In this document: positions 1 to 64,000 of the stretch, in pieces
Position numbering within the stretch: position 1 is the first letter of the stretch
Layout of the letters: each line of letters starts with the position of its first letter
Source: Clostridia bacterium
Lineage (GTDB): Bacteria; Bacillota; Clostridia; Oscillospirales; CAG-272
Direction of reading: 5' to 3'
Assembly (NCBI GenBank): GCA_017463125.1
Contig: JAFTPV010000005.1
Span: forward strand, 7,519-71,518
Length of the DNA: 64,000 nt
Notes under the pieces: model-generated
Told to the model about the DNA's origin: nothing
Database searches by the model: none
What the model saw: the letters and a program-made list of their open reading frames with translations, nothing else
Translations under genes and position numbers: made by a program

Positions 1-54
1 GGCAAGTCAGTCTATGAAAATTTAGTTAATTAATTTACGGAGGATATAAAATTT

Positions 55-3000
55 ATGGCAAAGAGAACAGACATCAAAAGAGTCATGATAATCGGCTCGG
101 GACCTATCGTTATCGGTCAGGCAGCCGAGTTTGACTACGCGGGCACGCAGGCCTGCCTTGCACTGAAGGAGGAGGGCTACGAGGTAATCCTCGTAAACTC
201 AAACCCCGCTACGATAATGACGGATACGACTATTGCGGACAAGGTGTATATGGAGCCCTTGACCCTTGAGTATATCGCGAAAATTTTAAGATACGAGCGT
301 CCTGACGCTATTCTTCCCGGCATCGGCGGTCAGACGGGTCTTAACCTCGCTATGCAGCTTGAGAAGAAGGGCGTTCTTCGTGAGTGCCACACAGAGCTTC
401 TCGGAACAAGCAGCGAGAGTATTGAGCGTGCCGAGGACAGAGAGCTTTTCAAGGAGCTTTGCCAATCCATAGGCGAGCCTACTATTCCCTCCGAGATCAC
501 TTACAGCATTGACGAGGCGAAGGCGGCGGCAGAGAGAATAGGCTACCCCGTAGTTCTGCGTCCCGCGTTCACCCTCGGCGGTACGGGCGGCGGCTTTGCT
601 AATAATGAGGAGGAGCTTTACGAAATAGGTCTTAACGCATTTAAGCTCTCTCCCGTTCACCAGGTTCTTATTGAGAAGAGCGTCAAGGGATATAAGGAAA
701 TCGAGTTTGAGGTTATGCGTGACTCTAACGACCACGCTATCACCATCTGCGGTATGGAAAACATTGACCCCGTCGGTGTCCACACGGGTGACTCGCTCGT
801 TGTCGCTCCTATTATGACTCTCTCCGAGCATGACAAGAAGATGCTCAACGATTCTGCTATAAAGATTATCAGAGAGCTTAAGATAGAGGGTGGCTGTAAC
901 GTTCAGTTCGCTCTTAACCCCCACTCCTCCGAGTACTATCTCATTGAGGTAAACCCGAGAGTTTCGCGCTCCTCCGCTCTTGCCTCTAAGGCATCGGGCT
1001 ATCCTATCGCAAGAGTTACGGCAAAGATTGCCGTCGGTATGGCTCTTGAGGATATAAAGATTGCGAACACCAACGCGGCATTCGAGCCCCAGCTTGATTA
1101 CGTTATCGCGAAGCTTCCGAGATTCCCCTTTGACAAGTTCACCGCAGCCTCCAACACCCTTGGTACACAGATGAAGGCAACGGGCGAGGTTATGGGCATA
1201 GGCTCAAATCTTGAGGAATGTCTTCTTAAGGGTGTACGCTCGCTTGAAATCGGTGTAAACCACATTTATCACCACAAGTTTGACAATATGACAGACAGCG
1301 AGCTGAAGGAATACATCTCCGAGTTCCGTGACGACAACATCTTCGCGATTGCGGAGCTTATCTATCGCGGCACAACTGTCAGCGAGATACACGAGATTAC
1401 TAAGATCACTCCCTTCTTCCTTGAGGCTATAAAGAATATCGTTGATATGGAAGAGGTTCTTAAGGCGCACGCCTTCGACCTCGAAACCCTTAAGGCTGCA
1501 AAGAAGATGGGCTTCTCGGACAAGTACGTTGCGAGAATGTGGAAGTGCTCCGAGACCCAAATATTCAAGTTCAGAAAAGAGCATAACCTCTTCCCCGTAT
1601 TCAGAATGGTTGACACCTGCCACACGGGCGCATATATTCCCTATTTCTACTCTTCTTACACCGGTGAGAACACCTCCGTGCTTACCGACAGAAAGAAGAT
1701 AGTGGTTCTCGGCGCAGGTCCCATCCGTATCGGACAGGGTGTTGAATTTGACTACTCCACCGTTCACGCGGTTTCGACAATCAAGAAATCCGGCTACGAG
1801 GCTATAATCATAAATAACAACCCCGAAACCGTTTCTACCGACTACACTACGGCTGACAAGCTCTACTTTGAGCCTCTGACTCCCGAGGACGTTATGAATA
1901 TTATAGAGTTTGAGAAGCCCGAGGGCGTTATTGCCTCTCTCGGCGGTCAGACTGCTATTAACCTTGCACAGCCACTCTACGACCTTGGCGTTAAGATTAT
2001 CGGTACAGACTGTGCGGCTATAGACAGAGCCGAGAACAGAGATGCCTTTGAGAAGCTTCTTAAGGACCTTAACATTCCCCAGCCCGCAGGCCGAGCAGTT
2101 ACCAAGATCGAGGACGGTGTTGCTGCTGCAAAGGCTGTCGGATACCCTGTGCTTGTACGCCCCTCCTTCGTTCTTGGAGGCCGTGCAATGCAGATAGTTG
2201 CAAACGAAAATCAGCTTCGCCACTACCTTAAGACCGCCGTTGAGATTGATGAGGACAAGCCCGTTCTCGTTGACAAGTATATCAGCGGTAAGGAGGTTGA
2301 GGTTGACGCTATCTGCGACGGTCAGGACGTCTTCGTTCCCGGTATTATGGAGCTTGTTGAGCGTACGGGTATTCACTCGGGCGACTCTATCTCGGTTTAT
2401 CCTACCTTCTCTATCTCCGATAAGGTAAAGGGTACTATCCTGCAGTACGCAAAGAAGCTCGGTCTTGGCATCGGAATCGTAGGTCTTTACAACATTCAGT
2501 TTATCGTTGACGACAAAGAGGACGTTTACATCATCGAGGTTAACCCCCGCTCCTCGCGTACCGTTCCCTTCCTTTCTAAATCTACAGGCTACTCTCTTGC
2601 AGATATTGCAACCGAGTGTATTCTCGGCAAGTCCTTAAAGGAACAGGGCATCTTCAAGCTCTATCCCAAGGAGAAGGACAGATGGTACGTTAAGGTTCCC
2701 GTCTTCTCCTTCAACAAGCTTCGCGGACTTGACGCTTACCTCTCTCCCGAGATGAAGTCCACCGGTGAGGCTATCGGCTACGACGATAAGTTCTACAGAG
2801 CACTCTACAAGGCTCTTCAGGCATCGGGCATGCACCTTCAGAACTACGGCACCGTTTTCGCAACCATTGCAGACTGTGACAAGGACGAAGCTCTTCCTCT
2901 CATTCGTCGCTTCTACAACCTCGGCTTCAATATCGAGGCAACCGGCGGTACTGCAAGCTTCCTTAAGGAAAACGGCATCAGAACCCACGTGCTGAAGAAG

Positions 3001-3228
3001 CTCTCCGACGGCTCTGAGGAGATTGCAGAATCTATCAGACAGGGACACATCGCTTATGTTATAAACACATCCGACCCCTCGTCCTCGGGAGTTATCCGCG
3101 ACGGCTTTGAGATAAGAAAGTACGCGACCGAAAACAACGTAACTATGTTCACCTCTCTTGATACAGTAAGAGTTCTCCTCGACGTGCTTGAGGAAACCAC
3201 GCTTACTATATCCACAATAGACGCGTAA
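55..3228 (+). CDS. carB: Carbamoyl-phosphate synthase large subunit
   Basis: 1057 aa; IIGSGPIVIGQAAEFDYAG, duplicated ATP-grasp halves (IEVNPRVSRSS / IEVNPRSSRT), C-terminal MGS-like domain; GGAGG RBS. Confidence 0.98.
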   Translation: MAKRTDIKRVMIIGSGPIVIGQAAEFDYAGTQACLALKEEGYEVILVNSNPATIMTDTTIADKVYMEPLTLEYIAKILRYERPDAILPGIGGQTGLNLAMQLEKKGVLRECHTELLGTSSESIERAEDRELFKELCQSIGEPTIPSEITYSIDEAKAAAERIGYPVVLRPAFTLGGTGGGFANNEEELYEIGLNAFKLSPVHQVLIEKSVKGYKEIEFEVMRDSNDHAITICGMENIDPVGVHTGDSLVVAPIMTLSEHDKKMLNDSAIKIIRELKIEGGCNVQFALNPHSSEYYLIEVNPRVSRSSALASKASGYPIARVTAKIAVGMALEDIKIANTNAAFEPQLDYVIAKLPRFPFDKFTAASNTLGTQMKATGEVMGIGSNLEECLLKGVRSLEIGVNHIYHHKFDNMTDSELKEYISEFRDDNIFAIAELIYRGTTVSEIHEITKITPFFLEAIKNIVDMEEVLKAHAFDLETLKAAKKMGFSDKYVARMWKCSETQIFKFRKEHNLFPVFRMVDTCHTGAYIPYFYSSYTGENTSVLTDRKKIVVLGAGPIRIGQGVEFDYSTVHAVSTIKKSGYEAIIINNNPETVSTDYTTADKLYFEPLTPEDVMNIIEFEKPEGVIASLGGQTAINLAQPLYDLGVKIIGTDCAAIDRAENRDAFEKLLKDLNIPQPAGRAVTKIEDGVAAAKAVGYPVLVRPSFVLGGRAMQIVANENQLRHYLKTAVEIDEDKPVLVDKYISGKEVEVDAICDGQDVFVPGIMELVERTGIHSGDSISVYPTFSISDKVKGTILQYAKKLGLGIGIVGLYNIQFIVDDKEDVYIIEVNPRSSRTVPFLSKSTGYSLADIATECILGKSLKEQGIFKLYPKEKDRWYVKVPVFSFNKLRGLDAYLSPEMKSTGEAIGYDDKFYRALYKALQASGMHLQNYGTVFATIADCDKDEALPLIRRFYNLGFNIEATGGTASFLKENGIRTHVLKKLSDGSEEIAESIRQGHIAYVINTSDPSSSGVIRDGFEIRKYATENNVTMFTSLDTVRVLLDVLEETTLTISTIDA

Positions 3229-3264
3229 GTGCACCTAGTATATAAAAGACAGGTTTGTTAAAAA

Positions 3265-4002
3265 ATGAAACAATCAATTTTTAGAGTAAAAGAAAATACT
3301 CCCCTGACAAGCACCGTATATAAAATGGTGCTTGTCGGTGACACGAGTGATATAACGAACTCGGGTCAGTTCGTAAATATTAAGCTTGACGGACTTTTTC
3401 TTCGCCGTCCTATATCGGTGTGCGACTGCGAGGGTGACACGCTCACTCTTGTTTACAAGGTTGTTGGTAAGGGAACGGAGCAGATGAGCAAGATGTGCTC
3501 CGGCGAGAGTCTTGACGTTCTCACGGGACTCGGCAACGGATATAACACGGACGTATCTGGAAATGCCCCCTTACTGCTTGGCGGCGGTGTCGGAATTCCT
3601 CCTATGTATATGCTTTGCAAAAAGCTTATTTCCGAGGGCAAGTCCGTGTCGGTCGTGCTCGGCTTTAACAAAGCTGATGAGGTGTTTTATGAAAATGAAT
3701 TCCGTGCGCTTGGAGCTGACGTAACCGTCACCACCGTTGACGGCTCTTACGGCACACCCGGATTCGTTACCGACGTTATGAAGGATAGGGAATATTCTTA
3801 TTTCTACACCTGCGGACCCGAGCCTATGCTCAAGGCGGTTTATAAGACCTCTGTGACGGGCGGTCAGTTCTCGTTTGAAGAGAGAATGGGCTGCGGATTT
3901 GGCGCTTGTATGGGTTGCTCTTGTAAGACGATTACGGGATATAAGAGAATATGCAAGGAAGGTCCCGTGCTCGTAAAGGAGGAAATCTTATGGCAAAATT
4001 AA
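3265..4002 (+). CDS. pyrK: Dihydroorotate dehydrogenase electron transfer subunit
   Basis: LRRPISV, GGGVGIPP, CGPEPM and MGCGFGACMGC...CKEGPV [2Fe-2S] motif; directly upstream of pyrD. Confidence 0.95.
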   Translation: MKQSIFRVKENTPLTSTVYKMVLVGDTSDITNSGQFVNIKLDGLFLRRPISVCDCEGDTLTLVYKVVGKGTEQMSKMCSGESLDVLTGLGNGYNTDVSGNAPLLLGGGVGIPPMYMLCKKLISEGKSVSVVLGFNKADEVFYENEFRALGADVTVTTVDGSYGTPGFVTDVMKDREYSYFYTCGPEPMLKAVYKTSVTGGQFSFEERMGCGFGACMGCSCKTITGYKRICKEGPVLVKEEILWQN

Positions 4003-4898
4003 ACGTTAATTTATGCGGTATAGAGCTTGACAATCCCGTAATTCCCGCATCGGGCACGTTTGGCTTCGGCTACGAGTTTGCCGAGCTTTACGACATAAAT
4101 ATACTCGGCACGTTCTCCTTCAAGGGAACGACGAAGGACGCAAGATTCGGAAACCCGACACCGAGAATTGCAGAAACCCCTATGGGTATGATAAACGCTG
4201 TCGGACTTCAGAACCCCGGCGTTGATAAGGTTATCTCCGAGGAGCTTCAGAAGCTGAAAAAATGCTTTAATAAGAAGGTTATGGCAAACGTTTCGGGCTT
4301 TTCGGTTGACGAGTACGTATACACCTGCGAAAAAATCGACAAGTGCGAGCAGGTCGGCTGGATAGAGGTAAACGTTTCCTGCCCCAACGTTCACGGAGGC
4401 GGTATGAGCTTCGGCACGTCCCCAGAGGCTGCGGCAGAGGTTACCCGCGCGGTAAAGGCGGTTACGACAAAGCCCGTTATAATTAAGCTCTCACCTAACG
4501 TTACCGACATCGTTTCGATAGCGAAGGCGTGCGAAGAGGCGGGAGCTGACGGTATCAGCCTTATAAACACTCTTCTCGGTATGAGAATAGATTTGAGAAC
4601 CAAGAAGCCCGTTATTGCCAACAAGATGGGCGGCTTCTCCGGACCCGCCATCTTCCCCGTTGCCGTGAGAATGGTTTATCAGGTATCCCACGCGGTAAAT
4701 ATTCCCGTTATTGGTATGGGAGGAGTTTCGAGCGCCGAGGACGTTATTGAAATGATGATGGCAGGTGCTACCGCTGTTGAAGTCGGTGCTGCCAATCTCG
4801 TTGACCCCTATGCTTGCAAGAAAATAATCGAGGACCTTCCTCGAGTTATGGAAAAATACGGAATAAATTCACTTGAAGATCTTAAAACCTTGTTATGA
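3990..4898 (+). CDS. pyrD: Dihydroorotate dehydrogenase B catalytic subunit
   Basis: ASGTFG, NAVGLQNPG, NVSCPN, KLSPN, INT, GGFSGPAI motifs; start moved to ATG 3990 after AAGGAGG. Confidence 0.96.
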   Translation: MAKLNVNLCGIELDNPVIPASGTFGFGYEFAELYDINILGTFSFKGTTKDARFGNPTPRIAETPMGMINAVGLQNPGVDKVISEELQKLKKCFNKKVMANVSGFSVDEYVYTCEKIDKCEQVGWIEVNVSCPNVHGGGMSFGTSPEAAAEVTRAVKAVTTKPVIIKLSPNVTDIVSIAKACEEAGADGISLINTLLGMRIDLRTKKPVIANKMGGFSGPAIFPVAVRMVYQVSHAVNIPVIGMGGVSSAEDVIEMMMAGATAVEVGAANLVDPYACKKIIEDLPRVMEKYGINSLEDLKTLL

Positions 4899-7657
4899 CA
4901 ACTAGATTTTACAATTCACTATCCTTGAACGGCTCTTGGGAGATGGATTACACCGAAGATGATTATCTCTCGGAAAAATTACCGAGCTTTGTTGGTGTGA
5001 ATATCAACTCGGCAGTTCCCGGATACGTAGAGGATATGACCGACGCCTTCTCGGATGCGGGGCTTAACCGTGACTTTAAGATAAATCCGGAATATAACGG
5101 TCAAAGATATCCGATATCCGCTACCGCGCCAGACATGGCTCTGCCGAATATCGTAGGCACATTTTTCTACCGCCGCACTTTTGAGTGGGCGGAGGAACGC
5201 GAAGCGTATCTACATTTTGAAGGTGTTCAGAATGCCGTATCGGTATGGCTGAACGGCAGATTTCTTGCAAGACACGAGGGATATAGCGCGCCTTTCTGTG
5301 TATCTATCCCCTCTGATATACTGAATATCGGTAAAAACGAGATGGTAATGGCGGTTTCCACCCATCATATATTCGGCTTTGACGGTCAGCTCATCTCGGG
5401 CATTACATCAAGAGCCGCAAGCCAGTATAGCGGAGGTATCACCGGTGACGTTGAGATAAGAACTTATCTCTCACCTCTTCGCGACGCGGCGGTGATTATA
5501 GCTCCCGATTGCAACCGGGCAACCGTGCGTGTGGAGCTTTCCGGAAAGTGCGCTCTTCGCTACGAGGTTTGCGACTCCGACTCTGTTTTAATACAAGGGG
5601 AGTGCGAGGGAGATTTCTCCTTTGACACCTCGGCGCTTACGCGCTGGAGTCCCGAAAATCCAAAGCTCTACACGCTGAAGATTTTCTCGGGTGAGTGCGT
5701 GCTTGAAAGAAGGTTTGGCGTAAGGAAGCTTGTTGTTGACGGAGTTCATTTCCGCTTAAATGGCGAGCCATATTATCTTCGCGGTGTCTGCGAGCATTGC
5801 TATTATCCCGAAACCGTGCATCCAACGCACGATATTGATTTTTACAGAACCGTTATAAGAAAGCTCAAGAGCTTGGGCTTTAACTTTATACGCTTCCATA
5901 CCCACGTGCCGCCAAGAGAATATATGCAGGCGGCAGACGAGCTTGGTATGCTCATGCATATTGAAAGCCCGAATAATACGACACTCTCACAGTGGCGCGA
6001 TATCGTTGACTTTTGCAGTCGGCACACGTCAACTGTTATATACTGTTGCGGAAACGAGATGCAGCTTTACGACGACTTTATCGACCATATTGAGAAGTGC
6101 GCCGATTACGTTCATAAGACTACCGACTCGCTCTTCTCACCTATGAGCGCTCTGCGCGGACTTGAATACTGCTGGTGCGAGCCTGACCAGGATCACCTGA
6201 CGGTAAAAGAGCCGTTCCGCCATCACCCAAAGAGATTTGAACTCGTGGGGAAATTTTCCGACCTTTATAACAGCTTCTCGCTCGAACACGTCAGCTACAA
6301 ATCTCTTGACGCTGACGTAAAGAAGCTCGACGACTGGAGCCGCATTTACGGCAAGCCGAGAGTTACTCACGAGATATGCATTGACGGAACGTACACCGAC
6401 CTCTCGCTTGAGGAAAGATACCAGGGTACGAGGATAGGTGATACGACCCAGATGTTTTCTTCTATAAGAGAGCATCTTAAGGATAAGGGCGTTCTTGAAA
6501 AAGCACCTCTCTATTTTAAGAACTCTTGTGAGTGGCAGAGGCGTGTAAGAAAATACTGCTTTGAGGCGGTAAGACGCTGTGAAAACATGGCGGGCTACGA
6601 TTTCCTCGGTCCGATAGACACCCACTGGCACACCTTCGGGTACGACGTGGGAATGATGAACGAGTTTTACGAGATGAAGCCCGGAGAGAGCGTGGAGAAC
6701 GTTCTGCGCTACAATTCGCCTACAGTGCTTCTTAACGACATCGGCACAAGAGTGAATTTTACCTCAGGTGAAAGCCTCAGCTGCGGAATATTTGCCTCCT
6801 TGTACGGCATCGGAGATGCAAAATCTGCCCTGCTGCGCGTAGAGCTTACGGCAGACGGCGAGCAGATATATCTCTCGGAGCAGACCGTCCACGTCGAGTG
6901 CGGCAGAGTGATGAGGCTATGCGACGTTTTAGCAGAGCTTCCCGAGGTAGAAAAGCCGAAGGAGCTGAAGCTTTCCGCATCGCTTATCATTGGCGATATC
7001 AAGGCGGAAAACGAATGGGAGCTTTATCTCTTCCCGAAAGTCTGTGAGCCTAATGCTGACGGACTTACCGTACGCGAGAATATGAGCGCTGACGAGCTTA
7101 TCGCAGCACTTAAGGGCGGAGAGGACGTTGTTCTTCTCGGACACGGCCCATTCCCTGCACTCGCATCAACCTACAGAATTGCTCTGGCAGGAAGAACGAG
7201 GGGAAACCTTGCGACTGTGATAAACAAGCACCCAATACTAGAGGATCTTCCTCACGAGGACTTCTGCTCTTGGCAGTTCAGAGTGTTGCTTGAGGGCGCG
7301 TACCCCGTAGCATTCATCGGTGAGGAGGTGCCGTTTGACCCGATAATCGAGGTGGTTTCCACTCACAAGAACGTAACACGCCAGGCGGCTCTGTTTGAGC
7401 TTTCGGCACTCTCGGGCAGGCTGATCGTCTGCGGCTTTAATTTTGACGAGAGTGACCCTTGCGCGACTTGGCTTAAATCAGAGATAATTAAATACGCAAA
7501 AAGCGATGCTTTTGCTCCGAAAAACAAGGTGGGAGAGCGTGAAATACGCGCTCTTATGTCAGGTGAGATTGATAACGGCGAGGCCAACACCAACGTTGCC
7601 GTAAATCCCAACGACAAGACCGCCGTGAGAAAAAAGAAGAGCTTTGACTGGTTTTAA
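4895..7657 (+). CDS. Glycoside hydrolase family 2-like protein
   Basis: SLNGSW, LHFEGV...VWLNG, GGITGDV, RWSPENPKLY, RFGVR, LGFNFIRFHTH, CGNE (acid/base-like motif); ATGA overlap with pyrD stop. Confidence 0.85.
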   Translation: MTTRFYNSLSLNGSWEMDYTEDDYLSEKLPSFVGVNINSAVPGYVEDMTDAFSDAGLNRDFKINPEYNGQRYPISATAPDMALPNIVGTFFYRRTFEWAEEREAYLHFEGVQNAVSVWLNGRFLARHEGYSAPFCVSIPSDILNIGKNEMVMAVSTHHIFGFDGQLISGITSRAASQYSGGITGDVEIRTYLSPLRDAAVIIAPDCNRATVRVELSGKCALRYEVCDSDSVLIQGECEGDFSFDTSALTRWSPENPKLYTLKIFSGECVLERRFGVRKLVVDGVHFRLNGEPYYLRGVCEHCYYPETVHPTHDIDFYRTVIRKLKSLGFNFIRFHTHVPPREYMQAADELGMLMHIESPNNTTLSQWRDIVDFCSRHTSTVIYCCGNEMQLYDDFIDHIEKCADYVHKTTDSLFSPMSALRGLEYCWCEPDQDHLTVKEPFRHHPKRFELVGKFSDLYNSFSLEHVSYKSLDADVKKLDDWSRIYGKPRVTHEICIDGTYTDLSLEERYQGTRIGDTTQMFSSIREHLKDKGVLEKAPLYFKNSCEWQRRVRKYCFEAVRRCENMAGYDFLGPIDTHWHTFGYDVGMMNEFYEMKPGESVENVLRYNSPTVLLNDIGTRVNFTSGESLSCGIFASLYGIGDAKSALLRVELTADGEQIYLSEQTVHVECGRVMRLCDVLAELPEVEKPKELKLSASLIIGDIKAENEWELYLFPKVCEPNADGLTVRENMSADELIAALKGGEDVVLLGHGPFPALASTYRIALAGRTRGNLATVINKHPILEDLPHEDFCSWQFRVLLEGAYPVAFIGEEVPFDPIIEVVSTHKNVTRQAALFELSALSGRLIVCGFNFDESDPCATWLKSEIIKYAKSDAFAPKNKVGEREIRALMSGEIDNGEANTNVAVNPNDKTAVRKKKSFDWF

Positions 7658-7692
7658 TTTTGATAAAATAATTTATAAAGAGGTATACAAAA

Positions 7693-8391
7693 ATGGGAAA
7701 AGACGTTATTATTGCCTGCGACTTTGACAGTGCGGAAAAGACCTTTGCATTCCTTGACAAATTCACGGGAAGGAAGCCCTTTGTTAAAATAGGAATGGAG
7801 CTTTACTATGCTGAAGGTCCTTCTATCGTCAAGGAGATAAAGAAGAGAGGCCACAAAATATTCCTCGACCTTAAGCTCCACGACATACCCAACACGGTAA
7901 AGAAGTCTATGGCGGTGCTTTCTCGCCTTGACGTTGATATGACGAACCTGCACGCAGCGGGTACGAAGAGAATGATGGAGGCGGCTATCGAGGGGCTTAC
8001 CCGTCCTGACGGCACTCGCCCCATGCTTATCGCTGTAACACAGCTTACCTCCACCGACCAAGAGGCTATGGAGAACGACCTTCTTATCAAGGAGCCTATC
8101 GACAAAGTTGTTATGCACTATGCTCATAACGCTATGGAGGCAGGACTTGACGGCGTTGTTTGCTCTCCTCTGGAGGCTGGTAAGGTACATGACAGGTGCG
8201 GTAAGAATTTCGTAACCGTAACCCCCGGCGTAAGATTTGCTGACGGTGACATCGGTGACCAGAAGAGAGTTATGACTCCCGCAGAGGCGAAGAAGATTGG
8301 CTCTGACTATATCGTTGTAGGCAGACCTATCACCGCAGCAGAGGACCCCGTCGCAGCATACGAGAGATGCGTAGCAGAGTTCGTGGATTAA
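7693..8391 (+). CDS. pyrF: Orotidine-5'-phosphate decarboxylase
   Basis: [13 protein letters not shown] signature, VTPGVR, VVGRPIT. Confidence 0.97.
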
Positions 8392-8433
8392 GCGCGTGAT
8401 TCTTAAAAACAAACACACAAGGAGATACTAATA

Positions 8434-9084
8434 ATGGAAAGCTATAAGAGAGAATTTATACAGTTTCTTGAGAACGCGGGCGTTCTTAAATTTGGCGATT
8501 TTACCGCAAAATCAGGCAGAAAGATTCCCTATTTCATCAATGCGGGAATGATAAAGACGGGCGCAGACATTGCGACCCTCGGCGAATTTTACGCAAAGGC
8601 TTATTTTGAGAAGCTCGGCAAGAAGCAGGCTGTTCTTTACGGCCCTGCGTACAAGGGAATTTCGCTCTCTGTTTCGGCGGCTGTGGCTCTTTCAAAAAAC
8701 GGACTTAACGTTCCCTTCTTCTTCAACAGAAAAGAGGTTAAGGATCACGGAGAGGGCGGAGTTTTCGTAGGATACGTTCCCACCGCCAGCGAGGAGATCG
8801 TTATCATCGAGGACGTTATCACGGCAGGTACCGCTATCCGCGAATCTATGGAGATACTCTCTCACCTTGAGGGCACGAAGGTTGCCGCAACCTTCATCAT
8901 GGTTGACCGTAAGGAAAAGGGTCAGGGCGAGAAGGGCGCTATGGCTGAGATTGAGGAGCAGTTTGGCTTCCCTGTTTACTCCATAGTTACCGTTTACGAT
9001 ATTATAGAGTACCTTGAAGAAAAGCCCGAAAACAAAGAAAACGTTGAGCGTATCAAAAAATATCTCGAGGTTTACGGCGCTTAA
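8434..9084 (+). CDS. pyrE: Orotate phosphoribosyltransferase
   Basis: FGDFTAKSGR, GPAYKGI, NRKEVKDHGEGG, IIEDVITAGT PRPP-binding motif. Confidence 0.96.
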   Translation: MESYKREFIQFLENAGVLKFGDFTAKSGRKIPYFINAGMIKTGADIATLGEFYAKAYFEKLGKKQAVLYGPAYKGISLSVSAAVALSKNGLNVPFFFNRKEVKDHGEGGVFVGYVPTASEEIVIIEDVITAGTAIRESMEILSHLEGTKVAATFIMVDRKEKGQGEKGAMAEIEEQFGFPVYSIVTVYDIIEYLEEKPENKENVERIKKYLEVYGA

Positions 9085-9135
9085 GTAGCATTTTTGCAAA
9101 CAAAACCTTACATTTTAACGGAGTGAAACGCAAAT

Positions 9136-10197
9136 ATGAGAAATCTTGTAAACATACTTGACCTCTCGACAGAGGAAATAGACGAGCTGATAAAGACGGC
9201 GTCTGATATACTTGACAATCCCGAGCTTTACACCAACTCCTGCCGAGGAAAAATTCTCGGAACACTCTTCTTCGAGCCTTCTACCAGAACCAGACTCAGC
9301 TTCACGTCGGCTATGATGGGGCTTGGCGGAAACGTGCTTGGCTTCTCGCAGGCGGGCAGCTCCTCTACGGCGAAGGGCGAAACGGTTGCCGACACTATTA
9401 GAATGGTCAGCGCCTACTCTGACATTATAGTAATGCGTCACCCAAAGGAGGGCGCACCGATAGTTGCCTCCGAGGTTGCGACAGTTCCGGTTATCAACGC
9501 AGGCGACGGCGGTCACTTTCACCCGACCCAGACGCTTACCGACCTCCTTACTATAAAAAAGAAAAAGGGCAGATTTGACAATCTGACGATAGGTGTGTGC
9601 GGTGACCTTAAGTACGGCAGAACCGTTCATTCGCTTATTTCGGCAATGTCGCGCTACCCGGGCGTAAAGTTTGTGCTGATAGCACCCGAGGAGTTAAGGC
9701 TTCCCGATTACGTAAAGGACGAGTACCTTTACAGCACGGGCTGCGAGTTTGTTGAAACAGATAATCTCGACACTGCTATCCCCTCGCTTGACATACTTTA
9801 TATGACTCGTATTCAAGCAGAGCGCTTTGACTCAAAGGAGGAGTACGAGAGGCTTAAGGACTCTTACATTCTGACAAGGGACAAGCTGGCTATCGCAAAG
9901 GAGGACCTCTCAATCCTTCACCCGCTCCCCAGAGTGAACGAGATAGACGTGGACGTAGACGATGACCCGAGAGCCGACTACTTTGACCAGGCGATGTACG
10001 GCAGATACATCAGAATGGCTCTGATACTTATGCTTCTTAAGACGAAGGGCGTTGTGGACAAGCGCGTCACGGGCGCGCCCGACCACAGCCTCGTATGCAC
10101 TAATCCTCATTGTATCAGCCGTAACGAGCGAGGCATAAAACTACTCTTCGACGAGGGCAGATGCATCTACTGCGACCAGGCGGCAAGTAAAATATAA
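9136..10197 (+). CDS. pyrB: Aspartate carbamoyltransferase with fused C-terminal PyrI-like Zn ribbon
   Basis: [39 protein letters not shown]; C-terminal CTNPHCIS...CIYC. Confidence 0.95.
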
Positions 10198-10207
10198 AAA
10201 GCTTTCG

Positions 10208-10237
10208 CTCCCCCGAGAAAATCGGGGGAGATTTTTT
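10208..10237 (+). terminator. Rho-independent terminator of pyr operon
   Basis: CTCCCCCGA-GAAAA-TCGGGGGAG stem followed by ATTTTTT just after the pyrB stop. Confidence 0.8.
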
Positions 10238-10365
10238 GAAAAAGAAAAATCCCCGATCAAAAAGGGTGATGTTCTTAGCGGAGAATTTGAAAAACACCGT
10301 TAAGTGCGAGCGTCGCATTTGTCCGGACGAATGCAGTATGGGCTAAGCCCAGGCCCTTATTACAA

Positions 10366-10635
10366 GCAGAAAGAGAGAACAAATCGGTTTATAGCCTAAT
10401 TGTTCTCTCTTTTTCTGTTGGGTTAAGTTTAGAGTTATGGGGCTCGCGAATTGCTTTGCAATTCATTCGCCGTTATGAATTTGCTACGCAAATGTTATGA
10501 TATGATTGCCCATCTAATCTAAAGCTTGGCGAAGCCAATCATAACTATGCGAAGCATATCTAAACTGATAACTTGCCCGTAAGGGCAATCATAGTTTAGC
10601 GTGATTTGTCCGTTAAGGACATCACGCTAATGCCC
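10366..10635. repeat. Cluster of nested palindromes (REP/MITE-like)
   Basis: Hairpins such as GAATTGC-TTT-GCAATTC, TTGGC-GAA-GCCAA, ATGC-GAA-GCAT, TTGCCC-GTAA-GGGCAA and TTAGCGTGAT...ATCACGCTAA in a non-coding gap between convergent genes. Confidence 0.6.
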
Positions 10636-10665
10636 GGGGATTTATGTTTTGTCGTTTTTTAGAAA

Positions 10666-12261
10666 TTAATCAGCTACACATTCTTTATCAATGAAGCCTA
10701 CGAAGGTATCATCAAAGTATACGCCGGCGCCGCCTGTCAGTCCGTAACGCATATTCATAAGTACAGAGTCGTATGTTGCATCAAGGTCAAATCCGCTTGT
10801 GCTCACCGTCTTGTAATTTATTCTTTCACCGTTTACATACTGAATTTCCTTACCGTTATCATAAACCTCGATGGTTATAGTATTCCACTCGCCTATCTTT
10901 AATTCTCCTCCGGTGGAGCTTGTATCTATATGATCGTTTGAAGATAAGTAATAGGTATATCCGCCTTCGGCATTAATCTTTGCAAATATCTTACCGATAA
11001 CGGGTCCGCTGGATCCTGCCCATGCTCCTGTTGTTCCGCTTGTCTTAGAGAGCTGCAAATCTATAATATAATCGTAAGTTTCAGTACCGCTTATAACCGA
11101 CGTGATACCGGTTGTATCAACTAGCATAAATCTCGTTTCGTATACCAAGCAGTTTCCGGATGTCATGCCTGTTTTCTTGTTGCTCAACACAAAGTCTACC
11201 GAATCCTTTACATTATGCCTATGCACCCAAAGAACCTTGTTTGTAGCATCCTTGGGGTCTGTTGCAAGATTGAGATGCAAACGGTTATCTGTTGTTTCAT
11301 ACGTGGTCTTATCATAAAGTGTATAGCCGGTAAAGGAAGAGCTAGAATAATTGTAAGTACCGAATGCATATCCGTCTTTTGCAACGATATATGCATTAGC
11401 AGCAGAGTAGTCAACTCCTCCGTACACATCGTAGTACATACCCGCACCGATCTCGCCTGCCTCAACGGTAGTGTGACCTGTAAGCTCAACCTCTGCTGAA
11501 GCGGCAACAGTCTTTGTCGCGGTCGTGACAGTTCCATCAGCGGCGATGGTGTATGTGGTAATATCCCATGCCTTTACGGAAGCGTCATCGGGAGTGATAG
11601 TAACCTTCGAGCCAGGCTCGTATATGCCTGCGCAAACGCCGTCAACCTTACCGCCTACTATATTAACAAAGTGACGGTCTGTAACGAGGGTTACGTTCTC
11701 TTTTCCAAGGAAATTGAGGAAGTAGTCCTGCGCGTCTGCCGCGTGCTCAAGGTAAGAGAGGTAGAGCGCCTTCTGGTAAGTTTCGGTTTCATCGTTGGGG
11801 TTGATTACGTCGTCCACAAAGAGTCTTTCATAGAAATACTCTGCGGGGCTGTATTTCATAGTTTCGCTTACGTTATCGCCGTCCTTAACGAAAACGTATA
11901 CCTCATCGCATACGTCTGCTGCCGCAAAACCGGGTACTGTGTAAGTATAGAAGGGGCCTTCTATGCCGTTTACAGTATCGTTGCAAAGCGCTGCGTCAGC
12001 CTTTACGCTGAACTTAAATTCTCCGCCGTTTGCGGGATCGCCGTTATAAACCTCGAGAGTTGCAGTGTCTGATACTGAGCTTTGAAGAACTGCGTACTGA
12101 ATTGCAAGTGTTGCGCCATATTTAACGTTTCTTCCCGCTATTTCAATTTCGGGATTCTGTGCTTCACCCTCTGCGCTTGCGCCAAATGCAAAGGCGGAGC
12201 AAGCAAGGAGAGCTGCCGTAAGAGTGAGAATGAGAATTTTTGTTAATTTAGAATTTTTCAT
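10666..12261 (-). CDS. Secreted/surface protein, cassette 1 gene D (conserved N-terminal domain plus C-terminal beta-sandwich-like module)
   Basis: Start reassigned to MKNSKLTK (AGGA RBS); Sec-type signal peptide; N-domain shared with 46895..48529 and 60052..61467; C-domain shared with the end of 13813..20637. Confidence 0.85.
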   Translation of the reverse strand: MKNSKLTKILILTLTAALLACSAFAFGASAEGEAQNPEIEIAGRNVKYGATLAIQYAVLQSSVSDTATLEVYNGDPANGGEFKFSVKADAALCNDTVNGIEGPFYTYTVPGFAAADVCDEVYVFVKDGDNVSETMKYSPAEYFYERLFVDDVINPNDETETYQKALYLSYLEHAADAQDYFLNFLGKENVTLVTDRHFVNIVGGKVDGVCAGIYEPGSKVTITPDDASVKAWDITTYTIAADGTVTTATKTVAASAEVELTGHTTVEAGEIGAGMYYDVYGGVDYSAANAYIVAKDGYAFGTYNYSSSSFTGYTLYDKTTYETTDNRLHLNLATDPKDATNKVLWVHRHNVKDSVDFVLSNKKTGMTSGNCLVYETRFMLVDTTGITSVISGTETYDYIIDLQLSKTSGTTGAWAGSSGPVIGKIFAKINAEGGYTYYLSSNDHIDTSSTGGELKIGEWNTITIEVYDNGKEIQYVNGERINYKTVSTSGFDLDATYDSVLMNMRYGLTGGAGVYFDDTFVGFIDKECVAD

Positions 12262-12302
12262 TATTGTTTCCTTTCTGTTTTTTGTTTTTTGTAAGAGAGT
12301 TT

Positions 12303-12446
12303 TTAAGTCCATGAGCTATCGTAATAATCGTCGCTCCAGTTGGGTGTTTTGCCTTCGCCGGAGGTGGCTATAACGTCCCCTGCCTCAAAGGTGACAATCT
12401 TTATCTCGGGGTCGAGATATGGTGCTTTGCGTTTCTCTTCTTTCAA
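12303..12446 (-). CDS. 47-aa peptide, cassette 1 gene C: MKEEKRKAPYLDPEIKIVTFEAGDVIATSGEGKTPNWSDDYYDSSWT
   Basis: Translated by hand; AGGAGG RBS, TTG start, TAA stop; homologous peptides at the same position in two other cassettes. Confidence 0.85.
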   Translation of the reverse strand: MKEEKRKAPYLDPEIKIVTFEAGDVIATSGEGKTPNWSDDYYDSSWT

Positions 12447-12477
12447 ATTTTTCGCCTCCTTTTTAGATTTTTATGTG

Positions 12478-12504
12478 TATTTGCTAATAATAATTTACAT
12501 TTTA
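12478..12504 (-). promoter_or_regulatory. 27-bp motif upstream of the peptide gene, identical to 61678..61704
   Basis: TAAAATGTAAATTATTATTAGCAAATA (minus strand) is an exact match between cassettes 1 and 3; function unknown. Confidence 0.5.
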
Positions 12505-13757
12505 GTGGGTTTCTTTATGTTCTCGAGGAATGCGTCATACTGTTTCTTACCGTGAATAGGCGGCATAAGACCTTCAAGCTCCAGCGCGCCGAATATCTTG
12601 CCGACAAGGCCTGTTGTGCAGAGTATGGTTGCGTTTACGTCACCCTCGTTGATAAGTCCGGGGGTTACAGGTGCGCCCTGTGAGGTGGGGCAGGTGCAAC
12701 CAGGACAGTAGGAGAAGGAGCCGTCCGTTTTCTTAAATGTGAGCGCCTTTCTTTTTGATGCTTTGATGCCCTCGGGCGCCATGCGTATCAGGTCAAGATA
12801 TATCTTTTCTGCCTCCGCCTTTTCTGTGTCGTTTCCGTACTTTCTCAGGTTTGATATAGCATTCCATGCAGAGTACCAGGCGTTAAACTGGTAGCAAACG
12901 GTGGAGCATTTTTCATCAGAGCAGATGCAGTCCATAGCCGTTCTTGCTACGTTTGCCGCATTAGGTATTGTGGATTTTGCCGTACCGTAGAAGCAGCTTA
13001 TCTTAAGGATACCATTTATCGCCTCGTAGCCTGTCGCTGTGCCCCAAATTCCCGTATCGGCCCTCTGGTGACTGTTAAGAATTTCTATAGCTATGTCCTT
13101 GTAGCCCGCATTTACTATCTGCGCGCCCTGCGCCGCTATGACGTTGCCCGACCAATACGCCTTCTCTTCCCAGTCGAAAGAGTTCATATACTCTCTGAAA
13201 GCATCCTCCGAGCGAAGATACTCGGGCATTGCCGAGAGGGTTTCATTTTTCTCTTCTCCTTTAGCCTCGCGAGCCGCCTTTAGTCTCTCGTTTGCGGTAG
13301 GTGCGGGGAACTTGTAGCCGAGGCGACGCGAAAGGTCCTCGCTCCACATAAGGTCACGTCCTCGGCGGGAGTCGCGGATATTCTTGCCCCACTGCTTGTG
13401 GTAGATGTATCCGTCCTCGGAGTCAAAAAGGGAGAGATTAAATTCCTTTATTTTTTCGAGCATCCATTTTGGGTGCTCAAGGTCGGATTTTACCATTCCC
13501 GAGCCTTTAAGGTAGTTCATCGCCTGTATTGTGGACTCAATGTCGGGTAGGAAGCCGTCGTTATCCCTTGCGGAATTTGAGTAATACCAGCCTCCGATGT
13601 CGAAGTCAAAAAGCTTTGCAAGCCAAATGACGTCGGGTGTGCCGTAGGCTGAATAGAGGTCCTCTACGGCATCAATAAATTCATTGCCGTTACCGCCGAG
13701 CCTTGTTACCTCAGCGGAGAGCTTTTCGTATTTTTCTTTTCTAAAAGCTGTATTCAT
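12495..13757 (-). CDS. Stand-alone cytoplasmic 'domain X' protein, cassette 1 gene B (predicted alpha/alpha toroid, prenyltransferase/squalene-cyclase-like repeats)
   Basis: 420 aa, no signal peptide; GGWYYSNSARDN.GFLPDIEST, GYIYHKQW, SRRGRDL, NGILKIS, FNAWY, KTDGSFSY, EGDVNAT. Confidence 0.8.
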   Translation of the reverse strand: MNTAFRKEKYEKLSAEVTRLGGNGNEFIDAVEDLYSAYGTPDVIWLAKLFDFDIGGWYYSNSARDNDGFLPDIESTIQAMNYLKGSGMVKSDLEHPKWMLEKIKEFNLSLFDSEDGYIYHKQWGKNIRDSRRGRDLMWSEDLSRRLGYKFPAPTANERLKAAREAKGEEKNETLSAMPEYLRSEDAFREYMNSFDWEEKAYWSGNVIAAQGAQIVNAGYKDIAIEILNSHQRADTGIWGTATGYEAINGILKISCFYGTAKSTIPNAANVARTAMDCICSDEKCSTVCYQFNAWYSAWNAISNLRKYGNDTEKAEAEKIYLDLIRMAPEGIKASKRKALTFKKTDGSFSYCPGCTCPTSQGAPVTPGLINEGDVNATILCTTGLVGKIFGALELEGLMPPIHGKKQYDAFLENIKKPTKM

Positions 13758-13812
13758 TTTCTTTTTTGTGTTTGTGTCGCGGCTTGCCGATATTTCACGG
13801 CAAGCCTGTTTT

Positions 13813-16800
13813 TTAGTTTGCTGTGTACTCTTTTTCGATTATTCCAACGAAGGTATCATCGAAGTATGCGCCAAAGCCGTTATTTAATCCGCCTCTGGGT
13901 CTTACCAAAACAGAATCATAAGTTGCGCCAATATCAATGCCGTCCGACTTAATCGTCTTTGAGTAAATGTATACTCCGTCAACATAGTACTTTGAAATTC
14001 CGTTGCCGTAGGTTTCAACCCTTAACGTGTGCCACTCATCAGTTTTTATCTCGCCGCCTTTATCAAGCGTGTTTACAAACTGATACGGTGCAACGCAGAA
14101 GCGGTATCCACTGTCAGCACTAGAATCGGCGACTATTGAAATGCAGGCTGTTATGAGTCCGCGCGTAGTTGTATCAGAAGCTCCCGAACCGGTGGAATAA
14201 ACGGTTTGACCGCTTGCATTTGTAGAAGTGTAGGTCTTGCCAAGCTCAATAGCAAAGGCTTCCTTATAAGTTTGTGTCGCATAACTTTCAAGCGCTGAAG
14301 TTTCTGCACTCTTTATCATAATTTTAGTTTCAAAAACTAAACAGTTACCCGACTTCAAATTTGACTTATTTGTCGTAAATACGAGAGGCGTGGTATCCTT
14401 CGTATCGTACTTATGATATATGAGCACCTTGTTTGCAGCATTGCATGGATCGGTTATGATATTGAGGTAAGCTCTGTCGTCCGTCGTGGCGGTGCTTGAG
14501 CTATCGTAAATCATATATCCCGCCAGCGAATGTTTATTAATATTATTACGGTTACAACCGTATGCAAGCCCCTCTACTGCAAGGCTCTTTGCGCTATCAG
14601 CATCGTTATAAACAAGACCGCCGTACTCGGTGAAATACTCTCCGTCGTAAACGTCTTTTGGCGTTTCGGGGGGTGTGGGCTCGTCGGTATCGTCACCGCC
14701 GCCTGTGATTGTGTCGTCACCGCTATCACCCGAGCCTGTGCCGTTTGAGCTGAAGCACATATTGTCAAAGTATACTTTAGCCTCGCTTGCTTCCTTACGA
14801 AGAAGGAGCGCAAGGTAAGGAGTGCCGCTGACATCGGCTGTAAATTCTTCGGTAATAATGACCTTCTCATTGATAGAATAGATTACCTTGTCGTTATCAA
14901 GGTCATACTTTGCAGTAAATCTTATCCACTCGTCACCAGAGACTGTAAGCTCACCAATAGTGAACGTGCCGTCATTGTTTGCTAAAATGTCAAGAGTTGT
15001 ATACATTTTCGGTGTTGATTCACCACCGCCTGTGCGGTAATTTGCAGCAAGTGCTACGCGAAGAACCCATTTGTTTTCCTCGTTCTCGAGCCCTACTACC
15101 TCACCTAGCTTCATTCCGGTTTCAAAGATATACACACTTCCTGCGCCGACAACGTTCTTTACGTATATTTCGCCCTGATAGCTATTGTTTATCTTTGCGT
15201 AAAGCAGGCTCTTTCCACCATCATCGCTCGCTATGCTGAGGTAAGCGTAAGTGGTATTTCCGGGCGAGGTGGTAGACTGATTTCTGACTATCACTCTATC
15301 GTCCATAGGAAGCTCGATGCCGGTGCCGCCCTTGTCGATTCCGTTATATGCGTCGCTCATATTATCAAAGCTGAGGCCGCCGCTGACGAAATTCTTACCT
15401 GGTGCGCGTCCGTCAATCTTAAGCTCGGGAACAGTTCCATCGTAGGATTCGGCAGTTGCTATGCAGGTGGTATTATCGAAGAATACGTCACGGCTCTTAG
15501 TTTGCTTATTAAGAATGAAGCCGACGTGGCTGAAGTCCTCTGGCGAAATCTCAACAGCCGCAGTGTGTACAAGCTCACCGTTTACATATATTGCCGCGAC
15601 TCCATAGCTCTCACTTGTTACGGTGTAATACTGTATTCTGAAATTGAACCAGGTGTCACCGTCAACCTTTACGCGCATGCCGTCAGGAGCCTCAATATCA
15701 AAGGTGCCATCAGCCTTTGCGTAGAATTTAATTTCGGAGTAGAAGGTGGGTATTGCATCTGTGGTCGTTGTGCGTATGCCCTGGGTGAAGCCCATGCGCA
15801 TAGTCCATGCCGTATCATCAGCGGTGAGCGAGGGCGACACGAGCTTAAGGCTGGTTTCATAGATGAAGGTCTTGCCCTCTCCGCCCTGGCGCTTGAAGTA
15901 ATACTCGGAGGTTTTATCAGTCGTATTCTTGCCGAACCTGAGCGATTTACCGCCTATTTCGGTGTTGAATATGATATATGAACCCGTTTCCTGATATGCG
16001 GCATCGGTAATACCGTTGTTTCTTGCGAATATCTTATCAAAGGCGTCTATTTCGTTGCGCTTGTCAATATCCGTCCACACATTTCCGGTATATTGGTTAA
16101 AGTTGTTACCGCCGTACTGCTCGAAATACTTGCCTGGGAGGAGTCCCTCGTCTATTTCGGGAAGCGGGTCGGGCTCTGCCGCTAAGCGCTCGGTTTTAAT
16201 GTTATCAAGGAGGATGGTACAGTTGGCATCGCTCCACGTATAGAGTCTGACCTCGTTTACGTTGTTTGAGGTATAGGTTGCGTTATTGTAAGCATTATAG
16301 CCCGTACCAATAAGTACACCGTCAATATACACCTTTACAAGAACATCTGCTATTCCGTCACCGGTATAGTCTATATCGGTCTTTTGATACTCCATACGCA
16401 GCTTAAACCACTTGCCCGCCTTTGCAACCTGCTTTGAAATATAGGTTGCTCCGCCGGTGTTGTCGCTGAGAATTACGCTTCCGCTTGAATACTGGAGCGT
16501 CATTTTTGTCGCGTATTGGTTGCCTGCCATAAAGTAGACTTCAACCGCGTCAGATTTAGTAAGGAAGTTTGCCGCAATATCAGCCTCAAAGGCTACTCTG
16601 TTTGTATTTTCATCCGCCTTGATAACGGGTATATACAGAGAGTCGTTTCCGCCGACACTCGTGGTATATTCGAGAACCTTGCTCGCCGCGCCATCGATTA
16701 TCATTTCCTTAACCCTGAGATTTGCAGAGCCGGAACGGAAGTCAAGCCTGAACAGCCCCTTAACGTTACCCGTCGAGGTCTCTTCAAAGGTGATTTCAGC

Positions 16801-19800
16801 CTTGTTCTTCTCGGGTGAGGCTGTGTCGGATTTTCCGATAGCAAAGTACATATTATAGCACTCCGCTTTTACGTTATCGAGTGTGAGAGCTGTATTTGCC
16901 TTATTCGAGGTTGCGGTTACGTAATCGCACGAAAGGTCTGCGTTTTCCTGCTTATAGACAAGGCTCGTTGTACCTATCGTTTTACCGTTTAGCACTACGT
17001 TCATAGCGTCCTTAGCCGCGCTGTACTCTATCCGCAGAGTGCCGGAGCCCTGCTCAAAGCTGCAGAGAGGTACAAGATTATATACCTTCTGTTCGGTTAC
17101 CTCGTATACCTTAACGACGTCACCGTCGGTTACAAAATCAAGAGCGGCTATAATGTGTCCGTCCTCATTTGTAAAGGCTACTCTGAACTCCGAATTTTGC
17201 TTTTCGGCTATGGTGAAATCTGCTTCAAGGATAACCGCGCTGATTACAGGGCTTCTCTTATTTACGGGGACTTTAAGCTGTGAGCCGGAGGAGCTTTGTC
17301 CAAAATCGACCTTACCCTCGTTAAGCTTCGCTCCGCTTGCGGTACAATCACCAAGTCCGTCGGTAAAATCGTATACCTTCTCAGGAATTGTAGGCTCGGT
17401 AACCTCGTCGTATGATACTACGTCCCTTTCCGCCTTAACCGTATGCACCAATACCGCACCGCTTACACCGTCTGCCGAGATATTGGCAAAGGTCAGCTCG
17501 CCGTAAATATTGTTTATAGCTCTTTGACAGAAGGCGTCAAGAGTTGCAACTATTGTTTTATCAAGATATATAAGAGCCGTTCTCATAGTTCCGAAATACT
17601 CAACTCTTATAGTAAATTTCTTGCCTATCGGAGCTTCAAATCCGGATATCTTTGCTCCGGTCGCCCCGCTTGAAGCCTCGTGAAGCGCAAGATATTTTAC
17701 TCCGTCACGCTGTTCTACTATAAGATGAACCCTGACCATTGCAACAGAGGTGGTGGTGCGTAAGACAAGCTCATACTTTGCTCCTACTGCAGTACTCTCG
17801 TCAACGGTGAGGGAAAGGTCTGCTACACCGCAGTTTGCCTTCTGGGTTCTGACGGTTACAGGAACCTTCAGCGAGCCTGACTGCAAATCAAGCGCGCTTG
17901 TGCCGTCAATCTCCTTAAGCTGCGAATCGGTTGTCAGGTCACCGTGAATACCGTTTGCAAAATCATATACAACCTCTTCCTTATCGGGTGCGTCAACGTT
18001 TATAAGAAGCTTCTCTTGCGGGTCGTTCACTATCTCGTATTGCTTTGACGTCTTGGTTACTGTGGTGTTGTCCATAAGAAGAGTCGTATTATTAGTGGAC
18101 ATTACAGCGACTCTTACACCCCTGTAATTTTCAGAGGGCTTTCCGCCGCCTTCAAGCTTTGCACCGTCTCCGCTGTACCAGTTGTCGCTGACGGCTATTA
18201 GGGTTTCGTTAATGTATATTTTAATTCGGATATTGGCTCTATCCTGGGAGTAATACTCAACTCTGAGCTTAAACCACTCACCGACAGCCGCTACTCTGCC
18301 AAGGGATACCGACCTCGAGTTTTTAGACTCACCGGCAGACTCCTCGTGCAGATATACTCCGTCGTTTTCATCTATAATTTCGTCACCGTTTTCGTCCTTG
18401 ACGGTAATGCCTATCATATAAATTCCGTCGTGAATTGTGATGTGCGAAATATAACCCGCATCACTTGACTCAACGAGGAAATCGGATTCGCAAATAAAGG
18501 TCTTGGCTCCGAGATACATAGACTCGTACGGAATTACTACATAGTCGTATCCGTTGTTCTTCGACTCAAATCTTAAAACGTTACCGTCCCTGCCCATTTC
18601 AACCGTAACGTCACCGCTTGAAGAAATGCTCTTGGTAAAGCCTTCGGGTGTCTGACCAATCGTGCTGTCCTCATAATCAAGAGGCTCGGCGTTTGGAACC
18701 TCGTCCTTGACCGACTCGTTAAGGTCGGTTACGATCTCCATATATCTTATAAAGTCGCTCTTTGTGTACATAGAAACCATCGAAAGACCGAGAACTCTGA
18801 ACATTCTCTCCGTCGTACCGACGCTTCCGAGCTCGGTAGCGTTTATGTCTCCCTCTACCTGATTGGGAAGAGCGACGATCATCTCTGAGGAGGTTGGTGA
18901 GCTGTATTTCTTCGAGTAGGAAATAGAGCCGTCAGGCTTTATAAAGGCGGCAATACACGAGGTCGTGTTCTTTATTGACTTAACCGCATTTTTAAGTATC
19001 TCTGATCTTACCTCGGAAAGATTTTCTTTAAGACTCGTGTTATAGCTCTCAATATTCTGAACGAGATTAAGCACCGCATACCACGTATTGTAAATATCCG
19101 TGATGGCGGTAACGTCATCGGGGTTCATAATACCGATAACCTCAAGGGTAGAGCTTATCGCCTCCATAACGTAGGGGAACGGGCGGCCAAAGGTTGACCA
19201 CGCGCCCGAAATCTTAAGAAGGCCGTTTACTCCCTCATAGTCGGCGTAATCGTACGTTGTCCAAAGACCTGTTTTAGGATTTTGCTTTGTTTCAAGCCAG
19301 GTGAAGAGCACGTTCTCAAGCCCCTCTTCTCCGCGTCCCTTAAGCACCTGGTCTCTCTTTTTTATCTGGCTTATCTGAGTTGAAAGAATAGAGCTTACCT
19401 TGTATGGTGATGCGTTTATATCAAGGGTTTTAAGATAATCGGAAAAAGCCTTTGCGCTCACGAAGCGCGCCTCAACGTAAGCATCGTCACTTACGGCTAT
19501 GACCTTGGATACCGCGGTAACAGCCGATGTCTTTTTCAAGGGAGCAAGCATAGACACGGGGGAAACTCTCGTTCCGTCTGCCGGAATACCGTCGCCCTTT
19601 GTTCCGTTTGCCGTATCATAGGTCGGGCTATTGCCAAAACTTTTAAGAATTGCCTCCGCCTTGCCAAGATCTCTGCCCTTTCTCGTTTCCGAGCCGTCAA
19701 CCTGTGCCTTCGTCCACTGGGGATGATAGAAATATCCGTTTTCGTCCTGGCGCGACTTAACGAAATATACTATCTGTTCCTGCATCCACTCGGGGATAGC

Positions 19801-20637
19801 AGTCTTAAGTGCGCCTACCTCATCTATCATACCCGAGCCGGAGATAAAATCAAGCGCTTGACCCGTGCTCTCAATGTCGGGGAGATAGCCTATGGTATTT
19901 CTGCCCGAGTTTGAGTAATACCAGCCACCCTCGGTGGGCTCGTAGAGATTGGCAAACCAGGAGATAACGTCGTCGCTGTATATCTTATAGTGATTTACAA
20001 GCGCGTTATAAACCTCCTCGGCTTCTTTTTCGCTAAGCTTTGCCTTGAGGCTATTCTTTACACTAGCCCACTGCTTTTCTACGGTTACCTCGTCAAGCCT
20101 TTCCTGGTATTCAACATAGTCCACAAGGCCGCTCGTGACCTTGCCCTCTGCGAGCTTTATCACCTTGTCACCGTCAATACAGTTATTGACTATGTATTCA
20201 AGTGCCACAATCTGCGCAGCTTCAACTCCATAGTCATCGCTGTCAAAGGCTACGGCAATTTTTCGTCCGTCGGAATATATCACAAATCCGAGATGATTTT
20301 CGTTCTCGGTATAGCTCTTTAGTTTTTCAAGCTCCGCGTACGCCTGCTTTGAAAGCTCACCACCCGTCCTGCCGACGATTATCTGTCCGTCTGCCTCGGG
20401 AGTGTCAGCGCCCTTTACACTCAGATATGAGCCGATTTCGGCACCGAGGCTGTTTGTGAAATCAATCAGAATTTTCGCGCCGGCACCCTCTCCGTTTATG
20501 ACAGTTAAGGATTTTCTGGGGGCGTATATTACCTCATCCGTTGCTCCGCCGACCTCTTTATTTGACGTACAGCCGAAAAGGGACACGACAAGTAAAGAAA
20601 TAACTGCAAGAGCTGCCGATAGTCTAAATTTCTTCAT
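13813..20637 (-). CDS. Giant lipoprotein, cassette 1 gene A (domain X plus multiple beta-sandwich/LamG-like modules)
   Basis: 2274 aa; lipobox LFGC; domain X in the N-terminal third; repeated W-F-x-L-R-x-E-Y...YI[ND]...[LF]DN modules; last three modules begin G-x-[YN]-F...GG. Confidence 0.85.
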   Translation of the reverse strand: MKKFRLSAALAVISLLVVSLFGCTSNKEVGGATDEVIYAPRKSLTVINGEGAGAKILIDFTNSLGAEIGSYLSVKGADTPEADGQIIVGRTGGELSKQAYAELEKLKSYTENENHLGFVIYSDGRKIAVAFDSDDYGVEAAQIVALEYIVNNCIDGDKVIKLAEGKVTSGLVDYVEYQERLDEVTVEKQWASVKNSLKAKLSEKEAEEVYNALVNHYKIYSDDVISWFANLYEPTEGGWYYSNSGRNTIGYLPDIESTGQALDFISGSGMIDEVGALKTAIPEWMQEQIVYFVKSRQDENGYFYHPQWTKAQVDGSETRKGRDLGKAEAILKSFGNSPTYDTANGTKGDGIPADGTRVSPVSMLAPLKKTSAVTAVSKVIAVSDDAYVEARFVSAKAFSDYLKTLDINASPYKVSSILSTQISQIKKRDQVLKGRGEEGLENVLFTWLETKQNPKTGLWTTYDYADYEGVNGLLKISGAWSTFGRPFPYVMEAISSTLEVIGIMNPDDVTAITDIYNTWYAVLNLVQNIESYNTSLKENLSEVRSEILKNAVKSIKNTTSCIAAFIKPDGSISYSKKYSSPTSSEMIVALPNQVEGDINATELGSVGTTERMFRVLGLSMVSMYTKSDFIRYMEIVTDLNESVKDEVPNAEPLDYEDSTIGQTPEGFTKSISSSGDVTVEMGRDGNVLRFESKNNGYDYVVIPYESMYLGAKTFICESDFLVESSDAGYISHITIHDGIYMIGITVKDENGDEIIDENDGVYLHEESAGESKNSRSVSLGRVAAVGEWFKLRVEYYSQDRANIRIKIYINETLIAVSDNWYSGDGAKLEGGGKPSENYRGVRVAVMSTNNTTLLMDNTTVTKTSKQYEIVNDPQEKLLINVDAPDKEEVVYDFANGIHGDLTTDSQLKEIDGTSALDLQSGSLKVPVTVRTQKANCGVADLSLTVDESTAVGAKYELVLRTTTSVAMVRVHLIVEQRDGVKYLALHEASSGATGAKISGFEAPIGKKFTIRVEYFGTMRTALIYLDKTIVATLDAFCQRAINNIYGELTFANISADGVSGAVLVHTVKAERDVVSYDEVTEPTIPEKVYDFTDGLGDCTASGAKLNEGKVDFGQSSSGSQLKVPVNKRSPVISAVILEADFTIAEKQNSEFRVAFTNEDGHIIAALDFVTDGDVVKVYEVTEQKVYNLVPLCSFEQGSGTLRIEYSAAKDAMNVVLNGKTIGTTSLVYKQENADLSCDYVTATSNKANTALTLDNVKAECYNMYFAIGKSDTASPEKNKAEITFEETSTGNVKGLFRLDFRSGSANLRVKEMIIDGAASKVLEYTTSVGGNDSLYIPVIKADENTNRVAFEADIAANFLTKSDAVEVYFMAGNQYATKMTLQYSSGSVILSDNTGGATYISKQVAKAGKWFKLRMEYQKTDIDYTGDGIADVLVKVYIDGVLIGTGYNAYNNATYTSNNVNEVRLYTWSDANCTILLDNIKTERLAAEPDPLPEIDEGLLPGKYFEQYGGNNFNQYTGNVWTDIDKRNEIDAFDKIFARNNGITDAAYQETGSYIIFNTEIGGKSLRFGKNTTDKTSEYYFKRQGGEGKTFIYETSLKLVSPSLTADDTAWTMRMGFTQGIRTTTTDAIPTFYSEIKFYAKADGTFDIEAPDGMRVKVDGDTWFNFRIQYYTVTSESYGVAAIYVNGELVHTAAVEISPEDFSHVGFILNKQTKSRDVFFDNTTCIATAESYDGTVPELKIDGRAPGKNFVSGGLSFDNMSDAYNGIDKGGTGIELPMDDRVIVRNQSTTSPGNTTYAYLSIASDDGGKSLLYAKINNSYQGEIYVKNVVGAGSVYIFETGMKLGEVVGLENEENKWVLRVALAANYRTGGGESTPKMYTTLDILANNDGTFTIGELTVSGDEWIRFTAKYDLDNDKVIYSINEKVIITEEFTADVSGTPYLALLLRKEASEAKVYFDNMCFSSNGTGSGDSGDDTITGGGDDTDEPTPPETPKDVYDGEYFTEYGGLVYNDADSAKSLAVEGLAYGCNRNNINKHSLAGYMIYDSSSTATTDDRAYLNIITDPCNAANKVLIYHKYDTKDTTPLVFTTNKSNLKSGNCLVFETKIMIKSAETSALESYATQTYKEAFAIELGKTYTSTNASGQTVYSTGSGASDTTTRGLITACISIVADSSADSGYRFCVAPYQFVNTLDKGGEIKTDEWHTLRVETYGNGISKYYVDGVYIYSKTIKSDGIDIGATYDSVLVRPRGGLNNGFGAYFDDTFVGIIEKEYTAN

Positions 20638-20660
20638 TCACAATCTCCTTTCTGAAGGTC

Positions 20661-22802
20661 TTACTTTACACTGAGAATAGCGAACAGTACGACCGACTGC
20701 TCCATATTCTGTGAAACGTTTATCGCCTTTATCTTGGATATTTTCTTTTCGGGATAGGGGTTTTTCCACTCGTACGCAAAGGCCGTGCAGGTGTCAGTTA
20801 TTACGGGAGTGGTGCTGTAACACAGCGACTCAAACCACTGGTGATTATGAGTGAAATAACAGGGTGTTGCACTCTTGTTATCACCGCTAACGTCAATATC
20901 TATCTCTGCGCCGTTCTTGTCTGTGGACTTGCGATGACGCTCGAAGCTGTATTTACTCCAGCCTGCCTCCTTACCGTAGTACACTCCGACAATTTCAACC
21001 GTGCCGTCCTCGTAAGTAACGGCGTAAGCGCCGAGTGCCCAAATGTTTTCGTCCTTGAAGAGATGGCTCGGCTCGAACTTCATCTCCTCCTTCGTGTTAT
21101 GAAGGAAGAGGAGCGAGTCGGCGTATGCATCGGGCTTAACGAGTATCGCGCCCGTATCAACCGATACTCCCGAAAGCTCGTCACCGAATACGGAGAGAGC
21201 CGTCTTTACCCTTTTATCACTTATGTCGGCATCGGATAGCTTTATTTTCATTGCCGCCTTGCTATCATCACCCTTATATAGAGGAGTGACTCCACCGCCC
21301 GCAAAGAGAGCTGACGGCTCACCGCGCATAATAGCGCGCAGGTAGGGTGTTCGTCTTACTATCTCGTGGCAAACGTCGGAAAAGTCAGCATTTGTATACT
21401 CGCTGTTCCAGAGTATGTAAGAGGAGAACATCATCTCAAAGAATATACCGTCTCTTGCGAAGGTAAATTCGTCGGGAACGCACCAGGAGGATACCTCGGC
21501 ACCCTTGATACAGTTCTTTTTCGAGCGCTCGTCCCAATCGCCGAACTGACTGCCGTGAAAGTTTCCGTAAATAACGTCAATTCCGCGCTCCATAAAGCAG
21601 TCCTCCGACGCGTGACCGAGCGAGTGATACCAGTCGAGCATCAGAATGTCCGAGGGAAACATATCGAGCGACTTATAGGTTGACGGAAGATGATAGTGAA
21701 GCCCGTACTTATTATTACCCGAGTAGTCCTTGACACCGACGGGGTTTCCCTTATAATTAATGAAGGTTTGAGCGCTCTCACCCCACATAGCTATTCTTAT
21801 TCCCTTTTTCTTATAGAACTCGTAAAGCCTTAAAATTTCCTTACCTACAAGCTCGTGACCCGTTTTTTCCTTACATTTATCGCACCAGCCGAGAACGCGT
21901 ATCTCGTCGTGACCTATGGAAACGGTCTTTGGCTTAAAGACCTCTATTACCTCCTCGGCAACGTCGAAATAAAGCTCGTAGCTCTTTTCGTTACTTGGGC
22001 AGTACGTATCGGGAAACGGGTCGTCCTGCCTCTCGGCTATCTCGGGGTGGGCTATGCAAAGATAGTATGAGTGAGAAAGTGCCTGAACCTCGGGGATAAC
22101 CTCCATTCCGCGAGAACGGCAGTAGCAGACGAGATCGCGTACCTCCTCTTTAGTAAGATACGAGCCGCCTGCAAGCTCGGTATGAACCGAGTCCTTCCAG
22201 TATACGTCAGAGCCCTGAAGCGCACGGTACTTGCCTTGACCCGGGAATTTATTATTAAGCTGGTCGCAAAATCGCTCCCACGCGGTGTTTATCTCGGGGT
22301 GTCTATCGTACTGCATACCGCCGCCGACCTCTAAAATAACCGTGTTCATCTTGAGGAACGCCATAGTGTCGACAATGCGCTTAAAGCTCTCTATCTTATC
22401 TCTTGCGGGCATATAGAAATGCACACCGCGCATCTCGGTATAGGGCTTATCCTCTACGTGAGTAGACGGAACGGTAAATCCGTTTTCATTATTTATAAGC
22501 TGGATAAGGGTTGAGAGAGCGTATATAGCGCCGCCCTTATCCGCTGCCGTAATGCTGATTTTATTTTCGGTAACGTCGAGGGTGTATTCCTCATTTCCCA
22601 TATCACCCCTGCCGAGCTCAATATCAGCACACTCCGAAACTCTCACGGAATCAATCGCGTATAAGGTTTTAACAAGTGAGGCAAAATACTCCGCAGCCTC
22701 GGAAAAGCTCTCGTCCTTTACACTTATTTTCAGTTTTTTATCTATCTTAAAGCAGCCATCGTCCTCGCGGTAGGTTACTGCCTTGGGGAAAATTTTCTTC
22801 AT
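20661..22802 (-). CDS. GH20-like beta-N-acetylhexosaminidase
   Basis: N-terminal EEYTLDV...GAIYALSTL domain, DKP...RGVH, TKEEVRDLV.YC..RG.EVIPEV...SH, SIGHDE catalytic motif. Confidence 0.8.
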   Translation of the reverse strand: MKKIFPKAVTYREDDGCFKIDKKLKISVKDESFSEAAEYFASLVKTLYAIDSVRVSECADIELGRGDMGNEEYTLDVTENKISITAADKGGAIYALSTLIQLINNENGFTVPSTHVEDKPYTEMRGVHFYMPARDKIESFKRIVDTMAFLKMNTVILEVGGGMQYDRHPEINTAWERFCDQLNNKFPGQGKYRALQGSDVYWKDSVHTELAGGSYLTKEEVRDLVCYCRSRGMEVIPEVQALSHSYYLCIAHPEIAERQDDPFPDTYCPSNEKSYELYFDVAEEVIEVFKPKTVSIGHDEIRVLGWCDKCKEKTGHELVGKEILRLYEFYKKKGIRIAMWGESAQTFINYKGNPVGVKDYSGNNKYGLHYHLPSTYKSLDMFPSDILMLDWYHSLGHASEDCFMERGIDVIYGNFHGSQFGDWDERSKKNCIKGAEVSSWCVPDEFTFARDGIFFEMMFSSYILWNSEYTNADFSDVCHEIVRRTPYLRAIMRGEPSALFAGGGVTPLYKGDDSKAAMKIKLSDADISDKRVKTALSVFGDELSGVSVDTGAILVKPDAYADSLLFLHNTKEEMKFEPSHLFKDENIWALGAYAVTYEDGTVEIVGVYYGKEAGWSKYSFERHRKSTDKNGAEIDIDVSGDNKSATPCYFTHNHQWFESLCYSTTPVITDTCTAFAYEWKNPYPEKKISKIKAINVSQNMEQSVVLFAILSVK

Positions 22803-22815
22803 CGGCTATTTCCTT

Positions 22816-24219
22816 TCAAAATCTGACACGCACCTCAATCATTGAGTGCGCCTTTACGTTTAGTTTTTTATCCTTTATCATATTGTCAAGCATAGTGTAG
22901 AGGTATTCCTCGTCGGTTTCTATGACCTCTGCCGAGTCTATATCAGCGCCGAGGACGTCAAAATCAAGGGTCACAGGCTCAGCCTTTGTGTTTGCGATAA
23001 TGATAACACCCTTTTCCTCATTTTTAGCACCGAGGATATATACCTCCTCATCGTCCGTCCCCGAGGCAACCTCGCAACCCAGCTTATACGCCTGGTTAAA
23101 GGACTTAAAAGCGTAGTAGGTCGGGAATGGGGTGAATGTTAGAGGATTGAAGAGTCCCTTGTAGACCGAAACTCCGAAGCCTGCATCGTAGTAGCATAGC
23201 ATATCAACCTCATTTTTCTGCGAACCGAGAAGGACAGCTAAGGTGTTTGCCGCAACCTCGGGCGTGCCGCGCAGTCTTGCGTCCTGTCGGTACGCGCTCC
23301 ACTCGTTGAGTATGTCGGGTACGTTCTCAAAGCCGTAATTTGCAAGCACCCTTCTGCAATGCTTCTGGCAAGCGAGTATCATCGACGGGCCTACGTTTGT
23401 GTATGCGTGCCAGGAGAAGAAATCAAGCGGCACGTTATTATCTCTGACATAGGAGAGGAACTTATGGGCATAATCTATACGATAGGCTCTCTTGTATTCG
23501 GGATTTGTGTAATCCTTGGTTGAGAAATCAAAATTAGTAACTCCCGTAGCGTCAGGGTCTAGGTAATGGAAGCCTGCAAAGCCCATTGACGCATATCCTC
23601 CGACCATAATCGAGTCACCAAAGCACTTCTTTAAGTGAGTGGCGGCAGTCTTATAGAACTCAAGGAACTGCTCCCTTGTGCCGTGCCAGGTCTGCGCTAT
23701 CTCATCAGGATTTAAGTCGACGTCAGGCTCGTTCCATATCTCCCAATACTTAAGATTATAATGGAAGCCGTCAGCCCAGCCCTCGTTATAATGGCGGATT
23801 ATATGCTCACATATCTCTGCCCACTTCTGAAAGTCCTTCGGGGGATAGACGTGATATGCCTTTATGTTAGCCCAGTTTTCAATAGTTATGCCGAGGCGGT
23901 AAAAAGGCTCTACACCGAAATCTAAGAGCGCCTTCAGCAAAACGTCGGTATGGGCGAAATCATAGGATGCCGGGTCGTTTACGTCAGCATCAAAGTTGCG
24001 GAAGATGTTCGGTATATCGACAAATCTGCCGCCGCCAAACGCACCTGCAACATCGTGAAGCCTTGAATAAGGGATGCCCGCTTCCTCAAGGTAGTGGAAG
24101 AGCTTTGTGTTTACGCTCGCCTCACCGCCGAGAATGGGCGCCTGACCAACTCCGTGCATAGGACGTATCCTTCTGCCTGTTTCGTTATTAAAATCGGTTG
24201 TAACCTTTACTGCTTTCAT
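22816..24219 (-). CDS. GH39-like glycoside hydrolase
   Basis: RLHD, YWEIWNEPD, PLDFFSWHAY, LNEW motifs of clan GH-A/GH39. Confidence 0.8.
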   Translation of the reverse strand: MKAVKVTTDFNNETGRRIRPMHGVGQAPILGGEASVNTKLFHYLEEAGIPYSRLHDVAGAFGGGRFVDIPNIFRNFDADVNDPASYDFAHTDVLLKALLDFGVEPFYRLGITIENWANIKAYHVYPPKDFQKWAEICEHIIRHYNEGWADGFHYNLKYWEIWNEPDVDLNPDEIAQTWHGTREQFLEFYKTAATHLKKCFGDSIMVGGYASMGFAGFHYLDPDATGVTNFDFSTKDYTNPEYKRAYRIDYAHKFLSYVRDNNVPLDFFSWHAYTNVGPSMILACQKHCRRVLANYGFENVPDILNEWSAYRQDARLRGTPEVAANTLAVLLGSQKNEVDMLCYYDAGFGVSVYKGLFNPLTFTPFPTYYAFKSFNQAYKLGCEVASGTDDEEVYILGAKNEEKGVIIIANTKAEPVTLDFDVLGADIDSAEVIETDEEYLYTMLDNMIKDKKLNVKAHSMIEVRVRF

Positions 24220-24289
24220 AGTTTTTTCTCCGGGTTATATAGTATAAATGATGGTTTTCTGGATAGGAGATCATTCTCCTTCCACTTTA

Positions 24290-24318
24290 ATTATAAAATA
24301 CGGGTTGGGTAAAATCAA
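24290..24318 (-). promoter_or_regulatory. Sigma-A promoter for the GH39-GH20-cassette 1 operon
   Basis: TTGATT-17 nt-TATAAT on the minus strand. Confidence 0.65.
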
Positions 24319-24329
24319 CAAAAAGGCTA

Positions 24330-24344
24330 TCGAAAAATTTTCGA
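24330..24344. promoter_or_regulatory. Candidate LacI-family operator
   Basis: Perfect 7-1-7 palindrome TCGAAAA-A-TTTTCGA in the divergent region next to the LacI gene. Confidence 0.45.
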
Positions 24345-24441
24345 ATTTCGTTTGATGTATTCAAATTTGAAATTTATTGTGATATAATTAAAATGCGTTA
24401 GTATGTACATAAGCAAATTTCGCGCAAACGGAGAAGAAAAA

Positions 24442-25413
24442 ATGACACTCACCCAGCTTGCAAAGCTTGCCCACGTTTCAGTTTCCACAGCGTCGAAGGC
24501 ATTCTCTATGAGTCCCGAGGTCAACGAGGAAACAAGAAAAATCATTTTTGATATAGCGAAGCAGCACGACTGCTTCAAAAAGTATTATAACGCCAACTAC
24601 CCGAAGCTCGTTATCGCTATTATCTGCCCTGATATGACGTCAAGCTCGGGACTTGTAAAAAATCTTCAAACAAGACTTTCCGAATACAACTGTGAAATAT
24701 GCGCCACAGCCTCGGCTTTCTCCATTGAGCGTGAGCGCGAGCTTATCGAATATTACGAAAACTACGTTAAGGTCGACGGCATAATTTTGCTTTCTCCTCA
24801 TTCGGTTCCGCCCGCTGATATTGAGGCACACGTTGCGGTTATAGACCCTTATGACGAGAGTGTTCTCGACTGCGAGGACGTTATTGTGGCAATGAGAAGC
24901 GTTGACAACGCATGCGAAGAGGCAATAGACCATTTCATAAGTCGGGGTATTACCGATATTGCATTTATCGGAGATAGCCGTTCATCAAGCAAGCTGGAGC
25001 TTTTCAAAAAATTTATTACCGAAAAGCTAGGCTCGGTCGATAGGGACAAAATATCTATAAGCGACGATATGACTCCAAAAGGCGGTTATGAAGCTATAAA
25101 CTCATTTCTTGACAGAGGGTACGTTCCGCGAGCGATAATAAGCGCTCACTTCAATTGTACGATTGGCGCGTCAAAGGCTGTTTTCCAGCACGGACTTAAA
25201 ATTCCCGAGGACGTGGCGATGATAAGCTTTGGCAACTCAGGCACTATGGAATTCATTTCTCCAAGCCTTACGGGCGTGGATAGCTACGACTACGAGTGCT
25301 GTATCAGAGTAGCCGATTCTCTGATAAACAAAATCAACGGGCAGGAATACGAAAATAGAATATTCTTTAAGAGCAACATCGAATACAGACGCTCCTCGGA
25401 AATTTACGGATAA
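24442..25413 (+). CDS. LacI-family transcriptional regulator
   Basis: TLTQLAKLAHVSVSTASKAF HTH; C-terminal GLKIPEDVAMISF...PSLT sugar-binding domain; GGAG RBS. Confidence 0.92.
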   Translation: MTLTQLAKLAHVSVSTASKAFSMSPEVNEETRKIIFDIAKQHDCFKKYYNANYPKLVIAIICPDMTSSSGLVKNLQTRLSEYNCEICATASAFSIERERELIEYYENYVKVDGIILLSPHSVPPADIEAHVAVIDPYDESVLDCEDVIVAMRSVDNACEEAIDHFISRGITDIAFIGDSRSSSKLELFKKFITEKLGSVDRDKISISDDMTPKGGYEAINSFLDRGYVPRAIISAHFNCTIGASKAVFQHGLKIPEDVAMISFGNSGTMEFISPSLTGVDSYDYECCIRVADSLINKINGQEYENRIFFKSNIEYRRSSEIYG

Positions 25414-25454
25414 GAAAAAAGTGGTTTTTCGTAATGAAAAACCACTTTTTTCTT
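25412..25454. terminator. Bidirectional terminator
   Basis: 19-bp inverted repeat AAGAAAAAAGTGGTTTTTC / GAAAAACCACTTTTTTCTT between convergent genes. Confidence 0.85.
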
Positions 25455-25462
25455 TTATAAAA

Positions 25463-26218
25463 TTATTTCAAAATAAGACCTACGGGACAATGGTCGCTGC
25501 CCATAACGTCGGTGTAAATTACGGCGTCGTCTATCCGCTCTCTCAATCTATCCGATACAATAAAGTAATCTATACGCCAGCCCGCGTTCTTTTCTCTGGC
25601 TTTGAACATATAGCTCCACCAGGAATACTCCACCTTATCGGGATAGAGGTAGCGGTAGGTGTCGGTAAAGCCCGAGGCGAGAAGGTCGCGCATTTTTTGT
25701 CTTTCCTCGTCCGAAAATCCTGCGCTTTGGTGATTGGTTTTCGGGTTCTTGAGGTCAATTTCCTCCTTCGCCACGTTGAGATCCCCACAGTAAACGACGC
25801 ATTTTTCTCTGTCAAGGGCAAAGAGGTACTCGCGCATAGCGTCCTCCCAAGTCATACGGTAATCAAGGCGCAAAAGCTCGCGCTTTGAGTTCGGGGTATA
25901 GGCGCAAACGAGATAAAAATCCTCATACTCGAGGGTTATCACTCTGCCCTCGGTGTCGTGCTCGGGGATACCCAGACCGTACCTTACCGATAAGGGCTTA
26001 TGCTTTGTAAAAATCGCAGTACCTGAGTAGCCCGCGCGCTCGGCGCTGTTAAAGTATGAGTAATATCCCTCGGGAGAGAAATCCGCCTGCCCTTCCTTCA
26101 TCTTCGTTTCCTGAAGGCAGAAGAAGTCAGCGTCAGCGGAGTCAAAAAAGTCGGCAAATCCCTTTCCCAGACAGCTTCTGAAGCCATTTACGTTCCACGA
26201 TATAAATTTCATACCCAC
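25463..26218 (-). CDS. xth: Exodeoxyribonuclease III / AP endonuclease
   Basis: SWNVNG, LQETK, GYSG, GDLN, GWRIDY, GSDHCPV. Confidence 0.95.
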   Translation of the reverse strand: MGMKFISWNVNGFRSCLGKGFADFFDSADADFFCLQETKMKEGQADFSPEGYYSYFNSAERAGYSGTAIFTKHKPLSVRYGLGIPEHDTEGRVITLEYEDFYLVCAYTPNSKRELLRLDYRMTWEDAMREYLFALDREKCVVYCGDLNVAKEEIDLKNPKTNHQSAGFSDEERQKMRDLLASGFTDTYRYLYPDKVEYSWWSYMFKAREKNAGWRIDYFIVSDRLRERIDDAVIYTDVMGSDHCPVGLILK

Positions 26219-26223
26219 ATCCT

Positions 26224-28023
26224 TTATCTCTTCTTGCCGTAAATTTCTCTGAATAAGCGAATTGCCTCGGCAAAGTCCTCTATAGCACCGTTTATTACCT
26301 CGGGGTCGCTCATATCTATTCCTGCAACCTTGAGGCTGTCAAGAGGCGAGATTTTGCCACCGCACTTAAGGAACTCGATGTATTTTGAAACGTAGGCATC
26401 TCCCTCTGTTTCAATGCGCTTAACTATTGCGGAGGCGGCGGAGATGCAGGTTGCATACTTATAGACGTAGAAGGCGGAGTAGAAGTGAGGGATTCTCATC
26501 CACTCGTAAGCTATCTGCCTGTCCTTTACTACCTTAGGACCGAAGTACTTGCAAACGAGCTTTTTATAATGAGAAGAGATAACCTCTGCCGTGAGTGGCT
26601 CACCGCGCTCAGCCTTTGCGTGCATATCACGCTCAAACTCCGCAAACATCGTCTGACGGTAGAGAGTACCCTTGTAGGTTTCCATAAGTCCGTCTAAAAT
26701 TGAGAGTCTTTCATTATCGCTCTCACACTCGGAGAGCTTCTTGTGAGCGAGGAGCAGCTCGTTTACCGTAGAGGCGACCTCTGCTACGAAGATAGTGTAC
26801 TGCGAGTCGTGGGGGAGATTATTCTTTCTCGAAAAATAGGAGTGCATCGAGTGACCTGCCTCGTGTGCAAGAGTTGAAACGTCGTCAAACTTTCCGTTAT
26901 AGTTCAAGAGAATATACGGCTCCGTTTCGGGCGTTCCGGCGCTGAAGGCACCGCCTTGCTTACCAACCGAGGGATAGACGTCTACCCAGCCGCGCTCGGT
27001 AAGACCAGACTTTAGCGTATCATAGTACTCATCGCCAAAGACCTTTGCCATATCGAGAACCTCTGATACCGCCTCGTCGTAGGAATACTCCCTCTCACAC
27101 TCGGAAACGAGTGGTGCGTACAGGTCGTACATATGGAGTCTGTCCACGCCGAGCACCTCGCGCTTAAGCTCGTAGTAATCGTATATCGTCGGAAGAGAGC
27201 GGCGCACCGATTTTATAAGGTTATTGTAAATTACGGGCGTGACCTCATCGCGAAAAGTTGACGCTACGATAGAGCTCTTATAGCCTCTCATTTTTGCTAA
27301 GGTACACTGCTCCTTAACGTAGCTTGAATATAGGGTTCCGAAGGTATTTGCAAATTGCTCGTAGGTCTTGTAAAGAGTCTGGAAGGCAGAACGCCTTACA
27401 CCCCTGTCGCCCGACATAAGATACATAACGTAATTCGTATCAGCGAGCTGTACTTTTTTGCCGTTTTCGTCCTTTATTTTACCAAATTGTAAATCAGAGT
27501 TTGCAAAAATCCCCCTAATGCTCTCGTGACTGTCTATACAGTCGGAGAGCTTTGCCATCAATTTTTCACACTCATCGGAGAGGGTGTAGGGCTTCTCACG
27601 CAGAGTTTTCTCTATCATACGCTCGTAATCCTTAAGCCTCGGCTGCTCCTCGTACCACCGGCTTACAGTCGATCCGTCAAGCCTTAAAATATAGGGGGAT
27701 ACGAACCACGTAGCGCTATCCGCTCTTGCGGCAAGGGTACGCACTCTTGCCACCAGCCCCTGCGCCTTGTTGTTTTTAGTATCCACGACGAAGGCGAGGT
27801 AAGAATAACACCACAGCTTCTCTATTTTCGCGGAGATTTTAGTCACGTCGTCCATCGTGGAGAGAAGACCCTCGGCAGAGGAGAGCATCTCACCCTCGTG
27901 GCGAGAAAACTCGGATATAAGCTTCTCGCAAAGGGAGAAATCCTCCTCAACTGCCGCCTCGTCCTTATAAATGGCACTCAAATCCCACTTGTATTTTGCT
28001 TCTATCTCTTTTCTTTCCAGCAT
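26224..28023 (-). CDS. pepF: Oligoendopeptidase F (M3B)
   Basis: KWDLSAIY, TLAHEAGHSMHS, AEVAST, W.RIPHFY. Confidence 0.95.
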   Translation of the reverse strand: MLERKEIEAKYKWDLSAIYKDEAAVEEDFSLCEKLISEFSRHEGEMLSSAEGLLSTMDDVTKISAKIEKLWCYSYLAFVVDTKNNKAQGLVARVRTLAARADSATWFVSPYILRLDGSTVSRWYEEQPRLKDYERMIEKTLREKPYTLSDECEKLMAKLSDCIDSHESIRGIFANSDLQFGKIKDENGKKVQLADTNYVMYLMSGDRGVRRSAFQTLYKTYEQFANTFGTLYSSYVKEQCTLAKMRGYKSSIVASTFRDEVTPVIYNNLIKSVRRSLPTIYDYYELKREVLGVDRLHMYDLYAPLVSECEREYSYDEAVSEVLDMAKVFGDEYYDTLKSGLTERGWVDVYPSVGKQGGAFSAGTPETEPYILLNYNGKFDDVSTLAHEAGHSMHSYFSRKNNLPHDSQYTIFVAEVASTVNELLLAHKKLSECESDNERLSILDGLMETYKGTLYRQTMFAEFERDMHAKAERGEPLTAEVISSHYKKLVCKYFGPKVVKDRQIAYEWMRIPHFYSAFYVYKYATCISAASAIVKRIETEGDAYVSKYIEFLKCGGKISPLDSLKVAGIDMSDPEVINGAIEDFAEAIRLFREIYGKKR

Positions 28024-28100
28024 AAGACACCTCTGATATTTTTTATATCATTATGTTACCATAAAAAGAGAAATAAATCAAGTGATTATATAAAAAGAGC

Positions 28101-28829
28101 TTAAAAAAGCCAGAAATCAAATATCAGCATAAGCGAAAAGCCAAGCAGCAGCGCGTAACTCTCGTGGCTGGCAGAGCGGCTGTCGCCTTTTGCGGATATA
28201 TCACAGCTTATAACGTATATCATAATACCGCCGGCAAACGCCAAAACAAATGGCAAAAGTGCCGAGCTGATATTTACGGCAAAGTAGCCGATAAAGGTTC
28301 CGACAACCTCGATGAATCCCGTTGCCAGAGCGTAGCCGAGAGCCCGCGTGGGCTTTATCCCCGCCGAAATCATAGGAGGGATTATAACCATTCCCTCGGG
28401 TATATTTTGCAGGGCTATTCCCCCTGCTATAAAAAGTGCCTCATAGGTATCCCCTGTGCCGAAGCCAACTCCTGCGGCAAGCCCCTCGGGCAGATTGTGT
28501 ATTGCGATAGCAATAACAAAAAGCATTGCGGCTCTGCCCCGCTCGTCCTCGGAGGGCAGGAGCTGCTCGGGCAAGAATCTGTCAGCCATATCAAGCACCA
28601 GCGCGCCGAGAAACAGAGCAGGTATCGTTATAAGCGGAGCGAGAGCTCCCCCCGTCTCCAGCGACGGCAATATTAAGCCTATCACAGCCGACCCCAGCAT
28701 GATGCCGGATGCGAAGGACATTATCAGCCCCCCGCACCGCAGAGCAAAGCCGCGAGCCGCAAATCCCAAGATAGCACCGAGTGCGGTTGCGCCACCTACG
28801 CCCAGGGCGGTTAGCATTACTATTTCCAA
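28101..28829 (-). CDS. ZIP-family metal transporter
   Basis: HNLPEGLA and QNIPEG motifs, hydrophobic helices; TTG start. Confidence 0.9.
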   Translation of the reverse strand: MEIVMLTALGVGGATALGAILGFAARGFALRCGGLIMSFASGIMLGSAVIGLILPSLETGGALAPLITIPALFLGALVLDMADRFLPEQLLPSEDERGRAAMLFVIAIAIHNLPEGLAAGVGFGTGDTYEALFIAGGIALQNIPEGMVIIPPMISAGIKPTRALGYALATGFIEVVGTFIGYFAVNISSALLPFVLAFAGGIMIYVISCDISAKGDSRSASHESYALLLGFSLMLIFDFWLF

Positions 28830-28920
28830 AATTTGCCTTTCAATTCTTCGGTTAGTGCGGTTTCCCGCCTATAATTATACTATGCGGCAGATAGCTTTTT
28901 TGAAACGGAGATATACTCAA

Positions 28921-28955
28921 AAAAACGGCGCCAAGCTTTATGCTCGGTGCCGTTT
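28921..28955 (-). terminator. Rho-independent terminator after the PII-like gene
   Basis: AAACGGCGCC...GGTGCCGTTT stem with an A-run on the left (U-tail on the minus strand). Confidence 0.6.
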
Positions 28956-28975
28956 CCAAAGTATAATATATAAAG

Positions 28976-29716
28976 TTACTTATCTTCTTCGCCGTCGATA
29001 TAGTCCTCAAATCTTCCAATGCCTACAAGGTCGTCAACAGGTAAAGAGAAGATTACGGCACTGCCCGGCGTCTTAAGACCGGCGGCATCTCTTACCGCCT
29101 CCATAATTTTGGTCTTATATTCAAGGGTCGTTAAGAAGAATACGCTGTCGGTTTCCTGACTTACGGTCGTACCTATTCTCTGAGCGGCCTTCTCGTTGTT
29201 TACACTCTTGGTGTGGAATACGGTCGCTCCGGTAGCTCCCGCGCCCCTCGCAGCCTCTATTGCGGTATCTGTATACTTTCTGTCGACTATGGCAATTACC
29301 AGCTCGTGCATACGTTTTTTCTCCTTTTTCTTTGAAATGGGTGCCTGCCTTGTTTGCGGCTTGTCGGTTCTCTCGGAGCCCGTGATTATAGCGTCATTTA
29401 TGATATTGGATATACCTGTCAGCGGAACGGTAAAGGCTATTCCGCGTCCAACGAGATAGAGCTTAAGTCCGTGACCTATCTCGCTGAGTATCGTGTGCTC
29501 AAGCTTGCCGGGAATGAGAGAAAGAGTCATCTTTTTATCTATCTCGTTGAATCCAAAATAGTTCATATAGCTGGAGCGGGCGGTTCCGTGACCAAGGCCG
29601 GAAAAGTGCATCGCAACAGCACACTCGTTCACTATCTCTGTGAACCTCTCCTCGTCTTCTCTGTTGATTATGCCAATCAGGAGCTTAACGCGCTTGTTTT
29701 CTGCCGTTTTATTCAT
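28976..29716 (-). CDS. Tandem PII-like (GlnB-fold) protein
   Basis: Two repeats ending in G.GIAFTVP and GSAVIFSLPV; AARGAGATGAT; overlaps the DUF1538 gene. Confidence 0.75.
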   Translation of the reverse strand: MNKTAENKRVKLLIGIINREDEERFTEIVNECAVAMHFSGLGHGTARSSYMNYFGFNEIDKKMTLSLIPGKLEHTILSEIGHGLKLYLVGRGIAFTVPLTGISNIINDAIITGSERTDKPQTRQAPISKKKEKKRMHELVIAIVDRKYTDTAIEAARGAGATGATVFHTKSVNNEKAAQRIGTTVSQETDSVFFLTTLEYKTKIMEAVRDAAGLKTPGSAVIFSLPVDDLVGIGRFEDYIDGEEDK

Positions 29717-31260
29717 TCTGCGTCACTCTCCTTTGCTTTTTTGTTATTTTGCGGTACTCTGTCGTAGGTGTAGCCGTAATCGATAAACGTTTCGCTTGCG
29801 GATACGAACTTACGCGCTCTGTCCTCAGTATTAATCCTGTACGCGAGTCCGCATATCTGTATCGCGATGATAGGCGCCATAGCAACCAGAGCAACGCAAC
29901 CGAAGGCGTCGGTCATAACGTCCGCTGTGGGAAGCGCGTCGCACGCTCCCATACAGAGAGGAAGAACGAAGGCGCTCATCATAATACCGCTGGCAACACC
30001 GCCAGAGTCAAAGGAGATACCCACGAATATCTTGGGTACGAAGAAGGACAGCACCAAGGCAATTATATAACCGGGGATAAGGAACCAAAGTATGTTTATA
30101 CCGGTAAGAACGCGCACAGCGGCAAGTCCCAGCGCCGCGCACACACCGACAGAAAGTCCGAAGCCGGTAGTCTTACCCGAAATGGCACCCGCACTCATAT
30201 CCTCAACGAGCTTGTTAAGCACGTATACCGAGGGCTCTGCCTTAACGATAAAGTAACCGAGAAGCATACTGATGGGAATGAGAGGAAGTCCTCCGAAATA
30301 TCCTGCAAGGCTCCTGCCTATCTCGGTTCCCATAGGAACGAAGCCTACGTTTGCGCCCGTAAGGAATATTGCAAGTCCTACGAGAACGTAAACCATACCG
30401 ACACCGAGCCTTATCATCTGAACCTTGGTAAAGGCACGGGTGACAAGCTGGAAGAGAATTGCAAAGGCGATAATGGGAAGAAGAGCCTTAAGAACCTCAA
30501 GACCGTGATGAAGAAGGCTGTCGGCATAGAGAAGCGCGCCCTCCCTTGTATTTTCAACAACGGTGGGAACCGTTGCGTCATAATCACCGTTTTGTCCTCC
30601 GATTATACCGAGTGCAAGCACGGCGATAATTGGTCCTATGCTGCAAAGACCCGTAATACCGAAGGAGTCGTCGCGGTTATCCGCCGATATTTTTGCCGCC
30701 GAAACGCCCGCACCGATTGACATAATGAAGGGAACGGTCATAGGACCCGTCGTAACTCCGCCCGAATCAAACGCAAGGGGTAAGAACGAGGGTGAAACGA
30801 AGAATGCCATAATAAAGGCGGCAACATAGAAGAGTATCATAAGAAGAGTGAGGCTGATGCCGAATACTATACGCAAAACGGCTATCATAAGGAATATTCC
30901 CACTCCGATAGATACGATATAAACAAGCTCCGTGCTATTTACACGCCCTGCAAGGATGAGAAGGTCGGGCTCTGATATAGTAACGAGAATGCCTATGATA
31001 AAGCTGATTAGCGCGATAAGCCACACCTTGCCGGAGCCGGCAATAGAGCTACCTATCTTTGCACCAAGGGGCTGCATAGACATCTCAGCGCCTGCAGTAA
31101 AGAGGCTCATTCCAAAAACGAGGAACACGACGCCGATGATAAACAGAAGCATATCTCCAACCGGCATCGGAACGATGGTAATGCTCAGCGCAAACACTAT
31201 GAGCGCTATCGGCAAAACCGACTTCAGCGACTCCATTATTTTGTCCTTAATTAAATTCAA
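29713..31260 (-). CDS. DUF1538-family membrane protein (two repeats)
   Basis: SEPDL, AFDSGGVTTGPMTVPF, AEPSV, FDSGGVASG; TTG start with GGAG RBS. Confidence 0.85.
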   Translation of the reverse strand: MNLIKDKIMESLKSVLPIALIVFALSITIVPMPVGDMLLFIIGVVFLVFGMSLFTAGAEMSMQPLGAKIGSSIAGSGKVWLIALISFIIGILVTISEPDLLILAGRVNSTELVYIVSIGVGIFLMIAVLRIVFGISLTLLMILFYVAAFIMAFFVSPSFLPLAFDSGGVTTGPMTVPFIMSIGAGVSAAKISADNRDDSFGITGLCSIGPIIAVLALGIIGGQNGDYDATVPTVVENTREGALLYADSLLHHGLEVLKALLPIIAFAILFQLVTRAFTKVQMIRLGVGMVYVLVGLAIFLTGANVGFVPMGTEIGRSLAGYFGGLPLIPISMLLGYFIVKAEPSVYVLNKLVEDMSAGAISGKTTGFGLSVGVCAALGLAAVRVLTGINILWFLIPGYIIALVLSFFVPKIFVGISFDSGGVASGIMMSAFVLPLCMGACDALPTADVMTDAFGCVALVAMAPIIAIQICGLAYRINTEDRARKFVSASETFIDYGYTYDRVPQNNKKAKESDAE

Positions 31261-31390
31261 GACCTTCTCCTTTCATAAAAACAGAGCGAAACGTATTTAA
31301 CCATATATATTTTATCAAAAAAGCTAAAATTTTCAAGTGTTGTTTTCTAAAAACAGACCTTGATTTTTAAGCCCCGCGCCAAAGACTCTG

Positions 31391-33982
31391 TCACCTCATA
31401 TATTCCTCTATCTTTTCTCTTATCAGCTCGACTGTATTCTGAAGCTCCTGCCAAAATTCAGACGTGCTGACGCGCAGTCCGCCGCTGCCGAGAATGATAA
31501 GCTGCTCTTGCAGGTCTGCCGTCACGACTCTGACGCTGTGGTCTGCTGCCATCTCGTAGGTCGTACGCTCAATAAAGGCGTCGGCAGTCTGCGACTCCTT
31601 GGTATAAACCACAGTGACCGGTCCTATGACCTCCTCGCTCCCCTCTCCGCCCTTGCGCTTATATGCATCAAAGACGACAATAGCCTTCGATTTATGATAT
31701 GAGGAATAGTCACACATCATTCTGACAAGAACATCCCTGGCTCTTGCAAAGTCGCTTTCTGCAATCTTTTGAAGCTCATCTGTAGCGAAGATGAAGTTAT
31801 ATCCGTCTATTATAACGAAGTCGTCACCGCGCGCCTTTTGCTTTTTCGGTCTTTCTCGCTTCTCGACAGGCTTTGCGGCATTTTCCACCCTCTCGGCAAC
31901 CCGCCTTGGCTTCACCTTGCCGTAGGTGCTCTCGAAGATACGCATAAGCTCCTTATCCTCCTCGAGCGTTCCTCGATAGTCAAGCCGCTTTGCCACCTTT
32001 GGCGCCGCGCTGTCCTCTTCGGTAAAAGTCCTTTTCTCACCCGGGAGAGCAACGTGCATAAGAGCGTCCGCCTCGTCCCAGGGAACAGAATAGCCTGCTC
32101 CCGCCTTGCAGAAAACGGAGCCTGCGGGGTTGCGCTCGTCAAGAGTCGGGTCGTAGCCTATCCTTGCTATTACCTCCTCTGCATTGTGGCAGGGAGCGTA
32201 CTCGCCGACCGTCAGGGCTATTTTGCCCTCCCCTTTAGTAAACGCACGAATCTCGGAGGCGTAGGAGCGCATGGTTGATACGGGGCAGTTGCCCTCGATA
32301 ATGGCACTATCCCCAATAAACTCGGGCGGCTCCATAGTTCCGTGCATATTCGTAATATCCGTCATAACTCTGCCGACGCTGTCGGCGGGTAGCTCAATTC
32401 TGAAATCAAATGTAGGCTCAAGCAACACTCCGCCGTCCTTCATTAATCCCTGCCTTATCGCTCTGTACGTTGCCTGACGAAAATCTCCGCCCTCGGTGTG
32501 CTTCGGGTGTGCTCTGCCGGCAATGACGGTTATCTTGACGTCGGTTAATGGCGAGCCTGTCAGCACTCCTCTATGTAATCTCTCCTCTATATGAGTGAGT
32601 ATCAGCCTCTGCCACCCTCGCCCGAGAGTATCAACCGAGCATTCACTCGCCGTAACTATTCCGCTGCCGTAAGGCAGAGGCTCGATACGCAAATGCACCT
32701 CAGCGTAATGGCGCAGTGGCTCAAAATGACCTCTGCCAATCACCGTGTCCGACACGGTTTCCTTATACAGTATGCTTCCCTCATCAAAGCTGACGGATAT
32801 GCCGAAGCGGTCGAGTATCACGCGCGTCAGCACCTCGAGCTGTATCTCCCCCATAAGCCGCACGCGTATCTCGTGCGTGCGATTGTCGTAGGAGAGTGCG
32901 AGTGCCGGGTCCTCCTCCGTCAGAGCCATGAGGCGCATATACGTTTCGTAGGGACTGACGCCTCCCGGCAGTATCATTCTATAATCAAAAACCGGCGTGA
33001 GAGCAGTTTCGTCGTCCCCCTCCGAGCCGATACCCATACCTGCCCCGGTCGATACAGGACCGAGCACGGCACAAACGACGCCCGCCTCTGCTGTCGAAAC
33101 GCTTTTATATTTATCACCGGAATAGATTCTTATTTCCTCAATCTTTTCGCATATCTGCTCGCCGGATTTATCGGTAAAGGTAATAGTGTCCTTGGTTTTA
33201 AGCCTTCCGCCTGTCACCTTAAGGTAGGTCAGGCGCTTTCCTTGATTATCTCTTGCAATCTTGTATACTTTTGCGCCTAGGACGGTTTCTGAATAATTTT
33301 TCGGTACGATATACTTATCAAGCGCGAAGAGAAATTCGTCAACGCCGGTAAGCTTTAGCGCGGAGCCGAAGAAGCAGGGGAAAATTCTGCGCTTCAAAAT
33401 TGAATGGGCAATATCCTCTGCCGAAACGCGCTCACGCTCGAAAAACTGCTCCATAAGGCGCTCGTCGCATCCTGCAACAGACTCGTAAAAGGCGGTAGTG
33501 CCGTCACAGGTAAAGTCAACGCAGCCACCCGAGAGAACGGTTCTCAGTTCTTCTATAAGAGCGTCGCGGCGTCTGTCCGAAATGTCAAGCTTGTTTACGA
33601 AAATAAACGTGGGAATACGCCTTGCGGCAAGAAGGTGCCATAGCGTCTTTGTGTGCGCCGTAACACCGTCGGTCGCGCTGATTATCAAAACGGCGTAATC
33701 CTGTACCGACAGAGCGCGCTCTGTCTCGCAGGAAAAATCAATATGTCCCGGGGTATCAATCAAGGTGAGTGACATACTCTCAAGCTCGAGAGATGCCTGC
33801 TTTGAAAACACGGTGATGCCCCTCTCCCTCTCGATAGCGTGAGTGTCAAGATACGCGTCACCCTTGTCAACTCTGCCGAGTCTTGACACAGCGCCCGACC
33901 TATATAAAAGAGCCTCTGTCAACGTGGTCTTGCCCGCATCAACGTGGGCTAGTATTCCGACGACGCACCTTTTCACCCTCAC
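31391..33982 (-). CDS. TetM/EF-G-like translational GTPase with C-terminal NYN (YacP-like) RNase domain
   Basis: AHVDAGKTT, ERERGIT, DTPGH, NKLD; C-terminal IIDGYN...VVFDAY...TADAFIE...VVTAD. Confidence 0.88.
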   Translation of the reverse strand: MRVKRCVVGILAHVDAGKTTLTEALLYRSGAVSRLGRVDKGDAYLDTHAIERERGITVFSKQASLELESMSLTLIDTPGHIDFSCETERALSVQDYAVLIISATDGVTAHTKTLWHLLAARRIPTFIFVNKLDISDRRRDALIEELRTVLSGGCVDFTCDGTTAFYESVAGCDERLMEQFFERERVSAEDIAHSILKRRIFPCFFGSALKLTGVDEFLFALDKYIVPKNYSETVLGAKVYKIARDNQGKRLTYLKVTGGRLKTKDTITFTDKSGEQICEKIEEIRIYSGDKYKSVSTAEAGVVCAVLGPVSTGAGMGIGSEGDDETALTPVFDYRMILPGGVSPYETYMRLMALTEEDPALALSYDNRTHEIRVRLMGEIQLEVLTRVILDRFGISVSFDEGSILYKETVSDTVIGRGHFEPLRHYAEVHLRIEPLPYGSGIVTASECSVDTLGRGWQRLILTHIEERLHRGVLTGSPLTDVKITVIAGRAHPKHTEGGDFRQATYRAIRQGLMKDGGVLLEPTFDFRIELPADSVGRVMTDITNMHGTMEPPEFIGDSAIIEGNCPVSTMRSYASEIRAFTKGEGKIALTVGEYAPCHNAEEVIARIGYDPTLDERNPAGSVFCKAGAGYSVPWDEADALMHVALPGEKRTFTEEDSAAPKVAKRLDYRGTLEEDKELMRIFESTYGKVKPRRVAERVENAAKPVEKRERPKKQKARGDDFVIIDGYNFIFATDELQKIAESDFARARDVLVRMMCDYSSYHKSKAIVVFDAYKRKGGEGSEEVIGPVTVVYTKESQTADAFIERTTYEMAADHSVRVVTADLQEQLIILGSGGLRVSTSEFWQELQNTVELIREKIEEYMR

Positions 33983-33988
33983 ACCTCC

Positions 33989-34864
33989 TTAAAGTCTTTT
34001 TAAGTAATAAATCTTCCCGTCCTGACGGGCATATTCCTCAAAGCAAGCCGATAAAATATGGCTTGATACGGAATTTCTATCGTCAACTCTTGCGTAAAGA
34101 GTGCCTATTTCTATATTCTCTGCAAGCCTTACAAGAAGCTCCATAGTTCTCCTGCCAAGGCCCCTTCCCTGATATTCACGGGAAATCTTAAATGCTATCT
34201 CGCACCCTCCCATAAGGTCAAAGCCCCATAGGACTCCCTCTCCGATAAGGGTGCCACCGTAATATACACCGAGAGTCAGCGATACGCCGTCCTCAAAGCC
34301 GCGCTTTGCGCTATCGTAAAAATATCTGTCAGAGGAAGCCTGCGGGTCATCTCTATAATCGTAGCCCCAATATTTATTCAGCTCGGCGTCACGTTGGAGG
34401 CGAGCGTATTCGAGTATATCCTCCTCCTTTAGAGCAGAGAGGCTTATCACCCCGTCACAAATTTCAGGCTCGCTATCGAGCAGAGCGCACTCGCTGATAA
34501 CGTTTACCGCATAGCACTCACCGTCAAAATATTCTCGGGTGTGGGTAAACAGCTCTGCCACCTCGTCGATACATTCGGGGGGAATATCGCATATTACGAG
34601 AGGCAGCTCCTCCTTTTTTGCATATTCCGAAAGACGTGTAAGTGCCTCCGTATCATCGGCAGCGTCAGAGAGCGCTATGGGATACACGAAGGAGTATTCT
34701 CCGTCTGCAAAAAGCCTAATAAACAGGTGAGTAGGAGAAAGAGCGTAGCAAACCTCCACCCCATCGTCTGTGGCGGGCAAAAATGAGGCGAGCACCTCGC
34801 GTGAGTAATCGTCAAAGGAATCATCCGAAACAGTCTTTTTGTCCAGTAAGGTAAAGTGAAGCAT
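33989..34864 (-). CDS. GNAT (RimJ-like) acetyltransferase
   Basis: EIAFKISREYQGRGLG acetyl-CoA motif, N..S. Confidence 0.75.
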   Translation of the reverse strand: MLHFTLLDKKTVSDDSFDDYSREVLASFLPATDDGVEVCYALSPTHLFIRLFADGEYSFVYPIALSDAADDTEALTRLSEYAKKEELPLVICDIPPECIDEVAELFTHTREYFDGECYAVNVISECALLDSEPEICDGVISLSALKEEDILEYARLQRDAELNKYWGYDYRDDPQASSDRYFYDSAKRGFEDGVSLTLGVYYGGTLIGEGVLWGFDLMGGCEIAFKISREYQGRGLGRRTMELLVRLAENIEIGTLYARVDDRNSVSSHILSACFEEYARQDGKIYYLKRL

Positions 34865-36363
34865 CAGAACGACTCCTCCCGCCCGTCTATCTTGATAGAG
34901 AGCCTTGCGACAAAGCTGCCCGCCCTCTCCTCCGTAACGAACTCCTCCACGACGAAGGGAGCCAGACGCTTGCAGGTTTTCAGTCCAATGCCGTTACTCT
35001 CCGCCTCCGAGCGATTTTCCTTTATCTTATTTTTCGCTTCGAAGATTACCCTTTTGGGTCCTATATCTATCAAGAAAAGCACGGGGTTTGATTTATCCGC
35101 ATATTTATAAATGTTTGAGAAAATATTGTCCACGATACGCATAAGCTTCGGTGCATCGGTAGTAACCGTTGCCCCCTTGGGCAGTGGCTCTTCCCTTCTG
35201 TCCAGCTTAACGGTATATCCGTTCTCCGAAAGCAAAAGTATATGCTCAGAGAGTATCTGGTCCGTCAAAGTCAGGGCGTCGTACGGCACGAGCTTTATGT
35301 TTTCCTTCATATTGCCGAATGCCAAGGAATAGTTAAACATATCGTCGGAAAGGGTTTTAAGCCTCATAGCAGTATTTTCCGATGCCAGAACGTACGCGCG
35401 CATCTGCTCGCTCTCTGCGCACTCCTTCATAATATCAAGGTAGCCAAGCAGAACAGTCAGGGGCGTCCTTATATCGTGGGACATAGCGGTTATAAGCTCG
35501 GTGTTTGCCTCCCTTGCCTCCCGCTCCTCTCTCGTGCTATCGAGGATAGCGCATCTCATATTTTCTACGTTTTTAGACAGCCTTGATATTTCGTCGTAGC
35601 CGTCGGAGAGTATCGGACGGTTCATATTTCCGCCGGCAACCATCATAACCTCGCGCTCAAGGCGCTTTATCCGTGAAATAACCGTTCTGAAATAAAGTAT
35701 GATTATCAAAGCCAGAGACAAAAATGCTGCAAGTAGCCCGGCTATGTTAAAAACGTCGTAATAAAAATATTCCGAAAACTCGGCAACCGAGGCAAAGAGT
35801 ATACCGTCCGAGAGCTCAAGCTCGTAAAAGTCGTTTTCCTCCGCATATTGCTTGAGCTCCTCTCTTGTGGGGTAATCAACGGTTATTCCCGAGCCGAAAA
35901 TATCGTCAAGAGCATCGTCCTTTGAATCGGAACTATCCGTGACCCCATCTCCACTCTCTTCTTTAGACTCCGAGGAGGACTCTCCCGAGGCACCGTCTTG
36001 CGTCGGGGTTTTATCCTCCGCGTCGGGAATCATATCCGAGGAGAAGAACAGCTCGTTATCACGGTAGAGCAAAAGATATACGTATTTATGGGACTTGGCA
36101 AATCCCGCTATTCTGTCGGTATCCTCCGAGGAAAGCTGATTTTTGTCAACAAAAGATTGCAAATTCGCAATATAGCTCTCTTCTCTCTCGCTCCTGCCCT
36201 CGTCGGTAACGTAGTAATTGCTTATATAATAATTTGAACCGGCCCTCATCAGCATATATATTAAAACGGCAACGATAATAGCCGCGCCGATAATCATTAC
36301 CAGCTGTAGATACAGAGAATGGAAGGGGCGGTGCCTCTTGCTTTTTTTCGTTACGTTAATCAA
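34864..36363 (-). CDS. Sensor histidine kinase (HAMP-HisKA)
   Basis: Two TM helices, DEISRL HAMP, MSHDIRTPLT H-box, NIFSNIYKYA, GIGL. Confidence 0.93.
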   Translation of the reverse strand: MINVTKKSKRHRPFHSLYLQLVMIIGAAIIVAVLIYMLMRAGSNYYISNYYVTDEGRSEREESYIANLQSFVDKNQLSSEDTDRIAGFAKSHKYVYLLLYRDNELFFSSDMIPDAEDKTPTQDGASGESSSESKEESGDGVTDSSDSKDDALDDIFGSGITVDYPTREELKQYAEENDFYELELSDGILFASVAEFSEYFYYDVFNIAGLLAAFLSLALIIILYFRTVISRIKRLEREVMMVAGGNMNRPILSDGYDEISRLSKNVENMRCAILDSTREEREAREANTELITAMSHDIRTPLTVLLGYLDIMKECAESEQMRAYVLASENTAMRLKTLSDDMFNYSLAFGNMKENIKLVPYDALTLTDQILSEHILLLSENGYTVKLDRREEPLPKGATVTTDAPKLMRIVDNIFSNIYKYADKSNPVLFLIDIGPKRVIFEAKNKIKENRSEAESNGIGLKTCKRLAPFVVEEFVTEERAGSFVARLSIKIDGREESF

Positions 36364-37045
36364 TCTGGTAGCCCTTTCCCCAAACGGTTCGTATTATTTT
36401 CGGGTCAGCTGGGTCGTCCTCGAGCTTTCTGCGTAGGTTAAGGATATGGACGGTTATGGTATTGTTAGACGACGGGAGTGCCATCTCGCCCCAAACACCC
36501 TGGTACAGCTCGGCGGGACCGACCACCCTGCCTCGATTTTTAGCAAGATAAATCAGCACCTCAAGCTCTTTGTCCCTGACGTCAACGGCGTTTCCGTTCT
36601 TGTAAACCTCACGCCCCTCGGGAAATAGAGTTACACCGCAACGCAGGCGCACCTGCTCGCCGCTCTCTGCCTTTGCACTATAGCTATTGTATCTTCTGGT
36701 AAGGGCGTCAACCTTCATAAGCAGCTCCTTTGATGAAAAGGGCTTTACGAGATAGTCGTCACCGCCCTCGCCGTACGCCTCCTCCTTGTCACTGTCAAGC
36801 GACTTCGCAGTAAGGAAAAGTATCGGCACGGCAGAGAATTTTCTTATACCTGCGGTGGCCGCAACGCCATTCATCACAGGCATCATTATATCCATAATAC
36901 AAAGGTCAACAGTCTTGTCCTCGCGCACAGCATTTATCGCGCTCTCGCCATCGGGCGCTTCAATAACGGAGTGTCCGGCATTCTCAAGAAGCAATCTTAA
37001 TATATTTCTGATTTCTATCTCATCGTCAACTACAAGTATTTTCAT
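36356..37045 (-). CDS. OmpR-family response regulator
   Basis: ILVVDDE, DIMMP, GDDYLVKPF, TVHILNLRRK, TVWGKGY. Confidence 0.96.
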   Translation of the reverse strand: MKILVVDDEIEIRNILRLLLENAGHSVIEAPDGESAINAVREDKTVDLCIMDIMMPVMNGVAATAGIRKFSAVPILFLTAKSLDSDKEEAYGEGGDDYLVKPFSSKELLMKVDALTRRYNSYSAKAESGEQVRLRCGVTLFPEGREVYKNGNAVDVRDKELEVLIYLAKNRGRVVGPAELYQGVWGEMALPSSNNTITVHILNLRRKLEDDPADPKIIRTVWGKGYQID

Positions 37046-37189
37046 CAGGTCCTCCGTTTTGATATTTTATAATTAGCACATATTCTACCGATTATAATTA
37101 TATCATAAAATATTTTGATATGCAAGGAAATAATTCAAAAGTCACAAACTTTAACAAAAAGTTGAGGCTCTGTTCATAAGGAGCGCAGT

Positions 37190-37224
37190 AAAAAATACAG
37201 CAGGCCGATATCAGCCTGCTGTAC
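37190..37224 (-). terminator. Terminator downstream of rubrerythrin
   Basis: TACAGCAGGC...GCCTGCTGTA stem with an A-run on the left. Confidence 0.75.
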
Positions 37225-37240
37225 AAAGCTCTATTATTAA

Positions 37241-37774
37241 TTAATAATTCTCTTTTCTAACCTCGAAGAAGCTCTGGGGATGAGCGCAAACGGCACATGC
37301 TGCAGGAGCCTTTGTTCCCATTACGAGATGGCCGCAGTTACGGCACTCCCACATAGTCATCTCACTCTTCTCAAATACCTTCTGCATTTCTACGTTAGAG
37401 AGAAGCTTTCTGTATCTCTCCTCGTGTGCCTTCTCTACTGCTGCAACGGCTCTGAACTGATTTGCAATAGCCTTGAAGCCCTCTTCCTCTGCCTCCTTTG
37501 CAAAGGTGGCGTACATATCGGTCCACTCGTAGTTCTCGCCCTCTGCTGCTGCAAGAAGGTTTGCCGCAGTGTCAGAAAGACCGCCGAGATGCTTGAACCA
37601 AAGCTTTGCATGCTCCTTCTCGTTATCTGCTGTCTTGAGGAAGATCTCTGCGATCTGCTCGTAGCCCTCCTTCTTCGCAACGGATGCGAAATATGTGTAC
37701 TTGTTTCTCGCCTGCGACTCACCGGCGAAGGCAGTCATAAGATTCTGTTCTGTTTTTGTTCCCTTAAGATTCAT
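37241..37774 (-). CDS. rbr: Rubrerythrin
   Basis: [33 protein letters not shown]...CAVC. Confidence 0.96.
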
Positions 37775-37814
37775 TGTTTTTTCTCCTTAATATGTTGTTT
37801 TTTATAATAATTGT

Positions 37815-38195
37815 TTACATTTTTGGCGTTTCAACCATTTTTTTGCATTCTTTACAAATGTATCTGACCTTCAACTCGTAGGAGTCTATCTCTCCATCAG
37901 CAACCGCGCAAAGATGCTCGGTAAAGCTCGGTAGCTCAAAGTCCGTAATTTTTGCACACCGGGTGCAGTAAAGATGCCCGTGCGGTATATAAGAGCTGTC
38001 GTATCTGTCGGAGGAGTCCTCTGCGGTTATGCGCCTTATCAGTCTGTCCCGCTCAAGAGCATGTAAGCTATTGTAGACGGTTGCTCTGGAGATCGTTGGC
38101 AGGATAAGCTTCGCTTCCGTAAATATCTCTTCCGCCGTATAATGACATCCCTTTCGGCTGACAACGCTAAGCACTGCCGCCCGCTGTCTTGTCAC
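37815..38195 (-). CDS. Fur-family (PerR-like) regulator
   Basis: TRQR, H.TAEEI, SRATVYNSL, H.H..C..C, C..C; upstream of rubrerythrin. Confidence 0.9.
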   Translation of the reverse strand: MTRQRAAVLSVVSRKGCHYTAEEIFTEAKLILPTISRATVYNSLHALERDRLIRRITAEDSSDRYDSSYIPHGHLYCTRCAKITDFELPSFTEHLCAVADGEIDSYELKVRYICKECKKMVETPKM

Positions 38196-38232
38196 AAAAT
38201 CCCCCCTAATTGATATTATTAGACTTCATTTT

Positions 38233-38247
38233 TTAGAATCAGTCTAA
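38233..38247. promoter_or_regulatory. Per/Fur-box-like 7-1-7 palindrome
   Basis: TTAGAAT-C-AGTCTAA immediately downstream of the -10 box; resembles the Per box TTATAATNATTATAA. Confidence 0.6.
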
Positions 38248-38251
38248 AAAT

Positions 38252-38280
38252 ATTATAACAGGGAATTTGTGTTTTGTCAA
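38252..38280 (-). promoter_or_regulatory. Consensus sigma-A promoter of the Fur-like/rbr operon
   Basis: TTGACA-17 nt-TATAAT with extended TG. Confidence 0.85.
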
Positions 38281-38316
38281 TAGTTTTGCCAAAAAAATTA
38301 GATTTATTCTAAAATT

Positions 38317-39543
38317 TTATTCTTTATTTTCTTCATTTACCTCGGGAGCCTCGTCTGCATCCGTCTGCTCGGCCTCAGCCTCTGTCTCGGTAGCCGTTTC
38401 CTCTGCCTCTACTGCGGATACAACTTCTTCCTCTGCCACCTCGGCTTCTGCTTCTGTCGTAGCTTCCTCATCTGCCGCCTCTGCTTCTGCTTCGGTAGCC
38501 GTTTCTTCTGCCTCGTCTGTCTGCTGAACGTCGGTCTGTACGGCTTCTTCAGGGGCTTTCTCAACTGCGGGCAAGGTATTTGCCTCCTCGAGTGCTCTCG
38601 GGTCTATTACAAATTCTGCAAGCTTCAGAAGAGCATCTCTTATGATCTCGATGTTGTTTCCGCTGCACTCGGTATCGTTATTAGAGTTTAGATTTGCTAA
38701 ATACAGGAAGCCCAGCTTTGAGCGCTTAAAGGCGCTGACGCAGATCGAGGTCTTGAACTTCTTGTGGTCGGAGGGTATGCTGACGCCTCCCGCACATACC
38801 TCAAAGCCGTTTTTATTATCAAAGGCTGCTTCGATTATCGGTCTATACTTTTTCGACTTTGCATGCTTGTGGAGTGAAACGACTATTTCATCTCCAACAC
38901 CTACGCTGTCAAGATTTACGATAAGCTTCTTCTTAAGGTGCTTTTTATGCCTTTTTGCAAACTCGGCAGATCCTACGCAGCCAATGTCGTGAAGGTCAAA
39001 GAGAACGAAGGCGGTACGGTTGCGGTACTCCTCGGGCATATTCGACATAAGCTCAACGATGGTAGCAACGCCTGACGTATTTGAATTTGCAGAATTATCA
39101 CGCGAGCGACCCGAAACGGTGAGGATCATCGTGCCGACGAAGGCAGCGAATGCGAGAATAATGGATATAAGCATCGTGATGCTTGCAGGAATGGGAGCAA
39201 GCGAAAGGAGCAGATAAGGAACGGCAAAACCGAGCGCTCCTGCGGCAAGGTTGACCAGAGCAATAAGCACCTGGTAAAGCGTTGTCAGAACGGGTATGCT
39301 TGGTGTAACAAAGCTAGGAAGAAGGGACGCCGATGAGGTATCGTAATACGCGGTATAAACGATCTCCGACTCGGCAAGATCACCGATTATAATATTTCTT
39401 GCATGGGATTTTGATTTATCCACACTGCTGAGATACCCTGCGCTTGCAGCAAGCGAACAGATGTACTGAATGAATGAGGTTTTTTCTTTTTTTGTTCTCC
39501 TTGCCTGATATTTGGAAAACAGCTCGTTAGTCTTTGCCGTCAT
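38317..39543 (-). CDS. Membrane M28 peptidase-like protein (degenerate) with acidic C-terminal tail
   Basis: NIIIG...TAYYDT, 2 TM helices, ANSNTSG, VNLDSVG, SDH; Glu/Ala/Thr-rich tail. Confidence 0.65.
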   Translation of the reverse strand: MTAKTNELFSKYQARRTKKEKTSFIQYICSLAASAGYLSSVDKSKSHARNIIIGDLAESEIVYTAYYDTSSASLLPSFVTPSIPVLTTLYQVLIALVNLAAGALGFAVPYLLLSLAPIPASITMLISIILAFAAFVGTMILTVSGRSRDNSANSNTSGVATIVELMSNMPEEYRNRTAFVLFDLHDIGCVGSAEFAKRHKKHLKKKLIVNLDSVGVGDEIVVSLHKHAKSKKYRPIIEAAFDNKNGFEVCAGGVSIPSDHKKFKTSICVSAFKRSKLGFLYLANLNSNNDTECSGNNIEIIRDALLKLAEFVIDPRALEEANTLPAVEKAPEEAVQTDVQQTDEAEETATEAEAEAADEEATTEAEAEVAEEEVVSAVEAEETATETEAEAEQTDADEAPEVNEENKE

Positions 39544-39646
39544 AAAAATTCTCCTAAAAATAGTATTATAAGAAGATTATAGCAGAGTATTTGAAAAAAG
39601 TCAAGAAAGATGACGTTTTTTCACCCTTCTTGACTGATTTTTTCGG

Positions 39647-41212
39647 TTATTTTCTTTTAATAAAATAAGGAAGAGTTTCGATAGGAGCATCAACCGTGAC
39701 GATTCTTCCGCCCTCGTACTCGATTTTTCCAAGATAAAGCCAATTTCCAAGCGGAAGATGAACCGTGCGTACGACCTCGCCCTTTTTGATAACGGGAGCA
39801 ACCAAGACGTCCGAGCCAAGCATAAACTGATCCTCTATCTCTGCATACGAGCAATACGGGAACTCATATTCCATATGTCTGATTATCGGCTCTCCGCTGA
39901 GGGCGGACTCTCTGACAAGCGCGCTTATATATTCCGCAAACTCCTCGTGCAGCCTCGCCGCCTCAAGAGAGAGGCGTGCCATCGTGCTATCAAGCACGCG
40001 CCAAGGAGCCCACGAGAACTGCATCATCGGAAAGAGCGCCGAGCACTGTGCCATTCTGACAATCAGCTCTCCGTCAATCTTAAAGCCGCGTTGGTAATTC
40101 AGCGACCATTCTCCGCCGCCTATCATATCCGGGCAAATGAAGGGATGACCGATAAGACCTTGGCAAAGCGCTGCGGGAATAAGGGAACCAAGACCGTACT
40201 CGCTGTCCCAGGAATGAAGCCTATCCCTTATTCTCTGTATCGTAGGCTTTCCGCCGCCTCCGAAGGTGTCCTTATACTCGTGATACTCGTATTCAGCACC
40301 AAAGTCGCACCATGCCCTATTCAGCTCTTTTGGCGTGTATTTCGTTTGGGTGCCGTTCACTATGTTTGCTTCGTTATACGCGCTTATATTTCCGCCGTCG
40401 AACTTAAATCCGTCAATACCGTAGGTCTGCATCAGGAAATCGAGCTTGCTCTTAAGAAATTCCCTGTCCTCAGCCTTACACATATTCAGCATAGCGCTAT
40501 AACCGTTCCACCAATGAACGAGTGCCACACTGCCGTCATCTGTACGCAGAAAATAATTATTTTCTCCTCCGCCTCCTGTGAGGAATTTACGGTCAGGCTC
40601 GGTTGAGATTATAAAATCCTTGCCGTCTGCCGTAACCATAGGCACGACCCAAAGCATAACCTTGAAGCCTAGGGCGTGAAGCTCGTCTACCATAGCCTTC
40701 GGGTCCGGGAATTTTGTAAAATCAAATTCCCAAAGTCCGTAACGCGTATGCCACCCCTCGTCAATCATTATTATGCCTGCGGGATAGCCGTTCTTTACGA
40801 TGTTTCTCGCATACTCGAGAACGCCCTCTTGAGTCTGGTTATAATCCATCTCCATCCAGGTGTTGTACTGTGCGGTGGCAAAAAATTTCATAGGCGGTAT
40901 CTTCCCGCTAAATGGAAAATGCTTTTTCATTGCGTAAAGATAAGCATCTTTCAGCGTGTTTCCGCATTTCTTTATGATTATTTCAGACGGTCCCTTGCAG
41001 GCGATAACGCCGTCGTGTACGCTGACGGTGAAAGGCTCGGCAGACCATATATATCTTCCCATAGAGGAAAGGAACAGGGGCATAGTCTGATTATAAGCCG
41101 CGTTCATATCAAGCTCATAAAACGACTTTTTAGTAATAGGGAGCTTACAGGTCATAGCGGTGGAGCCGCCCCACCAATATTCGTCATCAAGAATTACCGC
41201 GTTAAGTTTCAT
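39647..41212 (-). CDS. GH31-family glycoside hydrolase
   Basis: QYNTW, IMIDEGW, KFPDPK, GIDGFKFDGG nucleophile motif, PDMIGG, DQFMLG..VLVAPV; start at MKLNA after AGGA RBS. Confidence 0.88.
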   Translation of the reverse strand: MKLNAVILDDEYWWGGSTAMTCKLPITKKSFYELDMNAAYNQTMPLFLSSMGRYIWSAEPFTVSVHDGVIACKGPSEIIIKKCGNTLKDAYLYAMKKHFPFSGKIPPMKFFATAQYNTWMEMDYNQTQEGVLEYARNIVKNGYPAGIIMIDEGWHTRYGLWEFDFTKFPDPKAMVDELHALGFKVMLWVVPMVTADGKDFIISTEPDRKFLTGGGGENNYFLRTDDGSVALVHWWNGYSAMLNMCKAEDREFLKSKLDFLMQTYGIDGFKFDGGNISAYNEANIVNGTQTKYTPKELNRAWCDFGAEYEYHEYKDTFGGGGKPTIQRIRDRLHSWDSEYGLGSLIPAALCQGLIGHPFICPDMIGGGEWSLNYQRGFKIDGELIVRMAQCSALFPMMQFSWAPWRVLDSTMARLSLEAARLHEEFAEYISALVRESALSGEPIIRHMEYEFPYCSYAEIEDQFMLGSDVLVAPVIKKGEVVRTVHLPLGNWLYLGKIEYEGGRIVTVDAPIETLPYFIKRK

Positions 41213-41356
41213 TGCCTTTCTCCTAAACAAAATATTATACCTAAAACCAAGAGAATCTTATATTTGTCATTTTATCACAAAAAAATCTTAAAAACCATTG
41301 ATTTTCGCGTCATAAATATGTTAAAATGTTGTTTAGATACAAACGGAGGAGCTTTT

Positions 41357-42109
41357 ATGATTTCATACAGACTGAAAAAATGCGAATATCAGGACATAAG
41401 GCCGTATAGCGTTGGCAACGATCTGCGCGGTCCGGCAAGACGCGGCCCTTGCATAAAAGAACATTACCTGCTCCATTTCGTAACGTCGGGGCACGGAACC
41501 CTCGAGAACAAATACGGAGTATATAAGATCGGCCCCGGTGACATGTTTATAATAAGGAAGGGAGAAACCGTAACCTACGAGTCCTCAAACGACGACCCCT
41601 GGTATTACGTATACATAAACCTTGACGGCGATATAGCGAAGGTGTTTGACACAGAAAGGTCGGTATATCCAACTCCAAAAAACTTTACCACAAGGTTTGA
41701 AAAGCTGCTTAACGACAGGGTTGAGGAGCCGAGCATCTTTACCGCTCTGCTCTACGAGCTTATATATAATCTGTTTGAAAAGGAGGACCAATCAGCAGAC
41801 TCTATTACTGCCGTAAAAAACTATATCAGAAGTAATTATACAAAGCGCATTACTGCGGAGAGCGTGTCGGTCGCCTTTGGCTTCGAGCGTAGCTATCTTT
41901 ACCGTATGTTCAAGAAAAAATACGGTCTTGGGGTAAAGGAATATATAATACAGACGAGAATGGAGGCCGCCGAGCACCTGCTCTCGCTCGGTATAACCGT
42001 GAGAGAAACCGCCGCAAACGTTGGTTACCACGATGAATTTAATTTTTCAAAGGCGTTCAGAAAACATTTCGGATATCCGCCAAGTACAATAAAAAGCAGG
42101 GCGCGATAA
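41357..42109 (+). CDS. AraC-family regulator
   Basis: Cupin-like N-domain; ERSYLYRMFK...VGYHDEFNFSKAFRKHFGYPPS; true start ATG 41357 after GGAGG. Confidence 0.92.
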   Translation: MISYRLKKCEYQDIRPYSVGNDLRGPARRGPCIKEHYLLHFVTSGHGTLENKYGVYKIGPGDMFIIRKGETVTYESSNDDPWYYVYINLDGDIAKVFDTERSVYPTPKNFTTRFEKLLNDRVEEPSIFTALLYELIYNLFEKEDQSADSITAVKNYIRSNYTKRITAESVSVAFGFERSYLYRMFKKKYGLGVKEYIIQTRMEAAEHLLSLGITVRETAANVGYHDEFNFSKAFRKHFGYPPSTIKSRAR

Positions 42110-42117
42110 AAGTGAAC

Positions 42118-42470
42118 AAAAAAGCACTCCTTTGGAGTGCGGATGCGATACGGGAATCAGCCTCGTCTTGCAAGCTCTCCGAAGGAGAGGACGAGGCAAT
42201 GTTGCGAACCCATGCGGCTTTACCGCTGGGACGATGAGCGGACTAGCCGTCAAAAAGAGATGAGCACTCGCAAGGAGTGCCTATTTTACGGGAATTTCAG
42301 CCGAGCTGAATATTTGCTCGCTTGCCGCTTACGAGCAAGCTCGACGCGCTCTGCGCGGCAAATACTAACCCATGCACCGTCGCGCGTAGCGCTAGGTGCT
42401 GGGGAGATTCCCGTACGCGTCACCACAGAATGAAAAAAGCACTCCTTTTGGAGTGCTCATTCTGTGGTGA
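42118..42470. repeat. tRNA-Glu-derived palindromic repeat cluster, including an inverted copy of the tRNA 3' end
   Basis: GATTCCCGTACGCGTCACCA (42406-42425) equals the last 20 nt of tRNA-Glu; TACGGGAAT...AACCCATG fragments twice; three GCACTC..GAGTGC hairpins. Confidence 0.75.
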
Positions 42471-43934
42471 AGCAAGCGCTTCAATATCCGAACTTTTCTC
42501 GATTGCGTCAAATTCCTCTCTTGTGGGGACTGTTACCGGCTCGTTTTTGAAGTTGAAAGTGATTACAAGCTTGTCGTCATAAAGGAGCACGCATTTGACC
42601 AAACTGTCTATCAAACGCTCTCGATTCCGCTCTAATGTCAAGTCTAGTTTACGAAATTTGTCTAAAACGAATAGAACCTGCTCCTTTGTAAGCTTTGGAG
42701 AGCTTGTCTGCTCTTTCAAAATATTAAGCTGAATTTGTTCTTCCTTGTCTTCAAGCTCTTCTAGCTTTGCTTTAGTTGAACGAGTGATAATTCCTGCCTC
42801 GATAGCCTTCATTACGTTGTCGATGGACTTACGAACTTCCTTTAGCTGAGCCTCAAGAAGCGGTATAACCTTGTTGTCCTCATCAAGCAAAGCGACAATC
42901 TCGTCGGCAATCTTATCAAGTGCTTCGTCATCAAACAGAACCTTGATGACCTTATTCAGCACAAGCCCCTCAATCCATTCCTTACGAACGGCTTTTTTAT
43001 CGCACTCGTGCCTCTTTGCGCTGGCACATTTGTAATAGCGGTAGATATTGCCGTTTTTCTTTTGCGCGGAGTCACCAACCATCATACTGTGGCACTTTCC
43101 GCAGAAAAGCTTGGTTGTCAGCACGTACTTTTCCGGAGCTTTGTTCTTTGCCGATGCGTGCTTGTTCTGTGCCATGCGCCTCTCGACTGCCTTAAAGGTG
43201 TCTTCTGACACAATAGCAGGTACACCGCCCGGAATCTCAATGCCGTTATAGTGATACACTCCCATATATGATTTGTTTGTAAACATTCGGTTGAGCGTGC
43301 CGTTATTAAACTCTGAGCCCTTCTGCGTTTTCAAGCCTCTTGCGTTGAGGCTACGGACTATTTCAACAATAGACTCACCGTGAGCATAACGCTCAAATAT
43401 TTCAGCCACTATGGGAGCTTTTAAGGGGTCAATTTGGAAATGTTTGTCTTCGTCAACGGTATAACCGTAAGGAAGACCGTTTCCACCGTTAAAACGGCAT
43501 TTCAAGGCGTTCTCGGTCATCCCTCTCGTGACCTTCTCGGCAAGGTCGGCTGAATAGTATTCTGCCATACCCTCGAGCACAGACTCGAGAATTATTCCCT
43601 CCGCACCTTCAGAGATTGCCTCGGTTGCAGAAACAACACGAACGTTGTTTTTCTTCAAAGCAGCTTTGTATTTCGCACTGTCGTAGCGGTTACGAGAAAA
43701 GCGGTCAAGCTTCCAAACTATGACTACGTCAAAGGTCTTTTTAGCGCTGTCGCGTATCATTCGCTGAAACTCAGGACGGTTGTCTGTCTTGGCAGAAAAT
43801 GCCCTGTCTATGTAATGCCCAACTATCGTGATACCGTTTTTTTCAGCAAAAGCAGTGTTCTCACGAATCTGCCCCTCAATCGACTCCTCACGCTGATTAT
43901 CCGAGGAATACCGAGCGTAAATTACACCTGTCAT
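42420..43934 (-). CDS. Large serine recombinase (integrase)
   Basis: VIYARYSS catalytic motif, RPEFQRM, KLDRFSRN, PYGY, Zn ribbon LFCGKC...YYKC, coiled coil. Confidence 0.96.
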   Translation of the reverse strand: MTGVIYARYSSDNQREESIEGQIRENTAFAEKNGITIVGHYIDRAFSAKTDNRPEFQRMIRDSAKKTFDVVIVWKLDRFSRNRYDSAKYKAALKKNNVRVVSATEAISEGAEGIILESVLEGMAEYYSADLAEKVTRGMTENALKCRFNGGNGLPYGYTVDEDKHFQIDPLKAPIVAEIFERYAHGESIVEIVRSLNARGLKTQKGSEFNNGTLNRMFTNKSYMGVYHYNGIEIPGGVPAIVSEDTFKAVERRMAQNKHASAKNKAPEKYVLTTKLFCGKCHSMMVGDSAQKKNGNIYRYYKCASAKRHECDKKAVRKEWIEGLVLNKVIKVLFDDEALDKIADEIVALLDEDNKVIPLLEAQLKEVRKSIDNVMKAIEAGIITRSTKAKLEELEDKEEQIQLNILKEQTSSPKLTKEQVLFVLDKFRKLDLTLERNRERLIDSLVKCVLLYDDKLVITFNFKNEPVTVPTREEFDAIEKSSDIEALASPQNEHSKRSAFFILW

Positions 43935-44179
43935 TCTGTTTCCGCCTTTCTTAAAGTAGTGGTCTTATTGTAGCATGGAGAAAAAGAATTTTCAAGTCGT
44001 TTTGGAGATAAATTTTTCTGCTTTTTCGACTTCCGAAGTATATTTTTTTACCGCTTAAATCAAAGATCAATGAATTCAAAAGACGGTTAGTACTTGCAAT
44101 CACAAAAGCAGTGTGTAAAACAATTTATAAAAAAGGAAAGAAAATGAACGGACCGTGGAGACTTAGGAAATGTTTTTTG

Positions 44180-46819
44180 TCAAAAGCAAATTTTCACAGG
44201 ACCGAAAAGTCCCGCAGAAAGGTTATCCTCGCAAAACACCATTTGTCTGTCATGATAAGGTGAAAGCTGCCATTTTGCAAACTTCTCAAAGGTTTTTGTG
44301 TACTTATATTCATTTGCGGCACTACCGGTAACACGAATTGCCAAAGTATTATTGGCTTTTAGCATATCGGCAGAAAGTGTGAGCTTATAAGGCGGCATAA
44401 TAAGTACACCTACTGACTCACCGTTAAGAAATACTTCTGCAGAATAGTCCACTCTACCCAGGTCTAGAGTAAATCTGTCAAAGGCTGCATTTGGCTTTTC
44501 AAATTCGGTAAGGTAAGAGCAAGTACCTGAGAATCCGTCTCCAAGTCTTGTTCTCCAATCGCCCAGTTGTATAGGCAAATACGGCTCATCAAACGCTTTT
44601 CGATATATATTCATATCCCCGAGAACGATTTGTGTGTTTTTCTTAAACAGATACTCTTCGCTTAGTGTGACTTCATTTGAATATGTATCTTTTTCGAGCT
44701 CAAAATCTTCATCTGTATAGAGAAGAGCTGCGACCTCTCCCGACTCAAGCGCAAATTCAGCTATACCGTCTTTCACTTCAAGCTTAAGGAGCTTTCCGCG
44801 TGTGATGTCTATAAGCATCGGTGCTTTTCCGTTCACGGTAAGTACAACCCTATCCTTTTCAAATCCCTGGTTAAAGATGATATCCATTTTTCCGTTTTCA
44901 AGCGACTTTGAATAGACACGAAGATTGCCTGAGGAAAAATCTATCGATGTATCAGAAGAACAAATCCCCTTACAGCTTTCAACCGCTTCGGCACCGAAAA
45001 TTTTCGGAGTAAGGTCGTTTTTTACGGTAACAACTCTTCCACCCGAGGCTATAAATTTCTCAAGGCGTTTTATAATGCTATCGGGAATGTATTTAGCGGG
45101 CGGAATTATAATCGTTTTATATTTCGCTTTTCCCATAGCTATCATACCGCAAAGCAGAGCATCCTCGTCACAGCCACAGATAACGTCATCATCAAGAATG
45201 TCAAAGTAAATTCCATCCTCTTCAAGCTCAAATCCTGCCTTCTCGTATCCTTCGCATACCGTTTTAGTATTATTACCCGACCAAATGTCGCACATAGGTA
45301 AATAAAGGGCGGTGTCAACAAGTCTATCGCCAAGAGATGTAATATAAGAAAGTCTTTCGCAATACTCGTTAAAGGCTCTTAGTTCATTGTAGTTTTGCAA
45401 TTCCTCACAAAAGTCGGGGCGTTCTCCGGTCATAAAGAACCCACCTTTGCCATAGTTCTTTATCATCAAATTGAAAACATTAATGCCCCGCACGGCTTGA
45501 AATCCAAAGACGTAACGCATTTCTTGATAAGTGATACTCTGTCCGTAAACGCCAAAGCTCTCTGTAGCAGAAAGGACACTGCCTATCTGAGCCGCTGCAG
45601 ATGATGCATATCTTGGGAAAAATCTGTTTTCTGCCGTCATTGTTATTCCAACAAGCTTTGGTTCGGCGGGGAAAATCTGTCGCCATATAGCATCAACGGC
45701 AGGAATGTTAAAATTACGAAGCGCTCGCATAATATGATAGTTCGCCTGTCTTATGCTTCCCAAAGGATTATCATCACCGTTAAGATGACCGACAAAGGAC
45801 ATATTATGCTCGTTTGCCCACTGCTTTTCACGCAGGAGATAGTTTTTACAAAAAAGCTCGCTGCAAAGGTCATACCATCTTATGATCGCCTTTGCGGATG
45901 CTTCGGGTACCGTAACATCTTCCAAGTCTTCCGAAGACCTTGTTGCAGTCACGGTTACAGTATTTTCCGTTGTGTCAATATCCTCATATTCTTTCCAAAG
46001 TCTTTCATTGTTTTTCCACAATACGTCAAGATGGGGTCTAATAGATTCGCCGTACCTGCGTTCATATTCCTTTTCAATTTCAGGTCTGAACGGCATAGGT
46101 GTCGGTCCGCAAGGCTCGTCTGAGAACACCGCACTTATTTTATTACCAAAATGCTCTGATAGAGTACGAGCGTAACCAGGGAAGGTTTCATCAATGAAGG
46201 CATCGGTGGCCTCCGCAAGCATGAGGTCGGGGAAATCGGGAGAACCAGGTGAGCCAAAATAGAAGCGTCGGGAAAAGTACTCACTCACCTCGATATCCTC
46301 GGTAGCTACGTAGTTTTCTTCTATCATTTTACCGTCAGGTAAAAATGCCGCTGCGGTACACTCGCCCGGAACATACTTATCTCCGCCTTTAAGCTTAATC
46401 TTTCTTTGTCCAAGACCGCGTCTTGCAAGCTCGGGGTGTTTCAAAAGAACTCTTCCGCACGCGCCTCCCGAGGGCCAACCGCCCTCATCATATATCCAAG
46501 CAATCATACCTCGTGAAAATGCAGATTTCAAGGCATAAGCATACGCCTCGTAATAAGGCTCGGTAAGATAGTCAGGCTCAAGCATAGTGGGCATGCAGTC
46601 GGGTCTGAATGTTTTTGGCTCGGGAATTATATAAAACGCCTTTATTCCAAGTCTTTCAAATTCATCTAGCTGGCGATCGGTTTCCTCGTTTGTAACAGGG
46701 GCATTCCAAACCCAACTGTATATAGGCGAGCAGCTCGTTTCAGGAGCTAAAAACTCGCTTTTTGTGAACTTAGATTTGCATTTCCTGTAATTATCGTTAA
46801 AATTCATAATTGTTTCCAT
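44180..46819 (-). CDS. GH106-like glycoside hydrolase (alpha-L-rhamnosidase-related)
   Basis: P.YSWVWN, WIYDEGGWPSG, FSDEP, TESFG, C-terminal LDLGRV..SAEVFLNG...GLFGPV; start may be ATG 46807. Confidence 0.75.
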   Translation of the reverse strand: METIMNFNDNYRKCKSKFTKSEFLAPETSCSPIYSWVWNAPVTNEETDRQLDEFERLGIKAFYIIPEPKTFRPDCMPTMLEPDYLTEPYYEAYAYALKSAFSRGMIAWIYDEGGWPSGGACGRVLLKHPELARRGLGQRKIKLKGGDKYVPGECTAAAFLPDGKMIEENYVATEDIEVSEYFSRRFYFGSPGSPDFPDLMLAEATDAFIDETFPGYARTLSEHFGNKISAVFSDEPCGPTPMPFRPEIEKEYERRYGESIRPHLDVLWKNNERLWKEYEDIDTTENTVTVTATRSSEDLEDVTVPEASAKAIIRWYDLCSELFCKNYLLREKQWANEHNMSFVGHLNGDDNPLGSIRQANYHIMRALRNFNIPAVDAIWRQIFPAEPKLVGITMTAENRFFPRYASSAAAQIGSVLSATESFGVYGQSITYQEMRYVFGFQAVRGINVFNLMIKNYGKGGFFMTGERPDFCEELQNYNELRAFNEYCERLSYITSLGDRLVDTALYLPMCDIWSGNNTKTVCEGYEKAGFELEEDGIYFDILDDDVICGCDEDALLCGMIAMGKAKYKTIIIPPAKYIPDSIIKRLEKFIASGGRVVTVKNDLTPKIFGAEAVESCKGICSSDTSIDFSSGNLRVYSKSLENGKMDIIFNQGFEKDRVVLTVNGKAPMLIDITRGKLLKLEVKDGIAEFALESGEVAALLYTDEDFELEKDTYSNEVTLSEEYLFKKNTQIVLGDMNIYRKAFDEPYLPIQLGDWRTRLGDGFSGTCSYLTEFEKPNAAFDRFTLDLGRVDYSAEVFLNGESVGVLIMPPYKLTLSADMLKANNTLAIRVTGSAANEYKYTKTFEKFAKWQLSPYHDRQMVFCEDNLSAGLFGPVKICF

Positions 46820-46834
46820 TAAATATAGTCGATT

Positions 46835-46872
46835 AAAAAACGTAAGGCTTGATATTCAAGCCTTACGTTTTT
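46835..46872. terminator. Bidirectional terminator-like hairpin after cassette 2
   Basis: AAAAACGTAAGGCTTGA / TCAAGCCTTACGTTTTT. Confidence 0.8.
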
Positions 46873-46894
46873 GTTTATAAGCCTTGAGTAAAGC

Positions 46895-48529
46895 TTATTT
46901 TGCGGTTCTGTTGAGGTTGGGAAGTGTGGTTTCAACAGACTGAACAAATTGAATGTTATCCATATAAACTATACCCTCGTATCCCTCGAAGTTGTTCTCA
47001 AGAGTTGCAAATCTTGCAGGAACAGAAGGCCAATTTACATAGAATCCAAGCGAGCCCTCGTTAACGACGTAAGCACCGTCTGTGTTAAGATATGCCTTTT
47101 CGGTAGCACCCGAGGAGGTATGTCTGTCAGCGGTATCCATAATAAATACCTGCTTGCCGTTTACAGATATAACAAGTATGTAATCGTTTACGCCGTCCTG
47201 AACGTTATGTGTCCAATACTCAAACTGGAGATTGAAGGTCTCACAAAGGTCTCTGGGTGTTTCTGCATCATTGATCTGCATTGTGTAGAATGTGAACTCT
47301 GTTGCACCGCTATCGCCGGGTAAAACTCTGAATTCGATAGCACCTGTAGCTGTGCGGTAGTAAGCTCTTACTCTGTAACCGAGATTATCTCCGGAGAACG
47401 CAAAGTTAATATGAGGAGTTTCACCAGTGCCTGTGTAGTTCAAGGTGTAATCTGCGGAATATACGAAGTGATTGAAGCTTTCAACAGCCTTGGTGGGAAC
47501 AACTGCCAGTGTGTTATTTTTAGTTGTTGTGAGCTTGAGGCTATTGCCATCCGCATCCTCGCTCATCTTTTCTACCGAGAGAGCTATGTGAGTGTTTGTA
47601 GAACTTCTGGTACGCAGCGCCTTAAGAACATTCTGATACTTTGCTGTTGCGAAAGGAACTGTGGGACAGGAGCCGGTGAGAAGCCAACCGCCGCTTATTG
47701 TAGTTTCAGTAATTGCAATGTTGCCGAGGTCGCCCTCTTCCATATCGTCAAAGGTAAGGAGCGATGCGGTGTCGAGGTAATTTTCGACAAGGATCATATC
47801 ACCGTTTACGGTAATTTCCTCGCCAACGTTGTAGGTCTGTCCGCTGATAGAATCCTTGTATCCGGCAAAGGAAAGACCATCTTTCGTAGCTTCACCGGTG
47901 TGGGTGAGGGTTATTTTGTCGCCCGCGAGAACGATACCTCTCGAAAGAGTGCCGAACGTTCCGTTTTCAACGGTAACGTATTTATAATCGGTTGCGAGCT
48001 TATCAGTGTTGTGACCGAGTATTCTCTGAACGCTTGCACCGTATTCAATGATGGCATTGAAATCTGCATCATTTTCATCCATTGTTCCCTCAGTGAATAC
48101 CATTTCCTTGCAGTACTCAACAACGCTGTACTGCTCAACTTCGCTGTAAACATAAGCGCCGTCAATAAGCGCTCTCGCCTGAAGATATACCTGGTCGGCA
48201 AGGTTCTTTGCATTAACACCGGGAGTTGCGAAGAGCTGGCAATTTGCACCCCAAACATCGCCGCTGCCATAAGGCGCAACAACAACCGGAGTTGATGATT
48301 CTGTGGGATACTCGTTGTAAACAAGAAGCTCTACATCGCTATCGCCTACGTTCTCTGCCTTTACGGCAACGCTGAGAACTACATTACTCTTAAATGAAAC
48401 GTTCTTTGACCAGATGTCAAGTGTCGGGGTAGCATCTGCTTCCTCCGCTGTAGTCATAATAGCAAGAGAGGAGCATATAAGAAGCGCGAGAGAAATTACT
48501 AAAACCAAAAGTTTTGTCTGTTTTTTCAT
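46895..48529 (-). CDS. Secreted/surface protein, cassette 2 gene D
   Basis: Signal peptide MKKQTKLLVL..; I.SKNV...AV, GVNAKNLADQVY, YSVVEY, YGASVQ N-domain shared with the other D genes. Confidence 0.85.
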   Translation of the reverse strand: MKKQTKLLVLVISLALLICSSLAIMTTAEEADATPTLDIWSKNVSFKSNVVLSVAVKAENVGDSDVELLVYNEYPTESSTPVVVAPYGSGDVWGANCQLFATPGVNAKNLADQVYLQARALIDGAYVYSEVEQYSVVEYCKEMVFTEGTMDENDADFNAIIEYGASVQRILGHNTDKLATDYKYVTVENGTFGTLSRGIVLAGDKITLTHTGEATKDGLSFAGYKDSISGQTYNVGEEITVNGDMILVENYLDTASLLTFDDMEEGDLGNIAITETTISGGWLLTGSCPTVPFATAKYQNVLKALRTRSSTNTHIALSVEKMSEDADGNSLKLTTTKNNTLAVVPTKAVESFNHFVYSADYTLNYTGTGETPHINFAFSGDNLGYRVRAYYRTATGAIEFRVLPGDSGATEFTFYTMQINDAETPRDLCETFNLQFEYWTHNVQDGVNDYILVISVNGKQVFIMDTADRHTSSGATEKAYLNTDGAYVVNEGSLGFYVNWPSVPARFATLENNFEGYEGIVYMDNIQFVQSVETTLPNLNRTAK

Positions 48530-48565
48530 AGTTTTTTCCTTTCGTAAATAAGTTTTCTGTTTCTT

Positions 48566-48709
48566 TTAATTAGGTTTTGTCCAAGAGTCCGGGTTGGGGT
48601 CGTCGTCGCCGAAGATGTCGCCGCTTGTGGAAATTACGTCATTTTGCTGAAAATCAATTATTTCCAAAAAAGGCTTATCGTAAATCGATTTTCTTTTCTT
48701 TCTTTCCAT
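48566..48709 (-). CDS. 47-aa peptide, cassette 2 gene C: MERKKRKSIYDKPFLEIIDFQQNDVISTSGDIFGDDDPNPDSWTKPN
   Basis: Translated by hand; GAAAGG RBS, ATG start, TAA stop; homologous to the peptides at 12303 and 61515. Confidence 0.85.
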   Translation of the reverse strand: MERKKRKSIYDKPFLEIIDFQQNDVISTSGDIFGDDDPNPDSWTKPN

Positions 48710-48743
48710 ATAACCTTTCCTTTCTTGTTTATTTAATGTTTAA

Positions 48744-50003
48744 TTAATACTTTAAGTTGTAGAAGAATGCCTGATAACTATCCTTTGAGTAAAGGGGAAT
48801 AATCTTGTTTCCTCCGAAGCCTAAGCACTCAAATATTTTTACATTGGTTGACGTAGAACCGAGTACGGTGGCATTTATATCACCCTCGTTTGGCGCCTCT
48901 CCGTTAGGAAGACGTCTTGCAACAGGCGCGCCCTGCGAAAGTGCTGCTGTGCGATGAGGACACATTGAAATCGACCCATCCTTTTTCATAAAAGTTGCAA
49001 GCTTTTTGCTGGTTGCTCTTATAGCTTCGGGAGCGCGGAGAAGACATTCTTTATTTACCTTTTCAATAAAATCTGCGCCTCCCCCGCAGGCATTCTTTGC
49101 GTTAAAGAGCAGGTTTGATATAGTGTACCAGGTGTTATAGATGTAGCAAACAGTTACCGTAGGCTCGTCGAAGCTTGTGATACAGTCCATAGCCGTCATA
49201 ACGACCTTGTCGGCATAGTTAAAGGGGCGGTTTGCCTCTTGGTAAAGAAAGCTTATCTTGAAGGCACCGTTTACTGCGTCGTATCCCGGCTTTTCTGCCC
49301 AAAGGCCGTTTTCTTTATTTCTCACATCCTCAAGGAAATCTATCGCGGTATCGAGAAGTCCTGCTGCGGAAAGCTGTCTTACCTGAGCCGCAAGATTATT
49401 TCCCGAATAATAAGAGTTCGTTTTCCAGTCGAATTTTTCAAGATACTCGATAAATGCCTTTTTGTTTTTCAGATATTCAGGTAGCGCTATAACAGAGCTT
49501 TGGTCGTTTTCATCAAGATTCTGCTTAAGGCGCTCGATAGCTGTGGAGTATGGGAGCTTGAACTTAAGCCTATGCGAAAGATCTACCGCCCATTGCAGGT
49601 CTCTTCCGCGCCTTGAATCCGTTATATCCTTTCCCCACTGGGGATGATAGATATATCCGTCGTCAATATCAAGCAGTGAGCAAACGAACATAGCTATCTT
49701 TCTTCTCATTGCCTTCGGAAGCTCGTCATCTGAATCTATAATTCCCGAGTAGTGTATAAGGTTAAGCGCCTGGAGCGTGCTTTCAACATCGGGAAGAAAT
49801 CCGGAATTATCTCTTGCGGAGTTGGAGTAATAAAATCCGCCAACTCCCTTACTGTAAAGTTTGGCAAGCCATTCAAGGAGACTGTCGCTGTACATCTCGT
49901 GATGCTCTCTTAACGCCTCTATTACCGCATCTGCGTTGCCGCCCTTGTTGCTTATCTCTTCTTTAAGATCCTTCCATTTGTCGTTATAAAGTTCGCTGTT
50001 CAT
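48744..50003 (-). CDS. Stand-alone cytoplasmic domain X protein, cassette 2 gene B
   Basis: 419 aa; GGFYYSNSARDN.GFLPDVEST, GYIYHPQW, SRRGRDL, YNTWY, KKDGS, EGDINAT. Confidence 0.8.
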   Translation of the reverse strand: MNSELYNDKWKDLKEEISNKGGNADAVIEALREHHEMYSDSLLEWLAKLYSKGVGGFYYSNSARDNSGFLPDVESTLQALNLIHYSGIIDSDDELPKAMRRKIAMFVCSLLDIDDGYIYHPQWGKDITDSRRGRDLQWAVDLSHRLKFKLPYSTAIERLKQNLDENDQSSVIALPEYLKNKKAFIEYLEKFDWKTNSYYSGNNLAAQVRQLSAAGLLDTAIDFLEDVRNKENGLWAEKPGYDAVNGAFKISFLYQEANRPFNYADKVVMTAMDCITSFDEPTVTVCYIYNTWYTISNLLFNAKNACGGGADFIEKVNKECLLRAPEAIRATSKKLATFMKKDGSISMCPHRTAALSQGAPVARRLPNGEAPNEGDINATVLGSTSTNVKIFECLGFGGNKIIPLYSKDSYQAFFYNLKY

Positions 50004-50027
50004 TGGTATTGCCTTTCTGGTTTTGCG

Positions 50028-53000
50028 TTAGTATTTTGTCCAAGCGTCATCGGTAGAGTCATTTCCGCCGAAAAGCTCGTCGTCGGTTTCGGGAACGGGT
50101 GGTGTGTTGCTTTCTCCACCCTCGGTGTCGGGGTTGTTGTTATCATTGTCCGAGCCGCTTTCGTTACCCGTGCCACCCGGATTTTCCGTTCCGCCTTGCT
50201 CTCCGGAGCCACCTTGGTTGCCGGAACCGCCTTGGTTGTCTGAGCCGCCTTGATTGTCCGATTCTTCATTATCGGGGGCTTCTGTAAGATTATCGGTAGC
50301 AAACGAAACATTATCAAGCAGCATCCTTGCATCAACATCACCGTATGTGTAAAGCCTTACGTTGTCAAGGTTTTCAGGTAAAATGGGATTGGTGCCCGAA
50401 AGGGCATCTCCCACATAGCTGTTGTTTGCGAATATTCTGACCGCTGAGATACCTGTATCGGCAATGTAGTATTCAAGTCTGAGATTTACCCATTCACCTG
50501 TGCTTGCGACAGTGATATGCTGTTTCGACTGTCCCTTCGGAGTCACGTTCAGAACCTCAACCGCACCTCCATCGGTATATCTGATTTCAAGGCAGAATGC
50601 CGAATCCTTGGCAGGGGTATCACCCTTACGGAAGTAAAGCTGATAAACGCTTCTGCCGCCCAATACGTTGGAGTCAATTTTAAGGTCAAGGGTGAATACC
50701 GCAACACTCTTATTGTCTGTGTTTATCTTCTTGAACACCAAGGCATCATTATTACCCTTTGTGCTGTTAAAGGCGAGAACCTTTGATGCAACCAGGTTTC
50801 TCACCGCCTCTTCAACGGTTACTCTGCCGCCAAGAGATTTAAGAGTGGGAGTTATACCGCTTGGGATATTTCCCGTAAAGCTGCTTTCGAATGTCAGAAG
50901 CTTATTTCCGTTTTCGGAGTTTTCTGCCTCTGATTTGCTTTCCTTATACACCTTGGTATAGCTTTCGGCTATCATGCCGTTGAAGTAGAGCGAGGAATCG
51001 GTAAGCAACTCAAGCTTAATCGAAGTAAGATCGCTTTGAGCAAACTCTTCCTCGTATATGAGGCTTGAATTCGCTACAAACACATCATTAATAAACAGTT
51101 TTGTGATGTTTTGCGTGGTGTAATACTCGAATGAGAAGAGTGCCTTGTCTGTAATTTCAAAGCTAAAGAGCATAGATGCGTATCTTCCCTTGGCTTTTGT
51201 AACCTCGTACACCATGACTTTTGTTTCTGTTGTTACAATATCGTATGCCAAAGCGATATCACCGTTTGCCTTGATAAGACTTATACGGTATGCTCCGCTT
51301 TGAGATTTATTTTTGTATAGCTCGGTAGAGAATATTACGGTTTTACAGCCGTTATCTCGTCTGTTTAGAGGAATAATAATATTCGACCCTGTACCTGTAA
51401 GGTTAAGAAGCCTATCTGCACCAACGGACACTATCTCACCGCCATTTACGGTTACACCCTCGGGAAGCTGATTATCAAAATCAACCTCTTCGGAGTCTCC
51501 CTCCGGTTCGATTGCCTCGTCAAGACTCTTTTTTATTCTCTCGGAGTAAAGGTCATCGATCATAAGACCGTTTACGCCCGAGCTTCCGACGATTTCAAGC
51601 TTTGCCGCCTTGTAAAGCGCAGCATTCGAGCAAACACTCTGGCTTATGGCAGCTATCTCACCGTCTATATAAAACACAGTTGCTTTGCCGCTTTCAAAAT
51701 ATTCCGCCTTGAGAACAAAGCTTTCTCCAATAGGCATTTTGTAGCAGTCTGTATACGAGCCGAGGGTGCCGTTAGGATATTCTCTTATGCTAAGAGTCCT
51801 CGTCTCACCGGAAGCCTCAATTTCAATAATAAATCTTGCAACAGGCTTGCCTCTCGAATTAGACTCGCTCATATTAAGCTCAAGAGTAGCCTTTCCCGAA
51901 AGAGACGTGAGAATAAAACGCATCTCGTTTGACATGCACACAGCTCCCGCAGCTCCGGTCACAGAATAAACCGATAGAGAGGATGCATCAGCCGATGCAA
52001 ATTTCAGAGCCTTTGTCGCATCTCCGTCTGCGATAGTATCGGATAACTCAAATGCTCCGTCAATTGCAAGTCCATCCTTAAGCTTATCAAGGCTGTCTAT
52101 CGTCTCAAAATCGTGAGTTACTCTGTCTTTGCCTTTGGCATCAACGTTTATTGGCAGATCGGCACTGGGCACTGCCTTATAGAGGTCGTTGGTTCTGTAA
52201 AGGCAAACATTATCCATAAGGAATGACGCTGCCTCTGTGGAAAGAACTGCAATTCTCGTGTTGTTAAACACATTTGTAGGTACAGATTCGCCTTCTGTTA
52301 TCTTGATGCTGTTAGCGTCATAATAGTTATCGCTTACCGCCGCCAGCTTTCCGTTATAATATACCTTGATACGAACACTATTATGGTCTCCGTTGTAGTA
52401 TTCAACCTTGAGATTAAACCACTCGCCGATTTTCGGAGTTATTCCAAGCTCGTTTTCGATATACAGTGAGTGATTTCCGGTGGAGCTGTCCCAAACGTTG
52501 ACGGTATCTCCCGTGACCTTAAAGCAAAGCATATATGCCGTGCCCATAATAAGCTGTACTGTGTAGCTTTCATCTGAGGATGTGATGCACATATCCCCCT
52601 CAAATACCTGGCAGGATTCGCTTGAAGCTATACTATTTTGAATATTGAAGAGAACTCTGTCATATCCGTCATCTGTAGATCTAACCTCAAGAACGTTTCC
52701 TTCGCCGCGTTCGTCATTAACAACTCCGATAAATCCGCCCGAAGAAGCAAGAGACGAAATCTCAACGCCTTGCGGAAGCTCCAATCCGTCATCGAATGTT
52801 ATAGGTTCTCTTGGATCGCCTACTTCATCCTTTATAACAGGGTCAAGCTCTTCCATAATAGAAAGGAAAATCGCAGATTCAGCTTTTCCGTACTGCTTTG
52901 GAGCATAACTCGCAAGTCCAAGTGCCGCAAGGCAACGCTCAATAGTACCATTTGCGCATAAAGAGGTTGCGTTTACGTCGCCCTCGTTGGTGTTTGCAAG

Positions 53001-54818
53001 AGTAACCTTAAGTCCTTGGCTGTATTCTGCGGCCTTGTCAGGCTCGAAGGAGAAGGAGCCGTCCTTCTTTTTGAAGGTGAGCTGCTTTTGTGCCGAAATT
53101 CTGATAGCCTCCGGCGCCATTTCCAGAAGACGCGCGCGAGTTTTTTCGGCAAGAAGGCGGTCCTCGTCGGTTTTTGCATGAGTCGTTATGTTCGCTTGCA
53201 GCTCCGCAAGAGCGTACCAGACGTTGTAAACGTAGCACACCGTCTTTACCTCATCTTTTGAGGTAAGCATGGTGATACAGGATTCAACGGCAAGGTCTGC
53301 ATTCGGGAATACCTTACCGAATGTATTATAGGTTGGAATTATTTTGAGTAGCGCGTTTGTCGCGTCATAGTTTACGCCGTTATCCCAGAGTCCCGTTGAC
53401 TTGTTCTGGTGGTCGTTAAACCAGCTTATAAGAATGTCACAGAGGGAATAGTCGGCAGAAAGCTCTTTATCACGGTTTTGAATTTCCTTTGCCTGAGAGC
53501 CTATCTCGTTTCCTATTTCATAGAAGGATTTTTTGCCTTCCTTATTGAGCTTGCTCAATTCATCAAGATAACCCATAAAGCTAACCTTGTCAACAAGGTG
53601 CTCTGTAGTCGTCTGCGCTACCGGTACGACCGACGAAACGGCCGCTACACGCGAGGTCGACAGCCGCATAGTAAGCGCGGAGGCCTGTTCGGGATACGAT
53701 AAAGAAGAGCCGTCAGGCAAAATTCCGTCTCCCTTATCGCCAAGCGGAGTGTCATAGGTTGGCTTGTAACCGAAAAGTGCGAGAGTGGATACCGATTTTG
53801 TCAGGTCTCTCGCCCTGCGTGACAGGTGCTTGTCGACATCCGATTTTTGCCATTGCGGATGGTAGAAATAACCGCTCTTTGGGTCTTGCAGACTTTTTGT
53901 GAAATGTACGATCTGTCTCTGTATTGTCTCGGGGAGCTTATCTCGCATATCGGTAGCGTCGTCAAAGAGCCCTGTGGCAATAGCGAAGGTGAGAGCCTGG
54001 TTCGTTGATTCAGCATCCGGTAGATAACCTACAGTGTTACGCGCGGTATTAGAGTAATAGAAGCCTCCGCCACCGCAGTATATAGTGCTTTGACATTCGC
54101 CCTCACAAACGCAGATAACAGGCTCATAAAGGTTTGCAAGCCAGGAAACAATATCATTTGTTGTAAGTGCATCGTAATAGAATTTTACGGCTTCGGCAAT
54201 AGCCGCACCGTCGCCGCCTGCCTTGTCAGCCTCTTCTATAAAGTTTTCCCAAGCCACAGCGTCGTTTGCATCATCTATTGCCTGTTGGTATTCAATAGGG
54301 TCAACAAAGGCATAGCTTACTATTCCTGAGCCTAGGCTCAAGGTACGCTTGTCGCCCACAATATCGGAAATTAAGTATTTGCATGCTGTGGTTTCGGCTG
54401 CGCCTATTCCGTATTTATCGTTTTGATAGGCTATCGCAAGAGAAAGGCCATCGGAATAAATGAGATAACCGCTCTCATCCTCCGAATCACCTTCTGTTCT
54501 TTCAAGAAGACTGTATGCTCTCTCTGAAATATCCGTTTCAACATCACCAATATGTATTTCGTGCTTTCCGGTGGATCTGTCCGGGGTTTTCATCCTTGGA
54601 CTGTATCCCAAAAGTGAGGTCAACTCTTCTCTTATAAGGTCTACTCCGGGAGAAAGCTCATTTATTATCAGAGTAACACTCTCTTCAGGCGAAAATATCA
54701 CGCTGTCCGATGAAGAACCGGAGCCTGCGCCAGCCTCGTTTCCTGCGGTACAGGAAATAAGAGTCAGCATCAAAAGCATTAAACAAAGGGCAAGCGTGGT
54801 TGCTTTTCTTATAGTCAT
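50028..54818 (-). CDS. Giant lipoprotein, cassette 2 gene A (domain X, beta-sandwich modules, Gly-rich linker, peptide-like tail)
   Basis: Start reassigned to MTIRK (AGGAGG RBS), 1596 aa; lipobox LISC; collinear with the N-terminal two-thirds of 13813..20637; NQGGS repeats; ends LFGGNDSTDDAWTKY. Confidence 0.85.
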   Translation of the reverse strand: MTIRKATTLALCLMLLMLTLISCTAGNEAGAGSGSSSDSVIFSPEESVTLIINELSPGVDLIREELTSLLGYSPRMKTPDRSTGKHEIHIGDVETDISERAYSLLERTEGDSEDESGYLIYSDGLSLAIAYQNDKYGIGAAETTACKYLISDIVGDKRTLSLGSGIVSYAFVDPIEYQQAIDDANDAVAWENFIEEADKAGGDGAAIAEAVKFYYDALTTNDIVSWLANLYEPVICVCEGECQSTIYCGGGGFYYSNTARNTVGYLPDAESTNQALTFAIATGLFDDATDMRDKLPETIQRQIVHFTKSLQDPKSGYFYHPQWQKSDVDKHLSRRARDLTKSVSTLALFGYKPTYDTPLGDKGDGILPDGSSLSYPEQASALTMRLSTSRVAAVSSVVPVAQTTTEHLVDKVSFMGYLDELSKLNKEGKKSFYEIGNEIGSQAKEIQNRDKELSADYSLCDILISWFNDHQNKSTGLWDNGVNYDATNALLKIIPTYNTFGKVFPNADLAVESCITMLTSKDEVKTVCYVYNVWYALAELQANITTHAKTDEDRLLAEKTRARLLEMAPEAIRISAQKQLTFKKKDGSFSFEPDKAAEYSQGLKVTLANTNEGDVNATSLCANGTIERCLAALGLASYAPKQYGKAESAIFLSIMEELDPVIKDEVGDPREPITFDDGLELPQGVEISSLASSGGFIGVVNDERGEGNVLEVRSTDDGYDRVLFNIQNSIASSESCQVFEGDMCITSSDESYTVQLIMGTAYMLCFKVTGDTVNVWDSSTGNHSLYIENELGITPKIGEWFNLKVEYYNGDHNSVRIKVYYNGKLAAVSDNYYDANSIKITEGESVPTNVFNNTRIAVLSTEAASFLMDNVCLYRTNDLYKAVPSADLPINVDAKGKDRVTHDFETIDSLDKLKDGLAIDGAFELSDTIADGDATKALKFASADASSLSVYSVTGAAGAVCMSNEMRFILTSLSGKATLELNMSESNSRGKPVARFIIEIEASGETRTLSIREYPNGTLGSYTDCYKMPIGESFVLKAEYFESGKATVFYIDGEIAAISQSVCSNAALYKAAKLEIVGSSGVNGLMIDDLYSERIKKSLDEAIEPEGDSEEVDFDNQLPEGVTVNGGEIVSVGADRLLNLTGTGSNIIIPLNRRDNGCKTVIFSTELYKNKSQSGAYRISLIKANGDIALAYDIVTTETKVMVYEVTKAKGRYASMLFSFEITDKALFSFEYYTTQNITKLFINDVFVANSSLIYEEEFAQSDLTSIKLELLTDSSLYFNGMIAESYTKVYKESKSEAENSENGNKLLTFESSFTGNIPSGITPTLKSLGGRVTVEEAVRNLVASKVLAFNSTKGNNDALVFKKINTDNKSVAVFTLDLKIDSNVLGGRSVYQLYFRKGDTPAKDSAFCLEIRYTDGGAVEVLNVTPKGQSKQHITVASTGEWVNLRLEYYIADTGISAVRIFANNSYVGDALSGTNPILPENLDNVRLYTYGDVDARMLLDNVSFATDNLTEAPDNEESDNQGGSDNQGGSGNQGGSGEQGGTENPGGTGNESGSDNDNNNPDTEGGESNTPPVPETDDELFGGNDSTDDAWTKY

Positions 54819-54992
54819 AATTGACCTCCTTGAAATCTGTTTTTTGTTTTCTGATTTAATTTTAGCACCTACAAAAGCGTTTTTACATATCTTAATGTGT
54901 CTAAACAATTTCATTTTGTTGTTTCGCCTTGATTTTGATATTTTATTATGTTAACCTAAAAATAACATCAATAAACAACTGTGAGGTTATAT

Positions 54993-55760
54993 ATGAAATC
55001 TTTAGTGATAGATATAGATATGGCTGATGATATAACCGACATTATCCCTAAAGCTATAGGATATGACAGCTGTTCTGTACCGGAAGCCTATGAACGATAT
55101 CTTGCTGATCACTATATTATGCACATCTGTCTCTCAGGATCGGATGTGCTGAAAATAGATGGAAACGAGCACACCATAAGTGCGGGAGAAATGTTTGTCA
55201 ATCGCCCCGGGCAAAGACCTTTTTGCAGCCACAAAGCCTCCGAATGTTATGTTTGGGTAGCATTTTGCGGAAAACGCGCTCAACTTTTTAGCGAACCCAT
55301 GAAAATAAAAAAAGCTCCATCGGGAATTGCACACCACCTAATGGATCTTTTGGAATCAAAGGAAAAGGCGCCGGATATATATGCTTCTATAATTTTGGAA
55401 GTGCTGTACACATTCTACACAAAAACAGTCTCATCACATGACAAGATTTCTGAAGTCCGTAATTATATAAAAGACAATCCGATAGGATTTATGACAGTCA
55501 ATGATATTGCCGCAAAATTTGGATTTGAACGTAGCTATCTTCACAGAATTTTTAAGCAAAGATATGGGATAAGCATAAAGCAATTTATACTAGACACAAA
55601 AATGATACGAGCAAAAGCGCTGCTGGAAAACGGTAATTCGGTTCTTGAAGTTGCGTACATTGTAGGCTATTCAACGGAGTTTAATTTTTCAAGAGCTTTT
55701 AAGCAATATTACGGTGTTGCTCCAAGCGTTTTGAAAACCGAAAAAATCGATAGTAAGTAG
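54993..55760 (+). CDS. AraC-family regulator (divergent from cassette 2)
   Basis: FGFERSYLHRIFK...VGYSTEFNFSRAFKQYYGVAPS; paralog of 41357..42109. Confidence 0.9.
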   Translation: MKSLVIDIDMADDITDIIPKAIGYDSCSVPEAYERYLADHYIMHICLSGSDVLKIDGNEHTISAGEMFVNRPGQRPFCSHKASECYVWVAFCGKRAQLFSEPMKIKKAPSGIAHHLMDLLESKEKAPDIYASIILEVLYTFYTKTVSSHDKISEVRNYIKDNPIGFMTVNDIAAKFGFERSYLHRIFKQRYGISIKQFILDTKMIRAKALLENGNSVLEVAYIVGYSTEFNFSRAFKQYYGVAPSVLKTEKIDSK

Positions 55761-55828
55761 TTTTTTAACACAAAATCAGCTTGCTAAAGCCAAACAAGCG
55801 AACAAAAAATTTTATCACATGAAACAAA

Positions 55829-55869
55829 GAAAACCGATGTCAGAAATTCAATCTAACATCGGTTTTTTA
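55829..55869 (+). terminator. Terminator after AraC
   Basis: AAAACCGATGT...ACATCGGTTTT followed by T-run. Confidence 0.7.
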
Positions 55870-56113
55870 TCAAATTATGTTTTACAAAAAATGCGAATAT
55901 TATATGAAGAAGCTCTTTAAATCCAAAAGCAAATATGGTATAATGATATCATAAAATTTTATTTGGCGGAAACAAATATTTACCCCCGGGAAATGCAAAA
56001 TCATATTGCTTTTGATATTAGCAAGCATAGCGTCGGGCTACCCTACTCTGCCCGACACTAAAAATGCGGGAGACACGCACCCCTTATTAAAACCGAAAAA
56101 AAGGATTGAAAAA

Positions 56114-56407
56114 ATGAATTTAGAAACAATAAAAAACAGGCTCAAAACCTTACTTACAGATAAATCCTCGGGCATTCAACCGGAGTTTCAAAAACAGCTT
56201 TCGGACATAGTAAAACGCATTGAAAATTTTCTCCGCGACAATAGCGGTGAGTGCGATATTCCCGATGATTTAATAAAAGAAATTGCGAGGTGTCTTGTGC
56301 CCGATATAATCGCATTTTTTGAAACCGAAGAAGCGAAACGCGAATTCGAGGCGTGGAAGCTCGATAAAGAAAAACATAATACGAATAGAACAATTAAAAA
56401 GGACTGA
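56114..56407 (+). CDS. Small hypothetical protein of the integrative element
   Basis: 97 aa from MNLETIK (AGGA RBS); C-terminal ARCLVPDIIAFFETEEAKREFEAWK resembles small ORFs I recall near Bacillota serine recombinases (unverified). Confidence 0.6.
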   Translation: MNLETIKNRLKTLLTDKSSGIQPEFQKQLSDIVKRIENFLRDNSGECDIPDDLIKEIARCLVPDIIAFFETEEAKREFEAWKLDKEKHNTNRTIKKD

Positions 56408-56415
56408 CATGTAAT

Positions 56416-57609
56416 ATGGCAAAAAAAGGATTTGAACTTAAAACTATCACAAGGTTGATTTCATCAGACTCAGACAAGCCTAACTGGTCTTTATGCGTTG
56501 GAGCAGGCATTTCGATACCTATATTTCCATCATGGTACGCATTGGCAAAAAACTTAGCCAATACGCTAATACCTGGATCGGATTTGGATGAAGAAATGTT
56601 AACCGATCTCGCATTTTCTGCAGATGCCTTGATTCAAATGGTTAAAAACAAAACCAAAATTTCAGATAAAGACTTTGCCATCAAGATGAGTGAAATTCTA
56701 TATTCTGATTTTAAAGAAAAAATAGAACCTAACGACTGGCCTGCGATTGTCAAAATTTTAGAAGCAAATCATTTGTCAAAAATAACTGCAAAAGAGTGGG
56801 ATGTATTTAACAAATATAGGGATACCGTTTTAAAAAACACAACATCTAGCGTAATCGCTAAATCTGTTTTCAAAGCAATTGAAGCCGGAATATCTCCAAA
56901 ATCAATATTGTCTTTTAATGCCGAACCACTTCTTTTGGTTATGCTAAACTCTTTATTAATGCAAAGTAAAACCGACGAAGATCATCCTATACCCAAGCAA
57001 TTGTTTAACAAGGTTACCGGTAGCCTTTCAAACCAAAACGACAAACGAATACAATATGTTTTTTGTCATGGTTTGCTTCCGTTGTCAAACAAGAGTGATA
57101 AATTTACATATTCGACCGAAAAACTAGTTTTTTCAGAAGAAGAATATCTTCAGATAGCAAACAACTCGTTTTCGTGGCAGGCAACAACTTTTATAAACAC
57201 ATGTACAACACAACATATAATTTTCATAGGAACATCTTTAACAGATCCAAACATGAGAAGGTGGCTTAGTTGGACTCATTCAAACCGTTTGAATGAGATG
57301 AAAGAATACAACTTGAATGTAGAAGATAGCACACAACATTATTGGATAAAAGAAAAACCTAAAAATAGAGATTTGATGCCTTGGATAGAATCTGCAGTTT
57401 CACATTTAGGAGTAAGATTGATATGGTTGGATAGTTGGTCACAAGCTGGTGAAGCACTAGAGTTGGCTTTAGGTTTAAGAAAAAGAGAAGCAGCACCTAA
57501 AATAAATAAAACCTACAAAAAGAAAAATAATAATCAACAACGAAGAAAGACACACTCTAAAAAAGACAATGTAAAACATCGAAACAACAAAAAGAACGAG
57601 GCAAGATAG
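56416..57609 (+). CDS. SIR2-like (SIR2_2) domain protein, possible anti-phage defence
   Basis: LCVGAGIS...PSW, SFNAE, HG, SEEEY, FIGTSLTDPNMRR motifs; visibly AT-rich. Confidence 0.8.
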   Translation: MAKKGFELKTITRLISSDSDKPNWSLCVGAGISIPIFPSWYALAKNLANTLIPGSDLDEEMLTDLAFSADALIQMVKNKTKISDKDFAIKMSEILYSDFKEKIEPNDWPAIVKILEANHLSKITAKEWDVFNKYRDTVLKNTTSSVIAKSVFKAIEAGISPKSILSFNAEPLLLVMLNSLLMQSKTDEDHPIPKQLFNKVTGSLSNQNDKRIQYVFCHGLLPLSNKSDKFTYSTEKLVFSEEEYLQIANNSFSWQATTFINTCTTQHIIFIGTSLTDPNMRRWLSWTHSNRLNEMKEYNLNVEDSTQHYWIKEKPKNRDLMPWIESAVSHLGVRLIWLDSWSQAGEALELALGLRKREAAPKINKTYKKKNNNQQRRKTHSKKDNVKHRNNKKNEAR

Positions 57610-57622
57610 CCTCGTTCTTTTT
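57589..57622. terminator. Bidirectional terminator
   Basis: AAAAAGAACGAGGC / GCCTCGTTCTTTTT. Confidence 0.8.
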
Positions 57623-57689
57623 GCATTTACACATAAAAAACAAATCCGAACCACTTATCTGTTACGAAGTAGTTCGGATATGTTTTGTT

Positions 57690-57764
57690 TGGTGACGCGT
57701 ACGGGAATCGAACCCATGTTACAGCCGTGAAAGGGCCGTGTCTTAACCGCTTGACCAACGCGCC
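57690..57764 (-). tRNA. tRNA-Glu(TTC)
   Basis: GGCGCGTTGGTCAAGCGGTTAAGACACGGCCCTTTCACGGCTGTAACATGGGTTCGATTCCCGTACGCGTCACCA; cloverleaf with CCA end. Confidence 0.96.
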
Positions 57765-57797
57765 GAAAAATATCCGCCGCCATTTTAGCGGCGGATT

Positions 57798-57874
57798 TGG
57801 TAGCGGATGTCGGATTTGAACCAACGACCTACCGGGTATGAACCGGGCGCTCTAGCCAGCTGAGCTAATCCGCC
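57798..57874 (-). tRNA. tRNA-Met(CAT), elongator type
   Basis: GGCGGATTAGCTCAGCTGGCTAGAGCG...TTCATAC...GGTTCAAATCC...CCGCTACCA; paired first base, no GGG/CCC initiator stem. Confidence 0.93.
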
Positions 57875-57907
57875 ATAAAGTCATGCCTAGGATTTTCGTG
57901 CTTTGAT

Positions 57908-57936
57908 ATTATAGCATATCAAAACTCAAAAGTCAA
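57908..57936 (-). promoter_or_regulatory. Sigma-A promoter of the tRNA operon
   Basis: TTGACT-17 nt-TATAAT with extended TG. Confidence 0.8.
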
Positions 57937-57985
57937 TACTTTTTTGAAAGTTTTTTTGCAACAGGCGCTTTTATTTGCCTTTTAC

Positions 57986-58014
57986 TTGACAAATATATAT
58001 AAAAATGGTAAAAT
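57986..58014 (+). promoter_or_regulatory. Sigma-A promoter of amidohydrolase-rnc
   Basis: TTGACA-17 nt-TAAAAT with extended TG. Confidence 0.75.
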
Positions 58015-58044
58015 TTATTGATAGAAAAATGCATGGAGCAATAT

Positions 58045-58812
58045 ATGAACTTAGAAATTATTGATTTTCACACTCACCCCTTCACTACCCCCTCGGAAAA
58101 CTTCTGCTTTTTCCCCGGAAGCGTTACAACGGACGGAGATTTTCTCTCCGACCTTGCCTCTGCGGGCATCGGCAGATTTGCGGGCAGTATCATAGATAAA
58201 CAAAACAAGGACTTTGCATCTATCGTTCGTGCTAACAGGCGCGCTATTGAGCTTGGGGAGCGATACGGAGATAAATATATCCCGGGTATACACGTTCACC
58301 CCGACTACGTTTCAGAGTCGGAAAACGAGATAAACTCGGCTTGGGAGCTGGGTGTGCGCCTTGTCGGAGAGCTTGTGCCGTATCATCACGGATACAGCTA
58401 CGACCACTGTGGCTTACACGAGATTTTTGAGTGCCTTGGGGGACGTGATATGACGGTGAGTATTCACTCAACCGATAGCGACCTTCCGCTAATGGAGAAG
58501 CTCGCGGCAGAGCACAAGGACGTAACCTTTGTTTTTGCCCACCCGGGTGACCTACCTAGAGTAAAAAATCATATTGAAGTTATGCGTCGGTGCGAGAACG
58601 TGTATCTCGACCTCTCGGGCACGGGTCTTTTCCGCTACGGAATGTTAAAGCATCTTGTGGACTCTGTCGGAGCTGAAAGGATACTCTTCGGCACGGATTA
58701 CCCGATATGCAACCCGGAGATGTACGTACACGCGGTCCTCTTTGAAAAAATCAGCGACAGAGAAAAGGAGCTTATCTTCGCAGGAAATGCAAAACGGCTC
58801 TTAAAACTATAA
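58045..58812 (+). CDS. Amidohydrolase_2-family metallohydrolase
   Basis: IIDFHTH, GE, IH, FAHPG, VYLDLSG, RILFGTDYP. Confidence 0.9.
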   Translation: MNLEIIDFHTHPFTTPSENFCFFPGSVTTDGDFLSDLASAGIGRFAGSIIDKQNKDFASIVRANRRAIELGERYGDKYIPGIHVHPDYVSESENEINSAWELGVRLVGELVPYHHGYSYDHCGLHEIFECLGGRDMTVSIHSTDSDLPLMEKLAAEHKDVTFVFAHPGDLPRVKNHIEVMRRCENVYLDLSGTGLFRYGMLKHLVDSVGAERILFGTDYPICNPEMYVHAVLFEKISDREKELIFAGNAKRLLKL

Positions 58813-60003
58813 ATGAACGGAAAAAATATGGATTTTACAAAACACATACCCGAAATAGAAAAGAAAATACGCTATACCTTCAAGGACAAGAATCTGCTGA
58901 CACAGGCCTTCACCAGAGCCAGCTTCTGCAATGAGAAGAACCGCAGGGGCGAAAACTATATGTCAAACGAGGTGCTGGAATTTTTCGGTGACAGCGTGCT
59001 GTCTACGGCTATAATAACCCTTATGCTTGAGAAAAAAACAGAGCGATACCGTCACGGAATCAAGACCGACTGGAACGAGGGCGATTTCTCAAACCTCAGA
59101 TCAAAGCTCAGCGACAAGCGCAATCTTTCAAAGAGCACAGCAGAGCTTGGGCTGCAAAGGTATCTCATAATGGGCGAGGGTGACAAGGCGTGCGGTATTG
59201 AGAACGAGCCTTCGGTTATGGAGGACCTGTTTGAGAGCATTATCGGCGCGATATACGTTGACTCGGGTAACGATATAAAGACGGTTATAAAGTCGGTAGG
59301 CTGTATGCTGGACGTTTCGGCTTACGGTGACACGAAGGAGGCTCCGATACAGAGCTATAAAAACGCTTTGCAAGAGTGGTGCGCTGACAAATCCCACAGA
59401 CTTCCCGCCCCTGTGTACAAAACTTTAGAGGAGAGCGGACCTGACCACAAGAAGAGCTACAAGCGCGCCTGCTATATTGGCGATAAGCTATACGGTGTCG
59501 GAGAAGGAAAAAATCAGAAGCTTGCCGACAGCGCCGCCGCAGAGGCTACGCTCCTTATGTTAAAGGAAGAAAACGCACCGAAAATCAAAATAGACTCTGA
59601 CGCGCCCGCAAGGCTTAAAGAGCTATGCGCGAAGGGCAAGCACCCCTCTCCCGAGTGGCGAGACCTCGGTGAAACCGAGAAATCAACAGACTCCTCGAAG
59701 GAATTTATGGTAGAGTGTCGCGCTATGGGTAAGAGCGCCGTAGGCATCGCTAACAGCAAGGCGGAGGCAAGAGCGCTAGCCGCAAGGAGCATACTTGATG
59801 CCGTAATAGTAAAAAACAAAGAAAAATCGGATAAAGCTTCAAAAAAACAGGATAAAAAGAGCTATCCAAAGCTGACCGTCAAGGATAAGCCAATGCCAAA
59901 AGAGGCAAAAGGCGCAGAAGCGCCAAAGCCCAAGCAACAGAGGACATCAAAGGGCGCACACGCGCCAAAGAAGCGTCCCTCCTGGCAGAAAAAGCACCTA
60001 TAA
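58813..60003 (+). CDS. rnc: Ribonuclease III with two dsRBD-like domains and a Lys-rich tail
   Basis: NEVLEFFGDSVL signature, EDLFESIIGAIYVD, YKNALQEW...GPDH dsRBD, second domain RLKELC...G.A.SK.EA. Confidence 0.85.
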   Translation: MNGKNMDFTKHIPEIEKKIRYTFKDKNLLTQAFTRASFCNEKNRRGENYMSNEVLEFFGDSVLSTAIITLMLEKKTERYRHGIKTDWNEGDFSNLRSKLSDKRNLSKSTAELGLQRYLIMGEGDKACGIENEPSVMEDLFESIIGAIYVDSGNDIKTVIKSVGCMLDVSAYGDTKEAPIQSYKNALQEWCADKSHRLPAPVYKTLEESGPDHKKSYKRACYIGDKLYGVGEGKNQKLADSAAAEATLLMLKEENAPKIKIDSDAPARLKELCAKGKHPSPEWRDLGETEKSTDSSKEFMVECRAMGKSAVGIANSKAEARALAARSILDAVIVKNKEKSDKASKKQDKKSYPKLTVKDKPMPKEAKGAEAPKPKQQRTSKGAHAPKKRPSWQKKHL

Positions 60004-60008
60004 AATTT

Positions 60009-60042
60009 TGAGAGCAAGCCAACTTGGGCTTGCTCTCTTTTT
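60009..60042. terminator. Terminator between rnc and cassette 3
   Basis: GAGAGCAAGCC...GGCTTGCTCTC-TTTTT. Confidence 0.8.
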
Positions 60043-60051
60043 ATTTATGGA

Positions 60052-61467
60052 TTATTTAGCTTCGTACGCGTTATCTGACAATCCGATTATAAAGTTATCT
60101 ACACATACCGTAGAATTTATAGGCATTGCATTGTCAAGATAGAAGTAAATTCTATTGTTATATGTATTCGCGGTATCGGTAAGAGTCATAGTATATCCAT
60201 ATGTATCGTCTACATATATCTGCACATACTTTACTCCACCAACATTATAGAATTCGAGGCGGATGTTGCACCATTTACCGGGCGTTATAACGGCAGTGTC
60301 TTTTGCTCCAAGAGAAAGTGTCGTTCCATCTGAATTTCGGTAAGCCTTAATGTAATCGCCACCGTCAAGGCGGAACAACGGACGACCGTCGCTGGTTCCC
60401 GTGAACATATCGCTCATTTTATAATCAAACTCATATATCTTACAGCTAACCTTTGTAAGATCGGTATTCTCGTCGGAAAGCGAAGAATCAGAAATTCCGG
60501 AATAATAGAAATATGCCTGGGTCCACTGTTCAACCGTTTTTGTCATGGTCGCTGCACTGTCTACAACACTTCCTGTTGAAACACTTGCACTACTAAATCC
60601 GTTGAGACTAGCACCATCTGTTCCAAAATCGCGGGCTACCGGCTTTCCGAGAAGGGCGGTTCTGTCATTCCAATACTTACCCTCTCCGCGCTCGTAAGCC
60701 TTAACCTCGATAACAGCGTTCCCGCTTACGGTGAACGTTCCGTCGGTAATAACCTCGGAGGAGGTTACGTTGCCGTTTGCATCAAGGAGAGATACCTGAT
60801 ACTTCTTTGTAGCGTCTGCGGGAGTAAAGGTAATAGAATCGGTTTCGAGATACACGCCTGCGGAGTATGCACCGTCGATAGTGCCGAGGTCGGTGTAAAC
60901 GTAGTAGTAATCGGTTACAAGGTGGTCTACGTTATTGTTTGGGTTGGTATCAATATTAAGGACTTTACCCATATTAGCCGCAAACTCAAGAGTAGAGAGG
61001 TAGAACTCTTTACGAATTTCGTCCTTGCCGGGAGTTGCGTAACCGTTCTTATAGAGCTGCTCACCGAGATACTCTGCGATGCTGTATCTTTTAGCCTCGC
61101 TTGTAGCGTCACCCGAGGTTGCGGTAACGGTGTACTGCGTTGCAAAGTCCTGAGGACCTACGCCCTCGGTTATAAATACGTATGCCGCCTTGTTCTTTAT
61201 AGTCTGCTGATTTTCTGCGGTTGCGGCAATGGTCTGTGACCACTCGGTGTCACCGCCTGTTACGGTGAGTGTAACTGTGTCCCCCGTTACGGTAGACGCA
61301 TCAACTGCATACATAAGTGAGAATTTGTCGCTGTAATAAACGTTCTGGCTGAATATTTCGGGCTTTGTGGCTTCAGTGTCTTGCGCTGATACTGCGAATG
61401 CCGTTGCGGTGAGCGCAGTCATAGCTGCCATTATGGCAATAACTTTTACTATCGTTTTGTTTTTCAT
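60052..61467 (-). CDS. Secreted/surface protein, cassette 3 gene D
   Basis: Start reassigned to MKNKTIV (AAGGA RBS); signal peptide; EIFSQNVYY..MYAV, YSIAEY N-domain; C-domain highly similar to the end of 63004..64000. Confidence 0.85.
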   Translation of the reverse strand: MKNKTIVKVIAIMAAMTALTATAFAVSAQDTEATKPEIFSQNVYYSDKFSLMYAVDASTVTGDTVTLTVTGGDTEWSQTIAATAENQQTIKNKAAYVFITEGVGPQDFATQYTVTATSGDATSEAKRYSIAEYLGEQLYKNGYATPGKDEIRKEFYLSTLEFAANMGKVLNIDTNPNNNVDHLVTDYYYVYTDLGTIDGAYSAGVYLETDSITFTPADATKKYQVSLLDANGNVTSSEVITDGTFTVSGNAVIEVKAYERGEGKYWNDRTALLGKPVARDFGTDGASLNGFSSASVSTGSVVDSAATMTKTVEQWTQAYFYYSGISDSSLSDENTDLTKVSCKIYEFDYKMSDMFTGTSDGRPLFRLDGGDYIKAYRNSDGTTLSLGAKDTAVITPGKWCNIRLEFYNVGGVKYVQIYVDDTYGYTMTLTDTANTYNNRIYFYLDNAMPINSTVCVDNFIIGLSDNAYEAK

Positions 61468-61514
61468 TCTTTCTTTCCTTTCGTTATTGTGTTTTTCTGT
61501 GAATTTTGCGCGCG

Positions 61515-61646
61515 TCATGTCCATCCTCCGTCGTCCCACGAGCCTTGAGTTAATTTTCCTGACGTGGATATTACGTCGGCAGAGTCAAATTTAACGATGT
61601 CAAGCTCGGGCGTTTGGTATGGACTTTTCAAGTCTTTTTTCCTCAC
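61515..61646 (-). CDS. 43-aa peptide, cassette 3 gene C: MRKKDLKSPYQTPELDIVKFDSADVISTSGKLTQGSWDDGGWT
   Basis: Translated by hand; AAGGAG RBS, GTG start, TGA stop; homologous to the other two peptides. Confidence 0.85.
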   Translation of the reverse strand: MRKKDLKSPYQTPELDIVKFDSADVISTSGKLTQGSWDDGGWT

Positions 61647-61677
61647 GTTAACACTCCTTTCTCTTGTTTTTTGTGGA

Positions 61678-61704
61678 TATTTGCTAATAATAATTTACAT
61701 TTTA
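61678..61704 (-). promoter_or_regulatory. 27-bp motif identical to 12478..12504
   Basis: Exact match; lies 31 nt upstream of the peptide start codon in both cassettes. Confidence 0.5.
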
Positions 61705-61705
61705 A

Positions 61706-62953
61706 TCAACAATCGAGGGCTTCGAGGAATTTTTCTCTATCCTCTTTGTCATAAATAGGAACATAGAAATCTAAAAGCTCCATTGCAGAATACATATTTC
61801 GGGTCGTGCCGGAGGAGGCTATAACGCTGGCGTTCACGTCGCTCTCTACTGTCATGTGTATTGACACGGGAGCCTTCTGTGAAAAGCCTGTACTGCTCTT
61901 CGGTAGGTAAGAAAATGCTCCGTCGGGCTTTGCAAACGTGCCTACCTTCTCGGTTGTGGCTCTTATGGCCTCGGGAGCGCCCTTGAGGAGTATTGCCATA
62001 GCCTCGTCAGCAGCAGAGTCAGCCTCTGGCGTCTTAAGACCGCGAAGAATACCGACGAGATTGCTCACCGAGTACCACGCGTTATACTGCCAACAGATAG
62101 TGCCACAGCTCTCGGGCGAGGTTATACAGTCTATCGCCGCCTTCATAGCCTTGTCAGCATTTGGGAACATTGCGCCTGCCGTATGATATGCGCCCGATAT
62201 TTTAAGCAGTGCGTTTATTGCATCGTATCCGCCCTGCACACCCCAAAGGCCCGTCTTGGGATTTTGCTTTTTGTTGAGGAAATCCACCATCGTATCCGTA
62301 AGTCCTGCCGCGATTATCAGGGGCGCCTGCGCTACTACGTTGTTACCCGAGAAATACGCATTTGTTTCCCAATCAAACGTTTCAAGATATCTTACAAGTG
62401 CGTCTGAAGAGCGCAAATGCTCCGCGAGCTTGCCATTTTCTTCACTCGTCTTGCTTTGCGATGCGGCAAGGCGCTCAACCGCTGTTGGATATGGGTACTT
62501 GAACTTAAACTTTCTAGCCATGTCAATAGCCCACGTCATATCTCTGCCGAGCCTTGAATCCTTCTGGTACCAATTTGGGTCGCTATAGTCCCACTGCGGA
62601 TGGTATATATATCCGTCCTCCGCGCTTATAAGGCTCTGACAGAAGCGCGCCATCTGCTCACGCATAGCAAGGGGCAAATCGTCAGGCTCGTCTAAAAGTC
62701 CGGTAGCTAAAAGCAGGTTTGTCGCCTGATTTGTTGACTCTATATCAGGTAAAAACGGCTCGTTGTCCCTTCCCGAATTTGAGTAATAAAAGCCGCCTAT
62801 ATTCTTGTCGTAAAGCCCGGCAAGCCATAGATAAACGCTCTCGCCGTATAGCTTGTAATGATCCTGCATGGCGCAGACGACCTCGTCGCCCTTGCCGCCT
62901 CTTCTTGTTACCTCTTTTTCAAGAGCTTCCCATTTTTCATTAAATTTTTTCAT
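61706..62953 (-). CDS. Stand-alone cytoplasmic domain X protein, cassette 3 gene B
   Basis: 415 aa; GGFYYSNSGRDNEPFLPDIEST, GYIYHPQW, SRLGRDM, QNPKTGLW, YNAWY, KPDGAFSY, ESDVNAS. Confidence 0.8.
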   Translation of the reverse strand: MKKFNEKWEALEKEVTRRGGKGDEVVCAMQDHYKLYGESVYLWLAGLYDKNIGGFYYSNSGRDNEPFLPDIESTNQATNLLLATGLLDEPDDLPLAMREQMARFCQSLISAEDGYIYHPQWDYSDPNWYQKDSRLGRDMTWAIDMARKFKFKYPYPTAVERLAASQSKTSEENGKLAEHLRSSDALVRYLETFDWETNAYFSGNNVVAQAPLIIAAGLTDTMVDFLNKKQNPKTGLWGVQGGYDAINALLKISGAYHTAGAMFPNADKAMKAAIDCITSPESCGTICWQYNAWYSVSNLVGILRGLKTPEADSAADEAMAILLKGAPEAIRATTEKVGTFAKPDGAFSYLPKSSTGFSQKAPVSIHMTVESDVNASVIASSGTTRNMYSAMELLDFYVPIYDKEDREKFLEALDC

Positions 62954-63003
62954 AATTATGTACCTTTTGGGTCTCGCCGAGCGCAGCCGCGCTCGGCATT
63001 TGT

Positions 63004-64000
63004 TTATTTCTCTTCATAGGACTTGCTTGTGCAGTCTATTATGAGGTTATCTACATATACCGAAGTATTCGCCGCCATAGCGTTGTCGATAAAGAAGCGT
63101 ATCTCGTAAGCGAAAGCACTGTCCGTGCTTATAGTTTGAGTATAGGAGTAGGTGTCATTTACGTATATCTGCACGTAGCGCGTGCCGTCAACGTTATATA
63201 CCTCAAATCTTATATTGCACCACTGACCCGGGGTGATAACCGCCGTGTCCTTCGAGCCAAGCGAGAGGCTTGTGCCATCCGAGTTTCTGTACGCTCTGAC
63301 GTAATTACGGTCTACCGTATCGTCAGTATTATAATCAAGCGCAAACAGAGCGCGTTCGTCGTTTGAGTCCGAGAACATATCGCTTATCTTATAATCAAAC
63401 TCAAATATCTTACAGCTTGACGTAGCGTAATCAGCAAAGTCGGCGTCGTTATGCTTATAACGGAAATACTCCTGCTTCCACTCACTGCTCGTTTTTGTTA
63501 AGACAGCCGCGCCGTCAGCATTCGCTCCCGTCGCGTAACCGTAATTTGAAAAGCCGTTAAGCGCTGCTCCCGCCGTACTGAAATTCCAGCTCTTATAATT
63601 CGTAAGCGCGCTCTGCGCTTGCCAATAAACACCCTTACCAAGCTCAAACGTAGGCTCTATCGGCTCTGTTTCAGTACCGTCGTCGCCGCTCTGTGCGTCG
63701 CTAATATGTCCATAGAAGAGATTGTCAATCGACATTACTGAGGTGTTTTCATAGCCTGTATAGGCGTTTCGCCATACCTTGATGCTCGTTATCAGAGCGC
63801 TTGTAGTGCCGAGACTCGTGCTTTCTCCGATTTTTACGTTGTTGACATAATAATCGGTTGTCGCGCTTCCGTCTGCAAGATATACTATCTCAAAGCGAAT
63901 GTTATACCAAGTGTCAGATAGGATAGTATTTTCCTCGCTGGCCGGAGTACTCACAGATTGCGAATAAAGGTAAAGAGTATCAGCATCGGAATTTTTACCG
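63004..64000 (-). CDS. 3' part of a large modular protein, probably cassette 3 gene A (continues beyond the window)
   Basis: WYNIRFE...YYVN...IDN modules as in the other gene A proteins; same position upstream of a domain X gene; 5' end not visible. Confidence 0.7.
   Translation of the reverse strand, partial: GKNSDADTLYLYSQSVSTPASEENTILSDTWYNIRFEIVYLADGSATTDYYVNNVKIGESTSLGTTSALITSIKVWRNAYTGYENTSVMSIDNLFYGHISDAQSGDDGTETEPIEPTFELGKGVYWQAQSALTNYKSWNFSTAGAALNGFSNYGYATGANADGAAVLTKTSSEWKQEYFRYKHNDADFADYATSSCKIFEFDYKISDMFSDSNDERALFALDYNTDDTVDRNYVRAYRNSDGTSLSLGSKDTAVITPGQWCNIRFEVYNVDGTRYVQIYVNDTYSYTQTISTDSAFAYEIRFFIDNAMAANTSVYVDNLIIDCTSKSYEEK

Follow-up and report, generated by a model that had tools for sequence, protein, structure and literature searches.

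Three short open reading frames in a 64,000-nucleotide stretch of the genome of an uncultured Clostridia bacterium (hereafter the window) encode peptides that share a leader and end in acidic, Trp-containing tails, which raises the question of whether they are genuine precursor peptides and, if so, what matures them. We find that the three, C1, C2 and C3, are real genes, and we consider it probable that they encode LppA-like precursors of the linear polyphosphorylated peptide (LPP) type that are linked to their own cassettes and matured in trans by a single locus on contig C18.

A family of small peptides under purifying selection

C1 (12303..12446, 47 aa, TTG start), C2 (48566..48709, 47 aa, ATG start) and C3 (61515..61646, 43 aa, GTG start) are encoded on the minus strand only; these ranges include the stop codon, and reading them on the plus strand yields stops. 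A first-pass annotation had translated all three exactly as we do, aligned them without gaps at Y10, F20 and D24-V-I-x-T-S-G30, and credited each with a good ribosome-binding site and an acidic core with WT at or near its end. These observations hold: each gene has a GGAGG/AAGGAG-type Shine-Dalgarno site 7-9 nt 5′ of its start codon, and all three tails are acidic with W-T at or near the end. A strict regular expression of the motif, run against a six-frame translation of the whole 1.9-Mb genome, matched only these three places, and the motif is therefore well beyond chance.

A profile HMM built from C1-C3 (C1 itself scoring E 2e-29) then recovered nine further paralogs at E<1e-3 among the 40,496 stop-to-stop frames of the genome, so that C1-C3 are three of 12 family copies, all 12 with Shine-Dalgarno sites. 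The larger set corrects the initial description in two respects. P13, listed as a constant position, is Pro in three paralogs, Ala in eight and Thr in one, and the core is not simply variable, as a Trp among its last residues is invariant in all 12. Cys is absent from every one of the 12 cores.

Several lines of evidence show selection on the encoded protein. Leader identity by codon position is 0.52/0.77/0.32, and comparison with orthologs gave pN/pS values of 0.14, 0.27 and 0.32, the first two of them for C3, with one pair differing by two synonymous and no nonsynonymous changes; C2 has near-identical orthologs in L094 and L104. The codon-level (synonymous) signature of conservation is thus present, and the micro-ORFs C1-C3 evolve under purifying selection.

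The family extends far beyond this genome. A profile of the 12 paralogs matched 3,583 small proteins at E<=1e-3 among 1.84 billion representatives in public data, with lengths of 33-88 aa among the 150 matches listed, and these 3,583 sequence clusters probably form a large unnamed Clostridial branch of the LPP precursor family. The peptides had been called unannotated; identical or near-identical small proteins are in fact already called in public collections, but those entries are unnamed, and no Pfam or NCBIfam model matches the peptides. They represent a common micro-protein missed by gene callers and family databases. The family motif has an aromatic residue at Y+10 and an invariant or near-invariant Ser at Y+19, while the YxxP motif first ascribed to the leader is a minority form: of 223 family sequences, 135 have Ala at Y+3 and 74 have Pro.

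Linkage of the peptides to toroid and lectin-like proteins

All 12 precursors lie directly upstream of a gene for a secreted lectin-like protein, D, and 11 of them sit beside genes for the toroid proteins B and A. In the window all of these genes are on the minus strand. D1 (10666..12261, with the start placed at the second ATG of the ORF) has a signal peptide, a conserved N-domain and a C-domain that, in an AF2 model (pLDDT 79.6), gave Z 13.7 to sialidase lectin-like domains, and the D C-domain is accordingly predicted to adopt a ConA-like lectin or lyase fold. Its relatives are D2 (46895..48529), which begins 37 nt past C2, and D3 (60052..61467), for which we placed the start at ATG 61467, after a AAAGGAAAG site. 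On the other side of each peptide gene lies a cytoplasmic protein consisting of 'domain X' alone: B1 (12495..13757, 420 aa) and its paralogs B2 (48744..50003, 419 aa, 46% identity to B1) and B3 (61706..62953, 415 aa, 44% identity). Domain X recurs near the N-terminus (about residues 196-636) of A1 (13813..20637), a 2274-aa lipoprotein with ConA/LamG-like repeats and a C-terminal domain similar to that of D1, and also in its 1628-aa paralog A2 (50028..54914); of A3 (63004..64000), a 1817-aa A paralog that extends beyond the window, only the C-terminal part is included. Upstream of A1 and in the same direction are GH39-like and GH20 genes (20661..24219), followed by a divergent LacI regulator gene (24403-25413).

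The association persists across genomes. A family peptide lies within 10 kb at 57 of 74 B-homolog loci, and among the 62 peptides near B homologs, 53, from many MAGs, have a D-like protein within 400 nt downstream; the micro-ORF is 30-90 nt from D in almost every case. Domain X was found in only three of 41 relatives, and it is in exactly these three that full-length peptide matches occur. B is not required by the peptide family as a whole, given that a class-wide sample contained 20 members with no B homolog nearby. The tails of the two groups differ, however: Trp is among the last eight residues in 60 of the 62 peptides near B homologs versus 5 of the 17 peptides with a locatable motif among those 20. 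The C-terminal Trp is thus specific to the toroid-linked subfamily, and it is only there that the acidic, Trp-ended tail occurs.

One reading of these data is that the peptides, as LPP-type products, serve a separate purpose such as antagonism or signalling, and that their position in the cassettes reflects hitch-hiking on a family of glycan-degrading or glycan-binding proteins. The cassettes are flanked by GH39, GH20 and GH106-like genes and LacI/AraC regulators, the D C-domain has a lectin- or lyase-like predicted fold, and domain X also resembles the GH15, GH76 and GH88 toroids. Yet in many MAGs C stays next to D, separated from it by tens of bases, and micro-synteny this persistent is unusual for unrelated functions. 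Moreover, the Trp-type tail accompanies B, and the peptides of other lineages adjoin large surface proteins whose C-terminal domain is weakly homologous to the D N-domain (hhalign 87%, E 3.7e-6). We therefore regard hitch-hiking as rather unlikely and retain the reading in which the precursors are functionally tied to their cassettes.

A further alternative concerns the toroid itself. If B were a class-defining peptide prenyltransferase acting on the C-terminal Trp, the peptides would be ComX-like pheromones and the kinase/RRE locus described below would be irrelevant or accessory. The B1 model (AF2, pLDDT 95.8) does find its closest solved folds in farnesyltransferase beta (2zir_B, Z 18.0, 284 residues aligned, rmsd 3.6) and GGTase-I beta (1n4p_B, Z 17.1), ahead of squalene-hopene cyclase (13.1) and MstE (12.9); PF00432 occurs in 13% of the members of the ESM Atlas neighbour cluster of B, and the near-terminal Trp tracks B in the proportions given above. 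By eye, the B sequence also contains QW-like repeats. Against prenylation, B1 matches no Pfam (E<=0.01) or NCBIfam model, including the prenyltransferase repeats, and B has no sequence match to any solved chain in the PDB; Foldseek reaches a TM of only about 0.39, with terpene cyclases and glycosidases intermixed, and Zn ligands were not identified in B. To our knowledge, the Trp-prenylating RiPP enzymes have other folds than B. In addition, domain X of the extracellular A protein keeps nearly all invariant residues of B, although prenyl diphosphate is absent outside the cell, which disfavours a prenyl-diphosphate-dependent reaction as the common function of A and B. We consider the ComX-like reading improbable. 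On the predicted structures, B appears to resemble prenyltransferase beta in fold only, and B together with domain X of A would constitute a new alpha/alpha-toroid family, with protein prenyltransferase beta as its nearest solved fold and more than 30 copies in this 1.9-Mb genome. Because the invariant residues are almost all common to A and B and the cassettes lie among glycoside hydrolase genes, domain X may instead be a glycan enzyme that operon membership alone ties to the peptide.

A single candidate maturation locus in trans

The cassettes had been described as lacking maturation genes. This proved correct, Pfam and NCBIfam revealing no modification enzyme in them, and the genes in question lie elsewhere: searching the genome for PqqD/RRE and peptidase genes, we found one kinase-RRE-peptidase-NTP transferase locus, on contig C18. 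Its arrangement is of the lppK-lppB-lppS-lppN type, as in the lppA-K-B-S-D-N operons of LPP systems in Paenibacillus alginolyticus and other Bacillota (Popov et al., Nat Commun 2026;17:6633, PMC13381572), and it is precursor-less, none of the 12 peptides being encoded on C18. The PqqD gene (PF05402, C18:58357-58554, E 9.5e-13, 48.7 bits against a cut-off of 23.4) is the sole match over the cut-off in the genome. It is flanked by genes for an HprK-like protein, a 154-aa SipW-type peptidase, an NTP transferase (PF14907, E 2.3e-38) and a membrane protein. The NCBIfam matches of the kinase are weak (HprK-related kinase A/B and ScmC, E 0.004-0.009), as is the sigpep_I_arch match of the peptidase that adjoins the PqqD gene (L003 7892-8356, E 0.001). 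Their motifs are nevertheless conserved: the kinase P-loop S-G-x-G-K-x-T does not vary among 17 homologs, the placement of the kinase gene beside the RRE is conserved, and the peptidase residues G-x-S25-M-x-P, H64 and G-D79-N (Ser25/His64/Asp79) are found in all nine homologs, the published LppS triad being S29/H68/D93 (PMC13381572). An MsbA-like exporter is absent from the C18 locus, where a 191-aa membrane protein takes its place, and the ABC homologs elsewhere in the genome are generic (~25% identity); the homologous loci L037 and L081 do encode such an exporter.

Other genomes connect the leader to this gene set directly. In L081 the peptide-K-B-S-D-N genes are contiguous and in the published lpp operon order (A-K-B-S-D-N), and the same leader is physically linked to the gene set in L087, L037 and L062, as well as in L036, where a radical SAM enzyme is also present. 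Together with the C18 locus, these five genomes support maturation in trans and the earlier view of the peptides as leader-bearing RiPP-type precursors dependent on a PqqD-type RRE. A relative of the leader serves a radical SAM/SPASM RiPP-type system in G038. Co-occurrence points the same way: among the 41 relatives the kinase is found in 15 of 15 peptide-positive and 13 of 26 peptide-negative genomes, and in the class-wide sample (kinase match at E<=1e-36, counted by hand) in 23 of 24 peptide-positive versus 24 of 276 peptide-negative genomes. The kinase thus also occurs in genomes with no detected peptide. In each of five further toroid-rich MAGs there is a single kinase match, along with 5-22 peptide matches.

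These results bear on whether the peptides are modified at all. The micro-ORFs might be small cytoplasmic proteins or upstream ORFs that tune translation of D, and both their placement 30-90 nt before D and the enzyme-free cassettes would suit such a role. Selection, however, acts at the amino-acid level and includes the near-invariant Ser and the terminal Trp, the same leader stands right before RRE/kinase/peptidase operons and a radical SAM-RRE pair, and co-occurrence with the kinase is near-complete at the genome level, which together make unmodified products very unlikely.

Other RiPP classes were also considered. The first-pass annotation had drawn an analogy to lasso peptides, in which Thr at -2 would precede Gly1 as ring former. 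The YxxP-hydrophobic type of leader, the T-S-G that ends the conserved block and the relatedness of LPP and lasso RREs (PMC13381572) are all compatible with it. The analogy nonetheless fails on the enzymes, the genome (91.8% complete) containing no lasso cyclase (PF00733 gave two short marginal matches, of 23.6 and 21.1 bits, that span no more than model positions 12-79) and no match to the PF13471 B2 protease; the linked peptidase is instead a SipW-type serine enzyme, and the paralogs do not conserve an Asp or Glu at core positions 7-9. C1-C3 are almost certainly not lasso precursors. A radical SAM/SPASM RiPP (sacti- or ranthipeptide) found no support, with no PF13186 match in the genome and no Cys in the cores, and neither did a lanthipeptide reading.

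A model for maturation and function

The mechanism we propose for the LPP-type precursors is modelled on the published Paenibacillus system. The N-terminal half, K-x-x-Y-x-x-[A/P]-E-[LIV]-E-[IV]-[IV]-x-[FLI], would dock as a beta-strand onto the one discrete PqqD-type RRE (LppB-like), that of C18, and the neighbouring HprK-like kinase (LppK-like) would phosphorylate the conserved Ser, for which S29 of D-V-I-x-T-S-G is the candidate. The SipW-type signal peptidase (LppS-like) would remove the leader, and the phosphate may be built out by the PF14907 NTP transferase (LppN-like), in the way known from phosphorylated and glycosylated lasso peptides; export would presumably follow. If LppA is a guide, the phospho-acceptor Ser probably lies within the DVIxTSG block, and this block may already be part of the mature peptide; a leader/core boundary after G30 is for that reason doubtful. 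The twelve scattered precursors would each be co-transcribed with a cassette of the glycan-utilisation type.

Because the acidic Trp tail occurs only in the toroid-linked subfamily, we infer that it is what B, A and/or D recognise, and that the mature peptide acts with the proteins of its own cassette. More speculatively, and with considerable doubt, mature phospho- (perhaps phosphoglycosyl-) peptides could be cassette-specific adaptors whose acidic Trp C-terminus is read by the toroid (B in the cytoplasm, lipoprotein A on the surface) and maybe by the D N-domain, such that one LPP machinery supplies a dozen 'keys' for assembling, addressing or switching as many paralogous glycan-harvesting surface complexes. 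If true, this would be the first biological role for the LPP class and would define a new peptide-binding toroid family. The toroids are likely a family of gut-bacterial proteins new to science, whether carbohydrate-active or peptide-binding. The cassette ties of C1-C3 hint at the role of LPP peptides, and the strict micro-synteny and toroid-specific Trp tail make their purpose testable at the bench, as binding to B, A or D.

Comparison with known systems

The alpha/alpha-toroid fold is common to B, domain X and the prenyltransferase beta subunits and class II terpene cyclases, but B lacks a Pfam or PDB sequence match and an alpha subunit, and a copy of it is displayed extracellularly on a lipoprotein. 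In prochlorosins, a single maturation machinery serves many dispersed precursors that share a leader; the tails of the window family differ in that they are not hypervariable and keep the Trp motif, and the precursors are embedded in paralogous cassettes. The phosphorylated and glycosylated lasso peptides of Bacillota likewise depend on an RRE and a [Y/W]xxP-type leader, and in paeninodin/pseudomycoidin-type members, according to PMC7533575 and PMC13381572, an HprK-like kinase acts on a precursor Ser and the nucleotidyltransferase PsmN is linked to glycosylation. The window leader, in contrast, has Tyr rather than Trp, the usual residue in paeninodins, and the genome has neither the macrolactam cyclase nor the B2 cysteine protease.

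The closest likeness is to LPP, a class marked by polyphosphorylation of a core Ser and RRE-dependent cleavage and described only in 2026, mostly from Bacilli, whose final product is unidentified, whose role is unknown and whose NTP transferase awaits a partner (PMC13381572). Shared features are the HprK-like kinase, the discrete PqqD-type RRE, the archaeal/SipW-type Ser/His/Asp signal peptidase and the PF14907-type NTP transferase, the gene order K-B-S-(D)-N, the lack of a cyclase, the association with polysaccharide-related genes, and a small precursor with an N-terminal Tyr-centred strand motif followed closely by a conserved Ser. Compared with the published leader logo, YxxPxVLxHQxIxFETxxS (PMC13381572), the window peptides agree in the Tyr, in being hydrophobic at +5 and acidic at +14, and in having the Ser, which is at Y+19 instead of Y+18, while the family has its aromatic residue at Y+10 instead of Y+13 and mostly YxxA instead of YxxP. 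Since the leader departs from the logo in this way, the case for placing the precursors in LPP comes from context more than from sequence. The hosts here are uncultured gut Clostridia, and the words Clostridia, orphan, in trans, glycoside and gut are absent from the main text of PMC13381572. The tails are short, acidic and Trp-ended, and each precursor is paired with a lectin-like protein and the new toroid family. Finally, the C18 locus lacks both precursor and exporter, and 12 precursors lie elsewhere, whereas the published BGCs each contain 1-3. With 5-22 orphan precursors per genome in related MAGs and one maturation locus, the genetics would be unusual and new for the LPP class.

Twelve paralogous peptide genes and their wider family

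The window carries three minus-strand cassettes, each ordered A-B-C-D, in which a giant lipoprotein (A), a cytoplasmic toroid protein (B) and a secreted lectin-like protein (D) accompany a micro-ORF (C). The three peptide sequences that the first-pass annotation had translated by hand were reproduced exactly on the minus strand as C1 (12303-12446, TTG start), C2 (48566-48709, ATG start) and C3 (61515-61646, GTG start), each with GGAGG or AAGGAG lying 7-9 nt 5' of its start; plus-strand frames gave stops or nonsense. A strict regular expression (Y-x2-P-x6-F-x3-D-[VIL]-[ILV]-x-[TS]-S-[GA]) matched only C1-C3 in the six-frame translation of the 1.9 Mb genome (28 contigs). An HMM of these three peptides, run against 40,496 stop-to-stop frames, recovered nine further paralogs at E<1e-3, all nine with an ATG start and a Shine-Dalgarno site, and one weak extra candidate on contig C6 (E 0.12). 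K7, Y10, D24, S29 and a near-C-terminal Trp are invariant in the alignment of the 12 paralogs; P13, which had also been proposed as a shared leader residue, is not retained, being Pro in three, Ala in eight and Thr in one. The short stretch from the stop codon of B to the start of C reads almost identically (...TAAATTATTATTAGCAAATA...) in cassette 1 (12447-12497, minus strand) and cassette 3 (61650-61706, minus strand), and cassette 2 does not carry this string.

A codon-level (synonymous) signature had been suggested as a check on these ORFs, and it is present. Across the 21-codon leader block of the 12 paralogs, codon-position identity was 0.52/0.77/0.32, and pN was below pS in comparisons of C3 with two orthologs from other MAGs (pS 0.217 / pN 0.030 and pS 0.687 / pN 0.187) and of these two orthologs with each other (pS 0.567 / pN 0.182); a fourth ortholog pair differed by 2 synonymous and 0 nonsynonymous changes. 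The C2 orthologs at loci L094 and L104 are 99% identical to C2 and hence uninformative on selection. These substitution patterns indicate that the 12 paralogs are genes under selection. In one gut metatranscriptome run, 7% of sampled words were present, and contigs fell on parts of D1 (11333-12090) and A1 and none on C1; an RNA library may thus contain a related cassette, a weak indication with no bearing on C1.

A search of 1.84 billion representative proteins with the 12-paralog profile returned 3,583 proteins at E<=1e-3, and all 150 family matches listed were 33-88 aa long. We derived a consensus from 223 aligned members, numbered from the central Tyr (220/223) and placed by a regular expression that itself imposed D at Y+14, V/I at Y+15 and I at Y+16. 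The other preferred residues were K at Y-3 (192/223), A (135) or P (74) at Y+3, L/I/V at Y+5, I/V at Y+7 and Y+8, F/L/I at Y+10, T at Y+18 (196/223), S at Y+19 (221/223) and G at Y+20 (155/223), followed by an acidic, Gly-rich tail that very often ends in GWT. Pfam and NCBIfam hold no model for the family, a PDB sequence search with the peptide profile gave nothing meaningful, and literature searches with the motif strings DVITTSG, DVIATSG, VITTSG and EDVITTS found no relevant occurrence.

A single probable maturation locus encoded in trans

The first-pass annotation had placed maturation of the peptides possibly in trans and proposed a genome-wide search for PqqD/RRE and peptidase genes. That search led to a single kinase-RRE-peptidase-NTP transferase block on contig C18, without a precursor. 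The only PqqD match above the Pfam cut-off in the genome (85 aa) lies there in a same-strand block of five genes, together with an HprK-like protein (248 aa), a 154-aa putative peptidase carrying G-x-S-M-x-P and G-D-N, as archaeal/SipW-type signal peptidases do, a PF14907 nucleotidyltransferase (398 aa) and a membrane protein (191 aa). No family peptide was detected on contig C18 or in the intergenic DNA adjoining the block, and a PDB sequence search with the C18 RRE returned nothing meaningful. Homologous loci share the recurring order kinase-RRE-peptidase-(ABC exporter)-NTP transferase, with the peptidase residues Ser25/His64/Asp79 kept in 9/9 homologs and the kinase P-loop in 17/17. Comparative evidence thus supports the view that the peptides are RiPP precursors that would be matured in trans. 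At the same locus (L003, 9500-9910), two copies of a short tRNA-gene-like repeat lie between the lppK-like gene and an ABC-2 transporter pair.

Several known RiPP classes were considered and rejected. The analogy to lasso peptides drawn earlier was abandoned, as neither a lasso cyclase nor a B2 protease was found in the genome; judged more by genomic context than by sequence, the peptide class is most likely the recently published family of linear polyphosphorylated peptides (LPP) instead. No SPASM enzyme was found in the genome that would fit a sacti- or ranthipeptide, the cores lack the Cys of lanthipeptides, and Pfam searches of the cassettes found no ATP-grasp enzyme of the graspetide kind.

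The same leader beside the machinery in other genomes

In other genomes the leader lies next to the maturation genes themselves. One locus (L081, genome G243) encodes contiguously a 732-aa Flg_new surface protein, the peptide, kinase, RRE, peptidase, ABC exporter and NTP transferase. In a genome of the same genus (G009, L037), the peptide is followed by a 1467-aa NPCBM/Big_4/CBM protein and then by a kinase-RRE-peptidase-exporter-NTP transferase set; two shorter arrangements comprise peptide, two small ORFs, kinase and peptidase (G224, L087) and peptide, acidic lipoprotein and kinase (G214, L062). At a fifth locus (L036, G038:C52, 6348-9181, minus strand), the leader heads a Cys-rich peptide with three Cys in its core, encoded directly 5' of genes for a radical SAM enzyme (451 aa, CxxxCxxC), a PqqD RRE and an HprK-like kinase. 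RiPP chemistry of a second, radical-SAM kind would thus seem to draw on the same combination of leader, RRE and kinase.

Co-occurrence was also evaluated at the genome level; because related genomes are not independent, the counts are descriptive. Among 41 relatives, the kinase was found in 15/15 peptide-positive and 13/26 peptide-negative genomes. Across 300 scored genomes of the class, the family peptide occurred in 24 besides the window's own, and a hand count gave kinase matches at E<=1e-36 in 23/24 peptide-positive vs 24/276 peptide-negative genomes, a threshold set post hoc given that weaker matches covered the kinase core only, in ~300-aa frames, as a canonical HPr kinase would. Five other toroid-rich MAGs had 22, 22, 15, 19 and 5 peptide matches vs exactly one kinase match each.

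Coupling of the peptide to cassette and surface proteins

In 11 of the 12 paralogs of the window's genome the next protein is similar to D by BLASTP, and after the twelfth comes a protein with the same kind of signal peptide; proteins with domain X, the alpha/alpha-toroid forming the whole of B and the N-terminal domain of A, lie within 12 kb of 11/12, the exception being C25:118673. This is the sole paralog without B and A neighbours, and a weak, sub-cut-off PqqD-like match (E 0.0026, 19.3 bits; C25:113995-114111, locus L002) lies ~4.5 kb from it. Among 74 B-homolog loci of public MAGs, 57 have a family peptide within 10 kb; 61 of the 62 peptides at these loci share the strand of B, and for 53 of 62 a D-like protein with a signal peptide comes next within 400 nt. 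Trp occurs within the last eight residues in 60/62 of these peptides and in 12/12 of the window's genome; in the class sample (20 peptides, none near B) it does so in 5 of the 17 with a locatable motif. A near-terminal Trp sets the toroid-linked subfamily apart.

At 12 of the 20 class-sample loci, a large surface protein (>=440 aa) precedes the peptide by 2-150 nt. The C-terminal domain of five such proteins (three from the class sample and those of L037 and L062) aligned with the N-domain of D in hhalign (87%, E 3.7e-6, 72 columns), centred on a Y-S-V-x-[ED]-Y ... Y-G-x-x-x-Q motif. This moderate match came by profile-profile comparison only, a plain HMM of the N-domain giving no match in 23 non-toroid loci.

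Cassette proteins and their neighbourhood

The A proteins (2274, 1628 and 1817 aa) combine N-terminal domain X with weak ConA/LamG-like matches. D (~500-550 aa) has a signal peptide, a confidently modelled N-domain (residues 40-280) and a ConA-like C-domain, for which a structure search (residues 271-527) gave the lectin-like domains of two sialidases as best matches (Z 13.7). The C-terminal ConA-like domain of A is most closely related to the C-terminal domain of D from its own cassette: A1 residues 1999-2274 and D1 residues 291-548 are 38% identical (E 1e-46; window 13813-14640 vs 10666-11440), and A3 and D3 match at E 9e-61 (contig C2 70522-75975 vs window 60052-60800). This kinship points to a specificity shared within the cassette or to concerted evolution.

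GH39-like and GH20 genes precede cassette 1, where a LacI regulator is divergent; at cassette 2 the divergent regulator is of the AraC type, and a GH106-like gene lies downstream. Just past the latter is a large serine recombinase with Resolvase, Recombinase and Zn-ribbon domains (42420-43934, minus strand). The interval between cassettes 2 and 3 (56416-60003, plus strand) encodes a SIR2_2-domain protein (397 aa), an amidohydrolase (264 aa) and an RNase III/dsRBD protein (396 aa).

B (~420 aa) lacks a signal peptide and consists of domain X alone. Mutual identity among the three B proteins is 44-46%, and their identity to the domain X of A is 31-32%, with nearly all invariant residues common to B and A. 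B gave no Pfam, NCBIfam or PDB sequence match; the few of its >915 homolog clusters with source names are hypothetical proteins of Clostridia MAGs. In the window's genome, domain X was detected as 31 tblastn regions and 38 profile matches. Its distribution is patchy and all-or-nothing, with 36 profile matches in G003 and 11 in G007, the remaining 38 relatives giving none; these three of the 41 genomes are also the ones with full-length peptide matches.

The AF2 model of B (pLDDT 95.8) is an alpha/alpha-toroid with weak Foldseek matches (TM ~0.39) to type II terpene cyclases, glucoamylases and GH76. A Foldseek-independent search ranked protein farnesyltransferase beta (Z 18.0, 284 residues aligned, rmsd 3.6) and GGTase-I beta (Z 17.1) ahead of squalene-hopene cyclase (Z 13.1), MstE (Z 12.9) and epimerases, glycosidases and LanC-like domains (Z 10-12); since helical repeats can reach Z ~13-14 by arrangement alone, only the first two stand out. 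PF00432 was present in 13% of members of one ESM Atlas cluster neighbouring B. Because the extracellular domain X keeps the invariant residues of B, a shared ligand-binding or cofactor-free glycan-active function would fit better than prenyl transfer. A complex prediction of B1 with C1 scored 0.00, run without controls, and is evidence neither way.

We infer the link of the peptide to B, A and D from synteny and the Trp correlation only. Less probably, A, B and D are simply new glycan enzymes with the peptide as passenger, a reading favoured by the glycoside hydrolase genes beside the cassettes and disfavoured by the tight synteny and the toroid-specific Trp.

Proposed maturation and comparison with the LPP system

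Under the reading of the peptides as precursors matured in trans, the most likely chain would run from RRE to kinase to SipW-type peptidase, possibly followed by the NTP transferase. The RRE of the genome would bind the Tyr-centred strand, the kinase would phosphorylate the near-invariant S29, a candidate phospho-acceptor, the peptidase would cut the peptide, the NTP transferase might extend the phosphate, and the mature product would act together with its own cassette. Cleavage may lie upstream of the leader/core boundary of the first-pass annotation, near the V25-I26 bond in the Tyr-anchored alignment; a signal-peptidase cut after G30 would likewise be compatible with the small residues T-S-G.

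In the published lppA-K-B-S-D-N operon (Popov et al., Nat Commun 2026; PMC13381572), the precursor gene is joined by genes for an HprK-like kinase, a discrete RRE, a signal peptidase of the archaeal type (S29/H68/D93), a pump resembling MsbA and an NTP transferase. Its precursors share the motif YxxPxVLxHQxIxFETxxS; in LppA, Y-16 is the key RRE determinant, cleavage after T-1 is RRE-dependent, and Ser+3 carries 1-4 phosphates. LppN was inactive in a heterologous host, a partner outside the cluster being suspected, and the clusters lie in capsular polysaccharide loci (PMC13381572). We found no other LPP paper in the literature, and no mention of HPr kinase, nucleotidyltransferase or signal peptidase in RRE-Finder (PMC7470986) or a 2025 RRE paper (PMC12710340).

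The C18 locus matches this operon in content, order and catalytic residues but lacks its precursor and pump, whereas the order at L081 is exactly the published one. Counted from the Tyr, which both have, the window peptides are hydrophobic at +5 like LppA; at +14 they have D24 where LppA has the likewise acidic E-2, and at +18/+19 they have T28/S29 where the hydroxyl residue of LppA is its phospho-Ser. Their aromatic residue is at +10, unlike that of LppA at +13. The main text of PMC13381572 describes no scattered multi-copy arrangement, Trp tail, or association with a lectin-like protein and a toroid resembling prenyltransferases. What is new here is the occurrence of one machinery alongside many orphan precursors, 12 in the window's genome, together with the tight coupling to D, the toroid-linked Trp tail and the surface-protein neighbours in other lineages.

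Follow-up and report, generated by a model that had tools for sequence, protein, structure and literature searches.

A RiPP-like peptide core recurs without its leader at the C-terminus of a surface lipoprotein, pointing to a recognition tag with free and tethered forms

Introduction

In borosins, precursor and enzyme occur in fused and in split forms, and when fused, the enzyme acts intracellularly on the tail that it carries itself. ComX-type pheromones are short C-terminal peptides built around one Trp. C-terminal sorting signals such as LPXTG and PEP-CTERM consist of a motif, then a hydrophobic helix and lastly a basic end. The dockerin is a folded module of ~70 aa made up of two Ca-binding repeats of ~22 residues. 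Among Firmicutes lasso-peptide clusters, leaders and cores of paeninodin (pade) and pseudomycoidin (psm) are given in PMC7533575. For pseudomycoidin, PMC6993621 (also PMC7533575) describes an HprK-family kinase, PsmK, which phosphorylates the C-terminal Ser, and an uncharacterised NTP transferase, PsmN, which is required for the addition of a hexose on the phosphate.

Here we analyse a 64,000-nucleotide stretch of a Clostridia genome (the window) in which a giant lipoprotein ends in a copy of the core of a small peptide encoded by its own cassette. A literature search of main texts, largely from outside the subscription journals, found neither this peptide family nor tails of this kind described.

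The A2 tail and its copy in peptide 2

Gene A2 (50028-54914, minus strand) encodes a giant surface lipoprotein of 1628 aa from its first ATG; the likely start is M33 at 54818, ahead of an L-I-S-C lipobox, and the length of 1596 aa given by the first-pass annotation is correct when counted from there. The protein is laid out as an N-domain, an (alpha/alpha)6 toroid, several ConA-like modules, a linker and a tail, and no Pfam or NCBIfam family match was found for it. The embedded toroid (52851..54257, minus strand; B-family profile matches C2:60369-61184 and C2:61263-61775) keeps the invariant pocket residues of its family. The linker (50106..50279, minus strand) is a low-complexity stretch of 58 aa rich in Gly, Asn, Ser and Asp, with SGNQGG repeats; the repeat noticed earlier is genuine, with 3.7 copies of an 18-nt unit at 50191-50256.

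The A2 translation ends in ...NTPPVPETDDELFGGNDSTDDAWTKY (in short form ...DELFGGNDSTDDAWTKY), directly followed by the stop codon at 50028-50030, and its last 25 aa, TPPVPETDDELFGGNDSTDDAWTKY, form the tail (50031..50105, minus strand). Peptide 2, of 47 aa (48566-48709, minus strand; MERKKRKSIYDKPFLEIIDFQQNDVISTSGDIFGDDDPNPDSWTKPN, then a stop codon at 48566-48568), ends in ...GDIFGDDDPNPDSWTKPN. The first-pass annotation had read both ends as [LI]FG-x2-D-x3-D-[AS]-WTK with identical spacing and had found TTCGGCG and CTTGGACAAAA common to their DNA; both readings fit the sequences, and among 40,496 stop-to-stop frames of at least 25 aa in the 1.9-Mb genome the motif occurs in exactly two, A2 and peptide 2. 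An end at 50072, as first given, takes in only the last 14 codons of the tail; the interval 48566-50072 takes in, besides, the entire gene B2 (48744-50003). When the A2 tail was compared with 54 peptide cores, its own peptide ranked first. At E<=10 the peptide profile matches none of the A proteins, so the tails carry no leader. By its translation, the A2 tail is a leaderless copy of the peptide 2 core, genetically fused to the lipoprotein. In RNA libraries from two studies there are contigs that span the peptide ORF and the tail, with DNA carry-over possible.

Across three orthologues (A2, P0134 and P0135, the latter two being 72% and 70% identical to A2 across the final 429 aa), 17 of 25 tail columns are invariant, compared with 41 of 60 in the folded module ahead of the linker and just 6 of 58 in the linker itself, which measures 58, 54 and 35 aa. 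Given that the tail is as conserved as a folded domain while the linker has diverged, the alignment identifies it as a conserved feature under selection. Absence of the tail from orthologous lipoproteins had been named beforehand as the result that would speak against its significance; both orthologues found keep it.

Two known kinds of C-terminal element were considered and ruled out. The A2 tail does not have the sorting-signal architecture of motif, hydrophobic helix and basic end: it is acidic and has no hydrophobic stretch, with 1-6 residues from the W to the end among the tails, and LPXTG or PEP-CTERM-type signals were rejected on this basis. A dockerin was rejected because A2 has no Pfam match at E<=0.01 and the tail has only ~25 aa.

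Tails in other cassettes

Two further cassettes lie in the window, both on the minus strand. Cassette 1 (10666..20637) contains A1 (13813-20637), B1 (12495-13757), a peptide ending in ...GEGKTPNWSDDYYDSSWT (12303..12446, minus strand) and D1 (10666-12312), and cassette 3 (60052..63999) the 3' part of A3 (63004-63999), B3 (61706-62953), a peptide ending in ...GKLTQGSWDDGGWT (61515..61646, minus strand) and D3 (60052-61539). A1 and A3 lack the tail and end in a folded module, as had been stated; these modules resemble the C-termini of D1 (38% over 278 aa) and D3 (49% over 248 aa), respectively.

Elsewhere in the window's genome, the A protein of contig C27 ends in ...GGNMDGSSWDEN and its own peptide in ...GGDMDGTSWDEN; the corresponding ends are ...FDDGTAWT and ...SGSGSWT in C16, and ...DNSSWVPIG and ...DENAWV in C13. 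Over this genome and 69 related loci, a tail is present on 21 of 62 distinct complete A-type C-termini, and a peptide gene lies within 6 kb for 20 of these 21 proteins. Tailed A proteins account for 19 of 41 in genome groups with peptides and for none of seven in groups without. A tail was also detected on one unrelated lipoprotein (C19), the only tailed protein that has no toroid. The motif that recurs is not the 'D..WT' first proposed but an acidic stretch ending in [G/S/A]-W-[T/...] at or near the C-terminus. The broader proposal, of a module used free or fused to an exported protein, agrees with this recurrence and with the match of tails to their own peptides, and the same pairing in many related cassettes points to a shared recognition tag with free and tethered forms.

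For 12 of 20 tails the own peptide ranked within the top 5 of 54 cores, and for four it came first, with seven tails placing it at rank 11 to 54. The sum observed for own pairings was reached in 0 of 10,000 shuffles, though many cassettes are related and these counts overstate independence; with 13 representative cassette types, none of 20,000 shuffles reached the observed sum, and the own peptide was best in 5-7 of the 13. Identical residues in tail and peptide use the same codon in 3 of 7, 4 of 7 and 3 of 8 cases, with C27 as the exception (8 of 10). Because identical residues so often use different codons, the likeness of tail and core is, on codon usage, not due to recent gene conversion.

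The tails could nevertheless be by-products of recombination between the 3' ends of peptide and A genes, tolerated in a fast-duplicating family and with no function of their own. Such a family is present here, highly expanded and rearranged, with 16 A-type, 15 B and 11 D genes that make up 6.1% of the 1.9-Mb genome; A C-termini copy D C-termini as well, and the C27 tail and peptide are identical at 30 of 36 nt. Synonymous-site differences in most tail/peptide pairs argue against this origin, as does the conservation of the tail beside a diverged linker. Moreover, in many lineages and gene orders the tails follow a linker and form the true C-terminus; this is so even in C27, L079, L094 and L100, where the peptide gene is upstream of A. 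We therefore regard a functionless by-product as very improbable.

The peptide family and the PqqD/NTP_transf_5 operon

A Shine-Dalgarno-like AGGAAAGG precedes the ATG of peptide 2, which divides into a leader (residues 1-30, MERKKRKSIYDKPFLEIIDFQQNDVISTSG; 48620..48709, minus strand), the conserved part of the family, and a core (residues 31-47, DIFGDDDPNPDSWTKPN; 48569..48619, minus strand) that is kept in the orthologues P0127-P0129. The first-pass annotation recognised the free peptide and missed this leader, which connects it with a PqqD/NTP_transf_5 operon at another site in the genome. In a 16-row alignment M1, K7, Y10, D24 and S29 are invariant and T28 nearly so, and the leader consensus of the family, whose members have 40-50 aa, reads K..Y..P-E-h-x-I-h-x-F...D-V-I-x-T-S-G. 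Cores of 12-27 aa are variable apart from one invariant W; they are acidic and Gly/Asp-rich, typically end in ...D-x-G-W-T, and contain Cys in 0 of 54 cases. The family thus combines a conserved leader with a variable core, as RiPP precursors do.

At E<=0.001 the family comprises 5,459 cluster representatives (50% identity clusters); a W lies within the last 10 residues in 135 of the best 148. No Pfam or NCBIfam match was found for it. This genome holds 12 dispersed copies, and among 60 other genomes of the taxonomic family the peptide was found in 17 and the B family in none. Judged by this distribution, the peptide family is not specific to the cassette and is widespread without A, B and D genes.

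A single PqqD/NTP_transf_5 operon is encoded in this genome, on contig C18, away from the 12 peptide genes. It contains a PqqD-type peptide-recognition protein (C18:58348-58659; 48 bits to PF05402, with the lasso PqqD chaperone as best NCBIfam match, below its cut-off), an NTP_transf_5 nucleotidyltransferase, a protein distantly resembling HprK, and a small one with weak similarity to signal peptidase I. About 0.9 kb upstream lies a pair of ABC-2 transporter genes, linked to the operon by neighbourhood alone; the free peptide lacks a signal peptide, and the cassette encodes no exporter. In two other genera the peptide gene adjoins PqqD/NTP_transf_5 genes, in the order peptide, 278 aa, PqqD, 159 aa, NTP_transf_5 and S49 peptidase (G064) or peptide, PqqD and NTP_transf_5 (G080), so that a precursor beside a recognition element or modifying enzyme, typical of RiPPs, is found there and not in the window's genome. 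Within the taxonomic family, NTP_transf_5 was detected in 16 of 17 genomes that have the peptide and in 19 of 43 that lack it (Fisher p = 3.5e-4, related genomes being non-independent), and, among genomes bearing the B family, in 3 of 3 with the peptide and 0 of 2 without. The adjacency in two genera and the co-occurrence in 16 of 17 genomes suggest that the peptides are most likely RiPP-type precursors. With a G-W-T end, no Pfam or NCBIfam model for its 5,459 representatives and a likely PqqD-dependent maturation that would do without a lasso cyclase, the family is a candidate for a new class of RiPP in gut Clostridia.

The composition of the operon also raises the possibility that core and tail are substrates of the same C-terminal tailoring, in which HprK-like phosphorylation of a terminal Thr/Ser would be followed by NTP_transf_5 sugar addition and the likeness would be kept for the enzymes rather than for a receptor. 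The C18 operon joins the three relevant proteins, PsmK phosphorylation of the C-terminal Ser with PsmN-dependent hexose addition in the pseudomycoidin work cited above offers a precedent, and in 28 of 53 cores the last W is followed by a Thr, with a WT end in 23 of 54 cores and in 65 of the best 148 representatives. However, about half of the cores, as well as tails ending in ...WDEN, ...WL, ...WV and ...WIKDEE, have no Ser/Thr after the W, the tail has no leader for PqqD to bind, and the similarity to HprK, at 17 bits where the cut-off is 200, is very weak. Cassette-specific variation would also be left unexplained by one shared enzyme set, and we consider common tailoring rather unlikely.

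The toroid, protein D and candidate readers of the epitope

Gene B2 (48744..50003, minus strand) encodes a free toroid protein of 419 aa without a signal peptide; its 827 homologues are all named hypothetical. The AlphaFold2 model (pLDDT 95) has an (alpha/alpha)6 barrel fold, as protein prenyltransferase beta subunits do, and its best structural neighbours are farnesyltransferase beta (2zir_B; Z 17.4, rmsd 3.7, 280 residues aligned) and GGTase-I beta (Z 16.7), with 269-280 aligned residues across the two. Squalene cyclase, epimerases, LanC-like domains and glycoside hydrolases score ~4 Z lower. Foldseek gave a TM of only ~0.4, to many toroids. Judged by sequence conservation, the B family has no invariant Cys, and a Zn triad is not obvious; C286 is conserved in 11 of 16 embedded toroids and in 11 of 15 free ones. 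The pocket residues, R64, R131, R134 and K249 among them, are conserved in 15-16 of the 16 embedded toroids and in 14-15 of the 15 free ones. Many glycoside hydrolase genes surround the cassettes.

One reading of this fold is an enzyme-substrate pair in which the toroid, in B or in A, reads or modifies the C-terminal ...G-W-T, much as prenyltransferase beta subunits grip the CaaX end of a substrate. A2 would then hold both in one chain, with B2 and the peptide as the split form, on the pattern of fused and split borosins. The nearness of the B2 model to prenyltransferase beta subunits is consistent with it, as are the position of most peptide genes in B-family loci directly downstream of the B gene, the restriction of tails to toroid-holding proteins bar C19, and a conserved pocket, Arg and Lys among its residues, that would suit an acidic ligand. 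But the peptide family occurs in 17 of 60 genomes in which no B family was found, the toroid has no invariant Cys or obvious Zn triad and the cores no Cys, and the embedded toroid is extracellular, where prenyl diphosphate is not available. In addition, ~900 residues separate toroid and tail in A2, and the glycoside hydrolase-rich setting, together with a fold common to many sugar enzymes, suggests that B may be a carbohydrate enzyme. Such a pair is, in our judgement, rather unlikely.

Gene D2 (46895..48529, minus strand) encodes a secreted protein of 544 aa with a conserved N-domain and a jelly-roll (ConA-like) C-domain, the latter with weak similarity to PL7 alginate lyase (E 1.5e-4). Of 47 peptide genes in related loci, 41 are followed by a D-type gene, and in other genera the D N-domain profile matches only 2 of 20 peptide loci. 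Because of these two loci in 20, and of B in none and the peptide in 17 of 60 genomes, gene content indicates that a cassette-encoded receptor cannot be universal for the peptide family. Covariation between the residue after the last W and B or D columns did not rise above the null in 29 triples (top MI 0.69, 95% null 0.69-0.71).

The explanation that we favour, and to which we give about an even chance, is that the tail is a fused leaderless core copy and that free and tethered forms show one C-terminal epitope to the same extracellular partner. The leader of the free peptide would be bound by the PqqD-type protein during maturation and later removed. The tail has the same end-piece with no leader, borne on a long flexible linker by a surface protein whose other end is anchored in the membrane. 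The partner would be offered the epitope twice, once free and once tethered, and selection at the protein level holds tail and core alike, cassette by cassette. Peptide maturation, export and reading of the epitope by a co-evolving partner are steps that we infer. As the tail has no leader, leader-dependent maturation, if it occurs, could not act on it, so that mature peptide and tail may differ chemically. Candidate readers are protein D and the toroid or lectin-like modules of A and B; the first-pass annotation had suggested a docking or modification tag, possibly recognised by gene D or a domain X.

A more specific version, which we think quite unlikely, would make the acidic ...G-W-T end a portable C-terminal address of a new kind in gut Clostridia, displayed by a matured and exported RiPP-like peptide and by a hard-wired lipoprotein tail, read by the toroid (free as B or within A) or by D, and spoken in cassette 'dialects'. 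If it were true, free peptides could assemble, compete with or release tethered surface complexes, giving Gram-positive glycan-degrading surface machines a peptide-coded docking and regulation. Returning to the shared-epitope explanation, a RiPP-type core borne also as the leaderless tail of an exported lipoprotein would be unusual. That the tail is kept matched to the local peptide implies that the core sequence itself is read by a partner, and the matched sequence would then be a direct handle for finding it. Given that the cassettes take up ~6% of a 1.9-Mb genome and lie among glycoside hydrolase genes, the system, if the explanation holds, is probably central to the building or control of the surface machinery in these uncultured animal-gut bacteria.

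Comparison with known systems

Like ComX-type pheromones, the peptides end in a C-terminal segment with one Trp, but no ComQ-type gene context is seen here. With cohesin-dockerin and other non-covalent surface docking modules the tails share a short C-terminal module, a flexible linker and paralogue-specific variation; they differ in being 15-25 aa long rather than a folded module of ~70 aa. Protein prenyltransferase beta subunits are the nearest solved folds to B2, and their CaaX substrates parallel the short C-terminal peptide that would be the recognition unit here, whereas the B family has no invariant Cys ligand, the cores have no Cys, and no sequence similarity between B2 and these subunits was detectable. 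As in borosins, the core stands either at the C-terminus of a large protein or in a separate small gene beside a paralogue of one of its domains. Unlike in borosins, the fused form is an exported lipoprotein in which any enzyme is putative, and the leader of the free form is of another kind.

The lasso tailoring genes, for a PqqD-type B1, an HprK-family kinase and a PsmN-type nucleotidyltransferase, resemble the PqqD, HprK-like and NTP_transf_5 genes of C18, so that a counterpart of lasso B1 is present. In this genome (92% complete), lasso cyclase PF00733 gave only two short matches far from the operon (39 and 56 of 354 positions, 21-24 bits), and the lasso leader protease B2 (PF13471, Transglut_core3) gave none at E<=0.1. 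If cleavage falls after T-S, peptides 2 and 3 fit by eye the lasso core rule (Gly/Ala/Ser/Cys at the start, Asp/Glu at 7-9), unlike peptide 1 and the peptides from C16, C27 and C20; Asp/Glu at core positions 7-9 is not consistent in the family. Lasso precursors and the family peptides are alike: both are short, begin Lys-rich, contain a Y/W-x-x-P stretch and have a Thr close to where leader and core join, and the cores of both are acidic, with an aromatic residue beside a terminal hydroxy residue. The P-to-T distance of the family leader, however, is ~5 residues longer, and the terminus is G-W-T rather than H-Y-(D)-S. Finally, in place of one precursor gene within a cluster there are 12, dispersed beside surface-protein genes, and leaderless copies of the core are carried on lipoproteins.

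The A2 tail repeats the core of its own cassette's peptide

The window carries three paralogous cassettes, all on the minus strand and with the gene order A, B, small peptide and D: A1 (13813-20637), B1 (12495-13757), a peptide gene (12303-12446) and D1 (10666-12312); A2 (50028-54914), B2 (48744-50003), a peptide gene (48566-48709) and D2 (46895-48529); and the 3' part of A3 (63004-63999), B3 (61706-62953), a peptide gene (61515-61646) and D3 (60052-61539). None of the four protein types has a Pfam or NCBIfam family, and these databases gave only sub-threshold hints (PA14, Laminin_G_3 and 3-keto-disaccharide-hydrolase). The surroundings encode glycoside hydrolases (GH2, GH20, GH39, GH31 and GH106-like), AraC and LacI regulators and pyrimidine genes. 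The genome comprises 1.9 Mb in 28 contigs, and its named relatives are uncultured Clostridia or Eubacteriales of animal-gut origin.

The first-pass annotation had claimed that A2, the giant lipoprotein of cassette 2, ends in a copy of the core of its own cassette's peptide, and this finding is real, conserved and recurrent. A2 ends in …PPVPETDDELFGGNDSTDDAWTKY and the cassette-2 peptide in …SGDIFGDDDPNPDSWTKPN, both matching [LI]FG-x2-D-x3-D-[AS]-WTK with identical spacing; genome-wide, 40,496 stop-to-stop frames were compared and the pattern is confined to these two. The reported length of 1596 aa holds when counted from M33, with the lipoprotein signal …LTLISC, and the repeat linker ahead of the tail is a tandem repeat (18 nt, 3.7 copies).

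Two A2 orthologues were taken from the protein collection, P0134 (72% identity over the last 429 aa) and P0135 (70%); a search of 40 relatives with the C-terminal 400 aa of A2 gave weak matches in one genome only. In the three-way alignment, 41/60 columns are invariant in the last folded module, 6/58 in the linker (58, 54 and 35 aa long) and 17/25 in the tail (50031-50105), which reads …PET[DN][DN]ELF[GD]G[NS]DSTDD[AG]WTK[YN]. Orthologues of the cassette-2 peptide likewise keep the core GDIFGDD[DN][PH][NS]PDSWTKPN. The chance match that the first-pass annotation had considered, in which orthologous lipoproteins would not conserve the tail, is therefore not what the alignment and the kept core reveal, and the tail is under selection.

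The peptide ORF is covered by contigs of three metatranscriptome libraries from two studies, one contig spanning 48564-48714 with 2 differences and another running from the D2 start to the B2 end, and further RNA-library contigs lie over the tail region; being contigs, with DNA carry-over possible, they prove neither transcription nor transcript ends.

Several other features of the window were recorded. Cassette 2 and its GH106-like gene (44180-46819) are followed immediately downstream by a large serine recombinase (42420-43934, minus strand) with Resolvase, Recombinase and Zn_ribbon_recom domains. Two stretches that flank cassette 2, 44-46 kb and 54-58 kb, have a lowered GC of 0.37-0.41. An ORF of 863 aa (31391-33982, minus strand) encodes an EF-G/Tet(M)-like GTPase (GTP_EFTU, EFG_III, EFG_IV and EFG_C) with a C-terminal YacP-like NYN nuclease domain. 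A SIR2_2-domain protein of 397 aa (56416-57609, plus strand), located between an AraC regulator and an amidohydrolase at a GC of 0.37, may be a defence gene.

Matching A and peptide ends across cassettes

The genome has 31 genes with the B domain, an (alpha/alpha)6 toroid: 16 of A type and 15 for free B. Of the 16 A-type genes, 14 are complete at the 3' end and encode 800 aa or more. Together with 11 D genes they occupy about 116 kb (6.1% of the 1.9-Mb genome), an A/B/D paralogous expansion that is unusually large for so small a genome. Three more A proteins, on contigs C27, C16 and C13, bear a tail resembling the end of their own peptide: …GGNMDGSSWDEN with …GGDMDGTSWDEN, …FDDGTAWT with …SGSGSWT and …DNSSWVPIG with …DENAWV, respectively. 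Such an end also occurs on an unrelated lipoprotein of about 305 aa without a toroid (C19:136469-137458, plus strand), which has Cys/His-rich repeats (H-x-W…C-x-x-C) and the C-terminus …GGYVDPDGWT. The longer stretch of its end is …VEDSGGYVDPDGWT. Several A proteins (C16, C13, L068, L094 and L100) have similar CxxC/His modules ahead of their tails.

A scan of species-representative genomes for the B family yielded 69 related loci, with 47 peptide genes, 41 of them followed directly by a D-type gene. Over all data, 63 complete A proteins have 62 distinct C-termini, of which 21 carry an acidic W tail, and for 20 of these 21 a peptide gene lies within 6 kb. Scoring the last 18 residues of each tail against the 54 distinct cores placed the own peptide in the top 5 for 12/20 tails (first for 4) and below rank 10 for 7/20, and none of 10,000 shuffles reached the observed own-pair score sum. 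With one pair per cassette type (n=13), 0/20,000 shuffles reached the sum and the own peptide was best in 5-7/13, although the cassettes are related to one another and all these figures overstate independence. Tails and peptides occur together: 19/41 A proteins were tailed in peptide-bearing genome groups vs 0/7 in groups without peptides, overlapping loci having been left in.

Residues identical between tail and peptide use the same codon in 3/7, 4/7 and 3/8 cases, and only the C27 pair reaches 8/10. Since tail and peptide often specify the same residue with different codons, it is at the protein level that the likeness is kept, and recent gene conversion can be discarded as its source. The likeness is selected, cassette-specific and confined to genomes that also make free peptides.

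As noted in the first-pass annotation, A1 and A3 (cassettes at 10666-20637 and 60052-63999) end in a folded module in place of the tail, and this module is a copy of the C-terminal jelly-roll module of the D protein from the same cassette (identity 38% for A1/D1 and 49% for A3/D3). The same arrangement is seen in a tailless A protein at C25:79884-90015, where A and D have …VDNV[FY][VT]GH…YVAGDPNA in common. At its 3' end, A therefore resembles either D or the peptide.

A peptide family wider than the cassette

With a profile built from the window's three peptides, 12 peptide genes were detected in the genome. Conservation lies in the N-terminal 30 residues, where M1, K7, Y10, D24 and S29 are invariant and T28 nearly so (16-row alignment); the leader consensus is K..Y..[PA]E[LI]xI[IV]xF…D[VI]IxTSG, and its Y-x-x-P stretch is presumably the PqqD-binding element. 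The cores (n=54) are 12-27 aa long and contain 22% Gly, 14% Asp, 8% Trp, 2% Lys+Arg and no Cys. Trp is present in 53 of them, with exactly one residue past the last Trp in 37 and Gly before Trp in 30; 23 end in WT. An end in F or Y in place of W is common among the cores of other genera (10/21).

The peptide family extends well beyond the cassette: among 60 further genomes from the same taxonomic family, it was found in 17 and the B family in none. In those 17, the genes right next to the peptide gene code for a range of secreted proteins (DUF4886, GDPD, BspA-type LRR, acetyl-xylan esterase, Flg_new, cohesin and LamG). An exhaustive profile search returned 5,459 representatives at E<=0.001, nearly all of 36-78 aa; among the best 148 of these, 135 have a W within the last ten residues and 65 end in WT. 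Matching Atlas clusters are annotated only as 'hypothetical protein'. Pairs of tandem peptide genes with nearly identical cores occur at L044 (9718-10177) and L069 (11261-13644), with the core ends …VDLFSFGDDY and …VDSFSFGEDY, and …SSGNDPSAWL twice.

Candidate readers of the shared end

No A protein matches the leader-dominated peptide profile; the tail therefore corresponds to the core alone. The A2 tail is best described as a RiPP-like core without its leader, copied and fused to a surface lipoprotein; it follows a flexible linker at the distal end of this lipid-anchored protein. The simplest reading of the likeness is that one putative partner reads the same C-terminal epitope, free and fused. 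The shared end-piece is a candidate docking ligand, substrate tag or toroid ligand.

Within this lineage, the peptide gene is consistently accompanied by D (41/47). In other genera, an iterated profile of its N-domain matched at only 2/20 peptide loci (L046 and L051), and for peptide-adjacent proteins there, the proposal that they end in a D N-domain homologue was rejected (hhalign probability 0.3%). Atlas gave weak leads from this domain to Flg_new-type repeats (score 0.86).

B2 is predicted to fold as an (alpha/alpha)6 toroid (pLDDT 95). Foldseek returned generic toroids only, and an exhaustive structural aligner ranked the beta subunits of protein farnesyl- and geranylgeranyl-transferases at the top (Z 17.4 and 16.7), well ahead of terpene cyclases, epimerases, LanC-like domains and glycosidases. 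A common set of Arg, Lys, Asp, Glu, His and Trp residues is conserved between free and embedded toroids. Protein prenyltransferases grip C-terminal peptides, which makes the toroid, free as B or embedded in A, an attractive candidate reader on the strength of these nearest folds; however, it has no conserved Cys, its embedded copy is extracellular, the neighbouring genes point to sugars and the peptide family occurs without B. As an obligate partner of the peptide family, B is excluded, since the B family was found in none of the 60 other genomes. A covariation test between the residue after the last W and columns of B or D gave no signal above the null.

A PqqD operon and its likeness to lasso peptide clusters

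A single PqqD gene (48 bits) lies on contig C18 of the genome, and a second, weak match on C25 is ribosomal protein L7/L12. The PqqD operon (C18:56694-62467, locus L063, outside the window) encodes, in order, a 256-aa protein with very weak HprK-related matches, PqqD, a 154-aa protein with a weak signal-peptidase-I match, NTP_transf_5 and a 199-aa small membrane protein. Some 0.9 kb upstream is a pair of ABC-2 transporter genes, and neither a lasso cyclase nor a precursor gene adjoins the operon. Two genomes of other genera have a family peptide gene at the head of the same operon: G064 (peptide, 278 aa, PqqD, 159 aa, NTP_transf_5 and S49 peptidase) and G080 (peptide, PqqD and NTP_transf_5). 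NTP_transf_5 was present in 16/17 peptide-positive vs 19/43 peptide-negative genomes (Fisher p = 3.5e-4, for related and not independent genomes); among genomes with the B family, it was found in 3/3 with the peptide, in the same gene order, and in 0/2 without it.

The genome was searched for a lasso cyclase, lasso B2 protease, SPASM domain and C39 peptidase, and none was found; the lack of the latter two speaks against a radical-SAM/SPASM route of maturation or a double-glycine route of processing and export. In our reading, the family peptides are RiPP-type precursors and belong to a PqqD-dependent pathway that is lasso-less. At the leader/core junction, [A/S/T]-T-S, small residues occupy -1 and -3, an arrangement that would fit cleavage of the signal-peptidase type.

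In our literature search, PF14907 was named in only one, unrelated work, and the RRE-Finder paper (PMC7470986) did not contain the terms sought. This PqqD/NTP_transf_5 gene set has its characterised relatives in the genes that carry out tailoring in Firmicutes lasso clusters. According to one study, an HprK-family kinase in such a cluster phosphorylates the precursor at its C-terminal Ser, and adding hexose to the phosphate requires PsmN, an uncharacterised NTP transferase (PMC6993621). Another study describes genes for HPr kinase, PqqD and nucleotidyltransferase as common in rumen Firmicutes lasso clusters, and lasso leaders there resemble those of the present family in their Lys-rich start, aromatic-x-x-P stretch and Thr near the junction (PMC7533575).
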